Shown here one piece after another: positions 1-64,000 of a stretch of 64,000 nucleotides of DNA (within the stretch, counting starts at the first letter, position 1; the number at the start of each line of letters is the position of its first letter). A model generated the notes under the pieces. That model was not told where the DNA came from, searched no databases, and saw only the letters and a list, made by a program, of their open reading frames with translations. A program made the translations under genes and the position numbers. Source of the stretch: a virus (taxonomy: Duplodnaviria; Caudoviricetes); IMG/VR virus record IMGVR_UViG_2811995030_000001, positions 64,001 through 128,000 of that record, one strand, 5' to 3'.

Positions 1-85
1 TGGGAATAGCTCTATGGATTTTAATTATCATGGCCATTAAGTTAATCTTTCTATAAATAAAATAAAATATAACGAGGTGTAAAAG

Positions 86-304
86 ATGATTCCTAACAAA
101 ATTAAAATAGTTTCTAATTGTCCTCACACTGGTCAAGATGGGCTTTTACCTGAAGTCATAGGGAAAGTATTTAGTGTTGCATATTATGAGCCTCACACAA
201 AAGAAGCAAGCGTTTATAGTGAAGCCTATAAGGGAGTTATTTCTCTTAATGAAAAGGAATATGAAATTGTTAGCCGATATGTAGTAGAATATAACTCAAA
301 GTAA
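86..304 (+). CDS. hypothetical phage protein
   Basis: ORF with GAGGTG RBS; stop codon forms the left arm of a core repeat. Confidence 0.7.
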   Translation: MIPNKIKIVSNCPHTGQDGLLPEVIGKVFSVAYYEPHTKEASVYSEAYKGVISLNEKEYEIVSRYVVEYNSK

Positions 305-341
305 AGTAACAATTTTACACGAATAAAAGGGAGGGTTATAT

Positions 342-767
342 ATGAGGGAATATAGAATTTTTTATGGGATAAATGATGAGAAGAAAGAATATGAAGAAAC
401 TATGGTATTTGAAAAGGAATACGAGGCAGAATTATTTGCTCGCAGGTTGGCGTATGAAGAATATAAGAAGAGCACAGGGGCAGAAGAAGACTTATCATTT
501 CTTTATGGTGAATTTAATAGTATTGGTATATTTTCAGTCGAATGTGTAGAAGATGAGGAGTTTGAAAAGGCTACTAGAAAATGTCCATGTTGTGGCGAAG
601 ATGTACATTTTGAAAATGGAGAATTAAAATCTGAAAATCGTCAAAGTAGCTATGATAGTGATTATGGATATAGTACTGAAAAAATTCAGTTTATAGGCAG
701 ATATACGGAAAATGTGACGGCTTCAAAATGTGAAAATTGTAATTATATAATGTTATTTGCTGATTAA
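342..767 (+). CDS. hypothetical protein with C-terminal Zn ribbon
   Basis: CPCC...CENC pairs; GGGAGG RBS. Confidence 0.7.
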   Translation: MREYRIFYGINDEKKEYEETMVFEKEYEAELFARRLAYEEYKKSTGAEEDLSFLYGEFNSIGIFSVECVEDEEFEKATRKCPCCGEDVHFENGELKSENRQSSYDSDYGYSTEKIQFIGRYTENVTASKCENCNYIMLFAD

Positions 768-802
768 GTAATCATGTTATACTAATCTTAACAATAAAAG
801 GA

Positions 803-1132
803 GTGGAAAGCATGGAGGATATTTTAAAACAAATACTTGAAAAGGTTTCTAAAATTGAAAATGGATTAGATACAGTTAAGGATGATGTTAATTCATTAAA
901 GCAAGGTCAACAAGAGTCAAAAGAATTTCTTTCAGCTCTAAAAGAAGGTCAAGAACTAGCAAACGCTAAACTTACAGCACTTGAAGAAACAATGAACAAA
1001 GGATTTGATAACGTTCATTTCCGTCTTGATCGTTTAGAAAGAAGAGTAAAGATGATTGATATAGATTTAGATGAAATGTATGAACAAGCTAAGCAAAACC
1101 GAAAAGATATAGACAGATTATTAAGAAATTAA
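803..1132 (+). CDS. coiled-coil hypothetical protein
   Basis: heptad-rich helical sequence; AAGGAG RBS; downstream hairpin at 1133-1156. Confidence 0.7.
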   Translation: MESMEDILKQILEKVSKIENGLDTVKDDVNSLKQGQQESKEFLSALKEGQELANAKLTALEETMNKGFDNVHFRLDRLERRVKMIDIDLDEMYEQAKQNRKDIDRLLRN

Positions 1133-1240
1133 AGCCTACAATACGTGGGCTTCTTTCTGCATTTGAGGAGGTGGTTAGATTGGAGTAGATGGAATGTTTA
1201 TAAATTAAATCAATTACATTATAATAAGGAGTGGTATTGA

Positions 1241-1648
1241 ATGAAAGTATTGTCAAAATTAGAAAATACAAAAATGAAAGCATATATAATGATTTTAGAA
1301 GTCTATCCTAATTTACTGCCTAAAATTGAATATGAGGTATCGGAGGAATTAGAAGAACTGCTAAAACAATTAGAAATAAATGAAAAAGCTACAACCTTAT
1401 ATAATCCTCTTCAAAAAACAATATTCTTACTAGCTCACAATTATACTGTTGATGATTTATTATGGGGAATAGGAAGTGCTATTCATGAACAATTATTTAA
1501 TAGTAAAAAAGTAATTCTTCCTAAAGGAATTAAGTTTCCAGAAGCATTTGCGAAAAGTGTAGATCAAACTTTCTTTTATCAAGGTGGAATGAGTGCTGAT
1601 GCTTCAATATTAAAGAAAATGTTAGAAGATAAGCTAAAAGAGAAATAG
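1241..1648 (+). CDS. hypothetical protein
   Basis: ORF with AAGGAG RBS. Confidence 0.65.
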   Translation: MKVLSKLENTKMKAYIMILEVYPNLLPKIEYEVSEELEELLKQLEINEKATTLYNPLQKTIFLLAHNYTVDDLLWGIGSAIHEQLFNSKKVILPKGIKFPEAFAKSVDQTFFYQGGMSADASILKKMLEDKLKEK

Positions 1649-1668
1649 TAAGTATAAGAGGTGTTACC

Positions 1669-1860
1669 GTGAAAAGTTTAAACAATCAATATTACTATTG
1701 TTATAACAAATCAGTACATACATATTTACATTTAAAAAGGGGAATTCCTTTTATATGTACAGCTTTACATGAGAAGACAGGTAAAAAGTTTTGGCTATAT
1801 GAGCAAGATAATAGATTAACTAATGCGTTAAGAGATTACCAGTTAAATAAAAATAGTTAA
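1669..1860 (+). CDS. small phage protein (DUF5659-like)
   Basis: HxKTGKKFWLYE motif; GAGGTG RBS. Confidence 0.55.
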   Translation: MKSLNNQYYYCYNKSVHTYLHLKRGIPFICTALHEKTGKKFWLYEQDNRLTNALRDYQLNKNS

Positions 1861-1863
1861 ATA

Positions 1864-1961
1864 GCTGCGTGGATGGTTTGGAAACCTGCGCAGCAAGGTT
1901 AATATAAGACACGCCAGTGGATTATATTAATAACAGGTTTCCAAGGTCTTAACATCCACTG
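1864..1961 (+). promoter_or_regulatory. long imperfect hairpin / structured leader upstream of the RepL-like gene
   Basis: GTGGATG/CATCCAC, TTGGAAACCTG/CAGGTTTCCAA (11 bp) and TTAATATAA/TTATATTAA (9 bp) nested stems. Confidence 0.7.
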
Positions 1962-2000
1962 TTAAACGAATAAAGTTAAACTAAAGGAGATGCTTTTATA

Positions 2001-2534
2001 TTGGGACAAAGTAGACAAGAATTTCTTCAAGAACTTCAAGAAGTAGGCCAAATTATTGTTAATAATGCTATTAAAGATCATATGGAGGCTCATGACTATA
2101 AAGAAACAGGCTACGATATAAGCATCAAGATAAACGATCATAATCAAGTTCCGTGGAAGAGGAATGCTCTTTTTAGTAAAGTATTTGTGAAGGAGTTGGA
2201 AAATAAAATGAAGAAAAGAGAACTTACACTTGAACAAGTTGGCTTATTGACTTGTTTATCAGCCAGACTTGATATAAAAGATAATGAAAGTGTATTAAGG
2301 AATTCAGATGGTAGCTATATGTCTCAACAAGATATTTCTGAATATGTAGGATGGAGCAGAAATAAAACACATGAAACAATTAAACTATTGGTACAGTCTA
2401 AAATGTTATTTACTAAGCCACAAGAAGAGAATAAACGAAAAAAGAAATACTATCTTAATCCTAAAGTTTTCTATAGTGGAACATTTATTAATACATATTT
2501 TAAAGATGAAATTGAGAAGGAAATTAATAAATAA
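2001..2534 (+). CDS. RepL-like winged-HTH replication/maintenance protein
   Basis: HTH SQQDISEYVGWSRNKTHETIKLL followed by YYLNPKVFYSG. Confidence 0.6.
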   Translation: MGQSRQEFLQELQEVGQIIVNNAIKDHMEAHDYKETGYDISIKINDHNQVPWKRNALFSKVFVKELENKMKKRELTLEQVGLLTCLSARLDIKDNESVLRNSDGSYMSQQDISEYVGWSRNKTHETIKLLVQSKMLFTKPQEENKRKKKYYLNPKVFYSGTFINTYFKDEIEKEINK

Positions 2535-2734
2535 TAAATTGTCGGGAGATATTAAGAAGACTTTTTAGGGGTAAAATGACGAAACTCCAACAGCCACAAG
2601 GGATTTAACGATTTTAACATACCCAAAAGTAAGTGCATGTTGTTTTTATAAACGTTGATATAGCAACACCAATTTTCTAACATACCCTATATGAGGGGCA
2701 TATTAAACGATATAAAATACATAAGAGTAAACAC

Positions 2735-2758
2735 AGATCACTAAAAGTGGTCTTTTTT
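2735..2758 (+). terminator. intrinsic terminator
   Basis: AGATCACT-aaa-AGTGGTCT followed by a T-tract. Confidence 0.7.
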
Positions 2759-2886
2759 ATATTCCAATAAATCACGTATTTTACGGATAATTTGAACACA
2801 TTTTAATTCAATAAAAGGAATTAAACTAACAAAAAATGAATACATATTTGTATATACCTTTCACTTATAAAAAGGAGGAGTAATAT

Positions 2887-3678
2887 ATGCAAAGTAAAAC
2901 TGTATCTAAACGAACAGACAAAAATAAAGTCAACGCTAAGAAAAAGGAACTTAAACGAATAGCCTTAGAGCACAAAGAATACTTTTCAAAAGTATCAGTA
3001 TGGGATAAATACGCAAGAGAGAACAATTTACCATTAAGTCATCAATTTCAATATTACTTTGAGTCTTGGCATAATGCTAAAATAGAAATAGGTTTATCAA
3101 AAGAGGCAGAAAGCTCTTTAGCTGGCGGATACTCATTTTCAGATGAAGAGCTATTAGAAATCGGGAAGCGGTATATGACTGCTTCCATGGGAACAATTGA
3201 GTGGGATTGCTTAGCAAGGAAAAATAACCTTCCAAGATACAGTGCTTTTGCTAGGAGATTTGGAAGTTGGGAGCAAACTAAAAAAGTTATGGGATTGACG
3301 AAATTTAAAACAACAGAGGAATTATTGAGAATTCTTAAAGAAAACGAAAAATATCTTGAGACTGTTAAAAAATGGAGTAAGTATGCAGAAAAGAGTGGAT
3401 TACCTTCACATAGGCAACTGATGAGGATTTTTAAATGTAATTGGACAGATGTAAAAAGAAGAGTAAGGGAGGCTGCTCAGGTGGAAAGCAGAGAGTATTC
3501 AGATGTAGAAATTATATCTTTATTAGTAAAACACTTTCCATCCATCGTTGACAAATCATATTATCAAATTTACGCAAAAGAACACAGGCTTCCTTCTATG
3601 GATATTATCATGGATAGACTCAGGGAGATTGAGAAAATGGAGGATGGCAACTTTATCAAATTTCTTAAAAATAATTAA
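2887..3678 (+). CDS. homing-endonuclease-associated repeat protein with no nuclease domain evident
   Basis: 3-4 repeats such as LPRYSAFARRFGSWEQTKKVMGL and LPLSHQFQYYFESWHNAKIEIGL. Confidence 0.65.
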   Translation: MQSKTVSKRTDKNKVNAKKKELKRIALEHKEYFSKVSVWDKYARENNLPLSHQFQYYFESWHNAKIEIGLSKEAESSLAGGYSFSDEELLEIGKRYMTASMGTIEWDCLARKNNLPRYSAFARRFGSWEQTKKVMGLTKFKTTEELLRILKENEKYLETVKKWSKYAEKSGLPSHRQLMRIFKCNWTDVKRRVREAAQVESREYSDVEIISLLVKHFPSIVDKSYYQIYAKEHRLPSMDIIMDRLREIEKMEDGNFIKFLKNN

Positions 3679-3714
3679 ATTTCAGTCATAAATTAGATGA
3701 GGTATCGTATACTG

Positions 3715-3972
3715 TAGTGTAAGGTGAAATCAAGAATGCTTACAATGACACTTAAAACTGTAGTCCTATCTTTCTTGGGAGGGAAAAGGTGAGGCTGCAA
3801 CTTAAAAGAGAAAGCTTACTAGATAAGCTAAGAGGTTTTGACATGGGTCTGTCAAAAGCAATCCTCAATATTTAGGTATCAAAGAATTTATCTGCAATTA
3901 ACTTTAGTCCATCTATGAAACCAAAAAAGAATTTCTTGCTAAAAGGCTGTCAGTTAATCTGGCGGTCTTTTT
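3715..3972 (+). ncRNA. candidate structured RNA, possibly carrying a 28-aa sORF at 3789-3875
   Basis: stems AGCTTA/TAAGCT and GAGG-TTTTGACA/TGTCAAAA-CCTC; TATACT at 3708; terminator at 3941-3972. Confidence 0.35.
3941..3972 (+). terminator. intrinsic terminator
   Basis: AAAGGCTGTCAG-ttaat-CTGGCGGTCTTT followed by a T-tract. Confidence 0.75.
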
Positions 3973-4084
3973 AATTTGTTTATAGTATAAATTATTCAGA
4001 ATAATTGTAAAAATATGTTGATAGTTTTGTATAAATGTTATAATATGTTTATTGTTGTAACATATTGCAGGGGAGGAAATTACT

Positions 4085-4606
4085 ATGAAAAACTTGAAAA
4101 AACTTTGTGCAGGTATTATGGCCTGTGGATTTGTGCTTGGAGTAGGTAATGTAACTACACAAGCAGCTCCATCAGACGATAAAAACTGTATCGACTTCAA
4201 AGGGGACAAGCAAGCTCTTATGGATTTTTGGTATCAAAACGGATACAATGCTAACAATGATCCTCATGACTTAGACCGTGACAATGACGGCCTACCATGT
4301 GAGACAACTAAAGGCGAATGGGATCAATATGTTGCAGAAAAAGAAGAAGCTAAGAAAGAAGATTCTGCTACAGAGGAAACAACTAAGCAAGAAGAATCAA
4401 CTTCAACAACTCCAGCTACAACTGAAGAAAAATCAGATGATGATAAACAATCAACAGTAACTACAACTAAAGAAGAATCAACTGAAACAAAAGAACAAGG
4501 TGAGGCACTTCCTAACACTGCAACAAATGACGTTGCTATGATGGGACTAGCTGGCCTTATGGCTGCTGCTGGTGGAGTGTTAATGTTTAAACGTAGAAAG
4601 AAATAA
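4085..4606 (+). CDS. sortase-anchored surface protein with Excalibur Ca-binding domain
   Basis: signal peptide, DKNC.DF...DLDRDNDGLPCE, T/E-rich stalk, LPNTA + hydrophobic segment + KRRKK tail. Confidence 0.85.
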   Translation: MKNLKKLCAGIMACGFVLGVGNVTTQAAPSDDKNCIDFKGDKQALMDFWYQNGYNANNDPHDLDRDNDGLPCETTKGEWDQYVAEKEEAKKEDSATEETTKQEESTSTTPATTEEKSDDDKQSTVTTTKEESTETKEQGEALPNTATNDVAMMGLAGLMAAAGGVLMFKRRKK

Positions 4607-4653
4607 TAGATGCAACTAAGAGACAGGTTAATCCCTGTCTTTTCTTTATAGAG

Positions 4654-5253
4654 GTGATAAAACTGAAACGTTTCATAGGATTTATTTTAATTGTGGCTGC
4701 ATTAGTAATAGGATTAAACTCTTTTCTAAATTGGCATCAAGGGAAATCAGCAGCTCAAGAATTAACGCAAGCAGAAGTTAAACAATATAAAGCATCTTCA
4801 ACAACTACAAATGAGCAGGAAACTAAACAAATTCCATCCTCTAGTGTAAGTCATAATAAAGGTGATAAAGTGGCTATGCTCATGATTCCTTCACTTGGAA
4901 AGAAGTATTCTGTGTATTGGGGAACAGATGAAGATAGTCTGAAAAAGGGTGTAGGAATGTTTGTAAGCTACACAACAACAACTCCTAGTGGTAATGGTCA
5001 TACTGTTTTAAGTGGTCATAGAGACACAGTATTTGCTGAATTAGGGGAACTTAAGGAAGGTAATACTTTAGTTGTTAAATATGATGACGAATATTACACA
5101 TACGAGATAACAAAAACATGGATTGTTGATAAGGATGATAGAAGCGTTATTGTAAAGAAAGATAAATCTACGCTAACTCTTACAACATGCTATCCTTTTC
5201 AATATGTAGGAAATGCACCAGAGCGATATATTATACAAGCTAAACGAATGTAG
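4654..5253 (+). CDS. class D sortase
   Basis: N-terminal TM, LSGHRDT, LTLTTCYPF...R catalytic motifs. Confidence 0.9.
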   Translation: MIKLKRFIGFILIVAALVIGLNSFLNWHQGKSAAQELTQAEVKQYKASSTTTNEQETKQIPSSSVSHNKGDKVAMLMIPSLGKKYSVYWGTDEDSLKKGVGMFVSYTTTTPSGNGHTVLSGHRDTVFAELGELKEGNTLVVKYDDEYYTYEITKTWIVDKDDRSVIVKKDKSTLTLTTCYPFQYVGNAPERYIIQAKRM

Positions 5254-5377
5254 TTATATTATCTATTCCAAATAGGCATAGAAGAATATGGTATCTAGAA
5301 GGAATTTTCATGTAATTTAAAGAATATAATATAACAAAGAATAAGAGCTTCAAGCAAAACGCCTGAAGCTTTTTAAA

Positions 5378-5572
5378 TTACTTATAATCAAATATATCAT
5401 TAGGCGTACACTCCAAGGCTGTACAAATTAAATGTAGTAAATCAAATTTTATGGATTCAGTTTTATTGTCGGCCAACTTACACAAGTTGTGATATTGCAT
5501 ACCTATTTCTTTAGCTAACCAGTAACGAGTTTTACTTTTTTCTTTTAGTAGATCATCAATCATTATTTTCAA
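5378..5572 (-). CDS. Cro/XRE HTH regulator (YozG-like)
   Basis: RYWLAKEIG...ICTALECTPNDIF; paralog at 42660-42863. Confidence 0.85.
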   Translation of the reverse strand: MKIMIDDLLKEKSKTRYWLAKEIGMQYHNLCKLADNKTESIKFDLLHLICTALECTPNDIFDYK

Positions 5573-5618
5573 TATTAAACACCTCAGAGAACATTGTAAA
5601 ATAAATATATACTTTTCG

Positions 5619-5660
5619 CAATATATACCGTTGACAGTATATAAAATAATGTAGTATAGT
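5619..5660 (+). promoter_or_regulatory. sigma-A promoter with a putative operator for the divergent HTH protein
   Basis: TTGACA 5631 and TATAGT 5655; 25-nt box 21/25 identical to 42910-42934. Confidence 0.6.
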
Positions 5661-5713
5661 ATTATCAGATGAGGGAAAACGGAGAATTAAATTAATAAAA
5701 TCAATTACAGGAG

Positions 5714-6145
5714 GTGCTGATAATGGGCATTAAAAGTATGGAAGTTAAAACTTTTGAAGATGTAGGTTTCCATTATGTGAAAGCGTTTATTAAGCACATA
5801 TCAGAAAATTTATTTGACCTTAAAGTCAACGCAACTGAATTGTTAGAGGAAAATAAAGAAGTAAATGAAGAACATATTGAACAAGAAAACAAAGTGATTG
5901 TCATGAAAAAAGTAGTGGATGACGTACATATTATAAGCATTGATCTACATAATAAACTATTCGGTTCTCTAGTTATCTACGGTGAATTCCAAGGGTTAAA
6001 TATGGTTGGAGATATTAAAGCTTCTTATGAGCCAATACATGAACATGTAACACTGATTGATTTAATTGTTGACTTTGAGGAAGAGTATGAAATTATTCAA
6101 GAGTTAAATAAAAAGGAGATAAAACTCATTAAATTTCTAACTTAA
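5714..6145 (+). CDS. hypothetical protein
   Basis: ORF with GGAGG RBS. Confidence 0.7.
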   Translation: MLIMGIKSMEVKTFEDVGFHYVKAFIKHISENLFDLKVNATELLEENKEVNEEHIEQENKVIVMKKVVDDVHIISIDLHNKLFGSLVIYGEFQGLNMVGDIKASYEPIHEHVTLIDLIVDFEEEYEIIQELNKKEIKLIKFLT

Positions 6146-6264
6146 TAACAAAAATAAATTACTTATTGATAAATTACAAAAGAACAAGTATAATAGGCTT
6201 ATAGAAGAAAATGGGTTACTATACTAAATAAGGAGGATATTGAACGGTAAAGGAGAGGCTGCTT

Positions 6265-6483
6265 ATGATGAAAAAGGTTAGGATTCCAAACAGAGATATA
6301 TACGGTTACATAATAGGAGTTAAAAAGGTAAAAGTAAATTGGAGATGTCCTTATTGTGGGGAGAAGATGGGAGAAACAAAACCATACACTTTCTACGAAA
6401 AAGGAAAGAGATACACAATAGATATTTGGTATAATAAATGCGGTCATGCAGTAAAACATCATGATCTAGAAATTATTAAATAG
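6265..6483 (+). CDS. small Zn-ribbon protein
   Basis: CPYC...CGH. Confidence 0.7.
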   Translation: MMKKVRIPNRDIYGYIIGVKKVKVNWRCPYCGEKMGETKPYTFYEKGKRYTIDIWYNKCGHAVKHHDLEIIK

Positions 6484-6514
6484 AAGTCTAATCTTATACA
6501 AGGAGTGATTTTAC

Positions 6515-6661
6515 ATGAATAAAGAAGAAAAAGAAATAGTTAAGTATGATGATAAATGGTGGATGTTAGAAAAAGTATCTGATAACAATATGGCCACTAT
6601 TTGGAGAAATGGGCAATCTGCAATAGTATCTATAACTGAAGTGGTGAGAAAAAGTAAATAG
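6515..6661 (+). CDS. 48-aa hypothetical protein between two core repeats
   Basis: AGGAGTG RBS, MNKEEKEIVKYDDKWWML...; repeats at 6481 and 6659. Confidence 0.6.
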   Translation: MNKEEKEIVKYDDKWWMLEKVSDNNMATIWRNGQSAIVSITEVVRKSK

Positions 6662-6695
6662 AATTCTAATTCTACACAGAAAGGGCTGATAAGAA

Positions 6696-6887
6696 TTGAA
6701 TGAAATGTTTTGGCTGCATCAGTATGCATTCTATTTAGACAATCAGATAAGCTTATTGCGAGAAGAGAGAAAGCTCACTAATTTAAGAACAGAACAGGCT
6801 GAGGATGTAATTGAATGTTTATCTAAAAATAAAATTGATATGGAATATGTAAATGCAGAGCAAGTAAATTTAATACTAATTAATTAA
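6696..6887 (+). CDS. hypothetical protein
   Basis: ORF whose stop codon forms the core repeat at 6885. Confidence 0.5.
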   Translation: MNEMFWLHQYAFYLDNQISLLREERKLTNLRTEQAEDVIECLSKNKIDMEYVNAEQVNLILIN

Positions 6888-6921
6888 AAGGTTGATTTTA
6901 CATTGATAAGGAGGGAAATTA

Positions 6922-7188
6922 ATGGAAGTCGGTGAATGGGTAAAAGTTAATAATAAAATGGGATTCATTGTTTACAAAAATCACCTAGAGACTTCAATAA
7001 AAGTTAAATTTGGACTTAAAAATAGTGAAGTATTTTCTAAAGATCAGTTATCATTTACTGATAATCAGTTATTAAAGGAAGATATTCATACTTTGCAATT
7101 ATTAGCCTTGGAGACAAATGACAAAGATTGGTTTGAGGAGTTAGGAAGATTAAAAATGAAGGGAGTTGGGATAAATGGGAAGATATAG
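6922..7188 (+). CDS. IDEAL-domain protein
   Basis: C-terminal LQLLALETNDKDWFEEL. Confidence 0.65.
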   Translation: MEVGEWVKVNNKMGFIVYKNHLETSIKVKFGLKNSEVFSKDQLSFTDNQLLKEDIHTLQLLALETNDKDWFEELGRLKMKGVGINGKI

Positions 7189-7378
7189 ATTTGAACCAGA
7201 TCAGGAATTAAAAGAGCTACTTAAAAAAGCGCAATTAGAATTAAAAGAAATTACTTCAGTTTTACAAGGGGATAAATCAATAGATAGTAAAGATGAATTT
7301 AATGACTTCTTTGATAAGATGAGAGATTATGAAGATTTAGCTCATGACATATTAGTGAAAGCAAATGATTGTTGGTAG
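7175..7378 (+). CDS. hypothetical protein
   Basis: overlapping co-oriented ORF with RBS. Confidence 0.6.
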   Translation: MGRYRFEPDQELKELLKKAQLELKEITSVLQGDKSIDSKDEFNDFFDKMRDYEDLAHDILVKANDCW

Positions 7379-7425
7379 TAATTTAAATAAATGTTCTATT
7401 TTCTACAGAAGGGAGGAACATGTGT

Positions 7426-7578
7426 ATGAATATAGGTGATAAAGTTCTTTTTTACTCTGGAATTCATCAAAACTTTATTGAGGGTGTAATTATTAGCTCT
7501 AGATTTGAGACGTATGGTATTGACACAGGAATGAGTGTGGTGATTTATAAGCATAAAGATGAATTACGAAAAGTATAG
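7426..7578 (+). CDS. 50-aa hypothetical protein
   Basis: GGGAGG RBS; MNIGDKVLF... Confidence 0.6.
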   Translation: MNIGDKVLFYSGIHQNFIEGVIISSRFETYGIDTGMSVVIYKHKDELRKV

Positions 7579-7611
7579 ATAAAATCCTATTCTGCAAAAA
7601 GGAGAGGTGTT

Positions 7612-7731
7612 ATGAGAATATTTACAACAATGTGCAGGAATAAAGAGTGTAAGCACAAGGAATTAAAAATTTTCCCTATCAGAGATTGTGAAAAATGTGG
7701 TGGGAAATGTGATGTTTACGTCTTTAGGTAG
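7612..7731 (+). CDS. 39-aa Cys-rich protein
   Basis: GAGGTG RBS; CRNKEC...CEKC. Confidence 0.55.
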   Translation: MRIFTTMCRNKECKHKELKIFPIRDCEKCGGKCDVYVFR

Positions 7732-7760
7732 AGCTATGATTACATATAAGGAGAGATGAT

Positions 7761-7895
7761 ATGGACGATTGTAAGCATGAAAGCATTGAGAAAAACTCGT
7801 ATCCAATTTCTCATTATGGTGCATGGAAAGTGGTGACAGTAGAGCAGTGTGAAGATTGTGGAGAGATTCTTAATGAAGAGTCAAAGGAACTATAA
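7761..7895 (+). CDS. 44-aa Zn-ribbon-like protein
   Basis: AAGGAG RBS; CKH...CEDC. Confidence 0.55.
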   Translation: MDDCKHESIEKNSYPISHYGAWKVVTVEQCEDCGEILNEESKEL

Positions 7896-7909
7896 AAAGG
7901 AGAGATGAT

Positions 7910-8182
7910 ATGATTTTAAAAGTATTTAAAACAGAAAATAAAATAGAGCGAGATAAAACAATGGATGAATTGAATGAATGGGGAGCGAAAGTTTTTAACG
8001 ATGCATACAAATACTATTCAGATTTAGCGAGAAATGAGAATGAAAATGTGTTTAAGATATTTGATGACTGGTGGAAAGGTAAATGCGTTTCTACTGAAGA
8101 ATATATGAGTAAGCATACAAAAGAAAATAATGACTTAGCATACGGAATTATTATGACAGCTATTTCAAATGGATTTGGATGA
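7910..8182 (+). CDS. hypothetical protein
   Basis: ORF with AAGGAG RBS. Confidence 0.65.
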   Translation: MILKVFKTENKIERDKTMDELNEWGAKVFNDAYKYYSDLARNENENVFKIFDDWWKGKCVSTEEYMSKHTKENNDLAYGIIMTAISNGFG

Positions 8183-8405
8183 TATAATTAAATTAAAAAG
8201 GAAGAAGGAGATATTAATGAAAAAGCCTCAAACAAGTTTAGCAGATTTAATAAAGGTTGAGCGTGAAAAGAAATTAGAGGAGTATAGAAATTCATCTGAT
8301 AAAGATGTTAACCATTACTATAAGCCGAACACTACTTTAGCTGAGAGATTAGGAGTAAAAGAAGATGAGTTAGTTATTAATGAAGATGAAGAGGAGGACG
8401 ATTAA
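8169..8405 (+). CDS. hypothetical protein (start may be the downstream Met, MKKPQ)
   Basis: ORF; AAGGAG RBS before the internal ATG. Confidence 0.55.
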   Translation: MDLDDIIKLKRKKEILMKKPQTSLADLIKVEREKKLEEYRNSSDKDVNHYYKPNTTLAERLGVKEDELVINEDEEEDD

Positions 8406-8480
8406 TCCTTTTCTCTTCATTCTGTAAAATACCGATTTTAAATAAAATAAAATACGTAAAAAGAGGGAGAAGAAGCAACA

Positions 8481-8819
8481 TTGACGTTAATGAATGAAGG
8501 GAATACGGGAATTCTTAAAGAAATGAGTAAACTTTTGAAGGAAATCGAGATACAAAAAGCAGGACTTAATAAATTAAGCGCTGAAATACAGGAAAGTATG
8601 GATAAGTTTAAGGTTGAGATTAAAGAAAATATGAGTAATTTTAGGACGGAAACTAATAAAGGTATGAATAATTCACAAAATAGTATGAGTGAGGAGTTTC
8701 AACAACTTAATATTAAAGTTGATAAGCTACAAACTGATATGTTAACAGAAATGAAAAAGATCAATGACAAGATTGCTGAGCAGAATAGTTTATTGAGTAT
8801 TAAATTATTTGGTAAATAG
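8481..8819 (+). CDS. coiled-coil hypothetical protein
   Basis: heptad pattern; RBS. Confidence 0.65.
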   Translation: MTLMNEGNTGILKEMSKLLKEIEIQKAGLNKLSAEIQESMDKFKVEIKENMSNFRTETNKGMNNSQNSMSEEFQQLNIKVDKLQTDMLTEMKKINDKIAEQNSLLSIKLFGK

Positions 8820-8834
8820 GGGAGGAAGATTAAT

Positions 8835-9275
8835 ATGGGATTCGATATTTATTTTGAAGAGAAGCTCTTACATGTTACTCATGAGTTCATGGATTTTATT
8901 AGTTGTGGCGATAATGAATGTTATTTCGGAAGGAATAGAGAGAATTATGATGAAGAGGGATTCGCAATCTCAGGTGATAGCCATCTAGAAAACTCAACGG
9001 ATTTATTGGGACTTGTAAAGGAAGCTAAAAAACATGGGTTAGAAGTTCAGCTTATTGAAGATAAATCATTTGATTGGAGAACCGCTCTGTACATAAAGAA
9101 ATCTGTAGAACAAATAGAGCAAAAATATCGGATAGTCTACAAGAATTTAAAGTTGAATAAAATGTACGATATAAAATGTGTTGATAAAGTATATGAGACA
9201 ATAAAGAAAATGGAAGACAAAGGTGAAGTGCAGATTATAGTTGACGAGCGAAAGGAGTTAGGAGTCAGTCAATAG
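8835..9275 (+). CDS. hypothetical protein
   Basis: GGAGG RBS. Confidence 0.7.
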   Translation: MGFDIYFEEKLLHVTHEFMDFISCGDNECYFGRNRENYDEEGFAISGDSHLENSTDLLGLVKEAKKHGLEVQLIEDKSFDWRTALYIKKSVEQIEQKYRIVYKNLKLNKMYDIKCVDKVYETIKKMEDKGEVQIIVDERKELGVSQ

Positions 9276-9318
9276 ATTATAGAAAATGTCAGGTTTCTAT
9301 AAGATTAGGAGGGAATTA

Positions 9319-9479
9319 ATGAACTATAAAGAATTACAAATTATCAAGCATTCACTACAAAAGTATATTAAAAGACCAGAAACAACAGAGAAAGAGGTTA
9401 CAGAAGAAAAAGGTTACTGAATAAAGTTAAAGTTATAGAGGAAGTTAATAGAATGAAAGAAGCATATGACATTAAATAA
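9319..9479 (+). pseudogene. frameshifted small phage gene
   Basis: MNYKELQIIKHSLQKYIKRP... stops at 9420; one extra A in the A-run restores ...EEKRLLNKVKVIEEVNRMKEAYDIK*. Confidence 0.5.
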
Positions 9480-9571
9480 GATAGGGAGCTGTTTAAAATG
9501 GATAAATACGAATTAAGATATTTTTGCTCAAGATGCAAAGTAGAATATGACGATGTTGAAGAAGCTATTGA

Positions 9572-9802
9572 TTGTTGTATAGAAGTTGTAAAATTAAAAC
9601 AATATTACGAGGAGGAAGAGTGATGGGGAAAGAATATATTTTAATTTTTGATAACAAAGAAAAAGAATATGTAGAAGATTATAATATAGGGACTAAGCAT
9701 GTCACAGTAGGTTTTAGAAAATACAATGCATTAAAATTTGTTGATCGTTCTGTTGCAGAATATGTAGCTGAAGTAATGGGCTGCAAGGTGGAGGCTATTT
9801 AG
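9572..9802 (+). CDS. hypothetical protein (true start probably MGKEY)
   Basis: GAGGAGG RBS before the internal ATG. Confidence 0.6.
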   Translation: MLYRSCKIKTILRGGRVMGKEYILIFDNKEKEYVEDYNIGTKHVTVGFRKYNALKFVDRSVAEYVAEVMGCKVEAI

Positions 9803-9807
9803 ATAAA

Positions 9808-10509
9808 TTGTCAAATTTATTTAAAAGTTTATCAAGGAAAGGAGATTGTTTATTGGAAGGTAAACAATGCAAGAGTTGTTTAGAATATAAAAAACTTGAA
9901 TATTTTTATGCTCAAAAAAGAAAGAGTAAAAAGAAAGGCGAGTACATGTATTATCCTCCAGAATGTAGGGAATGTACCAAAGATAGGTTTACAAGGTGGA
10001 GAAAAGAAAACGTCATATATTACAGAGCCTATATTAGACAGAGACATAAACGACAGGAAAACAAAGACTCAACTAGGAGAAGTAATGAAGAAAGAAGAAG
10101 AAATGGGAAGTATAAAGAATGGCAGCAAAACAATAGAGAAAAAATGAAAGAATATCATGAAAACAGAGCAATGAACAAAACTCATAATATAACAAAAGAT
10201 GAATGGAGAGTATGTAAAGAATATTTTGATTATAAGTGTGCCTATTGCAATATAACTGAAAATGAAGCCAAAGAGAAACAGGGAAATTATTTCCACAGAG
10301 AGCATGTGGATCACGAAGGAGCTAATGACCTATCTAATTGTGTACCAAGTTGCAAGTCTTGCAATTCGAGTAAGTATACATCTGATTTTGAACATTGGTT
10401 TAAAGAGCTGAGTGGTCTGTATACAGATGAGAAGTATAATAAAATTATTAGTTGGCTTCAAAAAGATTATAAGATGCATGTAGAAGGAGTAAAGGAGGAT
10501 TATTCATGA
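9808..10509 (+). CDS. HNH endonuclease
   Basis: N-terminal CxxC pairs; C-terminal CAYC...HREHV...NCVPSCKSCNSSK. Confidence 0.85.
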   Translation: MSNLFKSLSRKGDCLLEGKQCKSCLEYKKLEYFYAQKRKSKKKGEYMYYPPECRECTKDRFTRWRKENVIYYRAYIRQRHKRQENKDSTRRSNEERRRNGKYKEWQQNNREKMKEYHENRAMNKTHNITKDEWRVCKEYFDYKCAYCNITENEAKEKQGNYFHREHVDHEGANDLSNCVPSCKSCNSSKYTSDFEHWFKELSGLYTDEKYNKIISWLQKDYKMHVEGVKEDYS

Positions 10510-10654
10510 TTAAACAAAGAGAAATCAGTTGTGGGAACTGTGGGAATAAATATGATGATTGTATGGTGCTTACTTTAAGCTGTCCTGTGTGTTGTAGTAG
10601 CAAAAATCAGAACCCAAGATAAGCTTAAAACTAAATGAGTTAGGATGTGTACTT

Positions 10655-10852
10655 ATGGATAAGAAACGCATAATCAAACTAATGGACATTGAGCAAAGAG
10701 TGAATAAAGATAAGGAGCTAAAGGATAAGATTGTTGAAAAGTTTGAAAATAATCTTTCTACACGCAAATTAAATAAAGGTCGAGTACGTCCTAAAGATTC
10801 AAAAGAGGATGAAATTTTAAAGTCTTTTAAACGTAAAGATGGAGAGATATAA
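10655..10852 (+). CDS. hypothetical protein
   Basis: co-oriented ORF. Confidence 0.55.
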   Translation: MDKKRIIKLMDIEQRVNKDKELKDKIVEKFENNLSTRKLNKGRVRPKDSKEDEILKSFKRKDGEI

Positions 10853-11277
10853 GGAGGAGGTTAAATATGCAAACAATTGAAAAAGTTGTTTTTGATGACG
10901 GATATATAATTATAAAATATACTGATGAAACTTATGCGGAAGTATATAATTACGAAGGAGTGATGCCTGTAGTGAAAACTCAGTTTTGGGAAAAATCAGA
11001 CCAGAAAAAGTGGCACAAATTAAATTTTTGTATTGATTAAGTATGAGCTGAGTAGTTCAGTGAAATGTCATTTACTTAAAATGGAGGTTAGATATGACTT
11101 GTGTACATAAGGAAATCATAATGGTTAATGCGATAGGAAGGAAGCTTGAGAGTGGCGGTCATGAAGTAGACTTTGTCATTAGGTGTCATATATGTGATGA
11201 GGAATTATTTCGTATGGGAGAGTATAGAAAGATAATACATAACTATTCAAAGCATTAAATTATAAAGGAGGCTTGCT

Positions 11278-11493
11278 ATGCTAAAGAAAGGCGATAAAGT
11301 AGTAATGCATACTTGTATGGAAGCTGAAATACATGACGGTAAGATTTGGACTTGTAGAACAGATGAATATATTCAAGGTGAAGGAGTTTATGAGCAACGA
11401 TTAGTATTCTTAGATGGGTTTGGAAGTAGCTTTCTAGTTAAGTATTTACAAAGAGTTAATTTAGAAGGGGAGAATACATATGCAAACAGTTGA
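11278..11493 (+). CDS. conserved small phage protein
   Basis: AGGAGG RBS; GDKVVMHTC.EA...WTC motif. Confidence 0.7.
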   Translation: MLKKGDKVVMHTCMEAEIHDGKIWTCRTDEYIQGEGVYEQRLVFLDGFGSSFLVKYLQRVNLEGENTYANS

Positions 11494-11755
11494 GTTAAGT
11501 TTAAATGACGTTTCTAAGCAGCAGTTAGAAGAAATGAAGCATGCTCTAGGTATGAGTTACAAAAGTAAACCATATCGCAATTACTTTCATGTAAATGAGC
11601 CTGATGATGATTGGGAGGACTTAGTGAATAAAGGATTTGCTAAAAGAGGTACAGGAATCAACAAAGGGACATCAACTGTATATTGGTTAACTTATGCAGC
11701 CACTAAATTAGTTTATGGAAAGAGGATTTCTGAGAAGTATTATAATGAGCTTTAA
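11480..11755 (+). CDS. hypothetical protein
   Basis: MKHALG...YRNYF; RBS. Confidence 0.7.
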   Translation: MQTVELSLNDVSKQQLEEMKHALGMSYKSKPYRNYFHVNEPDDDWEDLVNKGFAKRGTGINKGTSTVYWLTYAATKLVYGKRISEKYYNEL

Positions 11756-11778
11756 TTAAATAATATATAAAAAGGAGA

Positions 11779-11988
11779 ATGATACATATGAAGCAGATTA
11801 GAAGCTATGAAGTGAAGGAGTTCACCTACAATAGTAAGACCTATAGAAATTATCATGTCGCTGATATGGAGCGAGAAGGATGGATTGAGAGCGGTCAAAT
11901 GAAACGCTTAAAACCTAACGTAAGTATTACGGATGCAACTAAAGATGACTATGAGTGGTATGCACATTTTCAAAGAGAAACTACATGA
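11779..11988 (+). CDS. hypothetical protein
   Basis: AAGGAG RBS; stop codon in the core repeat at 11986. Confidence 0.65.
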   Translation: MIHMKQIRSYEVKEFTYNSKTYRNYHVADMEREGWIESGQMKRLKPNVSITDATKDDYEWYAHFQRETT

Positions 11989-12026
11989 AATCTACTTTTC
12001 ACATAGAAATAAGGGAGGAAAATGAA

Positions 12027-12236
12027 ATGTTGAAATTAAAAAATACGATGATAGAATTTGATTATGTTAATTGGAGAGGTGAAAAGTCTAGAAGAACAGC
12101 TATGGTAGAAAATGTATGGTATGGCTCTAATGAATATCACAAAGAAGATCAATGGTTACTAGAAGCGACTGATAGAGATAAGCAAGAAATAAGGTTGTTT
12201 GCTATGAAAGATATGAGTAATATTAAGTATTGGTAA
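12027..12236 (+). CDS. stand-alone WYL-like domain protein
   Basis: FDYVNWRGEKSRR...QWLLEATDRDKQEIRLFAM; GGGAGG RBS before ATG 12027. Confidence 0.65.
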   Translation: MLKLKNTMIEFDYVNWRGEKSRRTAMVENVWYGSNEYHKEDQWLLEATDRDKQEIRLFAMKDMSNIKYW

Positions 12237-12359
12237 GCTGTAAATTGCAATAAAATATCCATTTCCTATAGAAAAATAAATTAGAGAATAATTGAAAAAG
12301 TGCTTGCAATATCAGATACAAGAGATTATAATTAAGTTAAATCAAACAAAATAAAATAC

Positions 12360-12626
12360 ATGAAAGGAGATAATCTTTTGTATCTTATTGAGTGGAAAGT
12401 TGATGGAAAGGTAAAAACATATGTTGCTGAAGGTTTCATTGAACGTAACGCAAAATTAAACGAACTAGAAGAACATAATCTAAACTATATAGTACATAAT
12501 GACAGCAAAGAATACAATCCTGAAACCTGTAATAAGTGTAAAAGGAATATCGACTTAACAGAAGCAGCTTATTATAAAGGAAACTGTAAAGACTGTTATA
12601 AAGAAAGCTTATTGGCCGAAGTGTGA
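12360..12626 (+). CDS. hypothetical protein with Cys pairs
   Basis: CNKC...CKDC; promoter TTGCAA-17-TATAAT upstream. Confidence 0.6.
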   Translation: MKGDNLLYLIEWKVDGKVKTYVAEGFIERNAKLNELEEHNLNYIVHNDSKEYNPETCNKCKRNIDLTEAAYYKGNCKDCYKESLLAEV

Positions 12627-12795
12627 GGAAGTGATCTAGATGGATAAGAAAAAGAAATACGACAAAGTTAAATGTAGACAATGTGGAAGGGAAATTGAAT
12701 TGAAGGAACATATCAATAGATGTAAATGCGGTGCAATAACTAAATTACTAAAGTATTGATAAAAAATTGATTTTAAATAGAGGAGGAGAAGTAGA

Positions 12796-13068
12796 ATGAA
12801 TGTAAAAAGAGAAGGGTTTGCCCTAGTTACTTTAGAAGGTGAGTATTTAACGTTTGAACAAGTCGCAGAAAGAGATATAGAAGTGTACGCTGTAGAGAAC
12901 GCAGATGAGGCTGACCTATTCAACACAGAAATGGAAGCTAATGAAATTGCATTAGATATTCTTAAAGAAAGGTCACAGTGGAATTACCTTTTAGAATCCA
13001 CTAATAATCCTGTTTCAATTGTGAAGGTAATCAAGGAATTAAAAATAGAAAAGACAAAAGAACTTTAG
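12796..13068 (+). CDS. hypothetical protein between core repeats 12760 and 13070
   Basis: AGGAGG RBS. Confidence 0.7.
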   Translation: MNVKREGFALVTLEGEYLTFEQVAERDIEVYAVENADEADLFNTEMEANEIALDILKERSQWNYLLESTNNPVSIVKVIKELKIEKTKEL

Positions 13069-13256
13069 GTAAAAAGTTAATTTTAAATGAAATAAATTAC
13101 TCTTAGGTGGTGTGTGTATGGGGGCTGTGACATAAAGTTAATAAATTATTCATATTAGAAAGTAATTTATTAACTCAACTAACCCAATTTTTGTTAATAT
13201 GTCTTTAGGACTATTATAATAGTTCTATCACATATTTACGGAAAGAGTGGGAAGAA

Positions 13257-13928
13257 GTGGAGCGAGAAAAGTTGTCTGAGGAAATAAGTATTGCGTACAC
13301 AGATCATCTAAGTGTGATTATTGAAATTGAGGAGAAAGGAATTAAGAAGGAATTTGAGCTAACTAATTCGCAAATGAGTTTGCTTGTAGCTGCTTTTATT
13401 AAGAGAAGACAAAGCACTGAATGGACAGAGAATTTAGAAAAGGAAGTTATTGAAGAGATTGTTAGTTATCTAGACAAACAAATGACTTTTGCAGAAATAT
13501 TAGAAAGGACTGCTTATAAATTCAATGTACCAAAAATTATAATTAAGAAAAGATGGGTGGGAGAAGGTGAGTATCCTTGCTTAAAGGATAAGTATGATAT
13601 AGCTGTTGAGGAGTACAGAAGAAAGAATGAAAGAAAATGGACTGAAGAGGATTTAGATTATATGCAACACTCTATAGAAGAATATCTGGAGTATGGAGGC
13701 ACATCCATAGCAAAGAAACTCAAAGACTTGGCTGATGAGTTTGGTGTGAAGTTAGGAGAAATAGAAAAAATATGGCATGGATTTCAAGGTGCTCCAAGTA
13801 TAAGGGATCGTATGAGTTTTAATCCATATAGAGCAGAAAGACAAAATAAAGCAGGTGACAGAAGAGGTGAAAGGGTTAATCCAATTGATAATTTCTTTAA
13901 AAAGTACCATAGTTATGAAGGAACTTAG
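13257..13928 (+). CDS. putative DNA-binding protein with two Myb/RsfA-like repeats
   Basis: WTENLEKEV...KKRW and WTEEDLDYM...EKIW. Confidence 0.5.
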   Translation: MEREKLSEEISIAYTDHLSVIIEIEEKGIKKEFELTNSQMSLLVAAFIKRRQSTEWTENLEKEVIEEIVSYLDKQMTFAEILERTAYKFNVPKIIIKKRWVGEGEYPCLKDKYDIAVEEYRRKNERKWTEEDLDYMQHSIEEYLEYGGTSIAKKLKDLADEFGVKLGEIEKIWHGFQGAPSIRDRMSFNPYRAERQNKAGDRRGERVNPIDNFFKKYHSYEGT

Positions 13929-13974
13929 GTTTATATAATCTATTAAATTACTAACTATAAAAGGGGAGAATTTC

Positions 13975-14976
13975 ATGAAGAAATTAGGAGTATTTGCCGT
14001 AGCATCAGCTTTATGTTTCACTTTAACAGCTTGTGGAGATTCAGGAGAAACTAAAAATAGTGGTAATGAATCACAAGAAGAAAAAGCAAATGAGAAAAAA
14101 GATGTAAAGACGATTAAGGAAGAAGCAAAAACATATACTTATGATGAGCTTAAGGATAAAAAAGCTAAAAAAGGAGCTTCTGTTAAAATTGAAGGTAAAG
14201 TTATTACATCAGATGAAGTAGAGGATGACGATGCAGTCACTAAGTCAACTTATTTCAATGTTCAACCTAAAGAAGCAGAGGAAGATAGTTCAGATGTATT
14301 TGTAGTTAGAAATGATTCAAAAGATAAGTTTAAGATTGATGATAACGCTACGATTTATGGTACTTATGTAGGCCTTGATGAATTCTCAGATGAGCCAACT
14401 GTTGAAGCTGTATCTGTAGAGAATGAAGCTTCTGCAATGAAGAAAGATGGATGGGAAGAGACTGACGCAGGTTTTATGAAGCCTGTAGGGTACGGATATA
14501 ATGATGAAGTTGGCATAGATGGAACAGACGCACCTATAAAACCTGTGCAGTTTGGCTCTATGCAACTATATATCAAGAATATGAGTGTATATGACCTTCG
14601 ACCAAATGAAGATAGTCTATATGAATTTGATAACCAAGAGCAAGTAAGAGTAGTTTTAGTTGATATGAAAGTTAAAAATACAGCCGATCAGGATATTACA
14701 TTCTATCCAGATCAAGCGATTTTGACTACAGATACAGGGGAACAAGTGGAATCCGATTTATTAGGCGATGATTTAGGCGGTGACTTCTTAGGGAAAGTTG
14801 AAAAAGAAGGTATGGCAATGTGGGTGCTTAAAGATCATGAAAAAGAATTGAAGAATATTAAAATGATTATCTCTCCACCTTATGGAATGGATAGTATAGA
14901 AGATATTGGTCAAGAAAAACGCTTGGACTTTGAAATTTTAAATCCAAAAGATGCAAAAGAAAGGGATGCTAAATAA
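13975..14976 (+). CDS. lipoprotein (OB-fold-like plus DUF4352-like domains)
   Basis: lipobox LTAC; VKNTADQDITFYPDQAILTTDTGEQ. Confidence 0.75.
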   Translation: MKKLGVFAVASALCFTLTACGDSGETKNSGNESQEEKANEKKDVKTIKEEAKTYTYDELKDKKAKKGASVKIEGKVITSDEVEDDDAVTKSTYFNVQPKEAEEDSSDVFVVRNDSKDKFKIDDNATIYGTYVGLDEFSDEPTVEAVSVENEASAMKKDGWEETDAGFMKPVGYGYNDEVGIDGTDAPIKPVQFGSMQLYIKNMSVYDLRPNEDSLYEFDNQEQVRVVLVDMKVKNTADQDITFYPDQAILTTDTGEQVESDLLGDDLGGDFLGKVEKEGMAMWVLKDHEKELKNIKMIISPPYGMDSIEDIGQEKRLDFEILNPKDAKERDAK

Positions 14977-15323
14977 TGAAACGTACAACTGAATTTACAT
15001 TGGGATTAATTGGTGGAATTTTTGGAATCTTGTTTGCCTTCGCTGCTCTCTTTATGGGTGTAATTGATTCAGCATTAAACGCAAGTGGCACTAGTTCTCT
15101 TACTGGTCTTGGATGGGGAGCAGTAATCATGTCTATCATAGGAATTATTGGATCAGTTATTGTAAAAAGTAAAGCAAAACTAGGTGGAGCGCTTATGTTG
15201 ATCGCTGCGATTGGTGGATTCATCTGCATTTCAATGTTCTATATTATATCAGGTGTTTTATTACTAATTGCTGGTATTATGGGATTAGTGAGAAAAGATA
15301 AAAGTAAATCAATGTCTGCATAA
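14976..15323 (+). CDS. membrane protein (DUF4064-like)
   Basis: MKRTTEFTLGLIGGIFGI; several TM helices. Confidence 0.75.
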   Translation: MKRTTEFTLGLIGGIFGILFAFAALFMGVIDSALNASGTSSLTGLGWGAVIMSIIGIIGSVIVKSKAKLGGALMLIAAIGGFICISMFYIISGVLLLIAGIMGLVRKDKSKSMSA

Positions 15324-15443
15324 GAAATACTAATAAGGAAGCTCACTCAAAAGGTGGGCTTCTAAATACATAATGCAAGTATTTTATATAAAGTGTTAAT
15401 AAATAAAATAGCGTGTATACTAACACTAAAGGAGTGGATAAGA

Positions 15444-15629
15444 ATGGCTATTTCAAGAGAGCGTTTAGATGAAATTTTAGATCGCCTTTCAGAAGATAAA
15501 CTTAAATTAGTTGAAAAATATGCTGAAACACTGATTAAAGAGGATGAGTTTGATAAAGATTTTGAGGAAGCTTTTGAGTATGGTATTAAGAAATACGACA
15601 AAGCTCTCAAAAGACTGGTGGATAAATAA
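15444..15629 (+). CDS. putative antitoxin for Doc
   Basis: translationally coupled to doc; C-terminal YDKALKRLVDK. Confidence 0.65.
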   Translation: MAISRERLDEILDRLSEDKLKLVEKYAETLIKEDEFDKDFEEAFEYGIKKYDKALKRLVDK

Positions 15630-16033
15630 TGATTAAATATCTTACAGTCAGTCAAGTAATTAAAATTAATGAGCGTATGATTCTTATGTACAACGATAAG
15701 GAACAAATAGGAGTTAAAGACTTATCTCTACTAGAGTCAGCAGTAAACAGGCCTAAACAATCAATCTTTCTTGAGGATGCTTATAAATCTATATTTGAGA
15801 AGGCTGTAGCTTTATTTGAATCCATTGCTAAAAATCACGCCTTCCACAACGGTAATAAAAGAACAGCTCTTATGTGCTTAGTTGTATTTTTAAAGATGAA
15901 TGAAGTAGAGTTTATTATGGACGACAATGAAGCTGATGATTTTGTTGTTGATGTAGTAAATAAGAAATTAGATTTCTATGAAATTGTAAAGGTAGTTAAA
16001 GAGAATTGTATGGTTGATGGTCAAAGATTATAA
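15629..16033 (+). CDS. doc: Doc/Fic family toxin
   Basis: LLESAVNRP and HAFHNGNKRT Fic/Doc motif. Confidence 0.9.
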   Translation: MIKYLTVSQVIKINERMILMYNDKEQIGVKDLSLLESAVNRPKQSIFLEDAYKSIFEKAVALFESIAKNHAFHNGNKRTALMCLVVFLKMNEVEFIMDDNEADDFVVDVVNKKLDFYEIVKVVKENCMVDGQRL

Positions 16034-16235
16034 AATAAACCTTGTCTTAGAAATGAGGCTGTTAAATATGGTACGTGACTTTAAAATAGGTGACAAAATA
16101 ATAAGAAAACGTGACGGAAAGTTATTTACTTATATAGGCACAGATGATTCAGACGATGATAACTATGGTCATGTTAAAGAAATGTTAGTTCCTGTTTATT
16201 TACCTGATTTTGAAAAAGTAGAAGATAAACAATAA
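16014..16235 (+). CDS. hypothetical protein (true start probably MVRDF)
   Basis: GAGG RBS after the core repeat. Confidence 0.55.
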   Translation: MMVKDYKINLVLEMRLLNMVRDFKIGDKIIRKRDGKLFTYIGTDDSDDDNYGHVKEMLVPVYLPDFEKVEDKQ

Positions 16236-16248
16236 GGAGAGTTATTAA

Positions 16249-16545
16249 ATGACACAAAATAATCAGTCAGACGAATTTAAAGAGTATATTGGAAGAGAGT
16301 ATCAAAAAATAAGTCAAAAGTATAATCAAATAAAAAGAGATTTATTAGAATATATGGGTTATGATGATGCTTTTCTTACGACTAAGGCAGGTTATAGGAA
16401 GCAAACTAAAAATCAGTTAATTGAAACTGTATTTCAACAACGTGCCATGATACGTAGATTATTAGAAGAGTTAGATGAGGATAAGAGAGCAAAGTTAGTA
16501 AATGAATTAGATGAGTTTTATATGGAGAGAGATAATTCTAAGTAA
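16249..16545 (+). CDS. hypothetical protein
   Basis: AAGGAG RBS. Confidence 0.65.
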   Translation: MTQNNQSDEFKEYIGREYQKISQKYNQIKRDLLEYMGYDDAFLTTKAGYRKQTKNQLIETVFQQRAMIRRLLEELDEDKRAKLVNELDEFYMERDNSK

Positions 16546-16569
16546 GATAATGCATGAAGGAGAATTATT

Positions 16570-16929
16570 ATGATTGAAAAAGATATTGATGTCCTAGTAG
16601 GCGAAAGATTAGCGTATCTCAGGAATAAAAAAGGCTATACCATGAGAAAGGTTGCAGAGGCTCTTAGTATTGATCCTAGCTATATTAGCCGTATAGAAAA
16701 AGGGCATATTCCATCTATCAAAATTTTGCAGTCATTTGCAGAATTGTATGAGGTTAAACTGTCAGACTTATTGGAGAGTGGAGACGGTGTTTCTTCAATC
16801 AAAATAGAAGTAGAATATGAATGGTTTGAATTTGTAGAGACGATGAAATAAAGAGATATGAGTCCTGAACAGATTATTAAATACTTAGATACTGTCGAGG
16901 GGATAAAAAGAGACTTGAAAAATCTATAA
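16570..16929 (+). pseudogene. XRE/SinR-like repressor with a probable premature stop at 16849
   Basis: HTH SYISRIEKGHIPS; the frame continues after TAA as RDMSPEQIIKYLD...NL*, resembling a SinR-type dimerisation tail. Confidence 0.6.
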
Positions 16930-16963
16930 GAAATAATGTTTTTAACTAGAAAGGGGTAGATAT

Positions 16964-17278
16964 ATGGGAAGAGCAATAGTAACAAATTATAAGGATAAGT
17001 GGGCTTTGTATTCATCCATTGTTGAGGATAGTATTGTAGAATTTAAAACAGAAGACGAACTAAAGGCTTACATGGCTAGGGAAATGGTTTACGAGGGAAA
17101 ATTGAAAGCGATTGAGTTATTGATGGATTTCCCTCACAGATTAGTAGTCAATGATTCTGTTCAAGTATGCCCAATGAAGCTTCAATATCATAATTGGTAC
17201 ACAAGACTTTTAGCAACCACTACTGATGAAGAGTATTTTAGGTGTATTGACAGTAAATTGAATGAACTAATGAATTAA
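16964..17278 (+). CDS. hypothetical protein
   Basis: ORF with RBS. Confidence 0.65.
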   Translation: MGRAIVTNYKDKWALYSSIVEDSIVEFKTEDELKAYMAREMVYEGKLKAIELLMDFPHRLVVNDSVQVCPMKLQYHNWYTRLLATTTDEEYFRCIDSKLNELMN

Positions 17279-17320
17279 ATAAAGCTAAACAGCCTTATAT
17301 AGAAAGGGGAGTATTTAATT

Positions 17321-17653
17321 ATGATTATAGATTCACCGTTGTTTAAGGATTTTCCTAAAGTTGCTTTAACTGCTGATAATTATGGCTTTACATATGAGGA
17401 TATTTCATACTTGATGGATATAGTTAGGCTTGATCCATATTGCCAACAACGCTATAGAGGTGAAGGCTCTATTGAAATTGCATTAAAGACTATCATATTT
17501 CGTTTAGACCTTAAAAAAGAAGCGTTTTATAATTTTGTATCGACTTTGCAAGCAAAAGACTATGAGGACATGGAACATTTGTCATTCTTAGTGGGGAAAT
17601 ATCATCTTGCTGAATTTGTAGCAATAGTAAATGCTTTAGGCAATGTAAAATGA
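17321..17653 (+). CDS. hypothetical protein
   Basis: ORF with RBS. Confidence 0.65.
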   Translation: MIIDSPLFKDFPKVALTADNYGFTYEDISYLMDIVRLDPYCQQRYRGEGSIEIALKTIIFRLDLKKEAFYNFVSTLQAKDYEDMEHLSFLVGKYHLAEFVAIVNALGNVK

Positions 17654-17687
17654 GTCTTTTACACGATAATCAAGGGGGAAATATGTT

Positions 17688-18518
17688 GTGAAGAGTATCT
17701 TAAAGTGGATTCCTATAGTGGGAATCTTATTTTTTGTTGTGGGTTGCTCAGGAAAAGAAGTTCCAAAAGGGTTTAGTGAAGAAAGTTATGATGAATTTGT
17801 AAGTATATATGAAGATTTTCAGAAGGCGAAAGATAAAGAAAAGGAATATCCAACAGATAAATTGGAGTTTATAGATGAATATGCTAAGAAAGAGAAAGAT
17901 GGAGAGTTGACTAAAAAAGAAGCTATGACATTTGGAAATTTAGGGATGTTGGTATTGATCTATAATGTTCCTTTTACAGATGAAGGTTATGAGGAAAATT
18001 TAAGGAAGGTGAATGGTATAGAAGGTGTTTATGCTTCGCAAACTGTAGAAGACTATGAGAAAGAAGTCACCAATCTCTTAGGAATTGAGAATGAATCTTC
18101 AAATTCAGATAAAGGTGAGAAGAAGGAAGAGCCTGTTGAAGAGGAAGTAGCTGAAGATAATGGAGAAACAATTGCGAAAAAAGAACTGTATGCTGTTGCT
18201 TCAAATTTCCTTGAAAATTTACTTGGAGCGCCTGATCGTATAATTCCAGCAGACTATACTAATTCAGTAGTTCAGAAAAGAGAAGACGGCTTATATTATA
18301 TTTCCTCTTCATACACTGTAACAGGAACTGGAGCGCAACCTAATACGTATTATGAATATGAAATGCTTGTAGATGAACAAGGGAACTTTAAAGACGCTTA
18401 TATGCCTAACACAATAGGGAGATATAACCGTCCTATTGTTTATGATAAATTAAAAGCTGCTGGTATGATGACAGAGGAGCTAGAGGCTAAGTCCTATACA
18501 ATACCAATGGTGCAGTAA
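17688..18518 (+). CDS. lipoprotein
   Basis: signal peptide with lipobox VVGC; flanked by core repeats 17646 and 18528. Confidence 0.8.
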   Translation: MKSILKWIPIVGILFFVVGCSGKEVPKGFSEESYDEFVSIYEDFQKAKDKEKEYPTDKLEFIDEYAKKEKDGELTKKEAMTFGNLGMLVLIYNVPFTDEGYEENLRKVNGIEGVYASQTVEDYEKEVTNLLGIENESSNSDKGEKKEEPVEEEVAEDNGETIAKKELYAVASNFLENLLGAPDRIIPADYTNSVVQKREDGLYYISSSYTVTGTGAQPNTYYEYEMLVDEQGNFKDAYMPNTIGRYNRPIVYDKLKAAGMMTEELEAKSYTIPMVQ

Positions 18519-18546
18519 TAAACTGAATAAGATACAAATTTTAACT

Positions 18547-18576
18547 AGAGATTGCTAATTCAGCAGTCTCTTTTTT
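18547..18576 (+). terminator. intrinsic terminator
   Basis: AGAGATTGCT-aattc-AGCAGTCTCT followed by a T-tract. Confidence 0.75.
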
Positions 18577-18634
18577 ATCGGTGAAAATAGTCTCTCAAAC
18601 TTTTTTGCTAAAAATCTGAAAAATTTATAAAAAA

Positions 18635-18656
18635 GTACTATACAATGTACTATACA
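18635..18656 (+). promoter_or_regulatory. direct repeat GTACTATACA x2, putative operator
   Basis: two exact 10-mers with a 12-nt period upstream of 18731. Confidence 0.5.
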
Positions 18657-18730
18657 TTTGGTAATATAAATCTCGTGGGGAAAATACTTCCTTAACAAAA
18701 AAACTCGATAACCGAAAGGGGAAATGATTT

Positions 18731-19507
18731 ATGGAATTTAAGTCTGCAATCTTAACAAAGGTATTAGTTGGTGGAGGAATTTCGCTTGGAGCTTTAGGAT
18801 TACTTTGGACTGGAACTCCTTACCTTGATGGAGCTAAACAATTCATCGACAAAAATGTAGTGGATATTGGTGATTACGAAGAGAACGAAAATAAATTAGT
18901 GGCTTTAATTAACAGCCTAAAGAAAGATGCTGATGCACAAGTTGCTAAAGCTAATGGAATTATCTCTGAGAAGAATGGTTCTATCGCAGGACTTGAAGGG
19001 GATAAGGCGGAATTAGCAAAAGAAATCTCTACTCTTAATCTAGAAAATGCTTCACTTAAAGAAACTTTAGAAAGCACTAAAGCAGAATTAGAAAAAGCAA
19101 ATGCTGATATTGCTGGTAAAGAAGGAGAACTTACAGCTCTACAAGCTGAGCTAGATTCTAAGATTGCTGATTTAGATAAAGCTACAGCACAAATTGCTGA
19201 ATTGACAGCTCAGAATGAAGACCTTAAAGCACAAGTTGCTAAACTTACAGCAGAAAACGCTGATCTTAAAGATACAATCACTTGGGGAGCTGGTAAAGCA
19301 AAACAGGTTGATGAGAATGTAGCTAAAGTTGAAGGCGAAATCAAGAAGGCTAACACAGAGGCTGAAGCTTTAGGAGAAGCTACAGAAGCTGCTGAAGCTC
19401 AAGTTGAAGGCAAAGAGCCTATGACAGACGAGGAAATCGATGCAATTGATACTAATGTAACAGAAGTAGTTGATGGCCAACAGCCAGCAGAACAACCTGC
19501 TCAATAA
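18731..19507 (+). CDS. membrane-anchored coiled-coil protein
   Basis: N-terminal hydrophobic segment and long heptad repeats. Confidence 0.75.
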   Translation: MEFKSAILTKVLVGGGISLGALGLLWTGTPYLDGAKQFIDKNVVDIGDYEENENKLVALINSLKKDADAQVAKANGIISEKNGSIAGLEGDKAELAKEISTLNLENASLKETLESTKAELEKANADIAGKEGELTALQAELDSKIADLDKATAQIAELTAQNEDLKAQVAKLTAENADLKDTITWGAGKAKQVDENVAKVEGEIKKANTEAEALGEATEAAEAQVEGKEPMTDEEIDAIDTNVTEVVDGQQPAEQPAQ

Positions 19508-19536
19508 TTAAAGGAAAACAGGTAGCTACCAACCAC

Positions 19537-19761
19537 CTATTTATCCTTATCAGATAAAGCTTCAATAACAGCATCTTTCACAAGTCGCTTTAGTCGGTTG
19601 TCTTGTGAGGATGCTGTTTTTACATTTCTAATAACTATTTCCTGCGTTAAGGAGTCGTAGAATACGTCTACTTCATTCTCTACTCCCATCTCTTTAAGAG
19701 CTTTCTTAGGCAGGTAAACAGCTTTAGAATTGCCAATATCCATTAGTTTCTTACTAGCCAT
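19537..19761 (-). CDS. AbrB/MazE-like DNA-binding protein
   Basis: KLMDIGNSKAVYLPKKALKEMG; GGAGGAGG RBS. Confidence 0.8.
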   Translation of the reverse strand: MASKKLMDIGNSKAVYLPKKALKEMGVENEVDVFYDSLTQEIVIRNVKTASSQDNRLKRLVKDAVIEALSDKDK

Positions 19762-19817
19762 TGATCTTCCTCCTCCATTAAAGTATTCTACATTAAACAG
19801 GCCTTTATGAGCAAATT

Positions 19818-19878
19818 AAAAAAATATATCAAATAAAATAAATTACATGTTGACTTAATTGTTTGTAGGGTGTAATAT
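19818..19878 (+). promoter_or_regulatory. phage early promoter with conserved operator-like box
   Basis: AAAAAAATATATCAAATAAAATAAATTACATG + TTGACT-17-TAATAT; near-identical blocks at 46211 and 58926. Confidence 0.75.
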
Positions 19879-20074
19879 GTAATTAAGAACAAAACAACTA
19901 GACAAAACACCTACAAATTACATGAGGTGATAATATGAAAGCGTGGATTGAAGAGTTATTTGAGAATGATCTAAGCTTTAAAGAAGTTCTAGTTTACACT
20001 GTATTTGGTGGATTAATTGTTTTTGGAATGTTTTATGGAGCAGCACTTTTAAACTTTTTACATTAATACATAAT

Positions 20075-20287
20075 ATGAATCTAGGAAAAAATTTATTAGA
20101 AGGAGGAGTTTACATGTCAAGAGTATCTGAAAAGCAAAAAATTGCAATAGGTGGAGCTATTCCATTCAATGGAGACTTCAGAGAACGAATGAAAGTAGTC
20201 AAAGAATTGGAACGGAAATATAGTAAAGTAAGAGTTACATATGATGGCAGTATGGTATTTTGGGACGGAATGCAAGAAGTATATTAA
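20075..20287 (+). CDS. hypothetical protein (true start probably MSRVS)
   Basis: AGGAGG RBS before the internal ATG. Confidence 0.6.
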   Translation: MNLGKNLLEGGVYMSRVSEKQKIAIGGAIPFNGDFRERMKVVKELERKYSKVRVTYDGSMVFWDGMQEVY

Positions 20288-20342
20288 CGAAATAAAATAC
20301 ATAACAATAATTACATGAAATAATAAAATAAAATATAATGAG

Positions 20343-20732
20343 GTGTTTAAAATGTGTGGGGCAACAAAAGTATTATTAACAATTGAAGATACTCTAAAGA
20401 AAGCCAATTCAGAAATCAGAAGATTAACTGATGAATTATCTAAATGTGATCGTGAGTTTTCTAAATTCTATCATGAATTAGAACAAAAAACATTCAACGC
20501 TGTAGAAGGTTATTACATAGCTAAGAATTTTCAAAACTTATCAAGACGTAGAAGAATTATTAAACAAGAACTTGAAGCATACAAGGTTATGCAAAGAGAA
20601 ACGAAGAAATTAGATTTAAGTAGAATTAAAGGAGCTAAGCATGCTCTAAGAAACACAAGAATGAGACAAAGTAAATACATAGCTGATTGGAATATTGAAG
20701 ACTTAAATAACGATGACTTTAAGGTGTATTGA
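20343..20732 (+). CDS. conserved coiled-coil phage protein
   Basis: YHELE..FNAVEGYYIAK...RRRRIIKQEL. Confidence 0.7.
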   Translation: MFKMCGATKVLLTIEDTLKKANSEIRRLTDELSKCDREFSKFYHELEQKTFNAVEGYYIAKNFQNLSRRRRIIKQELEAYKVMQRETKKLDLSRIKGAKHALRNTRMRQSKYIADWNIEDLNNDDFKVY

Positions 20733-21022
20733 TGATTTGGTTCATTATAGCACTATTTGGAACGTTAGTTGGGTTTGTTGGATTAGGGTTATACCTAACA
20801 ATTGAAGATGAAAAGGAGTACAGAAATGCGACTGAAACGAAAAAAGAAGCGTAAAGACTCCAGTTGGATTGAATGGGTTTTTGAACTACTTGAACCGTTA
20901 TGGTTATTGTTTCAGTGGGTCATCAAATTAATACATAGATATATTTAAACTAAAATTGGAATTTTATATAGAAATAGGGTTTCAAGAATGGCGTTAAATC
21001 AACGTTTCTAGGAGGTGCGAAA

Positions 21023-21241
21023 ATGTTCTTTAGAAAGAAGATAAAGAAAGAAAGCAAAGAGTCATTTTGTCTACATGAATGGCAGCTAGTTGACTACTAT
21101 ACTGATACTTTTAATACAGGTGTAGCTGTAGAAGTAGATGATTATTATAAATTAGGCTGCCCTAAATGCAAAACATACAAATCTGTAGAGGAATATGAGT
21201 TATTTAGAATGAGAGATTTAGGATTGATTAAAGACAACTAA
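21023..21241 (+). CDS. hypothetical Zn-binding protein
   Basis: FCLHEW...CPKC; GGAGG RBS. Confidence 0.65.
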   Translation: MFFRKKIKKESKESFCLHEWQLVDYYTDTFNTGVAVEVDDYYKLGCPKCKTYKSVEEYELFRMRDLGLIKDN

Positions 21242-21352
21242 GGAAGTGTACATAATGGAGATTAAAGAAATTTTATTCGTGTTCGGTGGAGGCTTATTTT
21301 TAGGGCTACACTACGGCTATATGTTAGGACGTTATAGAATGGGGAGATGTGA

Positions 21353-21595
21353 ATGAAGCGAGAAACTCTCAACCAAATTAAGAAATTACAAAACAAGAAA
21401 GCAAAGGCACAACAAAAATTAGCAAGCCTTGGAATAAAGAAAGAAATGTTAGATAAGGGATATGAAGTTGGAAGGTTTGTATCAAGGAAGAGCCAAAATT
21501 CACGACTAACAGAACAAATAAATGGATTAAATAGAGAGATAAAATACTACGATGTCAAAATTGGTTTGTTGATTAAGGAGGTTTGTAAGAAATGA
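21353..21595 (+). CDS. hypothetical protein
   Basis: ORF with RBS. Confidence 0.6.
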   Translation: MKRETLNQIKKLQNKKAKAQQKLASLGIKKEMLDKGYEVGRFVSRKSQNSRLTEQINGLNREIKYYDVKIGLLIKEVCKK

Positions 21596-21972
21596 GTATA
21601 CCACAAAAAATTGCAATGCAAGGGGTTAAGGTAGTTGAGGAGTATTTGAGTTATATGAATCGAATAGAAACAGCACAGAAACAATGTAAGGACTGTGCGT
21701 TAAAGATAAAAGAAATAGAGAAGAGAATTAGAAAGCTAGTAGAGGAAAAATATCATTGGTCATACTCTCATTATGAGAGGGATAAGCCAAATTTATTACT
21801 TGTTTCTTATGAACTGGAGGAGCTGGTTAAAGATCATGTTTCCACGACACTTTCTTTCACTGAAGCAGATAATCTCCAACTATCCTTGAGAGAAGAGATG
21901 TATTACAAACGATGGCTTTCAGATTGGGAAATTGAACGAAGAGAACGTATAGGTTCAAAGAAATCACGTTAA
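21592..21972 (+). CDS. hypothetical protein
   Basis: AGGAGG RBS; stop codon in the core repeat at 21970. Confidence 0.65.
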   Translation: MSIPQKIAMQGVKVVEEYLSYMNRIETAQKQCKDCALKIKEIEKRIRKLVEEKYHWSYSHYERDKPNLLLVSYELEELVKDHVSTTLSFTEADNLQLSLREEMYYKRWLSDWEIERRERIGSKKSR

Positions 21973-22012
21973 AACAGAAATCTTATCGTAATTTAAAATT
22001 AGGAGGAAGCCT

Positions 22013-22465
22013 ATGAAAAGTAGATATAAAAAACACTTAAAGCGTATAGCAGCCAGAACGCCTATAGTTACCTTTTCTCAAAATGAAACAGCAAACAAAG
22101 GAGAAGTTATTGATAAGGCTATTCTAGACAATTATTTTGATAAATTTACAGGATATATTGCTGAACAATGGCAGTTAGAAGAAATGCGATATGAAGATAT
22201 TAAGAAAGGTTTCTATTCAGATGTATTACTCTTTATGAACAATTATTTAACTTGTGGTAATAATGATTATATTTATTTGTTGATACCTACTAGTAAGAAT
22301 AAATATAAAGTTATTGAAAAAGAGCATGTTCCTACATGGCAACGTATTTATTGGGAGAAAGAAGACCCTAATGATGATAGAAGTTGGTGTTATTTTGATG
22401 AAGACACTTATGATCTTTGGGAGTATATGATAAATCAGCTTGATAAACATGTAGAGGCTTTCTAA
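22013..22465 (+). CDS. hypothetical protein between core repeats 21970 and 22475
   Basis: AGGAGG RBS. Confidence 0.7.
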   Translation: MKSRYKKHLKRIAARTPIVTFSQNETANKGEVIDKAILDNYFDKFTGYIAEQWQLEEMRYEDIKKGFYSDVLLFMNNYLTCGNNDYIYLLIPTSKNKYKVIEKEHVPTWQRIYWEKEDPNDDRSWCYFDEDTYDLWEYMINQLDKHVEAF

Positions 22466-22500
22466 GATTTAGGATAAAAGATAGCTTATATCTAGAATTA

Positions 22501-22631
22501 AATATTTTTCTTGCAATTAGTTTGAAAATATGCGATAACTAAATTAAATAAATTACATAACTGGATTAAATGAATATTTCTCTTGTAAAAAAATTAAAAA
22601 TAAGATATAATCAAATTAAATAAAATACATA
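22501..22631 (+). promoter_or_regulatory. tandem diverged duplication of a promoter/operator upstream of tnpB
   Basis: 22501-22559 vs 22573-22631; TTGCAA-17-GATAAC and TTGTAA-17-TATAAT, each followed by AAATTAAATAAAwTACATA. Confidence 0.7.
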
Positions 22632-22707
22632 TTAAAAATAAATTCCTTTTAGTACAGTATGGAAAGTGTGTATAAAATCAAAATTAGACATTGGGAGGTG
22701 AATATTT

Positions 22708-24153
22708 ATGTCGAATTATATCCTTACACTAAAACTAAGAACTGAAAAGTATCAGGAAGATATATTAAATAAACGTCTAGAGGTTGGAAGGCGTATATAC
22801 AACAGCATACTAGGCGACCTACTTAAACGTTATAATACCCTTAAGCAAAGCAAAGGGTATAGATTAGCTTTAAAAATGCAAAAAGGTAAAGAACGCAATA
22901 AAAAACTTAATGATCTGAATAAAGAATATGGTTTGACTGAATATTTACTTCATACACACATTAAACCGATGCAAAAGAAATTTAAGAAAAACATAGATAG
23001 CTCCACAGCGCAGAAAATTGCTACTAGATGTTTTAGCGCTTTTCAGAAATTGATGCTTCACGAGGCAGACAAATTGAATTTTAAAAAATGTGGAGAGCTA
23101 AACAGTCTAGAGGGAAAATCCAATAAAACAGGAATTAGGTTTAAAAATAACCAATTAGTTTGGAATAAATTAATAATTCCTGTAATTATAAAGAAGAATG
23201 ATATATATGCTCATACTGCATTACAAGATAATATTAAATATTGTCGTGTTGTACGTAAATTAATTGGGGGAAAGTATAAGTTTTATATTCAACTTATACT
23301 AGAAGGAATCCCTCCTAAGAAACATAACAACGAAACTGGTGAAGTTAGGCATGTTAGAAATGAAGGATCAGTTGGAATTGATATTGGCACACAGACGATT
23401 GCTATCTCCTCTCAAAAAGAAGTTAAACTATTAGAGCTTGCGCCAGAAGTGAGTATTATAGAGAAAGAGAAACGTATATTACAGCGTAAGTTGAATAGAC
23501 AACGCAGGGCAAACAATCCTCATAAGTACAATGAAAATGGGCTGATTAAGAGAGGAAATACAGGTAAGTGGATATATAGTAAAAACTATATTAAAACAAA
23601 AAATAAATTAGCTGAGTTACAAAGGAAGATTGCTGCTAAGCGTAAGCAGTCTCATGAGAAATTAGCTAATTACATCCTAACGCTTGGCGATAACATTAAA
23701 GTTGAGCAGATGAACTATCAGGGATTACAGAAGAGAGCAAAAGAAACAACTGTCAATGAGAAGACAGGTCGATTCAATAAAAAGAAAAGGTTTGGGAAGA
23801 GTTTAGAAAATAAAGCACCAGCAATGTTTCTAATAATACTAGATAATAAATTAAAATTTGATAATAAAGAGCTAAGAAAAATTAACACAACCTCATTTAA
23901 AGCAAGTCAATATAATCATTTTACTGATGAGTATGTTAAAAAGAAGTTGTCTGAACGTTGGAATAAATTTGAATGTAGTAAGATTCAGAGAGACTTATAC
24001 AGTGCATATCTGATTATGAACAGTAGATGGAACTTAAAAGAAGCTGATAGAGATTTATGCTTTGATAATTGGAACAGGTTTAAGGAGCTACATGACTTAG
24101 AGATTGAACGATTAAGAAATGAAGATAGAACGATAGCGAGTATGGGAATCTAG
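22708..24153 (+). CDS. tnpB: TnpB-family RNA-guided nuclease (IS200/IS605-IS607 related)
   Basis: RuvC-I VGIDIG, RuvC-II VEQM and RuvC-III QRDLYSA intact; no CxxC Zn finger. Confidence 0.85.
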   Translation: MSNYILTLKLRTEKYQEDILNKRLEVGRRIYNSILGDLLKRYNTLKQSKGYRLALKMQKGKERNKKLNDLNKEYGLTEYLLHTHIKPMQKKFKKNIDSSTAQKIATRCFSAFQKLMLHEADKLNFKKCGELNSLEGKSNKTGIRFKNNQLVWNKLIIPVIIKKNDIYAHTALQDNIKYCRVVRKLIGGKYKFYIQLILEGIPPKKHNNETGEVRHVRNEGSVGIDIGTQTIAISSQKEVKLLELAPEVSIIEKEKRILQRKLNRQRRANNPHKYNENGLIKRGNTGKWIYSKNYIKTKNKLAELQRKIAAKRKQSHEKLANYILTLGDNIKVEQMNYQGLQKRAKETTVNEKTGRFNKKKRFGKSLENKAPAMFLIILDNKLKFDNKELRKINTTSFKASQYNHFTDEYVKKKLSERWNKFECSKIQRDLYSAYLIMNSRWNLKEADRDLCFDNWNRFKELHDLEIERLRNEDRTIASMGI

Positions 24154-24163
24154 GCTATAATAA

Positions 24164-24353
24164 GGTTTTGACACGAGCCTATAGGACGTTAATTTCAACA
24201 TTGGTTGAATTGTCCATGAAAGTCTTATTGAAATGAATGAGTCTTTACATGTTGTAGCTATTCTTGAAATAGTGAGAGTGTAGAGGAAATTCAATAGTAA
24301 ATAAGAACCTCGCAATAATTGTGAGAGTGTCAGATAACTGGGAGGAATAGGTA
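24164..24353 (+). ncRNA. predicted omegaRNA 1 (scaffold to TCAG 24333, guide from 24334)
   Basis: blocks GGTTTTGA..CGAGCCTA.AGGA, TTGTCCATGAAAGTCT and AGAACCT-hairpin-GAGA..TCAG shared with 44470-44642. Confidence 0.75.
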
Positions 24354-24379
24354 CAGAATTATTAAAAGGAGGAATAGAT

Positions 24380-24688
24380 ATGGAATTGTTAAGATTCAGC
24401 AAAAAGGCGTTTAGATATTATTCATTTGAAATCAAGGGTAATGAAGGAGTTTCTTACTTAGAGGCCAGAAAGAAAATGACACGCAATATGTTGCTTGCAT
24501 ATAAGTCTACGGCTGAAGGCTATGAAGGTGATTTATATAAATATGGTTGTCTATGGTTTTTAGTTAAGAATAATAGAATAGTATGGATGAGAAATAAATC
24601 ATATTTTCCTCTTGGATGGAAGAAGGATCATGAGAGATATGAGCAGCTTAATGAAGAGTTGGGAATTAAAACCTTAGTACATACATAA
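24380..24688 (+). CDS. hypothetical protein
   Basis: AGGAGG RBS. Confidence 0.7.
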   Translation: MELLRFSKKAFRYYSFEIKGNEGVSYLEARKKMTRNMLLAYKSTAEGYEGDLYKYGCLWFLVKNNRIVWMRNKSYFPLGWKKDHERYEQLNEELGIKTLVHT

Positions 24689-24732
24689 TAAAAATAAAAT
24701 ACAAAACAGGTGATTAAAAGGAGTGTGAGCAG

Positions 24733-25008
24733 ATGTATGGTATAAAATACAATCAAAGAGATATTCAAGAGAGATTGAGCTATGAAATTAACTATAAAAA
24801 AACTTTAGAGGATAAGATTGCTCTAATGCAAAAAGATAGGCTTAGAGTACAAAATGACGAAACTAAGACAATCATTGATGGAGCGATTAAGGATATTGAG
24901 AATCGTATGAGTAAATCTGTAAAATACATAGAGCTTTATAGCAACTTGATTGAGGAATTTATCATAGGAAAAAGGAAGATTGCTAGCTATTACGATATTT
25001 TTAAGTAA
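24733..25008 (+). CDS. hypothetical protein
   Basis: AAGGAG RBS. Confidence 0.65.
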   Translation: MYGIKYNQRDIQERLSYEINYKKTLEDKIALMQKDRLRVQNDETKTIIDGAIKDIENRMSKSVKYIELYSNLIEEFIIGKRKIASYYDIFK

Positions 25009-25046
25009 ATCATTCAACTTACTTTAAATTCTGAAGGAGAAAAAAT

Positions 25047-25286
25047 ATGAAAGCTTTTGAGGTACATTATCAAACACCAAGGAAGTCTACGATGGTGATT
25101 ATTTTATCTAAAACAGAAGAAGGTATTGAAAATAATTTAATTGATAGAGATGCTGAATATAAAAAATATAAGGGGAAAGTTGCAACTTGTAAAATCAACT
25201 CTCATAAGGAAATTCCTTTATCTAATGTTTTAGTTAGTCACCTATCTGTTGTTGATTTAATGAAGCTTTTAAAGGAGGAGAAATAA
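25047..25286 (+). CDS. hypothetical protein
   Basis: AAGGAG RBS. Confidence 0.65.
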   Translation: MKAFEVHYQTPRKSTMVIILSKTEEGIENNLIDRDAEYKKYKGKVATCKINSHKEIPLSNVLVSHLSVVDLMKLLKEEK

Positions 25287-25411
25287 ATGGAAAAGAGAAT
25301 TGAATTTAAAAATGGTAGTGTAATTGAGGCTCATGATACTAAAGAAAGCATCAGAGGTAAACGCAGCAACTTTATTGAGTGGAAAGAAAAAGAAAATAAA
25401 GAGGTGAATAA

Positions 25412-25750
25412 ATGAAAAATAATTCTTTAGAATTGAATATTATCAACGATTACACGTTTGATATTGTGCCCAATGAAAAAGGAGAAATGCTCATTTACTT
25501 CAAAGTTGAAGATAAAGAATGTATTCTTCCTGTATCTCAATTGGACTTAAAGAATATGGTATGGTGCTCAGAGCAGGCATTAGATGAACCAAGTGGTTTT
25601 ACTTTGTATGAGTCAGATATAGAAGAAATGGTATCAGCTCCAGCAAGTAAGATTCCTGATTTGAAATTGGTACATGATGTAGACTTAACAGAGGAAGAAA
25701 GGATTGAGAAAGCTAGGCGCATTCTAGCCTCTCGAAAGGGAGGAATGTGA
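25412..25750 (+). CDS. hypothetical protein
   Basis: GAGGTG RBS. Confidence 0.65.
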   Translation: MKNNSLELNIINDYTFDIVPNEKGEMLIYFKVEDKECILPVSQLDLKNMVWCSEQALDEPSGFTLYESDIEEMVSAPASKIPDLKLVHDVDLTEEERIEKARRILASRKGGM

Positions 25751-25753
25751 TGA

Positions 25754-26197
25754 ATGACAGTAGCAGTTACAACAGATCAACGAGATATGCTAATAAACAA
25801 AATTAAATTATACATAAAATGGCCTATAAGCATATTTAACAGCTTTGATACAGATGAGCTACATAACTTATATACATACATAAATGAAGGCTACACAGTG
25901 CATAAAGCAAAGGTTAGAGGTAATACAAGATCAATTACATTAAGGCTTCCTAAAGCAGTCACAGAAGAATTAGGGCTTACATATGGTGACAGGTTTAATC
26001 TAAAAGGTAATACTAGTCGAATGGTAATTTTAGAACCATACATATCAGGTAAATTGAAACTAGGTACAAGTAACACAATCAACTTTCCAGCATTGTTAGC
26101 AGCTAAACAATTACTAAAACCAGCAGATGACACTTTGATTGTAGTTAAGGATGGTCGAATATTCCTTAAGTCATTTACTTATATGCAAAGGTATTAA
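25754..26197 (+). CDS. protein with tandem AbrB-like domains
   Basis: SITLRLPKAVTEELGLTYGD and TINFPALLAAKQLLKPADD. Confidence 0.55.
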   Translation: MTVAVTTDQRDMLINKIKLYIKWPISIFNSFDTDELHNLYTYINEGYTVHKAKVRGNTRSITLRLPKAVTEELGLTYGDRFNLKGNTSRMVILEPYISGKLKLGTSNTINFPALLAAKQLLKPADDTLIVVKDGRIFLKSFTYMQRY

Positions 26198-26224
26198 GTA
26201 AATCAATTAGAGAGGTGATGAAAA

Positions 26225-26677
26225 TTGAATATTATTTATGATGATTATGAAGGAGATCAATTAAGTTTAATCTTAGCATTTAATGAACCTCAAGAGTTAT
26301 TTATAGGCCACTTAGAAACGCCCATGACATCAGATTCATTAGTTAAATGCCTAGAGTGGGAGAAGGGAATAACACATAATCTAATTTGCTTAAGTGATGA
26401 TTTAGAGCCACAGTCAATTAAACATTCAATGATTAATGAAGTTGTACCAGTTAAATCAATACTAGAAGAAGTTGAGAAGGAATTAGAATATAAAATCAAA
26501 TACAATTACTGGTTAAATGAAGTTAAATCTTATAGTTTTCATGAAGTCTTACATACGTTGTTGGGGATTTCCTTACTTAAAGATAAAAGAATGCAGCTAT
26601 TTACAGCAAAAGAAGTTGTTAGGGAACACTTTAGAAAGGTAATAGATACTGAAGTAAATAAAAAATGTGCTAAATGA
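26225..26677 (+). CDS. hypothetical protein
   Basis: GAGGTG RBS. Confidence 0.65.
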   Translation: MNIIYDDYEGDQLSLILAFNEPQELFIGHLETPMTSDSLVKCLEWEKGITHNLICLSDDLEPQSIKHSMINEVVPVKSILEEVEKELEYKIKYNYWLNEVKSYSFHEVLHTLLGISLLKDKRMQLFTAKEVVREHFRKVIDTEVNKKCAK

Positions 26678-26856
26678 TAAAGGAGGAATACATAATGAAG
26701 GTTGATTATGGGATTGAGGTGTTAAGGCAGGCAAAAAGTAGCGCAGAATACATATTAAGAACTCATTGTTATGATAGTGAATCAGAGAAGGAATTAATGA
26801 TCCAGTTAGAACAGCTTGAAGCAAGTATTAAAAAATTAGGAGGAGATGAAAAATGA
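26674..26856 (+). CDS. hypothetical protein
   Basis: AGGAGG RBS before the internal Met. Confidence 0.55.
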   Translation: MIKEEYIMKVDYGIEVLRQAKSSAEYILRTHCYDSESEKELMIQLEQLEASIKKLGGDEK

Positions 26857-27082
26857 GCCAGCACAATATTTTATTTAGTATCACTGAGGACAGTAGAGAT
26901 GGCGTTAACTTTCAAGTAAAGGGAAATGAAGTCAAATTTATTCTTGAACATAAAGAAGATGTTTTAGCAGTGATGGAGAGATTACAAAAAGCTTTGATTA
27001 ATGAAACTTATCCTTTCACACGATTCAAATAAAGAAAAATAAAATATTTATTACATAGAATATAGATTTTACATAATTATTA

Positions 27083-27129
27083 ATACAACATGTAGATATA
27101 AATTAGTTTTAATCCTCTATATATAGTTG
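27083..27129. promoter_or_regulatory. tandem NrdR-box-like sites
   Basis: ATACAACATGTAGATA (27083) and CCTCTATATATAGTTG (27114) fit acaCwAtATaTwGtgt, offset 31 nt. Confidence 0.6.
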
Positions 27130-27198
27130 TTATTTGGTTAAAACTGCACAAATTTCAAAAAAGTTCATCCTAGATGAGCTTATTTGTGTTTTTTCCTG

Positions 27199-27227
27199 TT
27201 GCATTATCTATAATCACATGGTATATT
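27199..27227 (+). promoter_or_regulatory. sigma-A promoter of the lysogeny operon
   Basis: TTGCAT-17-TATATT with extended TG; operator-like box downstream near 27245. Confidence 0.65.
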
Positions 27228-27355
27228 ATATATAACTTAAACAAATAAAATAAATTACATTACATAGTTTAAAAATAAGTAATAAAGAGTATAATATAAG
27301 TGAGCAGGTAAATTAGTGACTAACCAAATTAATAACAATTAAGGGGAGAGTTAAT

Positions 27356-27526
27356 ATGAATAAGAAAATTGTAAACTTTGGTGAATTTAAAGCAATTAAA
27401 GAATATAATGTGGCTAATGTAGCTGGTGAAATTTATGGAATGACAACTGAGCAGGATCAATACATAGTAGAAAAAGACTTCGCAAAGGAATATGCTAAAG
27501 CATACATGAAGTTACTTAGTAAATAA
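27356..27526 (+). CDS. 56-aa protein leading the lysogeny operon
   Basis: GGGGAG RBS; MNKKIVNFGEFK... Confidence 0.65.
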   Translation: MNKKIVNFGEFKAIKEYNVANVAGEIYGMTTEQDQYIVEKDFAKEYAKAYMKLLSK

Positions 27527-27561
27527 AAGTAACTAAAATCAATTATAAGGGAGAGGTTAAA

Positions 27562-28611
27562 ATGGAAGCTAAAGTATTAGCATTCGATAATGGTAAATCA
27601 GATAATTATAAAGTATATGAGATCATTGAAAAATTTTTAGACTTCTATAAATATAATGATTTTGGTAAAGCTAATAATACAGCTAGAAATTATAAGAGTC
27701 ATATTAATCACTTCTTCGATTACCTAAAGAAAGATATTAGATTCTTAACTGTTGAAGATATTCAAATTACTGTTGATGATGTTGAAAGATATATGAAATA
27801 TATGAAGAATTCTAAAGATAATACAGCTTCAACAATTAAAACTAAAGTAGGAACTATTAATAAATTATATGAAGAATTCTATAAGAAGGACTTAGTTAAG
27901 GATTTAAAAGCATTTGATACTAAGTTATTTAAAAAATTAAATACTACTTCGCAGGAAATTGATGCATTCACAGCTAATGAAATAGAAGCAATGGTTAAAG
28001 TTGCAGGGGAAGATAGAGAGAAGCCACTTGAAAAACAATGTTTATTAAAATTAGCAGCTACTATTGGTTTTCGTATAGGTGACTTATTAAATTTAACTTG
28101 GAGTGATTTTGCAGTATATGATGAATATGTATTAGTTAAGGCCAGACAACCAAAGAGAGGTAATGCTTATGCTAATAAAATTTCACATGAATTATATGAA
28201 GAGATATTAGAAATTAAATCTGAAAACGCTTCTAAAGATAATAAAGTATTTAATTTTGTCTCTAAGACTGTAGAGAGAATGATGACTAGATATACTGAGA
28301 AAATTGGTATTCAAGATGAAAGATCATTAAGCTTCCATAGTATTCGTAAGTTTGCTATTACAAATTTCTATTCAATTACTAAAGATTTCTACGCAACTCA
28401 ACTATTTGCTAATCATAAAGAGCCTTCTACAACGAAAAAGTATATTAAATATGTAGATGATTATGGTGTAATTGGCCTATTCAATTCTAATAAAGAAGAC
28501 ACAAATGAGTTAAATGATATTTCAGAAGCTGAATTAAGAGCAGTTATTAAGTCATTAACTGAAAGTCAGAAATTAGATTTACTTAGAAAACATAAAGAGT
28601 TATTTGGTTAG
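27562..28611 (+). CDS. yopP: tyrosine recombinase, SPbeta YopP-like, catalytic residues intact
   Basis: SAM-like N-domain; GFRIGDL (R), FHSIRK (HxxR), ANH, TTKKY; synteny. Confidence 0.8.
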   Translation: MEAKVLAFDNGKSDNYKVYEIIEKFLDFYKYNDFGKANNTARNYKSHINHFFDYLKKDIRFLTVEDIQITVDDVERYMKYMKNSKDNTASTIKTKVGTINKLYEEFYKKDLVKDLKAFDTKLFKKLNTTSQEIDAFTANEIEAMVKVAGEDREKPLEKQCLLKLAATIGFRIGDLLNLTWSDFAVYDEYVLVKARQPKRGNAYANKISHELYEEILEIKSENASKDNKVFNFVSKTVERMMTRYTEKIGIQDERSLSFHSIRKFAITNFYSITKDFYATQLFANHKEPSTTKKYIKYVDDYGVIGLFNSNKEDTNELNDISEAELRAVIKSLTESQKLDLLRKHKELFG

Positions 28612-28810
28612 GGATTATGGAGAATTTATATCTTTTATCGTGTATTTTTATCCCATGCTTCTCATATATGGTAAAAAGTACACGCTAAAAAGGTATAAAA
28701 CTCATTAAAAAGGTTTACTTACAAAGGAATAAATTATAAAATTGAGAATGAATCTTATTAAAAGTAATTTATTATCCTTTTTCGATATTGTTTAGATTCA
28801 CTATGAGAGG

Positions 28811-30193
28811 ATGAAAAGTATGAAATTGGGAAGAGATTTTGAGGAAGTGTGTGAGGTTGTTACAGAAGCAATTCAAATGTATAAGAGAAACAGAAGAAGA
28901 TATCCTTTAGTTCAAGTAATTGCTGAAGACCTTACAAAGTACAGTGTGAACCCTAGTTACATTAGAGATATATTTAACAATCCAGAAGAAAAGCTAAGAG
29001 AAGTAGATAGAAAATTAGTTATTTTATTTATGGAAGCATTTTACAGACATGAACAAATTCAAGGCGTAGAACCAAGTTTATACTTTACAGAACCAGAGAT
29101 TAAAGAGGCTAAATTGTACGATGGCATGGAAGGTAGAAATGTTGATCTAGGCTTACCTTACACATTTAATCGTGCATTGCCAGCAGGAGTAGACGCTTAT
29201 TTAGCTACTGTTACTCCAAGTGATATTAAGAATTTAATGGATGGTCAGGATTTACATTATGATTTTGAAACTCAACGTGAAGCTGATTTCATTAAGACTC
29301 ACGAGGGGGTTCGTGCTGTTCCTAAGATTAACTCAAATAATATCGCTGAAATGGCAGATTTAATGGTTAAGGGAGAATTAATGCCAAGTACATTAGTTTG
29401 GAATGCTGCGGTAGGAACTTCAGATACAGGTGACGAATTAGTATACGATGTTAAATCTACATCTTTAACTATCCAAAGAGGAACAATTGTTAATAATTTA
29501 GACGGTTATCATCGTTGCAAAGCTACAGTAAGAGCGTTTGAGATTGATCCTGAGTTTGATAAGAAACATAGCTTTGTATTCTCTGTATTAGTTGTAAACT
29601 ATTCAACTAAACAAGCTCAAAAGTATTTAGCTCAACACGCTAAAGCTATGCCTATGTCAGTAACTCATGTTGAAATGTTGGATGCTGTACGTAGGGGTGA
29701 CGACATAATTAAACAATTGAGGAATGAATCTGACTTAGCAGGTCGTATTTCTACTAAAGAAAATGCTATGGTGTCAGTAGATCAATTAACAACTTATAAA
29801 GTATTAGTGGAAGCAATTGAAAAAGATTTCAAATTAGATAGTAAAATGAAGACAATTAAAGCTGGAGATTATTTAGTTAAATTCTTTACTTATTTATTAG
29901 GTGAATTTGAAGATGAGTTTACGAATAAATATCAAGAGACTAGAGAATATTCTTTTATAAATCATAGTTCGATGTTCGCTGGATACATTAGATTAGCAAG
30001 TAAAATGTATTATGAAGAAATTTCATTAGACAACTTAGAGAAAATAATTAATAGTATAGATTTTAGTAAAGACTCGGACAACTTTAAAGAATTAAATAAT
30101 GAAAAGAATCCAGAATCAGCTAAAGCACAACAAATATGCAGAGACTTTTTTGACAAATTAGATATAGAGAAATCGATAGGGGCGATTAAGTGA
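28811..30193 (+). CDS. yopQ: DGQHR/DndB-like domain protein, SPbeta YopQ-like
   Basis: YDFETQRE and NNLDGYHR motifs; synteny. Confidence 0.75.
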   Translation: MKSMKLGRDFEEVCEVVTEAIQMYKRNRRRYPLVQVIAEDLTKYSVNPSYIRDIFNNPEEKLREVDRKLVILFMEAFYRHEQIQGVEPSLYFTEPEIKEAKLYDGMEGRNVDLGLPYTFNRALPAGVDAYLATVTPSDIKNLMDGQDLHYDFETQREADFIKTHEGVRAVPKINSNNIAEMADLMVKGELMPSTLVWNAAVGTSDTGDELVYDVKSTSLTIQRGTIVNNLDGYHRCKATVRAFEIDPEFDKKHSFVFSVLVVNYSTKQAQKYLAQHAKAMPMSVTHVEMLDAVRRGDDIIKQLRNESDLAGRISTKENAMVSVDQLTTYKVLVEAIEKDFKLDSKMKTIKAGDYLVKFFTYLLGEFEDEFTNKYQETREYSFINHSSMFAGYIRLASKMYYEEISLDNLEKIINSIDFSKDSDNFKELNNEKNPESAKAQQICRDFFDKLDIEKSIGAIK

Positions 30194-31218
30194 TGACTGG
30201 TTTTTATAATGAGGGATTAAAACTAGCTTATATGCATCGTGAGGGTGCGCCAGAAAGTACAGAAGATATATATAAATCGGTATTCAGACGTTCTAAAGTA
30301 GAAGAGGAGCGTTTACAAAGAGACTTAAAGGATTTCACTAGGGATGATTTTCGTAATTTATTTCATTATTTAGAGCCATCAACCATACCTGCTGTAAGAA
30401 CATTGGCAAGTTTTATATCTAACTATGTAGAATGGACAATTGAAAACGGACATAGAACCAGTAGAGATAATCCGCTGAAGCCATTAGGAGACAGTTTTAT
30501 TGAGGCCGTAGTGTCTGGACATAAATTATATATAAATGAAGAAGAATTATTAGAAATTGAAGCTGATCCAAGAATTAGTTTTGCTAATAAAGTAATCCTT
30601 AGATTAATATGGGAAGGTGTTTTAGGTAAGGCTAATTCTGAATTATTGAATTTACACAAAGATGATATAGATTTTGATAAACGAATGTTGACTTTACGTG
30701 ATGATGATAAAGATATAGGTGAGAGAACTATACAAGTTAGTGAAAGATGTATTGAAATAATCAAAGCAGCATTGAATGAAGATAATTATACAATTACAAC
30801 GCCTAGAGGCAATAGAGATTTTGAATTGATAAATACAGGATATGTTATAAAGAAAACTACATTTGGTAAAGCATCTGCTGATACATCTGGTAAAGCAACT
30901 AAACAGGTAACAATGAGTCGATTAAAAGATGTGGCATATGGTCTAGAAATGAAATTCCTAACACCTACAAATGTAAGAAGATCAGGAATGATAAATATGG
31001 CTAAGAATTTATTTTTACGTGATGGAGAATTATCACCTGAACAATTTAGAGAAATATCTAAGCAATTTGGAATTAAGAAAATCAACAGAAGCTCAAATCC
31101 AAATGAAGTTAATATGGATTATAATTATTATTATACAGTAAAGGTGTTTACAACAAGAGACAACATTCTAAAGTTATATGGAATAGACATCGAGAAAGAA
31201 CCTTCTACTCAACAGTAA
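30190..31218 (+). CDS. mrpR: MrpR/YopR-like master repressor (degenerate tyrosine recombinase fold)
   Basis: LIWEGVLGKANSELLNL lacks the first catalytic Arg; TNVRRSGM lacks His; synteny. Confidence 0.8.
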   Translation: MMTGFYNEGLKLAYMHREGAPESTEDIYKSVFRRSKVEEERLQRDLKDFTRDDFRNLFHYLEPSTIPAVRTLASFISNYVEWTIENGHRTSRDNPLKPLGDSFIEAVVSGHKLYINEEELLEIEADPRISFANKVILRLIWEGVLGKANSELLNLHKDDIDFDKRMLTLRDDDKDIGERTIQVSERCIEIIKAALNEDNYTITTPRGNRDFELINTGYVIKKTTFGKASADTSGKATKQVTMSRLKDVAYGLEMKFLTPTNVRRSGMINMAKNLFLRDGELSPEQFREISKQFGIKKINRSSNPNEVNMDYNYYYTVKVFTTRDNILKLYGIDIEKEPSTQQ

Positions 31219-31224
31219 GCCAAA

Positions 31225-31250
31225 TAGCCCTCTTTAATATGGGAGGGCTA
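31225..31250 (+). terminator. hairpin after the mrpR-like gene
   Basis: TAGCCCTC/GAGGGCTA. Confidence 0.6.
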
Positions 31251-31572
31251 AAAATTTAATTTGTAAACAAAAATAAATTACAATTTTGTTGTAATTATTT
31301 GAAACTTAGAATATAATGAAATAAAGTAACTAAGTTACAAGAAGTGAAATGCTAGGAAACTAGGATAAAATTGTACATAATGTGAATAAATTTTCAAAAT
31401 TAGGTCTTGTGCGTGTTTTTCGACAAAAATAGACATGGCTACATTTAGTAAAATATAGTAAGATAGATAGAGAGCAAGATAGTCCATTCTAACTAAGAAC
31501 TACTCTCAATAGAGTAGTTGATGGTGAGCCGAAAGAATCCAAGTTATGGATTGCTAACGACTCGTAAACTTA

Positions 31573-31779
31573 CTATTCCCAACTATAGAGATCGTCAATC
31601 TGACAATCTAGCGCAAGAGAAATAGATTTAGCAGTAACAAGGCTCATCGACTTTCGGTTGTTTGAATAATCCGATATTCGCTGTTCGGACATGCCTGTTC
31701 GCTCTGCTAACCAACGAGCTGTTTTCTTGCGCTCCTTAAGCAAAATAGTAAGCCTACAGCGTCCTAGTTTGATGTTCAT
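31573..31779 (-). CDS. yopS: XRE HTH regulator, YopS-like
   Basis: LGRCRL...LAERTGMSEQRISDY...LDCQIDDLY; position after yopR-like gene. Confidence 0.75.
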   Translation of the reverse strand: MNIKLGRCRLTILLKERKKTARWLAERTGMSEQRISDYSNNRKSMSLVTAKSISLALDCQIDDLYSWE

Positions 31780-31932
31780 AGACGGCTCACCTCTTGCTCA
31801 ATACAACTGTTGAATAACAGTCACCCATCTATATTAGCAAAATGTACCGCATATGGAAAGTTTTTTGTGAGAGAGTTAAAGTTTAGGTATTTTAGTAGTT
31901 TATTGAAGAAAAATCGGGTATAATGTAAAATG

Positions 31933-31946
31933 AGAACTACTGTTCT
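31933..31946. promoter_or_regulatory. LexA (SOS/Cheo) box
   Basis: AGAAC-TACT-GTTCT just downstream of a TATAAT -10. Confidence 0.75.
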
Positions 31947-31978
31947 ATTTTGCTTCACTAAGAGGAGGAAGGCATCAA

Positions 31979-32293
31979 ATGGAAAAAAAGTTATACAGTG
32001 TAGGTGGGAGAATTACTATAGATTTTAGAATGATGGCTGAAACAATGACAGAAGAGCAAGCTAAAAAAGCAATTGAAAATCTTTTACTTATGGTGGAAGA
32101 AACTACATTAAGCACCAAGGCAGCAAACGAAGAGAGCTATAAGTTTGAGGTTTCTAATATAGAAGCAGAAGTGGAGTATGTAGAAGAAGAGCATTGGGTT
32201 GATGAAAGTCTTGAGGATTGTGACTACGTTAAAACATGTATTAATGGTACATGTATCGAAGGCACGTGTTCTTGTGATGAAAATAAAAAATGA
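31979..32293 (+). CDS. predicted SOS-regulated hypothetical protein (yopT position)
   Basis: RBS, SOS box, Cys-rich tail. Confidence 0.65.
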   Translation: MEKKLYSVGGRITIDFRMMAETMTEEQAKKAIENLLLMVEETTLSTKAANEESYKFEVSNIEAEVEYVEEEHWVDESLEDCDYVKTCINGTCIEGTCSCDENKK

Positions 32294-32565
32294 TCGCTAC
32301 TCTGACAAAGTAAGCGATCATAAAGATTTTATTGGTTATTCAAAAATTGAAATGAAATTTATTCCTAATTAAATAATAACATGAAATTACGTTGCATAGC
32401 AATTACAAAAGTGTTACAGTTTATTGTATTTTCGTGTACAGCAGTGTAAACCTGTGTAATACACCAGAGACTCTTCATAAATACTTGTTGAGTCTCTCTT
32501 TATATAGATAAGTCTATAGAGTAGAAGTTTTAAAAAAAATAAATAAAATAAATTATAAAAAAGTG

Positions 32566-32594
32566 TTGCAATGGAAAAAGATGCATGCTATATT
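32566..32594 (+). promoter_or_regulatory. phage early sigma-A promoter
   Basis: TTGCAA-17-TATATT with extended TG, flanked by AATAAAwTA boxes. Confidence 0.7.
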
Positions 32595-33229
32595 TGAATC
32601 AAGAAGAAGTTAACAAAAATAAAATACATTTGAGAGGTGAATGGAATGGTGTTTGATGAGGTAGTTGTTCAGCACATTAAAAGAAGCCTTAAAAAGTTAG
32701 ATCAAGAAGATTTACTTACACTTTCAGCTCAGATTGATAGCATGGTTGAAAAGAAAGAGAAAAATAGAAAGTATATGGAATCATACATAGAGGCCAGCTT
32801 AAAGGTAGGAGAATAAAATGTTAATAGTTGAGAAATTACATAAAGTCATAGAAGAGGCGCAGACGGCCTTAGAGTTAATTGAAAGTGGGAAGGTTAGAGA
32901 CAGCATTAAACACTTAGATGAAGTGAAAGATAGCAACTTTGCAGCTACTCATCTAGCTTGGATCATGGTTAAGGATGAGGAATAATTAAAGTCAAAAGAT
33001 TATTTTACATAGAAGAGGTGAAAGGCGATTAATGATAAAGATGGAGTTTTAGTTGGAATATGGAGAGAAGTTTTAAATATATTGGACGCTCACTACAAGG
33101 AATATCAAACACCAATGTCACTAGAGGATTTAATAAAAGCTTCAGGTGCTAAACAGGAGGAAACTAAACAAGAAATAGAAGGTGCTTATAATCTTTGGGT
33201 AGGAACGACACTTTAAGGAGGAATTAAAT

Positions 33230-33805
33230 ATGCAAGCATGGGAAGTATATAAGAACTTACAAGAAGGTAAACAAATGAGATTGAGAGGATGGGGAGATGG
33301 GGCATATATTGAGTTAAATGAAGATCTTGTAACATTTACAGACGAATCAGGTGTGACAGGTAATATTGATGCTTATCTAATTAATAGTGATGATTGGGAA
33401 TTTTACCACATTCCACGATTTGCTGTAGGAGATTTAATTACAGATGGTAGAGGTCGAATTATAGAAGTTTCAAAAGTCCACAAAATGAATGACGGCAGCT
33501 ACTTATACACTATTGCAAGCGACATACAGAAAGGCTGGAAGTATCCATTCGATGAATGGAGAAAAGCAACGAAAGAAGAGATTGAACAAGAAAAGGAAAA
33601 GCGTAAATGGGCTAAATGGGGTCGTGAAATAAATGAATTTAAAGAGACGGATATTGTTCTATTTAGACCTAAGCGCGAAGTATATGAAGTTGTAGACATC
33701 AAAGAGAATGGAATTGAAATTGCGCAGGGTTACAATTCTTTAATGATAGTGTCTTGTAAGGACTTGAAAATGATAGCGCCAAGAGAAAATCGGGTAGATT
33801 TGTAA
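33230..33805 (+). CDS. phage protein with an N-terminal DUF2829/Tad2-like segment and SH3-like repeats
   Basis: LQEGKQMRLRGW...LINSDDWEF. Confidence 0.5.
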   Translation: MQAWEVYKNLQEGKQMRLRGWGDGAYIELNEDLVTFTDESGVTGNIDAYLINSDDWEFYHIPRFAVGDLITDGRGRIIEVSKVHKMNDGSYLYTIASDIQKGWKYPFDEWRKATKEEIEQEKEKRKWAKWGREINEFKETDIVLFRPKREVYEVVDIKENGIEIAQGYNSLMIVSCKDLKMIAPRENRVDL

Positions 33806-33852
33806 TATCGGTAAATGCATTCTTTTACATAGAATTAAAAGGGGGAGAAATT

Positions 33853-34182
33853 ATGAAAGTGCTAACTAAGTATCCTGTAGTAAGTCAGAACGGTAATCAG
33901 TATAGAATAGATGCATGGGAAGATAAGTGGGGAACAGCTCATATTGAAGTGTTTGTATATTTAGGTAAGAGTAAAATATTCAAAAGAGATAAATTTAAAA
34001 GTGTGTACGGTGGAGATGAATATGGAACTGCATATGATGCTCCACGTTGGAAATATAATTATGTGGCTATGGCAAAAGATCAAGTGATAAGCTATGAGAA
34101 TTACTTGAAAAATATTGAAAGAAAAGCAACAGAGAGAAATGATGGAGTAAAGGAATTTAGTAAATGGGATGGTAAGTGTTAA
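33853..34182 (+). CDS. hypothetical protein
   Basis: GGGGAG RBS. Confidence 0.65.
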   Translation: MKVLTKYPVVSQNGNQYRIDAWEDKWGTAHIEVFVYLGKSKIFKRDKFKSVYGGDEYGTAYDAPRWKYNYVAMAKDQVISYENYLKNIERKATERNDGVKEFSKWDGKC

Positions 34183-34208
34183 ATAAATTATATATTGGAG
34201 TGATTTAA

Positions 34209-34463
34209 ATGCGCACAGATAATAAAGCTCTACTTGCGTTAGCTGATAAATTAATTGGAATTATGGAAGATTGTAATGATGAAAATACTTTTAAAAGATT
34301 GAATGATTTAATTGAAGAGTCACTAAAACAAGTAGAGGATGCAGTGTTGGCTGATACTTATGGTGATGTATTGATTGCTAGTGAAACAGGTAAAACGAAA
34401 ATGTATGAAGTACAAAGCACTGAGGAGATTTTTAAATTAGTAAATAAATTGGAGGAGTGTTAA
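34209..34463 (+). CDS. hypothetical protein
   Basis: GGAG RBS. Confidence 0.6.
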   Translation: MRTDNKALLALADKLIGIMEDCNDENTFKRLNDLIEESLKQVEDAVLADTYGDVLIASETGKTKMYEVQSTEEIFKLVNKLEEC

Positions 34464-34724
34464 GTGAAAATGCTCATTACAGAAGAAATGATTGACGGCT
34501 TTAATGATGTTATGGTTGATCTTAAAAGTCCTGTACGTTTAAAGATGTCGGAAACAATCAGAAGTGTTCATATCATTCTTAATAATGACGACTTTATTGA
34601 AAGCTATATTATTAATCTCAATAAAAAGTTTTATAGCTTATTGGAAGACTTCTTTAAGAATAACTGCGGATTAACTAAGATTGAATATAATAATACAGGT
34701 TCGGTGTTTTGGAGTTATGGATAA
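34464..34724 (+). CDS. hypothetical protein
   Basis: GGAGG RBS. Confidence 0.65.
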   Translation: MKMLITEEMIDGFNDVMVDLKSPVRLKMSETIRSVHIILNNDDFIESYIINLNKKFYSLLEDFFKNNCGLTKIEYNNTGSVFWSYG

Positions 34725-34736
34725 GGAGGCTATGAA

Positions 34737-34922
34737 ATGGATGGAGAAAAAGTAATTAAAGCTTTTCTTACCCTCAATGGATTCAAGTCTGTTTCTCTAA
34801 AAGATAAAGTGTTATGGATTCTATTTTATGTACCTTTTCTACTTGTGATTACATGGATACTTGTTGGTCAAGGATTATACATGCTGCTTAAGTGGATGAA
34901 AGGTAAGTTTGTATCTAAATAA
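34737..34922 (+). CDS. small membrane protein
   Basis: single hydrophobic helix; AGGAGG RBS. Confidence 0.6.
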   Translation: MDGEKVIKAFLTLNGFKSVSLKDKVLWILFYVPFLLVITWILVGQGLYMLLKWMKGKFVSK

Positions 34923-35002
34923 GATTATGGAATGAATAATGCTGTAAAATATACCTTTTATAGAGAATAAATAATAAATAAAGTTAAAAATGAGGTGAAT
35001 AT

Positions 35003-35449
35003 TTGAAGGATATTAAATATAAAGCATGGGATAACGTGGAAAATAAGATGTATTATGTTGGCGAAGAGGACGATATTCTCTTCACTCTTAATGACGGATA
35101 CATAGAAGCTGAGAAAATTATTGGATATAAAGATGAATATCCATTAGAAGCTGAAACTGAGAAGCTTGAGCATCTTCAGTACTTACAATACACAAACTTA
35201 GATGACACCAACGGAAATAAAATATATGAAAAGGATTTAGCTTATTATACTCTTCGCAGCAAAGGTAAAACTTTATTAACTGTTGTAGTTTACGATAGTC
35301 GAAAAGGTCATTATCTATACTGTCCAGTAGACTTATATAAGATTAATGCAGGTCATGGAAGCTATACTGGATTCGATCATCATTTAGGTGGAATTATTGA
35401 AGTAGTGGGTAGTTTATATGAGAAATCTGAGTTATTGGAGGTAGAATAA
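35003..35449 (+). CDS. yopX: YopX family protein
   Basis: IKYKAWD...LQYTNLDDTNGNKIYEKD...EVVGSLYE. Confidence 0.85.
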   Translation: MKDIKYKAWDNVENKMYYVGEEDDILFTLNDGYIEAEKIIGYKDEYPLEAETEKLEHLQYLQYTNLDDTNGNKIYEKDLAYYTLRSKGKTLLTVVVYDSRKGHYLYCPVDLYKINAGHGSYTGFDHHLGGIIEVVGSLYEKSELLEVE

Positions 35450-35874
35450 TGCATAAATTTAAACTCCCTATTGGAGATTGGTCAGATGACGGACATGGAA
35501 AATGTGATTATTATACTGTAATTTCTAATAAATCTGTAGAGGAAGTTAGAGATATTCATTTTCAAATTAAAGAAAAAACAGGTTTTGATATACATAAGAT
35601 TTGCAATAAATATGAAGAGGACACTGTTGACCTTGAGGAGCTAGAAGAGCTTGAGGAATTAGGATTTAGAATATCAGAAGAAAATATTAATAGAGAAGAA
35701 GGTATTGTTTCGATTTATTCTAGTGACTTAGCTGACTTGTGGATGTTCCTACTTATGAAAATTGATAATGACTTAGTGTTGAAACTTGAAGAGCCTATTC
35801 CGATGTTATCTTTCTTCGGATTTGATGAAAAGAAACGACATATTGATTTTGTAGGATACGGATGTTTTCAATAA
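35449..35874 (+). CDS. conserved phage protein
   Basis: IGDWSDDGHGK...GYGCF. Confidence 0.7.
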   Translation: MHKFKLPIGDWSDDGHGKCDYYTVISNKSVEEVRDIHFQIKEKTGFDIHKICNKYEEDTVDLEELEELEELGFRISEENINREEGIVSIYSSDLADLWMFLLMKIDNDLVLKLEEPIPMLSFFGFDEKKRHIDFVGYGCFQ

Positions 35875-35917
35875 TCTGTATATAACTAATCTTTCTTACA
35901 GAAATGGAGGAGTATAA

Positions 35918-36187
35918 ATGAAAACACCAGAACAGCTTATTCAAGAGGATAAGGTTGCTTTCTACGGAAGTTTTATCTCGTCAATGGTGTATATAAATGA
36001 GGCTGTTACGGAGGCAATTGAAGAGATGGTGGCCGTTGGATACGTCAGTGTAGAATCGGAGTCTATGGTGCAGAGAATTGAAGCTTTCGCTGATCTTTTA
36101 GGATATGAGTTAGAGGTTATGCCCGATGCTGATAGTGATGATTACTGGTATGATGTAGAAGTTGTTAATTGGCAGGTTAAATCATGA
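35918..36187 (+). CDS. hypothetical protein
   Basis: GGAGG RBS. Confidence 0.65.
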   Translation: MKTPEQLIQEDKVAFYGSFISSMVYINEAVTEAIEEMVAVGYVSVESESMVQRIEAFADLLGYELEVMPDADSDDYWYDVEVVNWQVKS

Positions 36188-36279
36188 GTAAATTGAGTAT
36201 TCAGAAGCCGTTAACCGATGAGCAAATACATAATATGCAGCAAGAAGAAAAGAAAAAGGAAGAAAATAGAGGTTGAATA

Positions 36280-37170
36280 ATTACATAAAAGTTGCATTTT
36301 ACAGGAAAATAAATAATATAAAATACATAAAAGGTGGAATATATTTGACAAAACAATTATTAGGAACTTTAGAGCTTGACCGTGTTTATCAAATGAATTG
36401 TTTAAATGGGATGAAGTTGATTTCTGATAACAGTGTAGATTTAACGGTTACGTCTCCACCCTATGATAATTTACGTAAGTATAATGGTTATTCGTTTGAT
36501 TTTGAATCTGTTGCTAATGAACTTTATAGAATTACTAGAAATGGGGGAATTGTGGTATGGGTTGTAAATGACTCTACTGTAAAAGGAAGTGAATCAGGTA
36601 CAAGTTTTAAGCAGGCATTGTTCTTTAAAGAAGTGGGCTTTAACCTCCATGACACAATGATTTACGCTAAAACAAACCCCATGCCCCTTACGCATAGTAG
36701 GTATGAACAACAGTTTGAATATATGTTTGTATTAGCTAAAGGAAAGCCGAATACATTTAACCCACTACTTAAAGAAAATAAAGATTTTGGGAAAATAAAA
36801 GGTGGAACATTTAGACACACGGGAGAAGAAACACAAGCAAAGCATAAGAAAAAAGAAACAAAAAAAGAAGGATACCGTAATAACATATGGTTTTATTCAG
36901 TTGGCAGAGGAGGTACAACAAACGATAAATTCGCTTTCAAGCATCCTGCCATGTTCCCTGAAAGATTAGCTGAAGATCATATTCTTAGTTGGAGTAATGA
37001 AGAAGACGTTGTGTTTGATCCATTTATGGGAAGTGGTACAACTGCGAAAATGGCATTGCTCAACAATAGAAGATATATTGGATTTGAAATATCAGAAGAA
37101 TACATAGAAATTGCTAATAAACGGTTAGATAACATAGAATTACAGATTACATAAAAGAAACATTTTACAG
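36280..37170. repeat. 25-bp direct repeats flanking the MTase gene
   Basis: ATTACATAAAAG-TTG-CATTTTACAG (36280) vs ATTACATAAAAG-AAA-CATTTTACAG (37146). Confidence 0.85.
36345..37154 (+). CDS. beta-class N4-cytosine/N6-adenine DNA methyltransferase
   Basis: TSPPY, HPAMFP and DPFMGSGTT; TTG start after AAGGTGG. Confidence 0.9.
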   Translation: MTKQLLGTLELDRVYQMNCLNGMKLISDNSVDLTVTSPPYDNLRKYNGYSFDFESVANELYRITRNGGIVVWVVNDSTVKGSESGTSFKQALFFKEVGFNLHDTMIYAKTNPMPLTHSRYEQQFEYMFVLAKGKPNTFNPLLKENKDFGKIKGGTFRHTGEETQAKHKKKETKKEGYRNNIWFYSVGRGGTTNDKFAFKHPAMFPERLAEDHILSWSNEEDVVFDPFMGSGTTAKMALLNNRRYIGFEISEEYIEIANKRLDNIELQIT

Positions 37171-37208
37171 TACATAAAAAAGGAGAGGCTTAGAAATAAG
37201 CCCCTTAC

Positions 37209-37499
37209 TTAACCTCTTGTTGATTTAAGATAATCATTAAAGCTACGTTGAGCAATAAGGAGCTTGTTTTCTGCATACTTTTGAGGATTGTTGTTTTCTA
37301 TAAATCCTTTAGATTTCTCTTCTCTAATAACGCCAGCTAACATATTGGCTACTCTACATAAGTGGTCAACGGTATCAAGTAAAAGTCTATCATTGTCACG
37401 ATGATCTGGATCAAATGCTTCATATTGAATATTATGCAATACATCTTGAATATTTTTCAATGAATCAATGGCAAATTTATCAACTGTTTTCTTTTCCAT
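37209..37499 (-). CDS. hypothetical protein
   Basis: GAGGTG RBS before MEKKTVDKF; convergent hairpin at 37180-37206. Confidence 0.65.
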   Translation of the reverse strand: MEKKTVDKFAIDSLKNIQDVLHNIQYEAFDPDHRDNDRLLLDTVDHLCRVANMLAGVIREEKSKGFIENNNPQKYAENKLLIAQRSFNDYLKSTRG

Positions 37500-37574
37500 T
37501 ATTATCACCTCAGATTTATACATATGCGTTAGGCAGGAAGTTAGAACAAATAAAATATAATAGGAGTGTTGTGA

Positions 37575-37853
37575 GTGCCGAGAATAATTGAAACTAATCT
37601 TAGTATGGTTAGAGATTTTATAAAGGATCATCAATCTAGAATCGTAGAGATTGATAGTTGGAATGAATATATACAAAAGATTAAAGAAAATCATCTCGAT
37701 CTGGAAAATAAAAGCAGGGACGGAACAATATTACCTATACCTATAGGAAGAAGAGCTTTTTGTTTAACTTTTGACGACTTTCATCTAAGTTTTATTAGCT
37801 ACAATTCTAGAAACCAGATGACTAAAACATTATCCTACTTAATCAGAGAATAA
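37575..37853 (+). CDS. hypothetical protein
   Basis: AGGAG RBS. Confidence 0.55.
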   Translation: MPRIIETNLSMVRDFIKDHQSRIVEIDSWNEYIQKIKENHLDLENKSRDGTILPIPIGRRAFCLTFDDFHLSFISYNSRNQMTKTLSYLIRE

Positions 37854-37888
37854 TATGAGGCAATATTCTATAGAGAAGGAGCTGTTGA

Positions 37889-38281
37889 ATGAATAAGAAA
37901 TGGTCTTTTATAATTGACAGAGAAGATTGGGGCAATGGTTTATTTAGTACAAAAGAAGATGCAATTATAGCAGGGCATAATCTCAATAACTACACTGATA
38001 AAATAGAAAATCATGAAGAGATTACTCATTTTCTTGTTGGGCAAATTACAGAACCAGAAATTAATTTTCATGTTGAAGCAGTCTTAAAAACAGTAGATGA
38101 AAATTACTTTGATGAATATGGAGAAGATGTAGACGGGTGGTATGAAGGAATCAGTGAGGAAGATGAGGAGATATTACAGAAGATGATGATGAAAACTTTT
38201 AAGGAATGGATAGAGAAAACAGATAATAAACCACGCTTTCGTATAGTTGAAAATATTGAGGTTATATTTTTGAAAAAATAA
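37889..38281 (+). CDS. conserved phage protein
   Basis: W...FSTKEDAI...VGQI. Confidence 0.7.
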   Translation: MNKKWSFIIDREDWGNGLFSTKEDAIIAGHNLNNYTDKIENHEEITHFLVGQITEPEINFHVEAVLKTVDENYFDEYGEDVDGWYEGISEEDEEILQKMMMKTFKEWIEKTDNKPRFRIVENIEVIFLKK

Positions 38282-38287
38282 ATTAAA

Positions 38288-38533
38288 ATGAGGGATGTCT
38301 ATATGAAAAATACAATAGAAAAAGGTACTCATATTAAAGTTAAACATATCCAATCAGGAGCAAGTCTAGAATATAGAGTGGTAATGGAGGTTGATGGTGA
38401 GACAAATTACTTTAGGCTCATAAATATAAGGTCGCTTCAAATTATGTCAAACTTTAAAACACTTAACCCTAATGAAGCATTGAATTATATCAAGAGTATG
38501 CTTAAGTGCAAAATTATTGAGGTTTCAAATTAA
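38288..38533 (+). CDS. hypothetical protein
   Basis: co-oriented ORF. Confidence 0.6.
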   Translation: MRDVYMKNTIEKGTHIKVKHIQSGASLEYRVVMEVDGETNYFRLINIRSLQIMSNFKTLNPNEALNYIKSMLKCKIIEVSN

Positions 38534-38576
38534 TACGAAAGCAATATTTTACTTTGTAAAATAAGGAGGAAATAAT

Positions 38577-38831
38577 GTGGAGAATAAATTAAAAGAAGTA
38601 AAAGAATTTCTGTTACAAGGAAAAGGCTATGATGTAAGCGATGTTGTAAATGATGCAACAGTAGAAACTTTTGATGAATTGTTTGAAGACTGGGATTTCT
38701 TCTCAGAAGACATTGATTTGAATTGGGGAGAAGACAGCCTTACAAACTTAGATAAATTCTCTAAAGTTTTTTGTCAGAAAGTTATTAAACAAGTTTGTAG
38801 CATTATTGATTCCTTTGAGGAAAAGGAGTGA
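38577..38831 (+). CDS. hypothetical protein
   Basis: AGGAGG RBS. Confidence 0.65.
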   Translation: MENKLKEVKEFLLQGKGYDVSDVVNDATVETFDELFEDWDFFSEDIDLNWGEDSLTNLDKFSKVFCQKVIKQVCSIIDSFEEKE

Positions 38832-38841
38832 TTGAATAGTA

Positions 38842-39120
38842 ATGAAAATCAGCATTAGGGCGCTAGATGGAGACATAAGTCAATATAAAGAGTTACTAGA
38901 AAAGAGCTTTGATTATGAAAGGCACTATAATGTCTATCATACAAAGTGGATTATGAGAACAGAGTATAAGCTTGATGAATTAAAGGATGTTGAAATTAAC
39001 ACAGTTAAAGAGCTATTTGATGCTTTTAAGGAGTTTGAAGGATATGCTTATGACGGCTGTCAGTTAGCAGTCAATATAGATGCGAATATTATTTATATAT
39101 TCAATAGAAGTGTTGAATAA
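38842..39120 (+). CDS. hypothetical protein
   Basis: RBS. Confidence 0.6.
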   Translation: MKISIRALDGDISQYKELLEKSFDYERHYNVYHTKWIMRTEYKLDELKDVEINTVKELFDAFKEFEGYAYDGCQLAVNIDANIIYIFNRSVE

Positions 39121-39145
39121 ACTATTTTAAACAGGAGGTAATCAA

Positions 39146-39355
39146 ATGTTAGAAGAACGAAAAGATTTAAATTTTATGATTGGGAAAACAGTGGAGAAAG
39201 TATTTTCTAGAAAGAATTACGAGTTTATGACTATTCAATTTACAGATGGTACTTTTGTGAATATTTACAATGTTGCAGATAAAGAAAGAGAACCTGAATG
39301 CATCAGCGCAAAAGTAGATTATGTTTTGACTGAATCTCGTAAGAGTAATGGATAA
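39146..39355 (+). CDS. hypothetical protein between core repeats 39114 and 39353
   Basis: AGGAGG RBS. Confidence 0.65.
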   Translation: MLEERKDLNFMIGKTVEKVFSRKNYEFMTIQFTDGTFVNIYNVADKEREPECISAKVDYVLTESRKSNG

Positions 39356-39392
39356 AATTAGCTTTTTATATTAAATAAAATCAATTATAGGA

Positions 39393-39788
39393 GTGATTAT
39401 TATGGGTATTAGAGACGTTGGAAGTATGGAGATGTTCCTTATAGATAATCAAACAGGAGAAACGACAAAGGTAGAAACATTAAATTGCAAAGTCGATGTA
39501 GCATCTGTAGGTGTTGAGAATAAAAATAGCCAATTGATTAAAGATGGAGACTCCTTCTCGTTTCATAGTTCAGGAGGATGGAGTATGGGTTTACAGAATG
39601 TTGAGTTGGATGACAGTTGGGATAACTTAGTTAGAACGCATCCAAGATTTGATGCCACAGTATCAAGTATTCAATTACCAAAAGGTAAAACTAAAGTACC
39701 TAAGAAAAAACGTATTCAGAAGAAATGGAAAAAGCGTTATGGCAGAGAGGTTACATATAAAAATTGTGTATGGGGAGGAGATATATGA
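39393..39788 (+). CDS. hypothetical protein
   Basis: KKKRIQKKWKKRYG basic motif. Confidence 0.65.
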   Translation: MIIMGIRDVGSMEMFLIDNQTGETTKVETLNCKVDVASVGVENKNSQLIKDGDSFSFHSSGGWSMGLQNVELDDSWDNLVRTHPRFDATVSSIQLPKGKTKVPKKKRIQKKWKKRYGREVTYKNCVWGGDI

Positions 39789-40225
39789 AATATAAGGCTA
39801 GATTCCTATGCGACAAATATGAGGTGAAATATGCTATAAATCCTTATATGAAAGTATTTTATATAAAAGATGGAGAATGGAATTTAGCAAGATGTCATCA
39901 TGGTGAAAGTTATCCTGTGGGATATAAAGCAACTCGTGTAATGGAGTATGAGAGATTTATGGGAGAAGAAGTATTTCATGAGGAAGAGCTTAAAAGCATT
40001 TTTGAAGTTGGTGATGTGGTTAAGTGTGGAGAAGATGTTGTAGAAATACTTAAAGTAGTGAAGAATCTAGACGGTTCAATAGATTATTTCACAAATAAAG
40101 AGGAATCAAAGTACATAAATACACGAGAAACTTATTTTAATGAAGTGTCTAGCAAAAGTGAGGAGAGTAATCAAAATACTTTCAGTATCATGAAATGGAT
40201 CAAAGATAAGCTAAACAAATTATGA
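39764..40225 (+). CDS. hypothetical protein (true start probably MKYKA)
   Basis: GGAGG RBS. Confidence 0.6.
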   Translation: MCMGRRYMKYKARFLCDKYEVKYAINPYMKVFYIKDGEWNLARCHHGESYPVGYKATRVMEYERFMGEEVFHEEELKSIFEVGDVVKCGEDVVEILKVVKNLDGSIDYFTNKEESKYINTRETYFNEVSSKSEESNQNTFSIMKWIKDKLNKL

Positions 40226-40497
40226 GGAGTGGTAATATGAAACTTAAAGTCAAAGAAAACAAAGAAGGAAAACTACCTGTTTTTGAATGTGGAGATATTA
40301 TTACAATGGGAACTACATCATATATTATAATTTCCACTAAAGATGGTTTTATTGCGAAAAATCTAGATAATGGACTAGGCGGAGCCACAGGTTATCACAA
40401 AACTTTAGAAGAGCTTATAAATTCAATTAATAAATATGAACACAAACATTACAGCAAGGATTCATATGAACTTGTTTTGCAACAAAAAGAAAACTAA
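40222..40497 (+). CDS. hypothetical protein
   Basis: RBS. Confidence 0.6.
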   Translation: MRSGNMKLKVKENKEGKLPVFECGDIITMGTTSYIIISTKDGFIAKNLDNGLGGATGYHKTLEELINSINKYEHKHYSKDSYELVLQQKEN

Positions 40498-40532
40498 ATA
40501 AAATATTACATTTACATAGAGGAGAGGATAAT

Positions 40533-40742
40533 ATGGAGAAAAGTTTTCTAGATTTCTATTTAGTTGTAGGGACATATGAGAAAGATGGTCAGGATCATGA
40601 GTATAAACAAAGCGTTCATTTGGAATATGAGAAAGCATACACACAGTTTATGGCTAATAATATGTCTGGTGTGGGAACAGGTCAAATTAAATGGAGAATA
40701 GATAGATATAAAGGAGAATGTAGAGAAACAGTAAATGATTAA
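40533..40742 (+). CDS. hypothetical protein
   Basis: RBS; between core repeats. Confidence 0.6.
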   Translation: MEKSFLDFYLVVGTYEKDGQDHEYKQSVHLEYEKAYTQFMANNMSGVGTGQIKWRIDRYKGECRETVND

Positions 40743-40981
40743 ATCTATAAAAAATTTCCCTTTTAAATAGATAAGGAGCGTGAAAGTATGATTAAGGAAG
40801 AAATGTGGAGAGACTACGAAGAGTTAAATGAGTTAAGTAATGAGTTTCATAGTAAGGTTTATGAGTATATTAATGTATATGGACTAGACGACAAAACTAA
40901 ACAAATTTTAATCGGAAAGAAAATGTGGCTAGAGATGATTTTAGAGAAGAATTAATTTAAAGTTTCTTATGGAGGGATTGA

Positions 40982-41338
40982 ATGGAAAAAATACAGTCAC
41001 ACGAAATTAAAGATATTTGGCGAGTACAAGATGGATTATTGGTAGAGATATATAAATATGATTCTCTGGGTTATCACATACATAGTGACAAAATCAAAGC
41101 GAAAATTATAAGGGGCTGTAAAGGACTAAAAGAATTGAAAGAGGATTATACAGATAGTTGGGAAAAGAAAACGTATCCTAAAGGAACACTTTTATATCAT
41201 GGTCAACCTGTTAGAGCTATTTCTGATAGAAATAAATTTAAAGCTGAAATAAAATCAAGTGGTGGCTCTGTATTGGGGAGTATTACAGAGATTAATAAGG
41301 TGCTAGAAGATATTGAACATATATTAAATCAATATTGA
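40982..41338 (+). CDS. hypothetical protein
   Basis: GGAGG RBS. Confidence 0.65.
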   Translation: MEKIQSHEIKDIWRVQDGLLVEIYKYDSLGYHIHSDKIKAKIIRGCKGLKELKEDYTDSWEKKTYPKGTLLYHGQPVRAISDRNKFKAEIKSSGGSVLGSITEINKVLEDIEHILNQY

Positions 41339-41374
41339 TAAAATTCTCAGTTTACTTAGAAAAGGAGTGGTTAA

Positions 41375-41605
41375 ATGGTGAAAATATTTAAGGTAGGTAT
41401 GTACATTATGGATGTAAATGAGGATATTGATGATATTAATGGAGTTAGACGTTTATTAGGGCAGATTAGTGAACGGTTCGACGTTGATTTTAAGACTGCC
41501 ACTATAAAGGAATCTGAAGAGTTTGAGTGGGATGATGATCTTAAGATTAATAGAGTAGATGCAACGATAGCAGATTATGAAGAGTATTTTAAAAAAGAGG
41601 AGTGA
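41375..41605 (+). CDS. conserved phage protein
   Basis: EWDDDLKIN motif; RBS. Confidence 0.65.
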   Translation: MVKIFKVGMYIMDVNEDIDDINGVRRLLGQISERFDVDFKTATIKESEEFEWDDDLKINRVDATIADYEEYFKKEE

Positions 41606-41780
41606 TTAAATGGAGAAAGAATTGAAAGAACTAAAAGAACTTGCAGCATTAGCTTATATGAATTGGCTTAAAAGTGAGGATGTTGTTGGCTCAATGATTA
41701 AACTAAGAAAAGAGCTGGTGAGACAAGGAGTAGATGTGAGCGCTGTTTATGAGGAGTATTGTATGAAGGAGAAAAATTAA

Positions 41781-41978
41781 ATGGTTGACTTTCCTAGTGC
41801 TAGAATTAGATTCGATGAGATAAGGGATAAAGGAACATACATAATGTTTGTAAACGGTAAACGGTATGGATCAGGAGACTTAGTACGTATAAGGGAATTG
41901 ATTTCAAACTATATTTTAATTCATCAAATACATAATAAAGAAGACGTTAGTTTTAGAATTGTGAGAGGAGAGAAGTAA
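41781..41978 (+). CDS. hypothetical protein
   Basis: AAGGAG RBS. Confidence 0.6.
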   Translation: MVDFPSARIRFDEIRDKGTYIMFVNGKRYGSGDLVRIRELISNYILIHQIHNKEDVSFRIVRGEK

Positions 41979-42191
41979 ATGGAGACTCCTAAATATAACG
42001 TAGGTGAGAAGTTTTACTATCTTGAGCATGCTTCAGGTGTAATTTGCGTAACTGTAATTGGAGTAGCTCCAGAGCCTGATTCAGACAACAAGATTATCTA
42101 TTTTACTAAGCATGAGTATGAATTTGAAGGCAAGAAATATATTGATTTTGTAACTGAAGAGGAAAGTTTTCTTAATGACTGTAGAAAATGA
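41979..42191 (+). CDS. hypothetical protein
   Basis: RBS. Confidence 0.6.
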   Translation: METPKYNVGEKFYYLEHASGVICVTVIGVAPEPDSDNKIIYFTKHEYEFEGKKYIDFVTEEESFLNDCRK

Positions 42192-42452
42192 ATATACTAA
42201 GGGAGAGATTTAAATGAAGATAGCTAATATTGCACAGATTATTCTTGTAACTTATTTACTGATCGCAACTTTAAGTGAAGGTTTGCCTGTAGTTAATGTT
42301 TTAGCAGTTACATTCATGCTTTCTGCACCACTACTTATTGCTAATCTTGAATTTTCATATAGAACTCGTAACAAGAAATAATTCTGCACGAAACAAGAGA
42401 TTTACACAGATTTAAATAATACATAATAAATCAAATAAAATACAAATACGAG

Positions 42453-42626
42453 GTGATTATTATAATTGGATACATAAGATATGTCTATAATTTAACATGG
42501 AGTAATTGGTATTGGAAGGTTTGGCTGGGGTCAGATATTGACTTATTTGATAACTGTAGTTGGAAAGTATATAAGAGCACTCTTACAGAATCTACATCTC
42601 CTAAATCAGGACAATCTAAACAATAA
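42453..42626 (+). CDS. small Trp-rich protein; intact allele paralogous to the remnant after omegaRNA 2 (start uncertain)
   Basis: GYIRYVYNLTWSNWYWKVWLGSDIDLFDNCSWKVYK vs RYVYRLASFNLHYKTWMGSDIGLFDNCSWKAYK. Confidence 0.65.
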   Translation: MIIIIGYIRYVYNLTWSNWYWKVWLGSDIDLFDNCSWKVYKSTLTESTSPKSGQSKQ

Positions 42627-42659
42627 AGAAGGGGAGGTGGGTGCATCAAGGAAAATGGA

Positions 42660-42863
42660 CTACTCTCTTTGATTCCACCCAAGCAATTCGTTAGGTGTAC
42701 ATTCTAATGCTGTACAAATACGTTCCATAATCTCAAATTTAATAGAAGCTGTTTTTCTGTCAGCTAGATTACACAAGTTTGGATACGTAATTCTTACTTC
42801 TTTAGCTAACCAGTAACGTGTTCTATCTTTTTCTTTAAGTAAATCATCGATCATTATTTTCAT
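42660..42863 (-). CDS. Cro/XRE HTH regulator divergent from tnpB
   Basis: close paralog of 5378-5572; GAGGTG RBS. Confidence 0.85.
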   Translation of the reverse strand: MKIMIDDLLKEKDRTRYWLAKEVRITYPNLCNLADRKTASIKFEIMERICTALECTPNELLGWNQRE

Positions 42864-42985
42864 ATTTTATCACCTCTCTATATATTATAAGTAATATACA
42901 AATCTTTTTCAATATATACTGTTGATAATACATACTGTCTACTGTAATATAAGTGTATGGAGATGAATACAAGTGAATCAGATCG

Positions 42986-44458
42986 GTGGTGAGAAGAATG
43001 GGTGAAGTTAAGAAATCAACATTTATTTTACAGTTGCCATTACATACTACAAATTCAGATGTTGCTGCATTAAATAAATATTTTGAACTATCCCGTAAGT
43101 TATATAATGTTTTACTTAATGAATCATTGAAGAGATTAAATCTAATGAGACAGTCCAAACAATATCAATTAATTAAGAAGCTAGATAAGAAAGAGCAAAC
43201 TAAAGCATACAGGAAAGCTAGAGAAGATTTTAGATTTACAAAATATGATTTAATTAAGTTCTCCACTCCCTTAAGAATAAATGAATTTAAACAGGTTGAT
43301 TCTAGCACAGTTCAAAAACTTGCTCAACGCGCCTTTTTATCAGTAGAGAGAATGTTTTATGGGAAGGCTAAGCGAGTTAATTTTAAGTGTAAGGGCGAAA
43401 TGGATTCAGTTGAAGGATCAAGTAATAGACAAGGAATTAAATATCGTGATGGGTATCTACAATGGAACAAACTAAATATCAAGGTGAAGATTAAAGAATG
43501 TGATTATTATGCACATGAGGCATTAACAAATAAGATTAAATATTGTCGTATTGTTAGAAAGTTAATTAGAGGTAAAATTAGATTCTTTATACACTTAGTC
43601 CTAGAAGGAATCCCGCCTAGAAAAATTGATAATAAAACAGGGATGTTTAAAGGTAGACACGGGGAGGGAAAGGTAGGAATTGATATTGGCACACAAACTA
43701 TTGCCATTGTAAGTAAGAATGAGACAAAATTATTAGAATTGGCACCAGAAGTTAACAGCATTCATAAACAAATGAGAGTTATTCAACGCAAGATGAACAG
43801 AAGTAAATGCATGATGAATCCACATAAATTCAACGAAGACGGAACAATTAAAAGGAGAAATGGAGAAAAATGGATATGGAGTAAGAACTACTTAAAATTA
43901 CGTTATCAATTAGCTGAGTTGCAACGTAAACAAGCTGATATTAGAAAACAGTCACACTATCGACTAGCCAATTGGATTATAAGTCTAGGTGACAGATTCT
44001 ATGTCGAACAAATGAACTATAAAGGACTACAGAAAAGAACAAAGGAAACAATAATTAATGAAAAAACAGGTAGATACAATAAGAAGAAACGATTTGGAAA
44101 ATCCTTAGCAAATAAAGCGCCCGCAATGATACTGACGTTGCTAAAGCAGAAGTTAGGGTATTGGGAATTGGAATTAAACAAGATTGATACATTTAATTTT
44201 AAAGCAAGCCAATATAATCACTTTACAGATGACTACACAAAGAAAAGTTTATCAGCTAGATGGAATGAATTTGAATGTGGAAAAATACAGCGTGATCTTT
44301 ATTCTGCTTATTTAATTATGAATAGTAGAGATGATTTAAAAAATACTGATAGAGCATTATGTATAAGTAGTTGGAATAATTTTAAACAGTTACATGATAT
44401 TGAAGTTGAACGATTAAAAAACTGTGGAAATAAATTAATTGGTAGTATGGGTTTATAA
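42986..44458 (+). CDS. tnpB: TnpB-family RNA-guided nuclease
   Basis: VGIDIG, YVEQM and QRDLYSA intact; paralog of 22708-24153. Confidence 0.85.
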   Translation: MVRRMGEVKKSTFILQLPLHTTNSDVAALNKYFELSRKLYNVLLNESLKRLNLMRQSKQYQLIKKLDKKEQTKAYRKAREDFRFTKYDLIKFSTPLRINEFKQVDSSTVQKLAQRAFLSVERMFYGKAKRVNFKCKGEMDSVEGSSNRQGIKYRDGYLQWNKLNIKVKIKECDYYAHEALTNKIKYCRIVRKLIRGKIRFFIHLVLEGIPPRKIDNKTGMFKGRHGEGKVGIDIGTQTIAIVSKNETKLLELAPEVNSIHKQMRVIQRKMNRSKCMMNPHKFNEDGTIKRRNGEKWIWSKNYLKLRYQLAELQRKQADIRKQSHYRLANWIISLGDRFYVEQMNYKGLQKRTKETIINEKTGRYNKKKRFGKSLANKAPAMILTLLKQKLGYWELELNKIDTFNFKASQYNHFTDDYTKKSLSARWNEFECGKIQRDLYSAYLIMNSRDDLKNTDRALCISSWNNFKQLHDIEVERLKNCGNKLIGSMGL

Positions 44459-44469
44459 TTTAAATTAAT

Positions 44470-44662
44470 GGTTTTGAATCGAGCCTACAGGATGCTAATG
44501 GATTCAATGGAGTCCTTGTCCATGAAAGTCTCAGGATACTATCTTCAATAGCTATGATGTGTACCGAAAGGGAGAGCATAGATACGAATTTAGAGAATGA
44601 GAACCTGCCATGTGAGTATGGAGAACGTGTGCAGAGATTCAGAAGGTACGTTTATAGATTAG
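44470..44662 (+). ncRNA. predicted omegaRNA 2 (scaffold to TCAG 44642, guide from 44643)
   Basis: conserved blocks shared with omegaRNA 1. Confidence 0.75.
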
Positions 44663-44778
44663 CGAGTTTCAATTTACACTATAAGACTTGGATGGGATCA
44701 GATATTGGATTGTTCGATAACTGTAGCTGGAAGGCTTATAAGCGCTCATTAGAGGAGGAGAAGCGTCATGAACTATGA
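44643..44778 (+). pseudogene. 5'-truncated allele of the 42453 gene that supplies the guide
   Basis: in-frame homology to 42476 onward begins exactly at the scaffold boundary. Confidence 0.7.
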
Positions 44779-44983
44779 TAACCTCATAATCGGTAAGCGT
44801 TGCGAGGTGTATGCGGATTTTCTTGTTAAGGTAAGAAAAAGAAGAATGACTAAGCAAGGTACTATAAGAGGATTCTACGTAAATGAGCATTGGCATCCAT
44901 ATACATATAGAGCTTTTCATATTGAATTTGATGATGGAACTAAAGATACTTTTAAAGCGCAGGATGTAAAGATTACTGGTTAA
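44768..44983 (+). CDS. hypothetical protein
   Basis: GAGGAGG RBS. Confidence 0.65.
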   Translation: MNYDNLIIGKRCEVYADFLVKVRKRRMTKQGTIRGFYVNEHWHPYTYRAFHIEFDDGTKDTFKAQDVKITG

Positions 44984-45038
44984 TACATATTTGTGGAAAA
45001 TGATGATTTTAGAGAGAATATTAAAGGAGGAGTAGCCC

Positions 45039-45260
45039 ATGTGGTGGATTATTGGATACATATTATCGTTGATATATGCTTATTTTGGAGTCAGAACGAT
45101 GCTTATTGCAGAGAAACAAGATGCATGAATTGGACATATCGTCTTCATACTGATTCCATTTCTTAATATCGTATGGGGAACAATGGCATTTATAGTTGCT
45201 GTGTGGGAAAAGTATGAAGGAACGAAAATTCTTAATAAATTCTTTAGGCTGAAAAGGTGA
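45039..45260 (+). pseudogene. small membrane protein gene with an internal TGA at 45126
   Basis: strong RBS; the hydrophobic frame continues IGHIVFILIPFLNIVW...KFFRLKR*. Confidence 0.6.
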
Positions 45261-45264
45261 GTAT

Positions 45265-45453
45265 ATGAAGGGATTAGATGAGCATTACAAGTTTACTATG
45301 GATTGGTTATTACAAGATGGCCGCAGGTATGGTCGTATAATATGTAATGATAAGAAGGAGCTTAAACAAGGACAGGAGTATTATACACAACGTATGAAAG
45401 AAGATGGTGTGTATGATGATCTATACCATTATATTGAATGGAAAATAAAATAA
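45265..45453 (+). CDS. hypothetical protein
   Basis: RBS. Confidence 0.6.
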   Translation: MKGLDEHYKFTMDWLLQDGRRYGRIICNDKKELKQGQEYYTQRMKEDGVYDDLYHYIEWKIK

Positions 45454-45483
45454 TAAATTAACAAAAATAAATTACAAAAAGTA

Positions 45484-45512
45484 TTGACGGTTAAAATTCA
45501 GCATGATATATT
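45484..45512 (+). promoter_or_regulatory. phage sigma-A promoter
   Basis: TTGACG-17-TATATT with extended TG; AATAAATTACA box upstream. Confidence 0.7.
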
Positions 45513-45576
45513 AGATACAGAGATAAGGAACAGCAAGAAAAAACAACGAAGTAAATAAAATAAGATACATAAGGGT

Positions 45577-45801
45577 GTGATAGTGATAGGAGATAAAAAG
45601 TTTATTGAAGCTGTTACTGAAGAATTAATGGATACATATAGATTTACTTATCAAGAAGCAACAAAGATGATTAATGAGTATTCAGTGATAAAAGATTTAT
45701 TAAAAAGTGATCCAGAATTTGTTTATCATTACCATCCACTATATTGGGCAAATCACACATTTGAATCTTACTCATCTTGTAAGAATAAAAGTTTAGATTA
45801 A
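45577..45801 (+). CDS. hypothetical protein
   Basis: DPEFVYHYHPLYWA motif. Confidence 0.6.
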   Translation: MIVIGDKKFIEAVTEELMDTYRFTYQEATKMINEYSVIKDLLKSDPEFVYHYHPLYWANHTFESYSSCKNKSLD

Positions 45802-46210
45802 ATAATAATAAAGAGGTGATAAATTGAAAAAGCTCTTTAAGCGTAAACAATGTAAGCAATGTGGAGAGCAACTAAGATTATTTGATAAAACTAACTTCTG
45901 TGATTATAACTGTTATAAAATATATGAAAGAAATAAAAAGGAATATGAAGAAGTAAAGAGAAGACTTAGTAAAACATGATTATATAAAATACTTATTTTA
46001 CGTAAATTTCAACTTAGAAAAACGGAGTAAATGGAAGAAAAACAGAGAATAAGAGAGCTTTATTTTACACGATTGTGTAACTAGGGTTTGTACTTCCTAG
46101 GGAGGGATTAGTTACCCCTTCAAACCACATCCTATCTATGAGTTAGGCCTTGATGGTCGGGCAATAAAGAATAGTAGTAGTGACACTATTCTCCGCCTAG
46201 GAGGTATAAG

Positions 46211-46272
46211 AAAAAAATATATCAAATAAAATAAAATACATTGTTGACAAATTAAAAGAATGATAGTAACAT
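46211..46272 (+). promoter_or_regulatory. phage promoter with conserved operator-like block
   Basis: TTGACA-17-TAACAT preceded by a block matching 19818. Confidence 0.75.
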
Positions 46273-46284
46273 TAAGACATAGCT

Positions 46285-46659
46285 TTGAAGGAGGTGAGAA
46301 GCATCTTATCAGATCGAGCTAAAGCAAGAGAAAGTCAAATACATAATGAGTTAGGTCAGTTGAAAGAACATTTAAAAAGAGAAGATTTAACACCTGAAGC
46401 AAAAATAATGATTAATGAAAGACAACAAGAATTACTTGGTGAGTTAAATAGGTTAATGTTTTCTCCAACAAGAAGTGATCGAATTAAAGAGTTAGAAGAT
46501 ACATTTGATAAAAATGAAGCAAGACTAACTGAAATTGATAAGCAGCTTAGTGAAGAAAAACCTTTCACAGATAAGTTTACCAAACTTCATGAAGAAAAGC
46601 ACAACTTATTAAGACAGCAGAAGTGGATTCCAGTCAGCATTGAATCATTAATAAAATAA
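46285..46659 (+). CDS. coiled-coil hypothetical protein
   Basis: ORF; AGGAGG RBS implies a slightly later start. Confidence 0.6.
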   Translation: MKEVRSILSDRAKARESQIHNELGQLKEHLKREDLTPEAKIMINERQQELLGELNRLMFSPTRSDRIKELEDTFDKNEARLTEIDKQLSEEKPFTDKFTKLHEEKHNLLRQQKWIPVSIESLIK

Positions 46660-46686
46660 AATATATTATAAAAGGAGATTGATAAT

Positions 46687-47466
46687 ATGGGTTTAGTAAA
46701 AGAATGGGCAGGAAAATATGCAGAGGAAATTAATTATGTAGCAAATAAACATGGAGTTGATCCTTTACTGGTAGCATCAATTATTAAAGCAGAAAGTAAT
46801 TTTAGTGAAAAAGCTGAAAGTTACGCAGGGTCAAAAGGTTTAATGCAAATTTATCCTTCTACTTTTAGAAAATACATAGGAGATGGAGACGTATTTGATA
46901 TTCGAGATAACATCGAGTGTGGAGTAAGGTATCTAAAGGATATTGTTAGCAAAGTCGGTTCAGATATTTTTAAAGTAGCAATGGCAGCGAATGTAGGTGC
47001 AAACTCTGTTGTTGAGAATAGAGACATTTTAAACTCAACAGAAACTAAAGCTTATGTTAAAAGAGTTGTTGATAGTTATCAAAAATATATTTTCGATGAG
47101 GTAGAACATAAAAGAGACAGTGGGATTGCAGATGGTTGGGTTGCTATCTCCGCATCTGAAAAGGTGAAAGTAAAAGCCGGAAATGTTACAGGAGTAATGA
47201 AAGTTGAAGATGTTAAAGGAAGGTCTATTTTAAACTTCTATGAAACTGGAGGCATTGATAGTCTTACAGTAAATGAGTTTCAAACAGCAAAAAATAGCGA
47301 AGAAGCGAAGGGAATCTTTATTACAAATTCGAATAATAGCCTTGTCTTCTCAATGGATAAGAAAGGAAATATTGTTATCAATGCTGATAGATTAGCAACA
47401 AAAGAAGAGAATGTGGAAATCGCTAACTATATTGTAGAAAAATTAAAACAAGATAAAAAGGATTAA
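46687..47466 (+). CDS. lytic transglycosylase (SLT domain) protein
   Basis: IIKAESNF, GLMQI, DNIECGVRYL, ETKAYVKRV. Confidence 0.85.
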   Translation: MGLVKEWAGKYAEEINYVANKHGVDPLLVASIIKAESNFSEKAESYAGSKGLMQIYPSTFRKYIGDGDVFDIRDNIECGVRYLKDIVSKVGSDIFKVAMAANVGANSVVENRDILNSTETKAYVKRVVDSYQKYIFDEVEHKRDSGIADGWVAISASEKVKVKAGNVTGVMKVEDVKGRSILNFYETGGIDSLTVNEFQTAKNSEEAKGIFITNSNNSLVFSMDKKGNIVINADRLATKEENVEIANYIVEKLKQDKKD

Positions 47467-47607
47467 TTAACCACTAATTTGATTAAATATACATAAATAA
47501 CTTTAAGGAGGTGATAGGTTGTCAAAGTGGAAGACAGGCATTCCATAAAGCCCATTGTTATGCGGTTTATAAAGTGAAAAACTATAAAATAAATTGGAGT
47601 GATATAA

Positions 47608-47871
47608 ATGCAAAAAGTTGAAATTCAAGTAGAAGAATCCGTCCGTTATGAAGACACGATTCAGGTTATCCAGCCTACAGATATGTCAGATGAACAATTT
47701 GATAAGATTTTAAACCAAGCAGAGAAGGAAAATAGACGTTTTGAAGGTGGAGCAAAGGATTTAGCTTCTATTCTTGAAAGATTGGGTATTAAAGTTGTGT
47801 CGCAGACATTTAACTTCCCTGAGAGTCCACGAAGATCAGAATTAGAAATTATTGATGTTAGAGACGTATAA
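47608..47871 (+). CDS. hypothetical protein
   Basis: GGAG RBS. Confidence 0.65.
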   Translation: MQKVEIQVEESVRYEDTIQVIQPTDMSDEQFDKILNQAEKENRRFEGGAKDLASILERLGIKVVSQTFNFPESPRRSELEIIDVRDV

Positions 47872-47964
47872 TAAATAGTTCTGTATCAAATTTAGGTTTT
47901 ATCTAGAGTAATAGATTATTAATAAAAAAATAAAATTATACATATAACTGGAGGAATTTATAAT

Positions 47965-49071
47965 ATGACAAACAACAAACCACAAACATTCGGTACTTTT
48001 GAAGCTAAAGGAACTATCACAGTTGATCCTAACACTTTCCAAATTGATTTAAAAGGTAAAAATAACCCTCAATGGAATTATTCACGCCTTAATATGAAAA
48101 TGGAAGATAACGAAGGAAATAGCTTCTACCTGAATGCTCAAGATGGCTTTAGCTTAACAGATGGAAGAATTATCTATGCAAACCTCAAAGACGGTGAAGC
48201 AAATGAGCAGCTTCAAGTGGCTTTCGGTGATAGAAATAACCCAGAAATTCTAAAACATGTAGCTGACCGTTCGTTTATCAAGGTAGCATTAAGAAAAGTT
48301 AAAAATGAAGAAGGTAAAATGGTTTGGGATTATGTAAACTTTTTAACGGCATATGATGTAATGAATTATCTTAAAGATAGATTAAAAACAGGCATGAAGT
48401 TGTATGTACGTGGTCGTGTAAAGCACAGTATCTTTAATGATAAATTACAAAGAGAGTATGAAATTCAGCGTATCTTCCTATTACCTGCGGAGGAAGAGTC
48501 AGATTCAGGATTTAAATTTACTCAATCAGTACTAATCTCATCTAACTCACTAGACTTAGAAAAATGGGAAACTGAAGGAATTGCTACTGTTAACACAAAA
48601 CTTCACTATAAGAAAAAAGGCGTCTCAGAGTATCTTGATTTAGAATTGAAAATTAGAGCTACTGAAGAGAATAAAGGTACATATCAAAAAATTATTGATA
48701 AATATCTAACAGTCGAAGAGGATAAAATTCGTCAGATTACTGTGGATGGGAAGTATAAAATCGGGTACACGCAACGTCAAGTAACAAAAGAAGATTTGCC
48801 AGCAGAAGCATTAGAGTTAATTGAAGATGGATTCTACACACTTGAGGAAGTATTGAAAATGAATACTAACAATGGAGAACGAGTAGATGAAATGCAATTA
48901 ACACGACCTACGTTGTTAAAGGATCGTGACACTGGTAAGCCAAAATTAATCATTGATGATGAAGCGTTTAAGCCTGAAGATTTAATTATGGTAGATGTAG
49001 AGCCAGAACCAGAAGTGGTAGTAAGCAACGATGATGATGAAGATTTATCTTTCCTTGATGATTTAGATTGA
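47965..49071 (+). CDS. putative ssDNA-binding protein (YorF-like position)
   Basis: beta-rich OB-like sequence with acidic tail DDDEDLSFLDDLD; first gene of the replication operon. Confidence 0.6.
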   Translation: MTNNKPQTFGTFEAKGTITVDPNTFQIDLKGKNNPQWNYSRLNMKMEDNEGNSFYLNAQDGFSLTDGRIIYANLKDGEANEQLQVAFGDRNNPEILKHVADRSFIKVALRKVKNEEGKMVWDYVNFLTAYDVMNYLKDRLKTGMKLYVRGRVKHSIFNDKLQREYEIQRIFLLPAEEESDSGFKFTQSVLISSNSLDLEKWETEGIATVNTKLHYKKKGVSEYLDLELKIRATEENKGTYQKIIDKYLTVEEDKIRQITVDGKYKIGYTQRQVTKEDLPAEALELIEDGFYTLEEVLKMNTNNGERVDEMQLTRPTLLKDRDTGKPKLIIDDEAFKPEDLIMVDVEPEPEVVVSNDDDEDLSFLDDLD

Positions 49072-49162
49072 TATATCATAGACAATCAAATAACTAATTA
49101 CATATAAGCAGTAAAATTATAATTAAAAAAAATAAATTACATACATTTGGAGGAATTTATAT

Positions 49163-50137
49163 ATGACAATTTCATTTCGTAAACCAGCAGCTCGTAAACA
49201 AGGACTTAAAATTTTAGCTTATGGAGAAAATGGTGCAGGCAAATCACTTTTCACACTTTCATTCCCTAACAATGCAATCGTTGACTCTGAATCTAAGATT
49301 GGAGTATATGAGAATGATCCTGAATATAAAGATAATATCGTAGGGGTGGCCGATACTGCTAATTACTACGATGTAATTAAACTATCAGAACAAGTAGTAA
49401 AGAATCCTACCCAATTTAACACATATACTATTGATTCTTATACAAATATATATAATGGAATGCAAGTATCAGCTATGGAAAGTGAAGAAGAGCGTGCTCG
49501 TAAGAAGAAAGGTAATGTGGATGACGCAACAGTATCTCAGCGTGGATGGGGAAAAGTTAAATTAAATACAATCCGATTTGACAGCTATATTGCTCAAGCT
49601 TCAGCCAAAGGAATTACAGTTATCGCTGTAGCTCACAAGGATGACGTTATGCAAGATGCTAACGGTAAGGCGATTAAAGTAGGAGAGAAGCCTTCTCTAC
49701 GTAAAAATGCTGAACATACTTTCGATGTAATTATTCGATTCTATAAAGAGAAAGATATGGTTACTCAAGAATGGAAATTCTTTGCTGAGGTTGAGAAAGA
49801 TACAACTAAAACGTATAAGCTTGGTACAAAGTTAGAGAACGTTACATATGAAGCATTTAAAGGTTATATCGAACGTAGTTCTAAAGCAGAAGGTATTGAA
49901 ACTAACTATGACAAAGTTATTGAGTCAACAGTAAGCTCTATGCAAGAAGAATCAGCGAACCATGATGAACTAGTTGTTGAATTCAAAGCTCTATACAAAG
50001 AATTAAGCGCTAAAGATGAAGCTTTAAAAGGTGAAGTAGCTAAGATTCTAAAATCTAAAGGCGCAGAGAAATATAATGATCCATCACTTGCTACAAATTT
50101 AAAAGAGGCAATTGAAGAAATCAAAAAGTTAAAATAA
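49163..50137 (+). CDS. AAA_24/Sak4-like ATPase (YorG-like)
   Basis: Walker A GENGAGKS, YTIDS. Confidence 0.8.
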   Translation: MTISFRKPAARKQGLKILAYGENGAGKSLFTLSFPNNAIVDSESKIGVYENDPEYKDNIVGVADTANYYDVIKLSEQVVKNPTQFNTYTIDSYTNIYNGMQVSAMESEEERARKKKGNVDDATVSQRGWGKVKLNTIRFDSYIAQASAKGITVIAVAHKDDVMQDANGKAIKVGEKPSLRKNAEHTFDVIIRFYKEKDMVTQEWKFFAEVEKDTTKTYKLGTKLENVTYEAFKGYIERSSKAEGIETNYDKVIESTVSSMQEESANHDELVVEFKALYKELSAKDEALKGEVAKILKSKGAEKYNDPSLATNLKEAIEEIKKLK

Positions 50138-50206
50138 TTGGTTTCAGATATATAAGGGTGGCAGGATACAAACTCCTGTCACCTATTCTAAAAAAGGAGT
50201 GAGCGT

Positions 50207-50833
50207 GTGACAAATCAAACGGCTACTTGTTATCACTGCAAAGAAAAAGTAATGAAGTTAGAAGCTGTAAAGGAAGATATAACTAAGCCTGAAGCAAAAA
50301 GAAAATCATTTAGATACATACATAAAAATTGCTATGAGAAGTATCAGGAAAGCCAAAAGGAAACAGAAGAAAAAATGAAAGATTGGAAAGATTGGGATGA
50401 ACTTTACCAATATGTAAAGTATGAAATTTTCCATTATGAAAAGAAAATGTCTCTAAGTAGGCAAGTTGTTGGTAGGCTGCAAGGCCTTAGATCAGGGAAT
50501 TATGGATTTAAAAGAAATCAAAAGGTGTTGTTGAGTGATGAAGGTTATCCATATAAGGTAATATTATTAACTTTCAAAATTAAGAAGGTAGATATTATTA
50601 ATGCTATTTCAGATAGGAGTAAATTCAAAAGTAAAGAGGATGGATGGAATTACGCAATGGCAATAGTCTCAAATAATATTAATAATGTGTATTTGAGATT
50701 GAGAGAGAGAGAAGAGAGCAATAGACGAGTTGAAGAAGTTAAACTTGAGAATCATGATGTACATACAGAGTTCAAAAACAAAACTAAAATACATAAAAAT
50801 AAAGTCGCTAACAAATTAAGCCACTTGTTTTAG
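50207..50833 (+). CDS. YorH-like replication protein (putative helicase loader)
   Basis: CYHC...HKNC; synteny before the helicase. Confidence 0.6.
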   Translation: MTNQTATCYHCKEKVMKLEAVKEDITKPEAKRKSFRYIHKNCYEKYQESQKETEEKMKDWKDWDELYQYVKYEIFHYEKKMSLSRQVVGRLQGLRSGNYGFKRNQKVLLSDEGYPYKVILLTFKIKKVDIINAISDRSKFKSKEDGWNYAMAIVSNNINNVYLRLREREESNRRVEEVKLENHDVHTEFKNKTKIHKNKVANKLSHLF

Positions 50834-50847
50834 AGAGGGGTTGTTGA

Positions 50848-52347
50848 ATGGAACAGGTTCTTGATAAGAAAGAAGTAATGAAAGCAAAGATTAAAGAAAT
50901 TATGAAGCCAGTTGAAGCTAACGTTGTTGGATGTATGTGGTCAAAAACAGAACTATATTATGACTATGCAGATTTAACAAGAAAGACGTTTAAAAATCCA
51001 ATTTGGAGCTTCTATTATACAGTTGGCCTTAAAGTAGTAAATAAGAACATTACAGTTTTAGATGAAGTAGCTGTAGAAGTATACATAAAAGATAATCCAC
51101 AACTCATGGAGAACTATGAGAAGTATGGAAAATTCGATATTATTGATAATTTAAAATCATATATCACAGTAGATAATATTGAGGCATACATAAATGATTT
51201 AAAGAAGTGGTCAGCTTTATATGACATTGTAGATAACCTTACTATTGATGAGTCAGTTATTACAGATGCTCACGACATGGATATTAACGATTTATATGAC
51301 TACTTTAATGCTCAAATGAACAGTATTTTTATCAATGCAGATGATGGAGTTGAGTCACACAAATTAGAAGATGATTTAGATGACATTATTGAGGAGGCTA
51401 ATAAAGGTTTAAATGTGGGAATGCCTATCCCAAGTGATATTTTAAGTGAAGAAATAGGAGGAGTAATGCAAGGTCAGATTATCCTTGTAGGAGGCCTAAG
51501 TGGTACAGGTAAGACAGGTTTTACGATTCAAATGATGCTTTCCTCGCTATTTGAAAATGAAGAAGCAGGAGGAATAATGCTAAATGAGCAGGATCATGTT
51601 AAATGGAAACAGGAATTGCTGACATGGATTATTAATAATAAGTTAATTCATTTAGAGAAGTTTAAAAACTGTAAGCCATTCAACAAGAAGAGATGGAGAC
51701 AAGGAAACTTTACTGATGAAGAACATCAACTATTAAAAGCAGCTTCTAAATATCTAAAGAATAAGATGAAAAACAACCAAATCGTTCTTATTCACTTTAA
51801 ATCATATTCACGAAAACAAGCAGAAAGGGTAATTAGAAAGTATGCCTCATTAGGAGTTAAAAACTTTGTTCTTGATACATTTAAAATTTCTTCTGACAGA
51901 GACAACACTGATTCATTTTGGTTATCAATGCAAGAGGATATGCGTAAATTTGATGACCTAATTAAACCGTCCAACTTAGACGTTTCATTATGGGTAACAC
52001 TTCAATTACAGAAAGGCAGTGCATTAAAACGATACTTAACAGGTGATTCAATTGGTATGGCAAAGAACGTAATTGACGTTGCTTCTGTTGGATTATTAAT
52101 GAGAAGGTTACGTAATGATGAATACAGTGATGGAAAGTATCCTGTGAAGGTGTGGAAGCCACTAACAAAAGAAAGCATGCAATCAGGAAAAGAAATAAAG
52201 CTAGATAGAAATAGGAAATACGTTGTTATCTTTATAGAAAAGAACCGTAATGGGGAGGCACAATCTTATCAAATTGTAGCAGAGCAAGACTTAGGAAGAT
52301 TAGTTTATAAAGAGATAGGGATATGTGATATTCCATTTGACTCTTAA
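50848..52347 (+). CDS. dnaB: DnaB-like replicative helicase (YorI-like)
   Basis: GLSGTGKT, VLDTFK, TLQL, EKNRNG. Confidence 0.85.
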   Translation: MEQVLDKKEVMKAKIKEIMKPVEANVVGCMWSKTELYYDYADLTRKTFKNPIWSFYYTVGLKVVNKNITVLDEVAVEVYIKDNPQLMENYEKYGKFDIIDNLKSYITVDNIEAYINDLKKWSALYDIVDNLTIDESVITDAHDMDINDLYDYFNAQMNSIFINADDGVESHKLEDDLDDIIEEANKGLNVGMPIPSDILSEEIGGVMQGQIILVGGLSGTGKTGFTIQMMLSSLFENEEAGGIMLNEQDHVKWKQELLTWIINNKLIHLEKFKNCKPFNKKRWRQGNFTDEEHQLLKAASKYLKNKMKNNQIVLIHFKSYSRKQAERVIRKYASLGVKNFVLDTFKISSDRDNTDSFWLSMQEDMRKFDDLIKPSNLDVSLWVTLQLQKGSALKRYLTGDSIGMAKNVIDVASVGLLMRRLRNDEYSDGKYPVKVWKPLTKESMQSGKEIKLDRNRKYVVIFIEKNRNGEAQSYQIVAEQDLGRLVYKEIGICDIPFDS

Positions 52348-52358
52348 GAGGTGTTTAG

Positions 52359-53381
52359 ATGGATGCTAGAGAGTTAGAAAAATACATAATTGAAAATGAT
52401 TTATTACAACAACTATTAGAAAAGGTGGGATGTCATTCATTTGTACCGTATGCTAATGAGATAAGATGTGCTTTACCTGATGAGAATGACAACAGTAAAG
52501 TTTCCATCTTCCCAGATAACTTATCAATACGAGTATTTACGAAAGGAGAAACAATATACGGAAGAATTTACGATTTAGTGATGTACATATATGATATTCC
52601 TTTTACAAATGCATATAAGAAATGCTTAGCGCTATTAGGATTATCTGGAGGAATAATTACTAAGAAGACGGATCATTTAGCTTTCTTTAAAGGAATCAAA
52701 ACCAAGCGTAAGAGAACAACATCTGATAATGAGCAAGTTTATTATGATATATCTGTTCTCGATAAATACTCTAAGATTCCTCACATTGATTTAATACATA
52801 AGGATAGTATCATTGGTCAAGATGTAATTGACAAATATCACGTTAGATTTGATGAACAAAGTGAAAGAATTATATTTCCTCATTTTAAATATGATGACAA
52901 AAATAAAATAGTTGGAGTAGTGGGGAGAACAGTTAACAAAGCATGGGAAGAGCTTAATATCCCCAAATACTTCCCTATAGATGGGATGAGGTATGAAAAG
53001 AGTTCCAATCTATACGGATTGAGTCATAATATGGAAAGTGTACAACAGACAGGACAAATCGTTGTATTTGAAGCAGAAAAGAGTGTTATTAAGTTAGATA
53101 TGTTTGGTTATCCAATTGGAGTATCTGTAGGATGTCATGAAGTATCTAATGAGCAGCTAAAAATACTATTATCTTTAAATTGTGAAGTGGTAATAGCCTT
53201 TGATAAGGGCATTGAAAAGAGTCATGTTCTAGAGACATGTGGTAGAATAAATAAGTTTCAAAAGGTAAGTTACATAGAAGATAAATGGGATTTATTAAAG
53301 AAAGGTGATAGTCCAGTAGATAAAGGGTATAAGAAGTGGAACTTTCTATTAAAACACAGAACTTTTGTAAAGGGTGATTAA
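52359..53381 (+). CDS. dnaG: DNA primase (YorJ-like, TOPRIM)
   Basis: RIIFP, VVGRT, VFEAEKS, IAFDKG, DSPVD. Confidence 0.8.
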   Translation: MDARELEKYIIENDLLQQLLEKVGCHSFVPYANEIRCALPDENDNSKVSIFPDNLSIRVFTKGETIYGRIYDLVMYIYDIPFTNAYKKCLALLGLSGGIITKKTDHLAFFKGIKTKRKRTTSDNEQVYYDISVLDKYSKIPHIDLIHKDSIIGQDVIDKYHVRFDEQSERIIFPHFKYDDKNKIVGVVGRTVNKAWEELNIPKYFPIDGMRYEKSSNLYGLSHNMESVQQTGQIVVFEAEKSVIKLDMFGYPIGVSVGCHEVSNEQLKILLSLNCEVVIAFDKGIEKSHVLETCGRINKFQKVSYIEDKWDLLKKGDSPVDKGYKKWNFLLKHRTFVKGD

Positions 53382-54491
53382 GTGGGAGCTAGAGATAAAT
53401 TAGTGATTCCTAAGAAATTTATTAAAAAATATGGTGAAAAATTTCCTCTTTGGAGTTATAGTAAGATTAACACCTTAGATAATTGCAAGCATGAATACTA
53501 TCTTTCCAGAGTTAAGAAGCTAAAGAGTGAGGATAATATCTATACAGTATCAGGAACATGTGCTCATGATATTATTCAAGACTATTACGAAAATAAAATA
53601 AAATACAATCAAATGGCTGATCTATTTGAAACAAAGTTCTTTGATATTGAAATATCGGATTTTAGATTTAGTAGTGATGAGCAGAAAAACACATCAATGA
53701 GAAACAAATATAAAAGTTGTGTTAAAGATTTCTTTCTTACACACAAGCCAATTGAAACTAAAGTATTAACAGAAAAATTAATTTGGGTAGATGTAGACGG
53801 CCATGTGTTTATGGGATATGTAGATGCAATCATTAAAGATCAAGACGGCAATTATAATATTATTGATTGGAAAACAAGTACAATTTATAAGGGAGCTAAG
53901 ATTAAATTACATGGTAAACAGCTATTATTATACGCTTTGGGTCTTCATCAGATGGGTGTTCCTTTGGATAAGATTAAAGTTGCATGGAATTTCCTAAAGT
54001 ATGTCAACGTTACATATAAGCAAAAGAATGGTAAGTATAAAACAACAAGCTCAGAGAGACATAAATGGGTAGCAGCAATCAAAACACCTTTAAAGAAGGA
54101 CATCAAGAGTGTGTATAATATGGAAGATTGGGAGGCTGATATTAAACTTGAAGAGTTAATTTCTGCAAATTCATTGGATGGACTAGATGAAGAAATACAA
54201 AACAAATATAAATTAGATGATTGTTATGTGTATGCTGAAGTATCGGAGGAATTGGTTAATGAATTAAAACGTGATCTTGTAGCAGGAATTGAAGAGATTA
54301 ATGAGAGAGGTGACGAGGAAGACAAGTGGAATCGTGAGCCTATCCAGCCTAAAGATGAGTTTTATTGTAATGTCTTATGTGGAGTAAAAAGACATTGTAA
54401 ATTCTATAAAGCTTATCAGGAAAAGAATAAGAAGTATCAATCAGAAGAAGATAAACTACTTGAAGAAATAGACAACATTTTATCCTTATAG
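53382..54491 (+). CDS. PD-(D/E)XK nuclease, Cas4/AddB-like with Fe-S cysteines
   Basis: WSYSK...C, GYVDAI, IIDWKT, QLLLY, CNVLCGVKRHC. Confidence 0.85.
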   Translation: MGARDKLVIPKKFIKKYGEKFPLWSYSKINTLDNCKHEYYLSRVKKLKSEDNIYTVSGTCAHDIIQDYYENKIKYNQMADLFETKFFDIEISDFRFSSDEQKNTSMRNKYKSCVKDFFLTHKPIETKVLTEKLIWVDVDGHVFMGYVDAIIKDQDGNYNIIDWKTSTIYKGAKIKLHGKQLLLYALGLHQMGVPLDKIKVAWNFLKYVNVTYKQKNGKYKTTSSERHKWVAAIKTPLKKDIKSVYNMEDWEADIKLEELISANSLDGLDEEIQNKYKLDDCYVYAEVSEELVNELKRDLVAGIEEINERGDEEDKWNREPIQPKDEFYCNVLCGVKRHCKFYKAYQEKNKKYQSEEDKLLEEIDNILSL

Positions 54492-54507
54492 GAGGTGAGG
54501 AATTGAG

Positions 54508-57500
54508 ATGGGAAACTATACACTGTTTCATTTACACTCAATGCTCAGCAACGCAACTACAATAGATAGTGCTTCTCATTATGAAGAATATATAAAACTT
54601 GCTAAGAAGCATAATATGAAAGCTTTAGCATTTTCCGAACATGGTGGCGTGTTTGAATGGATAAAGAAAAAGCAGGCTATGAATAAGGAAGGCATTAAGT
54701 ATATACATGGTCAAGAATTTTATCTGACCACCACTTTAGAAGAAAAACTAAAAGAAACTTACCATATTGGGTTATATGCAAAGAATTGGGAAGGGGTAAA
54801 AGAGCTTAATAAATTGTCTTCTATTGCTTACAAGAAGTCTACCAATCATTATTACTACAAGCCAAGAATATCCCTAGAGGAATTGTTTCAAACGAGTAAG
54901 AATATTATCGTAACAACAGCATGTCTTGGTTCAATTCTTTGGCAACGAAGAAATGAGTTAGGTATTATAAATAAGTTTATGGATTGGGCTGTTAATAATA
55001 AAGATAGAGTGTTCTTAGAAATTCAATATCATAACGATGTTGAGCAGATTGAATATAATCAGCTTTTACATAAGTGGTCACAGAGATACGGATTAAGGTT
55101 GATTGCAGGAACAGATACACATTCTTCTTCGGAGTATAAGGCTGAGTGTCGATCAATTCTTCAAAAGGCTAAAAATATGAGTTATGGCCATGAAGATGCA
55201 TATGATCTAACATTTAAAACATATGAAGAGTTAATTGATAAATTTAAAGAGCAAGACTCATTGCCAGAAGAGGTTTATATGGAGGCAATCGAAAATACAA
55301 ATGTATTTGCGGATATGATTGAAGACTTCGAGCTGGATACTTCATTTAAATATCCTAAGATATACGAGAACGATGAGGAGGAGTTTAAAAGCACTCTTGC
55401 TAAAAAATACAAGCAGAAAGTTCAAGATGGGATCATAGATGATTCTAAAGGTGAGTATAAGAAGGGGATTGCTGAGGAGCTAAGAGCGTTTAAAAAGTTG
55501 GGTATGCTTAGCTTTATGACCTTCATGTCTGAATTAACAACATGGTGTTGGGATAATAACATTCCTATCGGTTATAATCGTGGCTCTGTAGGTGGAAGTG
55601 TTATTGCTTATATTATGGATATTATAGACTTAGATCCTGTGAAATGGAACACTGTATTTTCAAGGTTTTGTAATGAAGATCGTGTTAGTTTAGGAGATAT
55701 AGATATTGATTTTGATCCGAATGATAGAGGTAAGGTTTTTGAATATATCATCAATAGATTCGAGAATAAACAAACGGCCTATATAATCACATTTAACACA
55801 GTTGCAGATAAGGGAACTATTGATGAGATTGGAAGAGCTTTAAAAATACCTCTTAGTGAGGTTAGCGTGATTAAGAAAGATTATGATAGTGATCCAGACA
55901 AGGCGAGAGAAACGTACCCTCATGTTTTCAAATATTTCGATGGAATCAAGGGGACTATTACATCTAAAGGGATGCATCCAGCGGGAATTGTAGCCTCGCC
56001 TATTACGCTAGATGATTCTATTGGGTTTATATATGACGAAGATAAGCCTATAGTACAGTGTGGTATGAAAGCTATTGACAGCTTGAATTATGTTAAATTC
56101 GATATATTAGGTTTAAAAAATATCGGTGTAATTAAGAAAACATTTGAGTATTTAAATAAGCGATATATGAAGTCTCATGAAATAGATTGGAATGACTCTG
56201 ATGTATGGAGAGACATGATTAACTCGCCAGTAGCAATATTTCAATTTGAAGGTAATTATGCGTTTGAAATGCTTCAAAGATTCAAACCACAAGCTATAAA
56301 TGACATGTCAATTGTTAATGCAGCACTTAGACCTTCGGGAGCGTCATATCGTGATAAATTAATGGCAAAGGAGTTCCATAATAACCCTTCAGAACAAATC
56401 GATGAGCTGTTAAAGGATAATATGGGTTATCTAATCTTCCAAGAGGATACTATTAAATTCTTAACAGATATATGTGGATTTAGTGGTGCAGAAGCCGATA
56501 ACGTTAGGCGTGCCATTGGTAAGAAGGATATGGAGAAATTACAAGAGGCACTACCTTTAATACTAGATGGGTATTGCTCAAAGTCTGATAAGTCAAGGGA
56601 TATTGCTGAACAAGAAGCTAAAGAGTTCATACAGATTATATCTGACTCAAGTGATTATCAATTTGGATATAATCATTCTACTGGATACAGCATGGTTGGA
56701 TATACATGCGCTATGCTTAGATATTACTATCCTTTAGAGTTTACTACTTCATTTTTAAACCAAGCAGCAAACGATGATGACATTAAGAATGGTGCTGAGT
56801 TGGCTAAGATGAAAGGAATTAAAATACTTCCTCCTAAATACGGATTTTCAAAAGGGGAATATTTCTTTGACAGAGAGGATAATGCGATATATAAAGGAAT
56901 TGGATCAATTAAATTTCTTAATGAAGATGTTGGTAATAAGCTGTATGAATTATCTAAAACTAAAAAGCATGATACATTTAGCGATTTATTATACGATATT
57001 CAGCATAATTCTATTGCAAACTTTAAGCAGATAAAGATTCTTGCCACATTAAACTTCTTCTCTGAGTTTGGAGGAAACCAAAAGCTTCTTAATATCATTG
57101 ATAAATATGAGGCTAGACTTAAAAATAGAGACCTTAAAGAAGGAACAAAGGTTAAAAGGCTTGAAGAAATTAATACATATGAGAAGGAAATTAATAATGA
57201 TAAGGTTGGAATTAAAGAGCAAATAAGAGCAGAGATTGATTATTATGGCTACGAGGTAACTATAATCGAGAAGTCCCCAGAAAGTGTTTATATAGTCACT
57301 GGAATTGACACTAAATATGCCCCCAAAATAAGATTGTACAACTTGCATTCTGGAGAGGTGTTAAATTTAAAATGCTCTAAAGCAGAAATGAAAAAGAATA
57401 TGTTTGGTCAATATTCGATCATTCAAGTTAAGCAAACTGTTAATAAGAAAAAGAAAAGACCTGTAAATGGTAAGTGGGTAGAGATTGATGAAATGGAGCA

Positions 57501-57531
57501 ACATTTAACTTTATGGAATGTCTTAAGATAA
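54508..57531 (+). CDS. dnaE: DNA polymerase III alpha subunit (YorL-like)
   Basis: PHP HLHS, RGSVGGS, GDIDIDF, HPAG, KFDILGL, FGYNHS. Confidence 0.95.
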   Translation: MGNYTLFHLHSMLSNATTIDSASHYEEYIKLAKKHNMKALAFSEHGGVFEWIKKKQAMNKEGIKYIHGQEFYLTTTLEEKLKETYHIGLYAKNWEGVKELNKLSSIAYKKSTNHYYYKPRISLEELFQTSKNIIVTTACLGSILWQRRNELGIINKFMDWAVNNKDRVFLEIQYHNDVEQIEYNQLLHKWSQRYGLRLIAGTDTHSSSEYKAECRSILQKAKNMSYGHEDAYDLTFKTYEELIDKFKEQDSLPEEVYMEAIENTNVFADMIEDFELDTSFKYPKIYENDEEEFKSTLAKKYKQKVQDGIIDDSKGEYKKGIAEELRAFKKLGMLSFMTFMSELTTWCWDNNIPIGYNRGSVGGSVIAYIMDIIDLDPVKWNTVFSRFCNEDRVSLGDIDIDFDPNDRGKVFEYIINRFENKQTAYIITFNTVADKGTIDEIGRALKIPLSEVSVIKKDYDSDPDKARETYPHVFKYFDGIKGTITSKGMHPAGIVASPITLDDSIGFIYDEDKPIVQCGMKAIDSLNYVKFDILGLKNIGVIKKTFEYLNKRYMKSHEIDWNDSDVWRDMINSPVAIFQFEGNYAFEMLQRFKPQAINDMSIVNAALRPSGASYRDKLMAKEFHNNPSEQIDELLKDNMGYLIFQEDTIKFLTDICGFSGAEADNVRRAIGKKDMEKLQEALPLILDGYCSKSDKSRDIAEQEAKEFIQIISDSSDYQFGYNHSTGYSMVGYTCAMLRYYYPLEFTTSFLNQAANDDDIKNGAELAKMKGIKILPPKYGFSKGEYFFDREDNAIYKGIGSIKFLNEDVGNKLYELSKTKKHDTFSDLLYDIQHNSIANFKQIKILATLNFFSEFGGNQKLLNIIDKYEARLKNRDLKEGTKVKRLEEINTYEKEINNDKVGIKEQIRAEIDYYGYEVTIIEKSPESVYIVTGIDTKYAPKIRLYNLHSGEVLNLKCSKAEMKKNMFGQYSIIQVKQTVNKKKKRPVNGKWVEIDEMEQHLTLWNVLR

Positions 57532-57579
57532 ATAAATAATACATAGGAGTGATTCATTATCGGTTTAACTTATAAACAA

Positions 57580-58353
57580 TTGGCGAAGAGAGTAACATTA
57601 ATTGGAGCAGCTATTGCAGTACCTTTTACATATAGTTCTTATACCAATGCACAAATGGAGAAGAAAGTAGATAATTCAAATAAGAAGTATGAGAAGAAGA
57701 TTAAGAAGCAACAGGAAGAAATCAAGGCATTGAAGGAAGTTAATAAGGATCAAGAGGTTAAAATTGAGACTAACACTCAAAGTGTGAGTGATACAAGTAA
57801 GAAAATTGATGAAACTGAGGTGTCTCTTAGGCGACAGATTGCAGAAGTTGAAGCAGAAATAGAAAAGAAAAATAAATTACAGCAAGATATTAAAGAAAAG
57901 AAGGCTGAAGAGGTTAAGCAACCAGTTAAACAGCAAGAAACTAAGCCTCAGAGTAAGCCTGCAACACAAGTTAATAAAGTGGAAGATACTAAGGAGGAGA
58001 AGGTTGAAACTAAGGATACAGGGAGTTTAAAGACATTTGATGCTGAGGTTACATATTATACGGCCAATGCAGAAAGCACAGGAAAGTCTGTTGGTGATGT
58101 TGCTTATGGAATTACAGCAAGTGGAGCACAAGTAAGATCGGGTATGGTTGCTATGGATAATAGTATCTATCCATTCGGAACAAAGGTACGTATTAATGGA
58201 ACAGTATATACTAATTGTGATACTGGAGGCGCTATTAAGGGAAACAGAATAGACATTTATGTTCCTACTGTATCTCAAGCACAGCAATTAGGAAGACAGA
58301 CAGTCAAAGCTGAAGTGGTTGAATGGGGAAATGGTAAGTGTGTAGCTAACTAA
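57580..58353 (+). CDS. secreted 3D-domain cell-wall protein (YorM-like)
   Basis: signal/TM segment, coiled coil, ITASG, DTGGAIKGNRIDIY. Confidence 0.85.
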   Translation: MAKRVTLIGAAIAVPFTYSSYTNAQMEKKVDNSNKKYEKKIKKQQEEIKALKEVNKDQEVKIETNTQSVSDTSKKIDETEVSLRRQIAEVEAEIEKKNKLQQDIKEKKAEEVKQPVKQQETKPQSKPATQVNKVEDTKEEKVETKDTGSLKTFDAEVTYYTANAESTGKSVGDVAYGITASGAQVRSGMVAMDNSIYPFGTKVRINGTVYTNCDTGGAIKGNRIDIYVPTVSQAQQLGRQTVKAEVVEWGNGKCVAN

Positions 58354-58453
58354 GTAAAAGAATAATTTTACATTAAAAGTAGCTTTGAAAAATGGAGAAA
58401 ACGAGAGAAAAATGGAGAATGAGAGAGTTTAAAAATAACAAAATACATAAAAG

Positions 58454-58927
58454 GTGGATGATGATATGAATACATTTAAAACTGGTGATGAAATTTTATT
58501 TGAATATGGGGAACAAACGTTACAAGGGAGACTTGTAAACACATATCCAGATCATTGTATAGTTGAAACAGAAAAGGGTAGCTACACCATTGGTTGGAAT
58601 CATGTGGTGGATAAAGCACCTGTTACAAGTACATTTGAGCAAATGGGGCAAGAGTTAGGTGCATTTGTAGATAAGAAACAGGCAGCATATGGAGATTCTG
58701 TATCTAAAGCTTCTAAACTAATGAAAGTATTCTTAGAGGAGTATGAAAATGGAGACGGTACATATACAATTCCAGAGGAGTTATTAGATCATATTCTTCT
58801 ACAAGTACGTATTATTGATAAGCAGAATCGTATTTTTAGCAATCCTAAAGGTGACTTAATGGATGAAACGCCTTACGCTGACTTAGCTGGTTATGGTCTA
58901 TTAGGTAAAAGAAATAGTGGAAAATAA
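58454..58927 (+). CDS. nucleotide-modification-associated (DUF1599/MazG-like helical) protein
   Basis: KKQAAYGDS...RIIDKQNRI...DLAGYGLL. Confidence 0.6.
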   Translation: MDDDMNTFKTGDEILFEYGEQTLQGRLVNTYPDHCIVETEKGSYTIGWNHVVDKAPVTSTFEQMGQELGAFVDKKQAAYGDSVSKASKLMKVFLEEYENGDGTYTIPEELLDHILLQVRIIDKQNRIFSNPKGDLMDETPYADLAGYGLLGKRNSGK

Positions 58928-58985
58928 AAAATATATTAAATAAAATAAAATACATATAGACAAAGAAAACAAGTCATGGTATATT
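58926..58985 (+). promoter_or_regulatory. phage promoter with conserved operator-like block
   Basis: TAGACA-17-TATATT with extended TG; block matches 19818 and 46211. Confidence 0.7.
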
Positions 58986-59166
58986 AGATTTATCAAAAGG
59001 AAATGAGGTGAATAAAGAGGGTGGAAATAATCTTAAACGGCAAAACTCCGTTGATTATAAAAGATGAGGAGGGAAACATTCTTTACGAGTTTAAGGTAGA
59101 AAGTAAGATCAAGGATATGAGAAAGAAAACAAAATAAATTACATAAATCAAGAGGAGTGATTAATA

Positions 59167-59364
59167 ATGAGTATGGAATATTCGTTACTTACACTAAAGA
59201 ATCAAAAGAGGAATGTACAAGAAAGATTAAAGGAAATAAGTGAAGGTCAATATGATAAATTTGATGGTAAATCAGTCAAGAAACTTGAAACAGAATTAGA
59301 ACATAAGCTTAGAGACTTAGAGTTTGCTATCGAATACATAGAAGATTACAATGTTGAATTTTAA
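59167..59364 (+). CDS. hypothetical protein
   Basis: AGGAG RBS. Confidence 0.6.
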   Translation: MSMEYSLLTLKNQKRNVQERLKEISEGQYDKFDGKSVKKLETELEHKLRDLEFAIEYIEDYNVEF

Positions 59365-59471
59365 GCTTTAGGCTTAACTAAAAAGTCTAGCCTTGAAAAA
59401 CGTTGATATATAAGGGTTTTTGAAAGTATAAATCAATGTAAAATCCATATTTTATAGAAATATAAAGGAGG

Positions 59472-59768
59472 TTGTTTATGGGAGATTTTGCAGATGATGC
59501 ATATGAAGCTGCAATGCAAGAAATGTACTTATTCTCCAAAGCTTTAGATGAAGAAATGGAGAATACTCCTAATCAAGAAGTAGTTAATAGAATGATTACT
59601 TATTTCAAAGAAAACTCAGTCGATGTGCAGAATAAATTGGAGCTATTGTGCAAGGAAATCTTAATAACAACTAAACGAACAAAACGTTTAACTCCTAAAC
59701 AAAAATCATGCTTGCTTAAATTATTGCTTCAGAGAGAAGATCATTCAGATGATTACTACTATTATTAA
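59472..59768 (+). CDS. hypothetical protein
   Basis: AGGAGG RBS; MGDFADD. Confidence 0.65.
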   Translation: MFMGDFADDAYEAAMQEMYLFSKALDEEMENTPNQEVVNRMITYFKENSVDVQNKLELLCKEILITTKRTKRLTPKQKSCLLKLLLQREDHSDDYYYY

Positions 59769-59891
59769 AAAAATAAGGAGGTGATTCAATGAATCCAAAC
59801 AGCTTTCCAATGGCCGATATTCAAGTAATTAAATCTGAAGAAGATAAATAATACATAATAAACTAAATAAAAACAATGAGGAGGAATTTAA

Positions 59892-60188
59892 ATGAGTTAT
59901 CAAGAGGTAGAAGTAGCAGAGGTTAAGGGTTTAAATGACGTGAAGGTGTTTCAACTTTGTGAGTGTGACGCTGTAGCAGCTTATTCCTTAGAGGAAGCAA
60001 GAGAGTGGTATAAAAACTTAACAGGATTAGAAGACGATGAGCTTTATAAATTAAGCGAAGTATCAGAAGTATCTTTAGATATGAAGGTTAGAAAAGGCGA
60101 AGAAGTAGAAGGAATGATTACTGTAGGCCAGATTATCCAAGATTATTGGAATGGTGAACCTTTCATTGCGGTAACTAATTTATATTAA
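59892..60188 (+). CDS. conserved phage protein
   Basis: CECDAVAAYSLEEAREWY. Confidence 0.7.
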   Translation: MSYQEVEVAEVKGLNDVKVFQLCECDAVAAYSLEEAREWYKNLTGLEDDELYKLSEVSEVSLDMKVRKGEEVEGMITVGQIIQDYWNGEPFIAVTNLY

Positions 60189-60213
60189 TAATACATAAAA
60201 CAGGAGAGATGAA

Positions 60214-60540
60214 ATGCAACCGTATTTTTACAACGCAGAATGTATAGGTGTGACGGACGGTGACACCTGTACGGTCAAAATTGATGTTGGATTTGGATTC
60301 AGCACAATACAAAAATTAAGGTTTCTAGGAGTTAATACACCAGAAAGACATGTAGAAGGCTATGAAGAGGCTACACAATTTACTGAAGATAAAATTTTAA
60401 ATAAAGAGATTATCATTAACACACATAAGAAAGATGCTTTTGGCAGATGGTTAGCAGATATTTATTATAAAGAAGATGATGCTTATAGATCATTAAATGA
60501 GGATTTATTAACAAATGAGTTAGCTGTAGTTTATAAATAA
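60214..60540 (+). CDS. thermonuclease (SNase) family protein
   Basis: VTDGDT, RFLGVNTPE, DAFGRWLA. Confidence 0.85.
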   Translation: MQPYFYNAECIGVTDGDTCTVKIDVGFGFSTIQKLRFLGVNTPERHVEGYEEATQFTEDKILNKEIIINTHKKDAFGRWLADIYYKEDDAYRSLNEDLLTNELAVVYK

Positions 60541-60549
60541 AATACATAA

Positions 60550-60855
60550 GTGGGAGCGTGTTATATGAAAAGTATTTTAGGCGTATTGTTAATTCTTGGT
60601 GGAGTTGTTTTAGGAGCATATGTTGGAGTTTGGGTATGCTTAGTTGGTGGAATTGTTGGATTAGTTTCAGCAGTAAATATGTTGATTGATAAAGAAGGAT
60701 TGGATGGAATGTTGGTTGCTTTCAGCATTTTGAAGATTATGTTTGCAGGATTCTTCGGATACATTAGTGTAGTTGTTGGATTCTTCTCAGGAGCAGCTCT
60801 ATTAGCCTCAGATTCACCTAAAAAGAGAAACAGAAAGAAAAAGAAAACTACATAA
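60550..60855 (+). CDS. membrane protein
   Basis: two hydrophobic segments. Confidence 0.7.
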   Translation: MGACYMKSILGVLLILGGVVLGAYVGVWVCLVGGIVGLVSAVNMLIDKEGLDGMLVAFSILKIMFAGFFGYISVVVGFFSGAALLASDSPKKRNRKKKKTT

Positions 60856-60896
60856 AACTTATCTTTTAAGTTAACCTATTTTAAGGGGGTGAGCAG

Positions 60897-61730
60897 ATGG
60901 GTGAGGAATTAGATTTGAGAGGACATATTAACAGTGTTATAAACAACCAAATCCATGATAAAAGCAACGTAGCGCTTCTTTTTAGTGGAGGTACAGATTC
61001 TCTAACTTGCCTATTCTCTCTTCTGGAGAGTGGTATCAGACCTACATTATATTCATTTCATCTGGAGGGAGTTATCCATAAGGATATTGAAATTAGTAAG
61101 CAGGTTGCAGAGTTCTATAATCTGAAGCACAAAATTATAGTGATAAAAAAGGATGTTGAACAATTACAAAAAGACGTTAGATATTTAATTTCTCAATTTG
61201 AGATATTTCGTAAAACTAATGTCCAGTGTACCTATCCATTTCTACATGTACTTCCTAAAGTTCAAGAGAGTTTTGTAATGACAGGTTTATGTGCTGATGA
61301 TTTGTACGGAACAGCTAAAAGTGTTGCAATTAAAGGAGCGAAAAGCAAAGAAACGTTTGATACAATCAGGAATAAAACTCTAAGCAACTTAAATTCATCT
61401 GCCTACAGATCTATTAAACAATTAGTTGAAGATGTTTTTCAAAAGAAATTTATTGTTCCCTATAGAGAAGAGAGTGTTATAAGTTACTTTATGAACTTTT
61501 CATGGGAAGAGCTAAATAGACCTAAGCAAAAACAAATCGCAGTAAAGGCTTATGCTGATTACTTTGATAAGCAAAAAATTTATAGAAGAAATACAAACTT
61601 ACAAGTGGGATCAAAAATTAGAGAATGGCATGATGAATTATTGAAAACTGAACTTAATGTTAACAATAGAAAGAGAGTAGATGAAATCTATAAAGATATA
61701 AGAAGGGAGTTAAACAATGGGGATTTATAA
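60897..61730 (+). CDS. asparagine-synthase-like ATP-dependent amide ligase (CmoY-like)
   Basis: PP-loop LLFSGGTDS and TGLCADDLYG; no glutaminase domain. Confidence 0.75.
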   Translation: MGEELDLRGHINSVINNQIHDKSNVALLFSGGTDSLTCLFSLLESGIRPTLYSFHLEGVIHKDIEISKQVAEFYNLKHKIIVIKKDVEQLQKDVRYLISQFEIFRKTNVQCTYPFLHVLPKVQESFVMTGLCADDLYGTAKSVAIKGAKSKETFDTIRNKTLSNLNSSAYRSIKQLVEDVFQKKFIVPYREESVISYFMNFSWEELNRPKQKQIAVKAYADYFDKQKIYRRNTNLQVGSKIREWHDELLKTELNVNNRKRVDEIYKDIRRELNNGDL

Positions 61731-62409
61731 AGAATGCGATTGGAAATTTGATAAGGAAGTTGTTCCTATATTTGAGAGCCATGTGCGTAAATCAGTCCCG
61801 ATGTATGAAGAAATACATAGTCTTATCAATGATATTTCAGGTTGGTTTATTGAAGATGATACAAATGTTTATGACATTGGAACATCTACAGGGGAGACTC
61901 TAACCAACCTATTGAATTCATATCCAAATAAAAAAGCTAAATACTTTGGCATAGATAGTTCTTTAGAAATGATTGAAAAAGCTAAAGAAAAATTAAAGTA
62001 TAATAATGTACAGTTTATTCACGATGACGTAACAGAAGGCTTTACTTTTGATAACGCCAGTTTAACAGTCTCAATGCTTACTATGATGTTCATATCTGAA
62101 AAGAAGCGACAAAATTTAGTAGATAAAATATATAAGGGGCTAAATAAAGGAGGTGCATTCATTCTAGTTGAAAAAGTAATCGGGAGTAATGCAAGATTTA
62201 ATGAGATTTGGATAGAGCTGTATCATCAATTAAAGCTAAAAAACGATATTGATGAAAAGGATGTGTTCGCTAAATCTCGTGCCATTAGAGGAGTTTTAAA
62301 ACCTTACACTGTTCAAGAGAATATACATATGCTAGAAAGCGCAGGATTTACGAAAATTGATACATTTTTTAAATGGAATAACTTCGTAGGAATCCTTTGT
62401 GTTAAGTAA
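61717..62409 (+). CDS. cmoA: CmoA-like carboxy-SAM synthase
   Basis: DWKFDKEVVPIFESHVRKSVPMY, YDIGTSTG, LVEK, FFKWNNF. Confidence 0.8.
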   Translation: MGIYKECDWKFDKEVVPIFESHVRKSVPMYEEIHSLINDISGWFIEDDTNVYDIGTSTGETLTNLLNSYPNKKAKYFGIDSSLEMIEKAKEKLKYNNVQFIHDDVTEGFTFDNASLTVSMLTMMFISEKKRQNLVDKIYKGLNKGGAFILVEKVIGSNARFNEIWIELYHQLKLKNDIDEKDVFAKSRAIRGVLKPYTVQENIHMLESAGFTKIDTFFKWNNFVGILCVK

Positions 62410-62457
62410 AATAAAATAAAATACATAATTGAATAATTTGAGATTTGGAGTGAATTT

Positions 62458-63660
62458 ATGAAATATATAGATTTATTTGCAGGTATAGGTGGATTTCGTT
62501 ATGGATTAGATGATGCAGGATATGAATGTGTTTTTACATCAGAAATAGATACAGTTCCAAGTGAAATGTATAAGCTTCTTCATAATGAACAAGAAATACA
62601 TGGAGACATAACTAAGATAAACGCAGAAGATATACCTGATCATGATTTGTTGGTGGGAGGGTTTCCATGTCAAGGTTTCTCAACAAATGGTACTAGATTA
62701 GGCTTCAAGTACAAGACAGGAAATTTATTCTTTGAAGCTCTACGTGTTGCCAAGGAAAAGAAACCTAAATATGTATTAATGGAAAACGTTACCGGTCTTC
62801 TTAATCATGACAAGGGTAAAACGATTTCTATTATGATGAAAAGTCTTTCTGATGCAGGCTATTCTGTAGACTTTCATATTCTAACTTCTACAGATTTTGG
62901 GCTTCCTCAAAAACGGAGTAGAGTGTTTATAGTAGGAGTTCTTAACTACGAAACAGAGGATTGGAAAGAGACTGAAATCAAACAGGTTAATAGAGCGAAG
63001 GAAATTGTGAAAAATAATTTCCCTGATGTTAAAAGTTTTAATTTCCCTTATCCCGTAGGAACCAAGCATTGTAATTCTTTAGAGAGTGTACTAGATGAAG
63101 ACATTGATGGTAATCAAATTGAGTATTTGGAGTTTGGTGATTTTCTAAAGTATTTAGGAGATGGTGTATATAGGATTAAAGATGGCACAAATAAGGGATA
63201 TACGGATTTTAAGCCTATTCCAAATGAAACAACCATAGATTATACTTTCACAACAAGTAAAACTAGAAGGGGGAGGATAAAACACGGAGCTACAAAAACA
63301 CTTGATCAGTCTGTAGATGTGGCTTTATTTGATGGAAATGGATTTAGAAGAATTGGTGCTAAAGAGGTTTTTAGATTGCAAGGGTTTCCTGACTCAGCTT
63401 ATAATCTTTTAAAAGAAAAGGGGTTTAAAGAAAATCAATTATATAGACGACCTTCAAGAAGTGTGAGTATACCTATTATAAAAAACTTGGGAGAAAGTCT
63501 ACATAAGTTTCATGAAGAATTAAATACTGTTACCAAATGTAGTAATTGTAAGCATTGGGCTGAAATAGATGAAGGAATTGGAGTATGTGAAAATGAAGAA
63601 ACTGTAGAGTTACATACAATGAAAGACGATGGTTGTACCATCCAAAATACATATATTTAA
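62458..63660 (+). CDS. C5 cytosine DNA methyltransferase-family enzyme, predicted carboxymethyltransferase
   Basis: FAGIGG, FPCQ, ENV, QKRSR; motif X reads YRRPSRSV instead of YKQAGNSV. Confidence 0.85.
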   Translation: MKYIDLFAGIGGFRYGLDDAGYECVFTSEIDTVPSEMYKLLHNEQEIHGDITKINAEDIPDHDLLVGGFPCQGFSTNGTRLGFKYKTGNLFFEALRVAKEKKPKYVLMENVTGLLNHDKGKTISIMMKSLSDAGYSVDFHILTSTDFGLPQKRSRVFIVGVLNYETEDWKETEIKQVNRAKEIVKNNFPDVKSFNFPYPVGTKHCNSLESVLDEDIDGNQIEYLEFGDFLKYLGDGVYRIKDGTNKGYTDFKPIPNETTIDYTFTTSKTRRGRIKHGATKTLDQSVDVALFDGNGFRRIGAKEVFRLQGFPDSAYNLLKEKGFKENQLYRRPSRSVSIPIIKNLGESLHKFHEELNTVTKCSNCKHWAEIDEGIGVCENEETVELHTMKDDGCTIQNTYI

Positions 63661-64000
63661 GTTTATAAAAATAAAATACATAAGAGGTGTTTCTATATGA
63701 CAAACAGATTTGTATCAATTAATAAGGTTGGTAAAGGACAATGGAGCGCACATATGAAGGCCAGTAATACGTATCAAGCTAAGAGCATCCTTGCAGATAC
63801 ATATAACATGGAAGCTACAAATTTTGTACATAGAACGCACGTGACAGGTAAAAGAATGGTTTTTGGTCAACGTTAAACTAATATACGTAGCCTATATGTA
63901 GCAATATAAAGGAAAGGGAGAGGATTTATAATATAAAATAAGGAGTGGTTCAAATGTTCGTTAATATTAATACGAAATTTACTAAAGGTGAAACTGTAAG

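Follow-up and report, generated by a model that had tools for sequence, protein, structure and literature searches.

Sites of the dif type have an 11-6-11 layout. Modules bounded by such sites, the dif modules of Acinetobacter plasmids with their pdif (XerC/XerD) sites, have been described (Mindlin et al., 2019; PMC6449649), and we measured the same layout for a TAAAA-N6-TTTTA element that recurs in a 64,000-nt stretch of an SPbeta-like phage genome (hereafter the window). The likeness is one of layout; unlike in the plasmid modules, the replicon here is a phage, the acting enzyme may be phage-encoded, and each site has its own centre in a fixed order, which suggests replacement in register rather than the movement of modules. 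A second parallel is heterospecific lox/FRT cassette exchange, an engineered laboratory method with a known enzyme, which also uses identical arms with differing spacers; exchange then occurs only between like sites, so that order and orientation are kept. The phage elements, by contrast, constitute a putative system read from sequence, and their enzyme is only a candidate. Third, the attC sites and IntI of integrons likewise combine recombination-type sites 3' of promoterless small genes with a tyrosine recombinase encoded nearby. However, attC is defined by its folded single-strand structure and not by its sequence, whereas the sites here are sequence-strict, fold weakly and lack compensated variants.

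Other repeated elements of phages offer further comparisons. The PeSLs of T4-type phages are strong sigma-70-like promoters with terminator hairpins, which recombine by homology (Arbiol et al., 2010; PMC2839356); as described there, they too are a repeated junction element among small non-essential genes, and recombination between copies shuffles modules. Our sites differ from them in having no promoter or terminator signal, only 16 bases in common, and centres that differ between copies. The stoperators of cluster A mycobacteriophages (PMC9283540) are similarly dozens of short intergenic sites spread across a phage genome, but they are asymmetric, bound by a monomeric immunity repressor and variable by immunity group, whereas TAAAA-N6-TTTTA is symmetric and invariant across genera. 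Finally, the SPBRE of SPbeta, bound by MrpR, comes from the same phage family and is a dispersed intergenic element with a binder of recombinase fold (PMC10516654); it is present in about ten copies at promoters, as opposed to 34 copies of TAAAA-N6-TTTTA at gene ends, and its sequence and dyad are different.

The TAAAA-N6-TTTTA motif is real and its spacing is strict. The window holds 14 perfect copies where 1.20 are expected (sd 1.06, maximum 4; none of 100 shuffles reached 14), in agreement with the number and the gene-junction placement given in the original prediction. Across the whole 136.5-kb genome (G000) there are 19 perfect copies with the six-base spacer against 0-4 for each other spacer from 0 to 14, which bears out the predicted invariance of N6. 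Intergenic DNA alone (165 segments, 21,568 nt) contributes 16 of these, as against 0-2 at other spacers and a mean of 0.74 (maximum 4) in 500 first-order Markov simulations, so that the proposed comparison with the intergenic background also came out in favour of the motif. All 19 six-base centres are mutually different. Degenerate copies are another matter: with one mismatch, N6 is not enriched genome-wide (47 versus 26-48 at other spacers), but in intergenic DNA there are 24 versus 4-17 (mean about 11), about half of them in excess of background; with two mismatches there is no excess (80 versus 80-111). We estimate a fair window total at 14 perfect and roughly 8-12 one-mismatch copies, and the earlier figure of at least 35, with the two-mismatch class at background, was too high. 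Compensatory palindromes do exist at 11986 and 6659, as had been noticed, yet as a class they are at chance level (12 at N6 versus 15.0 at other spacers).

Taken with its flanks, the site is a 28-bp quasi-palindrome, aaTCTAcA-TAAAA-N6-TTTTA-cAtAGAaa, in an 11-6-11 layout with invariant arms (TCTAnA-TAAAA-N6-TTTTA-nnTAGA) and dyad half-site centres 11 bp apart; the inverted arms around 6 bp have the arrangement of a tyrosine-recombinase core site, as originally surmised. Of the 25 sites in the window whose arms have no more than one mismatch, 19 have a core that begins within an interval running from 8 nt before to 14 nt after the end of the upstream stop codon, and in 12 the next start lies 16-33 nt downstream. 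Site orientation matches gene direction, and dozens of copies occupy short intergenic spaces on both genome arms. Ten sites had been said to carry the stop codon as the first three nucleotides of the left arm: all ten have the sequence as written, and ORF ends place the stop there in nine (302, 6481, 6885, 11986, 16031, 21970, 37152, 39353 and 60853), whereas at 6659 no ORF of at least 50 aa ends at 6661. Equally in keeping with the original prediction, copies are absent from the interval bounded by the sites at 47886 and 58355, which holds the replication genes, and from the one bounded by those at 27056 and 32992, which holds the yopP-R-like genes; in the window, each of these modules is flanked by sites and has none inside. 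The window sites, with window coordinates and strand entered as '.' throughout, are:

6885..6900, perfect site, centre GGTTGA; left-arm TAA is the stop of ORF 6696-6887
8425..8440, perfect site, centre TACCGA; upstream stop 19 nt before
12760..12775, perfect site, centre AATTGA; encloses, together with 13070, one gene (12796-13068)
13070..13085, perfect site, centre AGTTAA; 1 nt past a stop, next called start 576 nt on
17646..17661, perfect site, centre TGAGTC; contains the stop of ORF 17321-17653
20951..20966, perfect site, centre TTGGAA; 16-mer equals that of SPbeta 76171 (upstream of aimR), which may be chance
34945..34960, perfect site, centre TATACC; right edge is the end of a short X9-contig island, 34930-34960
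36286..36301, perfect site, centre GTTGCA; upstream of a methylase gene
37152..37167, perfect site, centre GAAACA; TAA is the stop of the methylase ORF 36273-37154
39353..39368, perfect site, centre TTAGCT; TAA is the stop of ORF 39146-39355; X9 island 39351-39395 begins 2 nt earlier
45985..46000, perfect site, centre TACTTA; 5 nt past a stop, next called start 455 nt on
58355..58370, perfect site, centre GAATAA; first after the replication module
59439..59454, perfect site, centre TCCATA
60853..60868, perfect site, centre CTTATC; TAA is the stop of ORF 60550-60855
302..317, one-mismatch site (TAAAG arm, good flanks), a class only about half above background; TAA is the stop of ORF 86-304
11986..12001, TGAAA-N6-TTTCA variant with strong extended flanks (profile score 26.8), of a class not enriched; TGA is the stop of ORF 11779-11988
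22475..22490, one-mismatch site (TTATA arm); 9 nt past a stop
27056..27071, one-mismatch site (TAGAA arm); last before the yopP-R-like module
32992..33007, one-mismatch site (TCAAA arm); first after the yopP-R-like module
33812..33827, one-mismatch site (TAAAT arm); stop 6 nt before, start 25 nt after
40499..40514, one-mismatch site (ATTTA arm)
40750..40765, one-mismatch site (AAAAA arm)
41339..41354, one-mismatch site (GTTTA arm)
44996..45011, one-mismatch site (GAAAA arm)
47886..47901, one-mismatch site (TCAAA arm); last before the replication module

The database form of the methylase, P0001 (269 aa), begins downstream of the TTG at 36273, and the site at 37152 is followed by a terminator-like hairpin and then a minus-strand gene.

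Like its strictness and placement, the presence of the motif in distant relatives is seen directly: SPbeta has 34 perfect copies at N6 versus 0-4 at other spacers, and the Clostridioides phage LIBA6276 has 19 versus 2-9. Those G000 proteins that have SPbeta counterparts are only 23-73% identical to them, and the centres of the two genomes share one exact same-orientation match, which is near chance. We propose that the sites are DNA elements common to the whole SPbeta-like phage lineage.

Their behaviour is best seen in nine Bacillus SPbeta-like phages, compared over 13-17 kb; as relatives of one another, they yield counts that are not independent. The 16-mer of each joint is kept and the order of joints is constant, and the flanking genes are unrelated. 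All nine phages agree exactly at the GATGCA and AGACTG joints, and to the left and right of each joint at least five different sequences begin right at the arm. For the 191 phage pairs with a common centre, the 60-nt flanks are alike on neither side in 98, on one side in 59 and on both in 34. BLAST alignments end within -15 to +30 nt of a site in 228 of 934 cases, this interval making up 2.5% of bases, and the ends peak at -2 to 0 (left) and +15 to +17 (right). Among 494 unique breakpoints, 62 fall at most 3 nt from a perfect-site edge (0.75% expected) and 17 at one-mismatch sites (0.58% expected). Alignment of relatives, a check proposed at the outset, revealed clustering at site edges, but most breakpoints (415/494) lie away from sites. 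Breakpoints are present at 64 of 66 junctions with the motif versus 131 of 213 without it. As individual examples, Goe12, Goe13 and SPbetaL2 cease to match SPbeta at query position 1016, one base beyond site 116415, and the centres CAGAGA and ACGATA enclose Gad1 with three further genes in SPbetaL4 but only Gad2 in SPbetaL6. In an independent viral contig pair, L104/L106, three of the five perfect L104 sites (3108, 7246 and 13298) have a breakpoint at a distance of 0-2 nt from their left edge, and at a fourth, 18600, the upstream homology stops 2-3 nt inside the left arm. In these alignments, homology breakpoints coincide with site edges in the Bacillus phages and in this one other clade, which supports the view that the sites act as module boundaries associated with recombination, at any rate in the better-sampled relatives with the motif.

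Two properties of such comparisons count against reading the sites as crossover joints. In genomes that are 88-97% alike, descent alone leads one to expect six bases to be conserved, and a conserved binding site under selection would alone make BLAST alignments end at its edge.

As the sites mark gene swaps in relatives, they are probably built-in joints for module exchange, and our favoured reading, to which we give a probability of about 0.5, is that they are crossover joints, possibly worked by a putative tyrosine recombinase. Each site comes immediately after the stop that closes a gene or module, which would leave the next module its own ribosome site and promoter, and every joint is distinguished by a six-base centre peculiar to it. 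In a cell shared by two related phages, DNA would be exchanged between joints of the same centre, and the gene block between two joints would be replaced with the gene order unchanged. The crossover would lie inside the site, and the protein that binds the arms and swaps strands across the centre would be a dimer, most plausibly a tyrosine recombinase of the phage. The use of the sites as joints by the studied phage itself would be an extrapolation from other phages. The predicted role as exchange points is thus backed by the breakpoint clustering in relatives, but for the studied phage only weakly, by one table of read matches, in which 4 of 26 listed piece ends of a related 319-kb contig of run X9 lie at most 3 nt from core edges; three short islands of that contig fall on cores, at 24-45 nt and 80% likeness, a size at which matches may be unreliable. 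Counted against the joint model are the off-site majority of Bacillus breakpoints, the breakpoints at 131 of 213 motif-less junctions, the fact that centres are not clearly kept between distant phages, the mere 28% likeness of the YopP-like proteins of G000 and SPbeta, and the mostly homologous recombination in laboratory phi3Ts x SPbeta crosses, where 15 of 16 recombination sites are reported in ordinary homologous regions (10.1101/2020.05.06.055103).

The genes that bear on the enzyme and on regulation are:

27562..28611, + strand, YopP-like tyrosine recombinase of 349 aa (Pfam Phage_integrase 6.7e-17), a candidate enzyme only
28811..30193, + strand, YopQ-like DndB-family protein (Pfam DndB 2e-8; 27% to the SPbeta yopQ region)
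30190..31218, + strand, MrpR (YopR)-like repressor (Pfam MrpR_N_CB 2.3e-22, MrpR_C_cat 5e-18; 28% to SPbeta YopR)

The candidate enzymes are the YopP-like protein, whose alignment with XerD places R, H-x-x-R, H and Y in the expected catalytic columns, and the product of a highly conserved YomM-like recombinase gene outside the window (67-76% identical across genera). Against them, SPbeta YopP and the YomM-like proteins have K in the column of the second catalytic Arg, and LIBA6276, which has the motif, has no close YomM homologue.

The alternative that survives best, although we consider it unlikely, holds that a conserved phage DNA-binding protein occupies the sites in a regulatory or architectural role, the breakpoint clustering being a by-product of selected conserved islands; as variants, the sites could form an elongation-block array like the mycobacteriophage stoperators or serve the HU-like YonN homologue, which is 62% identical to that of SPbeta. 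The dyad with its 11-bp half-site separation, the dozens of gene-oriented intergenic copies on both arms, as described for stoperators (PMC9283540), the off-site majority of breakpoints and the homologous laboratory recombination would all suit such a protein. However, the arms are invariant over phages of Bacillus, Clostridioides and the studied host, where immunity operators would usually be expected to diverge, and near-perfect matches are required, which is unusual for operators. Further, replaced flanks begin precisely at the arm, and one joint has five or more alternatives to its left and to its right; promoter-like matches in 27-47 kb are at chance (105 versus 104), only one weak match overlapping a site; and the ten peaks reported for the master repressor of SPbeta are all at SPBRE promoters (PMC10516654), not at the 34 sites.

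We regard as improbable the integron-like scheme of the original prediction, in which the recombinase of 27562-28611 would excise cassettes of 1-3 genes in circular form and integrate them between adjacent sites. It would fit the filled catalytic columns, the bracketing of single genes by two perfect sites (12796-13068, and the methylase gene between 36286 and 37152) and the mini-circles that T4-type phages are reported to make between repeated junction cassettes (PMC2839356). Against this, relatives show same-centre replacement between phages and not circle insertion, and their fixed order of centres points to replacement, not to insertion wherever a site is present. Sites with differing centres are not joined by tyrosine recombinases, and as all 19 centres in the genome differ, neighbouring sites would be no partners for such an enzyme. 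Moreover, unlike attC, the sites have a strict sequence and form weak hairpins, and no attI-like acceptor or common promoter (Pc) was seen.

Quite improbable, too, is an RNA-level signal at gene ends, a small hairpin for processing, stability, termination or the translational coupling of successive genes. The anchoring to stop codons in 19 of 25 window sites, the 16-33 nt to the next start in 12 and the gene-following orientation are what such a signal would produce; however, the sites are predicted to fold only marginally (mean MFE -2.0 kcal/mol, mean z -0.8; 5 of 31 sites do not fold), compensated arm variants are not enriched, no terminator-like site in 27-47 kb overlaps a motif copy, none of the RNA runs contains the phage, and the SPbeta copies at 76171 and 99498 have an annotated terminator stem-loop before them and the next promoter after them.

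The alternative put forward at the outset, that these are SPBRE operators of the MrpR-like repressor encoded at 30190-31218, is rejected: the tyrosine-recombinase fold of MrpR (PMC10516654) would suit a palindrome with a short spacer, but the SPBRE that we derived from ten published MrpR-bound promoters, the comparison originally proposed, is a different sequence with an ATACA-N7-TGTAT dyad, SPbeta carries 34 TAAAA-N6-TTTTA copies beside it and the Clostridioides phage 19, and the same arms recur in phages whose MrpR homologues are 28% identical. By analogy, the MrpR-like repressor is probably context and not the binder of these sites. G000 also holds a separate 36-copy element adjoining promoter-like sequences, which is the better counterpart of SPBRE.

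The window covers bases 64001-128000 of G000, the single 136,534-bp contig (33% G+C) that represents the whole phage genome, whose gene layout is SPbeta-like: a minus-strand block reaches to about 47.5 kb, and a long run of small plus-strand genes comes after it. Outside the window it codes for homologues of the SPbeta structural genes, YonO, YonN and YomM; products within it include a DnaE-type polymerase and two methylases, in addition to the first three of the following proteins:

27562-28611 (window), YopP-like tyrosine recombinase
28811-30193 (window), DndB/YopQ-like protein
30190-31218 (window), MrpR/YopR-like protein
25866-26870 of G000 (L241:5866-6870), minus strand, YomM-like tyrosine recombinase in the structural gene block, outside the window

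A megablast search with 24 kb as the query recovered no near-identical DNA among phage records, and the polymerase shows 47% identity to that of the Clostridioides phage LIBA6276. Searches of viral contigs with the MrpR-like protein found no relative of G000, and those with DnaE (best match 48%) and a methylase (best 66%) found no close one; metagenome contigs likewise gave at best 66% and no close relative for the methylase, and genome contigs yielded three unrelated matches to DnaE at 23%. We also noticed a 481-aa ORF (22708-24153) with no Pfam match but with a match to PHROG 506, annotated as a transposase (E 5e-59), which may be an insertion sequence within the phage.

The inverted repeat TAAAA-N6-TTTTA (hereinafter the site, with TAAAA and TTTTA as its arms and the six free bases as its centre) occurs 14 times in the window, as against 1.2 expected from shuffles, and 19 times in the whole of G000, where the remaining spacer lengths between 0 and 14 yield 0-4 copies apiece. 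Its enrichment over the AT-rich intergenic background, which the original prediction presupposed, is clear: 16 of the 19 copies lie in the 21.6 kb of intergenic DNA defined by a simple gene caller, as opposed to 0-2 for the other spacers and an average of 0.74 in 500 Markov simulations. SPbeta has 34 perfect copies (0-4 at other spacers) with similar extended arms, many of them with a stop codon inside the left arm, and LIBA6276 (26% G+C) has 19 (2-9 at the other spacers from 0 to 13). One-mismatch copies show no enrichment at N6 across the whole of G000. The intergenic part alone contains 24, the other spacers averaging about 11 there, and its two-mismatch copies do not rise above background. 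Hence, the count of at least 35 copies given earlier is too high. Similarly, both ‘compensatory palindromes’ singled out at that stage exist, but in three genomes N6 has no excess, relative to other spacers, of palindromes deviating from the consensus by one compensated pair. A profile of about 50 sites takes the form TCTAnA-TAAAA-N6-TTTTA-nnTAGA, a quasi-palindrome of 11-6-11, with the outer four bases of the arms weaker than the inner five; its longer form, aaTCTAcA-TAAAA-N6-TTTTA-cAtAGAaa, has a slight gene-oriented asymmetry. This agrees with the 28-bp layout of the Xer/dif type, namely two inverted 11-bp arms around a 6-bp centre.

The sites are closely tied to gene ends. Among the 25 in the window with at most one arm mismatch, 19 have a core that starts in the interval from 8 nt ahead of the upstream stop codon's end to 14 nt past it; for six of the 19, the gene calls make the left-arm TAA or TGA the stop codon itself. 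With an arm starting with TAA, a stop within it is expected in about a third of the cases; this feature therefore requires no special explanation. Twelve of the 25 lie 16-33 nt upstream of the next start, and in long intergenic spaces the site keeps to the upstream stop (13070, 22475, 27056, 37152, 45985, 58355). As noted earlier, there are no sites within the replication module (47886 to 58355) or the yopP-R-like module (27056 to 32992), both of which are flanked by them. A few copies merge site and translation start, with a Shine-Dalgarno-like GGAG/GAGG word serving as the centre and a start codon sharing bases with the right arm, TTTT-ATG (G000 129232, equivalent to window 65232-65247; SPbeta 50182 and 39886). 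A strong terminator-like hairpin (37184-37205) stands right behind the 37152 site, at a convergent junction with a minus-strand gene (37209-37694).

Comparison of a 13-kb SPbeta stretch (yopT to yoqZ) with its counterparts in eight SPbeta-like phages of Bacillus revealed the same 16-mers in unchanged order in all nine. The joints with the centres GATGCA and AGACTG are identical in 9/9 phages, and their flanks come in at least five unrelated versions on either side, starting at the arm. More generally, same-centre joints of different Bacillus phages carry different flanks: across 191 same-centre phage pairs, neither 60-nt flank is alike in 98, one in 59 and both in 34. Pairwise BLAST alignments end within -15 to +30 nt of a site in 228 of 934 cases, an interval comprising 2.5% of the bases, with left ends peaking at -2 to 0 and right ends at +15 to +17 relative to the site. 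Counted as unique breakpoints, 62 of 494 lie within 3 nt of the edge of a perfect site (expected 0.75%) and 17 at one-mismatch sites (expected 0.58%); a breakpoint is present in 64/66 motif-bearing junctions versus 131/213 motif-less ones. All these counts are non-independent given that the phages are related to each other, and the majority of the 494 breakpoints are located elsewhere. Breakpoints likewise occur at sites in L104 and L106, two related viral contigs of another clade, and at the SPbeta 116415 site the homology of three phages ends one base beyond. Between G000 and SPbeta, the centres show one exact same-orientation match, which is near chance. The 16-mer at 20951 recurs in at least 120 stretches of viral contigs, those listed being mostly from unrelated viruses, with one SPbeta-like copy.

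A slot between the centres CAGAGA and ACGATA is occupied by different anti-Gabija genes, with Gad1 and three small genes in one phage and Gad2 alone in another, where the TAA of the site downstream doubles as the gad2 stop codon:

L154:13380-15200, gad1 locus of SPbetaL4
L157:12431-13698, gad2 locus of SPbetaL6

A passage of the preprint describing them places gad1 and gad2 “at the same locus” in SPbeta-like phages, for which exchange borne by the sites would account (10.1101/2023.05.01.538930).

For G000 itself, contigs of four sequencing runs were aligned to 27001-47000. A 319-kb contig of one run (X9) matches in collinear patches, three of which are short islands sitting on cores. Of its 26 listed piece ends, four come to within 3 nt of the edge of a core (34960, 35884, 38551, 39351), where by our own estimate about 0.3 would be expected by position alone, with the pieces being short and matched at 80% likeness; this lends weak support to the sites as module borders in G000. 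The other three runs (X5-X7) gave near-identical fragments only, and their joints at 27050/39522 and 27295/40073, with sides of only 20-22 nt, look like repeat matches and were set aside.

What might act at these sites? Their arms are unchanged across phages whose shared proteins show 23-73% identity. These invariant arms, together with the near-perfect match requirement and the 11-6-11 organization, suggest a dimeric sequence-specific protein, and as judged from sequence the sites resemble recombinase core sites. General homologous recombination would have little to work with in 16 shared bases, and still the same edges recur with many partners, which favours, though it does not prove, an exchange taking place within the site. 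Phage genome mosaicism is usually put down to selection acting on random exchanges, whether illegitimate or homologous. We posit, with a probability of about one in four, that SPbeta-like phages possess a natural form of recombinase-mediated cassette exchange. Here, a tyrosine recombinase of the phage, either the YopP-like or the YomM-like one, would bind the invariant TAAAA/TTTTA arms; the strand swap would be limited to sites sharing one six-base centre, such that the centres would function as addresses; and co-infecting phages would trade accessory genes, including anti-defence genes, slot by slot with gene order kept. A strict lineage-wide site at the borders of swapped genes would give these phages an inherent means of exchanging modules in an orderly way and offer a testable role for conserved phage recombinases without an assigned function. 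In practical terms, the sites are a landmark by which the accessory cassettes of unannotated SPbeta-like prophages can be marked out, and perhaps engineered. Word matching (rather than sequence) in the open-access literature, the 1999 SPbeta genome paper excluded, found no description of the motif; the SPbeta literature in the passages retrieved leaves it unmentioned, with those of the Yirmiya preprint only placing gad1 and gad2 at one locus.

Both the YopP-like and YomM-like proteins are candidate enzymes. The former matches XerD weakly (E 0.005), but aligns an Arg, His-x-x-Arg, His and Tyr in the expected columns, which we take to have the corresponding catalytic roles; its domains are the generic Phage_integrase and SAM-like ones only. 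The latter is the most conserved non-metabolic protein common to G000 and SPbeta (67% to SPbeta yomM), with 56-76% identity to counterparts in Psychrobacillus, Geobacillus, Staphylococcus and Mammaliicoccus SPbeta-like phages, the 76% being to Psychrobacillus phage Perkons. Against these candidates, a Lys occupies the second catalytic Arg column of the SPbeta YopP and YomM-like proteins, and LIBA6276 has the motif but no close YomM homologue. A site with a G/C-rich centre stands beside the YomM-like gene of G000, SPbeta and Geobacillus virus E3, but none lies within 700 nt of that gene in Perkons, Staphylococcus SPbeta-like 2 or phi116, and this pairing was dropped.

The main rival to cassette exchange is a regulatory or architectural binding array, as a conserved binding site would likewise make alignments stop at its edge. 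Moreover, the consulted portion of a study of laboratory phi3Ts x SPbeta crosses reports 15/16 recombinations in ordinary homology, the sole non-homologous crossover being in “a region following yosA” (10.1101/2020.05.06.055103). That region of the SPbeta record contains a perfect site (116415-116430; L003:16415-16430), and the hybrids on record show no sign of a non-homologous crossover at 116415. In an array of stoperators, the sites would be bound by the immunity repressor and block elongation; the published MrpR peaks of SPbeta, as far as the excerpted account goes, are at SPBRE only, this being the operator of the master repressor MrpR (PMC10516654), and another protein might occupy the sites. 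An RNA element at gene ends is unlikely: the position suits it, but the hairpins are weak (mean MFE -2.0 kcal/mol), there is no base-pair covariation (compensated variants being at chance), and in SPbeta there are copies located past an annotated terminator stem-loop and ahead of the next promoter. No RNA data set was listed as containing 32001-42000.

Also unlikely is the integron-like excision of cassettes originally predicted, with the recombinase at 27562-28611 as its agent, since all centres differ within G000 and relatives keep them in an unchanging order. Further, integron attC sites have a conserved fold with variable sequence and length, in contrast to the fixed 16-28 bp sequence and weak hairpins here, and no attI-like unique site was seen beside 27562-28611. 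Nor does 27001-47000 display the strong sigma-70-like promoter and terminator stem-loop of the T4-type promoter-early stem-loop (PeSL) cassettes: promoter-like matches number 105 versus 104 in shuffles, with one weak match overlapping a site, and terminator-like matches 3 versus 4.5. Reading the site as a sigma-A promoter (TCTACA as -35 and TAGAAT as -10, 18 nt apart) was rejected, since the start that it predicts would often fall beyond the ribosome site and the promoter scan is at chance, as was a YonO promoter, the late operon having one mapped start in the part of the source consulted (PMC5467207).

Finally, SPBRE itself, raised earlier as the alternative, is rejected. The retrieved text of the MrpR study lists ten promoters under ChAP-seq peaks and equates their 15-bp motif with SPBRE (PMC10516654). 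Derived here from those ten upstream regions in the SPBc2 record rather than from the published logo, the best common 15-mer belongs to an element resembling a promoter, whose ATACA-N7-TGTAT dyad is unrelated to TAAAA-N6-TTTTA. Location also differs: SPBRE marks about ten early/lysogeny promoters, whereas SPbeta has 34 copies of the site, many overlapping stops, and 19/25 in the window lie at or just past a stop. A better SPBRE counterpart in G000 is a second dispersed element, with the core AATAAA(A/T)TAC, usually followed by AT, in 36 gene-oriented copies (in the window, e.g. 6153, 8446, 12350, 19837, 27249, 31272, 45466, 46230, 58944, 60536 and 63670). It may be either that counterpart or an early-promoter element, and often stands directly 5' of TTGACx/TATAAT-like pairs or just before the ribosome site.

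Follow-up and report, generated by a model that had tools for sequence, protein, structure and literature searches.

The window analysed here, a stretch of 64,000 nucleotides, is part of a complete 136.5-kb provirus of the SPbeta type, which encodes an MrpR homolog. On its plus strand, a gene for a 481-residue TnpB (tnpB, 22708..24153) is preceded by a leader (22640..22707) that contains its ribosome-binding site (RBS, 22693-22703) and is without the left-end hairpin of an insertion sequence (IS). The gene is followed by an omega-RNA scaffold (24160..24333) and, after the cassette, by a homolog of yorE of SPbeta-like phages (24380..24688), recognized through its matches in 27 phage records, the best at 54% identity. 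The cassette is bracketed by a tandem pair of predicted promoter units on the left and a tandem pair of RBS-plus-start segments on the right, all on the same strand. Elsewhere in the window, a tyrosine integrase gene (27562-28611) and a DndB-like gene followed by the MrpR homolog (28811-31218) form an SPbeta-type lysogeny module.

The protein matches NF040570 (E 5.7e-28) with 98.3 bits, just below the curated cut-off of 100, and no Pfam match was found for it. Profile and alignment place its RuvC triad at D225, E333 and D429, residues that all 48 proteins of the alignment share; the triad is thus not inactivated as it is in TldRs. The TnpB profile reached a single PDB sequence, 9j09_A, across RuvC-II/III, and showed the zinc-finger cysteines to be missing, while phmmer with the protein against PDB gave no match. 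The nearest intact IS605 relatives of this TnpB are 63-68% identical to it. Active RNA-guided cleavage, the TAM and expression of the protein are predictions.

The DNA 3' of the tnpB stop codon folds better than 198 of 200 shuffled versions (z -2.33), and a covarying omega-RNA structure, with two-sided changes in 23 of 32 pairs, is common to the window and 11 relatives; the scaffold has no match in Rfam. Relatives have right ends of the form ..GTGTCAG or ..GTTCAG, and their sequences part from the very next base on; a single contig (L003-L005; L numbers denote loci in our comparison) carries three identical copies that do likewise. The right end of the cassette lies at the same conserved TCAG tetranucleotide (24330-33) as in intact elements. 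Because relatives share this end and diverge right after it, the guide can be started at 24334, exactly where a sequence-only reading of this DNA had placed its boundary. The predicted guide (24334..24353) has a length of 16-20 nt, taken from two reports (PMC8612924; 10.1101/2023.11.30.569447), and contains the first RBS copy. Two other element types were also ruled out: an IS607/GG-core element, because relatives carry Y1 TnpA and end in TCAG, and an IStron, built round a group I intron, because a search of 21500-25500 against Rfam, with E values of up to 1 allowed, came back empty.

Loss of transposition functions

No Y1 TnpA (PF01797) was matched anywhere in the 136.5-kb prophage, and the ORF lists are likewise without one, so that the earlier observation that no TnpA lies nearby now extends to the whole prophage. 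Nor is there an intact IS left-end hairpin, in keeping with the earlier reading: a profile built from the left ends of 24 relatives found no match upstream of tnpB. A decayed left end at 22630-22700 is suggestive by eye and not significant (pairwise p 0.07-0.65), and the leader at 22640..22707 may possibly hold such a remnant. On the right, the terminal stem of the hairpin (24309-24325) is retained and the CTTTAG loop of intact elements has been replaced, a combination that would be expected if the RNA fold were selected and TnpA binding were not.

Target motif, split target and reconstructed empty allele

Among the relatives are many intact IS605 elements that carry a Y1 tnpA, and in 22 of 28 of these TTAC lies no more than 24 nt before the left-end hairpin. 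Furthermore, the L017 and L018 elements have three empty sites at which TTAC stands directly 5' of guide-matching DNA, and for ISDra2 the TAM is described as identical to the TnpA target (PMC8612924). On family grounds, TTAC is the predicted TAM of this TnpB; the motif put forward in the sequence-only reading is therefore borne out as the family target and, for this particular protein, is predicted by kinship. At our locus it occupies 22553..22556, within a repeated phage motif, and is followed by an 8-nt stub (22557..22564) identical to guide positions 1-8. Both of these, the guide start at 24334 and a 10-nt RBS repeat at 24341 and 24368 were found just as that reading had described them.

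The 136.5-kb prophage has 1,548 TTAC sites; of these, 1,547 match the guide seed over 0-4 nt and only the one at 22553 matches it over 8 nt. The window contains TTAC with these 8 bases a single time, against 0.02 expected, and 2 of 100 shuffles attained a count of one. The stub at 22557-64 conflicts with the description of the IS200/IS605 family as leaving no target-site duplication (PMC13565253). One could still regard the match as incidental and the cassette as a non-autonomous IS1341-type element whose mobility comes from a host TnpA acting in trans, given that its right end retains TCAG as intact elements do and that our TnpA search covered the prophage rather than the host chromosome. However, the seed scan, the shuffles and the recurrence draws given below all argue that the match is not incidental, and mobilization in trans as defined for the IS1341 group involves two intact ends, of which the left-end hairpin is absent here and the right-end loop lost. 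We therefore regard this explanation as very improbable.

Promoter unit 1 (22496..22567), the likely recipient allele, has a putative -35 box (TTGCAA, 22511-16), a 17-nt spacer, a putative -10 box (GATAAC, 22534-39) and a copy of the phage-wide motif (22546-57); it is absent from the output of our consensus promoter scan, and its promoter function is a prediction only. Unit 2 (22568..22639), which was probably carried by the cassette, has predicted -35 and -10 boxes (TTGTAA, 22583-88; TATAAT, 22606-11) that agree with the consensus at 10/12 positions, and in its copy of the motif (22618-29) ATAC replaces TTAC, leaving no TAM and a 3-nt seed. The two units make up a 72-bp tandem pair in which 77% of 64 nt agree, and the full 64-nt unit has no second occurrence elsewhere in the prophage. 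Thus the duplicated promoter/operator noticed earlier is real, but what looked like its 'operator' belongs to a motif with 34 copies across the phage. Similarly, the duplicated RBS belongs to a 27-bp tandem pair (22/27 alike), with the qualification that the first copy (24341..24367) is an RBS with a relic of yorE's first five codons whose start codon has been lost, ACA standing where ATG is expected; the second (24368..24379) is, from its sequence, the working RBS of the downstream gene.

Removal of 22565-24368 (1,804 bp) in silico joins TTAC to DNA that matches the guide at 19 of 20 positions, the first 17 of them contiguous. The phage-wide motif, AAAT(A/C)AA(A/T)TACA (12 nt), has 34 copies in the whole prophage and 0.8 in shuffles, and an RBS-like word lies within 30 nt of 19 of the 34, at a gap of 0-21 nt. 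In the joined allele this gap is 6 nt, and the motif-to-RBS layout predicted before yorE in the reconstructed empty allele fits the usual one of the phage. Copies of the motif (e.g. at window positions 12349, 19836, 49130 and 60535) precede RBSs or -35 boxes, and its TTAC variant is a ready-made IS605 target. The yorE promoter of SPbeta is described as containing a repeated element to which MrpR binds (PMC10516654), and the 12-nt motif is a candidate MrpR operator. As in the SPBRE/MrpR system of SPbeta, there is an MrpR homolog in the prophage, a yorE homolog downstream and a repeated intergenic motif in both promoter units; the motif is a putative counterpart of the 15-bp SPBRE given there (PMC10516654).

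We found no empty allele of the window site in the viral contigs, genome contigs, named phages, metagenomes or short-pattern scans that were searched. The reason is that none of them yielded a close relative of the phage region, and the join point is therefore a reconstruction. The yorE homolog was not found in viral or genome contigs, all 27 of its records in named phages were below 60% identity with unrelated upstream DNA, and a protein collection contained two homologs. The upstream gene was met in metagenomes at two loci only (41-43% identity), of which the one inspected, L065, differs in context, and MrpR was not found in viral contigs. The empty sites in related phages to which the sequence-only reading had looked did not appear when the flank DNA was compared with phages, and short patterns matched viral contigs once in one scan and 11 times in another, always in an unrelated context. 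Four sequencing runs over 21000-26000 gave no empty-site joint, their contigs being fragmentary and hence no proof either way; contig counts differ (yorE 8, upstream gene 7, tnpB 5 proteins) in a manner that allows no interpretation. The empty-allele layout proposed earlier is thus supported by the motif-to-RBS spacing and by the sister loci L037 and L041, where it is seen, and not by an allele of this site.

Recurrence in sister cassettes

To the 58 distinct sites obtained from 102 loci we added the two of the window. Rows in which no right end could be recognized (L007-L014, L042, L058, L068, L081 and L102) had been dropped, as had incomplete genes, loci with short flanks and guides nearly identical to others, and L109-L123 were not counted. 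At least 8 guide-start bases were present no more than 230 nt upstream of tnpB at 7 of 21 sites that, as judged by pattern, lack tnpA and a left end (0.24 expected), versus 1 of 39 IS-like sites (0.54 expected). In a refined set of 16 tnpA-less sites, without the window's own two, one same-site row and two rows with a hairpin, a guide copy of 8-18 nt was found at six, where 0.15 were expected and none of 100,000 draws did as well. By source, these were 6 of 11 viral sites (0.09 expected) and 0 of 5 genomic ones. In the quick version of the tree, the only one made, the stub-bearing cassettes occupy several separate branches.

Sister cassettes also provide matched filled and empty alleles. A scan with the L037 guide gave eight matches, comprising four filled alleles, two empty alleles and two unrelated sequences; filled and empty flanks are identical at 126/130 and 200/200 positions, and the filled allele has a 9-nt stub on its left and the whole target on its right. 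Similarly, L041 has an 11-nt stub after TTAC and an empty allele in one of eight records searched. For L044 and L047 no new empty allele was found among eight records, and the L022 flank revealed none in named phages.

The bases before the sister stubs are TTAC (L022, L041), TGAC (L037, L053), GTGC (L044), TTGT (L047) and GATC (L002), and this lack of uniformity means that the TAM has drifted or that some targets are not cut. Behind TTAC or TGAC no stub exceeds 13 nt, and the single 18-nt stub follows neither. This last (L002:940-990 and 2648-2670) is a guide copy just 5' of the tnpB RBS with no TTAC-like motif, and the copied stretch is a short palindrome. No stub is present in L043, L045, L034 or L020, the first two having left-side deletions instead (23 and about 160 nt). 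At one site shared between phages the stub is 9 nt in L044, 7 nt in L046 and deleted in L048, and the L041 guide has lost one base relative to its stub.

L041, L043, L044/L046/L048, L045 and L047 form a well-supported clade that lacks tnpA, has a shortened hairpin at its right end and, in related large phages, occupies no fewer than five different sites. The motifs upstream of the sites of this clade are TTAC, ATGT, GTGC and TTGT; movement without TnpA or a relaxed TAM is possible. L047 interrupts a tRNA-like gene within the anticodon loop (GTG, by eye), with an 8-nt duplication (L047:2820-2870 and 4648-4690), and L043 has an uninterrupted, diverged counterpart of that gene.

The prophage itself carries a second tnpB (42986-44458), again without tnpA, 57% identical to the first and with a guide at 44643. 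Upstream of it is a diverged copy of the ORF that serves as target (42476, 14/20 matches); this tnpB lies between that copy and the guide, and the region looks like a cut-and-rescue layout; no relatives of its product were found in viral contigs. A small divergent HTH-like gene (42660-42863) lies between the upstream ORF copy and this tnpB (region 42453-44778 of the window).

Proposed homing and possible autorepression

We propose, with a probability of roughly 60%, that an IS605-derived tnpB-omega-RNA cassette, having lost its transposase and left end, is an RNA-guided and TnpA-independent homing element. The anatomy, the family motif, the recurrence and the empty alleles of sister cassettes are observed, and the left stub is probably a scar of cutting and repair. 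An IS605 element would have inserted at a TTAC within the operator-like phage motif, just 5' of the yorE RBS, after which tnpA and the TnpA-binding ends would have decayed. TnpB would then cut rival phage genomes that contain TTAC and the uninterrupted target, and repair would copy the cassette into them. TnpB is described as cutting 15-21 bp from the TAM (PMC8612924), and the left broken end would therefore consist of the TAM and up to about 15 target bases. If this tail were partly trimmed and joined to the donor interior, a TAM plus stub would result. At our locus, a later cut of a diverged empty allele, followed by repair with imprecise joints, could have left the TAM and 8 target bases on the left and, by the same imprecision, tandem recipient and donor copies of promoter and RBS, both pairs about 20% diverged; their equal divergence suggests that donor and recipient alleles have been set in tandem. 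Splitting of the target would make the carrier immune, the 8 matched bases falling short of the cut distance of 15-21 bp. The limit of 13 nt on stubs behind TTAC or TGAC is consistent both with this scar mechanism and with selection against self-cutting. No plus-strand terminator was found between tnpB and yorE, and the second RBS would thus keep yorE translatable outside the guide.

Several points stand against homing. A cut at +15 to +21 alone does not account for the start of the right-hand, working RBS copy at target position 8; further, the empty allele of the window site was not found, the bases before stubs are non-uniform, L043 and L045 have deletions, and the NCBIfam score is below its cut-off. 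Some of this would equally suit a decaying IS605 relic in which homing has been lost and the duplicates arose by ordinary exchange of modules between diverged phage alleles, TnpB merely filtering out full matches. Both IS ends have indeed decayed, no empty allele of this site is known from our searches, the duplicates are diverged by about 20%, like alleles, and elements with tnpB only are described as the majority of the family (PMC10055086). However, the open frame, the triad and the scaffold stems are intact although the TnpA-binding features are lost, stubs start exactly at guide base 1 far more often than by chance, and the second tnpB of the prophage likewise adjoins a diverged target copy (14/20). 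We consider a mere relic quite unlikely.

Several known systems come close to this cassette. It shares with the IS605 group (IS608-type TTAC, ISDra2 TnpB; Meers et al., PMC10055086) a D-E-D TnpB, a right-end omega-RNA, a guide in the right flank and TTAC, but differs from it in lacking TnpA, the left-end hairpin, the right-end loop and the zinc-finger cysteines and in having an 8-nt copy of the target on its left. In plasmids, a TnpA-independent advantage of TnpB over empty alleles has been described (Mears et al., PMC11870625), and TnpB homing in phages is discussed as theory (PMC13565253, section 6.1). Our cassette resembles this plasmid gene drive, or transposon non-restorative homing, in its predicted TnpB-dependent, TnpA-independent advantage over the empty allele (PMC11870625; PMC13565253, section 6.1), but that drive used intact IS elements, whereas this is an end-less prophage cassette with duplicated host signals and a half-target. 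Like SegF and SegB of T4 (intronless homing), it would be a stand-alone nuclease beside its target, with an immune carrier and predicted spread in co-infection; unlike them, recognition would be by guide RNA and immunity by a split target rather than by substitutions alone.

Autoregulation of Cas genes is a property of Cas9 tracr-L and CreR. With these and with TldR the cassette has in common a short guide match beside a promoter in the repressive orientation, but its catalytic triad is intact and a full target is also predicted for its guide. The sequence-only reading had suggested that the retained TAM and seed allow autorepression. Some repression of promoter 1 by TnpB binding at the stub, as a by-product, seems to us somewhat short of an even chance; nuclease-dead TnpB is described as binding many TAM sites with a weak seed requirement (PMC10055086). 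It is unlikely, in our judgement, that the TAM and short seed have been kept by selection since TnpB, binding its own promoter uncut, limits its own level and possibly the yorE operon too. The half-target lies just 3' of the -10 box of promoter 1, with the TAM facing the promoter, the orientation in which TldRs are described as blocking elongation in the 5' UTR; their seed is given as about 6 nt, and one TldR as repressing with a guide of ~9 nt (10.1101/2023.11.30.569447). The stub overlaps a TTGACA box in L037 and L053, and the length limit on stubs behind TTAC or TGAC also suits selected autorepression. However, promoter 2, the better match to consensus, lies downstream of the TAM and stub, and a scar at the left junction would fall near the tnpB start in any case. 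The shrinkage and loss of the stub among the same-site phages, the base lost from the L041 guide and the stubless sisters also speak against it, and autorepression is therefore not required by the family. The fliC-TldR loci are described as mutating TAM and seed against self-targeting (10.1101/2023.11.30.569447), whereas the cassette keeps both. The Arc protein is described as a repressor of IS605 promoters (10.64898/2026.09.24.754181), and the ORF list shows no Arc gene within the cassette. By title and abstract, in mostly non-subscription literature, we found no report of TAM-plus-seed stubs or of RNA-guided autorepression by an active TnpB; supplements (e.g. PMC10691335) could tabulate such loci.

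More broadly, and tentatively since we think the odds are against it, these cassettes may constitute a recurrent, polyphyletic class of TnpA-free TnpB homing elements in phages, in which cut-and-repair leaves TAM and seed at the left joint and one guide RNA both destroys empty rivals and represses its own promoter; the presence of the L041-L048 clade at five sites or more would suggest TnpA-free movement. TnpB homing has so far been shown for intact elements, and here there is a recurrent transposase-free phage form with matched filled and empty sister alleles, a direct test case for TnpB alone as a phage homing endonuclease. Such a form, with a half-target in the promoter of the nuclease, is also a plausible starting point from which a cutting TnpB could give rise to RNA-guided repressors (TldR) and to Cas-type autoregulation, and the left stub is probably a record of how TnpB breaks are repaired. 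In intact IS605 elements, the tip of the left end (8-11 nt) is hypervariable and equals the element's own guide start in 2 of 22 (L019 and L023, where it lies some 540-550 nt 5' of tnpB), which suggests that the tip is overwritten with target DNA during repair.

Follow-up and report, generated by a model that had tools for sequence, protein, structure and literature searches.

A tnpB gene between two diverged copies of a small phage gene: a candidate transposase-free, RNA-guided homing cassette

Introduction

Why would a tnpB gene with no transposase at its side lie inside a small phage gene, with a version of that gene's 3' end on either side of it? The locus that raises this question lies in a provirus record of 136,534 bases, which contains numerous small genes as well as a replication module. 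Its host phage is a Bacillus-type prophage, and the closest named relatives of its TnpB are annotated in Priestia megaterium. All positions below are those of the window, the whole stretch of 64,000 nucleotides that was analysed. The original prediction, made from the letters alone, was an RNA-guided form of intronless homing, in which a TnpB2 nuclease takes its guide from a foreign allele of the small gene while a synonymously recoded resident copy resists cutting. Here we ask which parts of this reading hold, and how else the locus might be explained.

Results

Layout of the locus

On the plus strand the locus reads ORF X, an HTH gene in reverse orientation, tnpB, its right end, a headless second end of X (X') and the next phage gene. 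The 5' part of X forms the left flank (42453-42475, plus strand) and ends in TACAT (42471-42475, plus), the predicted TAM, which also encodes conserved Tyr-Ile codons of X. It runs into the resident, or spare, 3' part of X (42476-42626, plus), which is predicted to be resistant and has three mismatches to guide positions 1-12 and five in 1-16. There follow a Cro/C1-type HTH gene (PF13443; 42660-42863, minus), 67% identical to a paralog at 5378-5572, and divergent sigma-70/A-type promoter-like sites (42884-42950) that score 11/12 towards the HTH gene and 9/12 towards tnpB. The IS200/IS605-group tnpB (42998-44458, plus) encodes 486 aa, or 490 aa if started at the GTG at 42986, and its right end, a predicted omegaRNA scaffold of 184 nt (44459-44642, plus), ends in TCAG. 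The predicted guide (44643-44658, plus; about 16 nt, by analogy with ISDra2) is the beginning of X' (44643-44778, plus), an open frame that has no start of its own and contains the ribosome-binding site of the next gene. The start of that gene, which encodes 71 aa (44768-44983, plus), is overlapped by X', and homologues of it occur without an adjoining X in L171 and L174. The stretch 42476-44642 is likely the cassette unit.

Contigs from a second, independent study (run X5) bridge both junctions with 0 differing letters, and an assembly artefact was rejected on this ground. Identical cassette pieces are also present in a third study, while some of the additional sequencing runs may be the source sample itself and are not independent. 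Each flanking gene occurs on eight contigs and TnpB on six. A look-up of RNA data sets carrying the cassette returned none, which does not bear on expression.

Two diverged copies of X

Over 110 nt, positions 42469-42578 match positions 44636-44745 at 70%, and the local alignment of X with X' gives z=16 against 20 shuffles. Joining the left flank to the downstream copy does restore one continuous ORF, of 53 codons. The guide and the resident copy differ, as first described, at positions 4, 7 and 10, all synonymous third positions, and further differences lie at 15, 16 and 20. The interpretation of these differences as recoding fared less well. The copies have 55% amino acid identity, with a pS of 0.89 and a pN of 0.23, and 3/4 seed codons differ as compared to 7/18 conserved codons elsewhere (Fisher p=0.23, or 0.078 for 3/3). 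We rejected purposeful recoding because divergence runs throughout and seed enrichment is non-significant (p=0.08-0.23); what separates the resident copy from the guide is ordinary divergence. A recent local tandem duplication of X was also rejected, because synonymous sites are saturated. Judged by these substitution patterns, the X copies are two alleles diverged under purifying selection.

Family profiles score X' higher than the resident part (66 versus 54 and 73 versus 52 bits). Because it also contains the next gene's ribosome-binding site, X' more likely represents the original end, now displaced, and the 3' part upstream was probably imported. This direction, tentative in view of the mixed allele of a Priestia endophytica protein (below), runs against the original description of the guide as the foreign allele.

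Relatives of X occur in SPbeta-like Bacillus phages as ORFs of 41-63 aa, truncated or frameshifted in some phages. Pfam and PHROG assign X to no family, and NCBIfam and Atlas gave no useful match. Being tiny, and damaged in some phages, X may be dispensable and may need no rescue. The GTG at 42453 is part of a Shine-Dalgarno-like motif, GAGGTG, and translation of X may therefore begin at a non-canonical ATT or ATA a few bases on. Many X alleles have no ATG (e.g. L138-L141, L165) and show GGAGG or GAGGTG and then ATA or ATT, a pattern that suggests use of a non-canonical start in the X family; X is often unannotated in phage records. The HNH endonuclease gene yoqL abuts the X start in phi3T (L002:1812-2504) and in 3/44 other X loci (L142-L144), and from this recurrence X may attract endonucleases.

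Family and integrity of the nuclease

The tnpB product scores 78.8 bits (E 4.6e-22) against the NCBIfam TnpB model NF040570, below the cut-off of 100, and by this under-threshold match it is a divergent TnpB subfamily. Its closest TnpB relatives stand at 65-76%, and in a quick tree of 56/109 proteins, selected by us, it sits in a 14-row clade with an SH-aLRT of 93. Across 119 homologues, this TnpB included, the predicted catalytic residues D229, E337 and D433 never vary, and from motif and position in the structural model we infer that E337 is the canonical RuvC-II Glu. The AlphaFold model (pLDDT 88) has as its best Foldseek matches 8iaz (ISFba1 TnpB, E 9e-16) and 8h1j (TnpB-omegaRNA complex, E 4e-14); a PDB sequence search with the TnpB profile returned no match to solved TnpBs, and no C-terminal four-Cys zinc finger is evident in the protein. 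The nuclease looks intact, with a RuvC D-E-D site, and is predicted to be active. A dead TnpB was rejected because all three predicted catalytic residues are present, and the same retained D229, E337 and D433 separate it from TldR proteins, which have an inactivated RuvC.

The TnpB2 label of the original prediction had to be given up. TnpB2 is defined by a lost canonical RuvC-II Glu and an alternative conserved Glu about 45 residues away (PMC10530073); here E337 is present, and no conserved Glu lies between residues 337 and 433. A Y1 TnpA match lies upstream in 55/115 relatives' loci (Geobacillus virus E3 is among these TnpA-bearing relatives and was the source of the TnpA query), which, together with the apparently canonical Glu, points to an IS605-group TnpB1. 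We also rejected an IS607 label, as the neighbours are the HTH gene and X, with no serine-recombinase TnpA, and the NF038280 score is 24 against a cut-off of 350. Distant homologues (34-37%; L113-L121) are found on viral contigs of 47-284 kb, where the TnpB-like gene is followed by recurring units that contain GTTTTGG and look like a CRISPR-like array.

Scaffold end, guide start and TAM

TCAG ends at 44642 and the guide begins at 44643; relatives have the scaffold in common and diverge immediately past TCAG. A pseudoknot between 44474-44480 and 44636-44642 has 7/7 pairs at this locus, and the terminal hairpin of the scaffold spans 44605-44634. In the covariation test, 62/69 variable cells of the pseudoknot are paired (shuffle mean 45.9; 0/5000 shuffles reach the observed count), a significance that kinship inflates, with 23 distinct loop/end combinations drawn from 80/90 loci. 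This covarying 7-bp pseudoknot fixes the scaffold end, and hence the guide start at 44643, exactly at the start of X', independently of the X alignment; the proposed truncated gene copy directly behind TCAG is confirmed. A right-end omegaRNA with a pseudoknot to the scaffold's 3' end is thus present at the sequence level. The scaffold had no match in Rfam, and alone it folds no better than shuffles (z -0.24). In L013 and L016, an extra ORF-like stretch of ~240 nt lies between the tnpB stop and the omegaRNA scaffold.

Left-flank motifs of multi-copy TnpA-bearing relatives are TTAC, TTAT, TTGAT, ATAC and TACAT. A TACAT left flank is common to the TnpA-bearing relatives L100, L102/L103, L106 and L107, and the sole TAM-labelled rows in this TnpB's 14-row clade of the quick tree are TACAT elements. 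Recognition of cleavage sites falls to four guide bases located at the foot of the end hairpin (PMC3201880), and our pairing rule, whose hairpin-guide pairing order was checked by eye against relatives, yields ACAT for L102, L103, L106 and L107. The flank that relatives share is TACATA, and the exact TACAT boundary leans on this pairing rule. TACAT has a background frequency in the record of 0.0022 per position. The nearest labelled TnpA-bearing relatives and the clade argue that TACAT, the putative TAM first named from the joined reading frame, is probably the TAM. L100 is an apparent hybrid IS, combining a TACAT-type left end with a TTAC-type TnpB and right end.

Missing transposase and left end

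No Y1 TnpA was found in the whole 136.5-kb record, so the observation that the cassette has no transposase extends well beyond its neighbourhood. Upstream of tnpB we found no left-end hairpin, either by motif or by blastn against the left ends of six relatives, which gave only chance-like matches of 11-15 nt. The locus accordingly has neither the Y1 TnpA gene of IS605 nor the left-end subterminal hairpin of IS605 and IS1341 elements. The position expected for the left end and tnpA is occupied by the HTH gene and its divergent promoter-like sites, the latter resembling the region upstream of the HTH paralog at 5378-5572; the module that they form is of a generic phage type. A further promoter-like site (11/12; 42487-42459, minus) extends across the left junction in antisense orientation to the upstream genes, with resident-specific bases in its -35 box; it may be chance.

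Predicted immunity and the search for a target allele

Of 592 TACAT occurrences across the record, none is followed by a better guide match than the resident X site, which has three mismatches in positions 1-12; two such mismatches abolish ISDra2 cleavage (PMC13639567, citing Nakagawa 2023). The record, having no TACAT-adjacent self target, is predicted to be immune, and the idea that the cassette's own allele resists stands as a prediction.

The original prediction also called for a cassette-free allele carrying the TAM and a guide match, and here every DNA search came back empty. The exact TAM-plus-guide pattern had 0 matches in IMG/VR and JGI metagenomes, and a shorter pattern had two, both unrelated to X. 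A blastn search of the region against phages and plasmids gave no cassette-free X allele, an X profile run against 269 and 401 Bacillales genomes gave two matches each, all distant and none an empty allele, and the region's DNA gave no empty allele in 401 and 8 genomes. TACAT is kept in 28/52 X loci, and the X family holds no guide match, with 7-10 mismatches per 16 nt in all 52 loci read. No joint skipping the cassette occurs in the assembled contigs of eight runs (one without aligned contigs), contigs being a form of data that drops rare variants. Because the collections searched may leave out very near genomes, these blank searches are no proof that a target is absent.

One lead exists at the protein level. 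The Priestia endophytica protein P0165 (WP_458594241.1) matches the guide-type (X') core at 18/18 aa, compared to 14/18 for the resident copy, and its tail is resident-like (7/12 aa, versus only 2/10 for X'). By joining an X' core to a resident-like tail, P0165 indicates that both allele types circulate in related prophages, and we treat it as a lead to the target. Searches for its coding DNA in IMG/VR, phages, plasmids and eight related genomes drew a blank.

Parallel loci

The guide flank is duplicated upstream in only 2/79 testable family loci, a count in which some loci are duplicates of each other and which covers loci other than those of the closest TnpBs (65-76%); a check of four more loci was negative too. 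The other positive locus is L084:1146-5335 (Desulfosporosinus metallidurans), where the TnpB right end leads straight into the 3' part of a gene paralogous to the surface-protein-like gene upstream (53/60 nt). This locus keeps a left-end-like hairpin and lies within a tandem paralog array, so it may instead reflect an adjacent deletion in the array.

A second TnpB of the record (22708-24153), 57% identical to the first, likewise lacks both tnpA and a left end. ATAACTGG opens its guide (from 24334), and the same eight bases, preceded by TTAC, occur at its left edge (22553-22564), between two 77%-alike promoter-like repeats. The stretch 22496-24349 has the look of an intergenically placed cassette that supplies a spare promoter; a search for its empty site found none.

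Discussion

Proposed mechanism

The layout of the locus is real, and a mechanism that would account for it is plausible. On balance we lean slightly towards reading it as a transposase-free, RNA-guided homing cassette that carries a resistant spare gene end. An IS605-type element would have inserted at TACAT in codon 8 of X, turning the rest of X into a guide, and its left end and tnpA would then have been replaced, via recombination with a phage module, by another X allele, the HTH gene and divergent promoters. With left end and tnpA lost there could be no TnpA excision, and movement would be possible only by cut-and-recombine. If expressed, TnpB, guided from the displaced X end, would cut TACAT-adjacent cassette-free X alleles of related phages, at 15-21 bp from the TAM, as ISDra2 TnpB does (PMC8612924). 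Donor-templated repair would then bring in tnpB along with the diverged spare 3' end of X, predicted to be cut-resistant, and this conversion would leave the recipient with a whole, resistant X, the keeping of which may be of benefit. A TnpA-independent TnpB drive has been shown in plasmids (10.1101/2025.02.20.638934). Of the intronless-homing idea from which we started, the guide position, the probable TAM, the intact-looking nuclease and the predicted immunity hold up, while the TnpB2 identity, the recoding and the foreign origin of the guide are not supported, and the search for a target allele came back empty.

More tentatively still, and at somewhat less than an even chance, the locus may represent a natural RNA-guided phage 'home-and-rescue' drive, one of a recurring class, assembled from a transposon-freed TnpB, a phage repressor-promoter module, a cut-resistant spare and a displaced end that serves as guide.

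Alternative explanations

The most serious alternative, which we consider unlikely, is that the locus is a passive mosaic relic: an IS605 element broke X, a module swap added an unrelated X allele, the HTH gene and a promoter, and the layout survives only because self-matching versions are lethal, without homing continuing or selection acting to rescue X. Open frames are nevertheless kept in both X copies, and the nuclease, pseudoknot and terminal hairpin are intact, with a promoter-like site serving tnpB. The generic nature of the HTH-promoter module, divergence that is not concentrated in the seed, an empty target allele that searches did not find, and the fact that X adjoins different genes in different phages are all consistent with a relic, as is L084, an ordinary element whose paralog-array setting shows how a comparable duplicate can come about. 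The second TnpB of the record weighs the other way, with its parallel loss of tnpA and left end and its TAM-like motif plus eight guide bases at the left edge.

Interference without homing, in which the prophage TnpB would cut incoming phages that carry guide-type X while flanks are too different for conversion, seems improbable. It leaves unexplained why a whole spare X should stand in frame at the TAM, and a single fixed guide with no known target would be a narrow defence. The genomic setting of X fits this alternative better: X is found among variable accessory genes, and only 1/9 neighbouring window genes has homologues near X in 46 X loci, so that left-side homology for repair may often be missing. 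Anti-invader activity of TnpB is reported for plasmids (10.1101/2025.02.20.638934), and competitor killing by homing endonucleases is reviewed in PMC13565253.

A TldR-like regulatory role, in which the TnpB would occupy DNA such as the partly matched resident site (TACAT with 9/12 seed matches ~0.5 kb upstream of tnpB) but leave it uncut, would accord with a tolerance of TnpB binding for seed mismatches (PMC10055086) but is very improbable, since all three predicted catalytic residues are present and the guide is the element's own flank and not a promoter.

Relation to known systems

Returning to the homing cassette, we compared it to four kinds of known system. IS200/IS605 TnpBs (ISDra2, PMC8612924; Gst TnpB, PMC10055086; the tnpB-only IS1341 group) have in common with it the RuvC D-E-D site and the right-flank guide, and in these systems the TAM is the TnpA insertion motif and homing into the transposon-less allele has been proposed, both of which would apply here as well. 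The cassette differs from them in having no tnpA and no left end, in a left part made of a spare target 3' end and an HTH-promoter module, and in a TnpB of ~486 aa. The plasmid IS605/TnpB drive of Mears et al. (10.1101/2025.02.20.638934) similarly spreads independently of TnpA by cutting element-free replicon copies; it differs in acting in plasmids with a complete IS and no gene repair, and the words 'phage' and 'essential' have 0 occurrences in the text available to us.

In layout the closest parallel comes from fungal mitochondrial mORF hybrids (PMC3630166), where a foreign C-terminal part arrives with an endonuclease gene and the native end is displaced downstream, as in Allomyces macrogynus atp6 and Glomus atp6, atp9, cox2 and nad3. 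The cassette shows the same succession of in-frame C-terminal part, endonuclease and displaced C-terminal part, the displaced copy presumably being the native one. The mORF hybrids, however, have protein-guided LAGLIDADG or GIY-YIG enzymes and occupy essential mitochondrial genes (PMC3630166), whereas the nuclease of the cassette is a TnpB, and the native end that was displaced would here serve as the template of the guide RNA. Intronless homing by T4 Seg and Mob endonucleases (PMC13565253) likewise distinguishes self from non-self in co-infection by substitutions in neighbouring genes; the cassette, by comparison, would be RNA-guided, sits within the gene that it targets and retains a version of the allele to be cut. 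By defining features the cassette is not a member of IS605, IS607, TnpB2 or mORF. We found no report of a TnpB that carries a spare copy of its target gene in the literature searched (titles and abstract openings, with subscription journals thinly covered).

Significance

TnpB homing for whole IS elements and gene-repairing endonuclease inserts in fungal mitochondria are already known, and the significance of the present locus is limited by its target, the tiny ORF X. The locus would also extend the known TnpBs by a divergent one whose TAM is predicted to be TACAT. If the homing mechanism is true, an RNA-guided nuclease could live inside a coding sequence without splicing or a transposase, which would be one answer to why many tnpB genes persist without tnpA, and the cassette would be a natural counterpart of engineered home-and-rescue drives.
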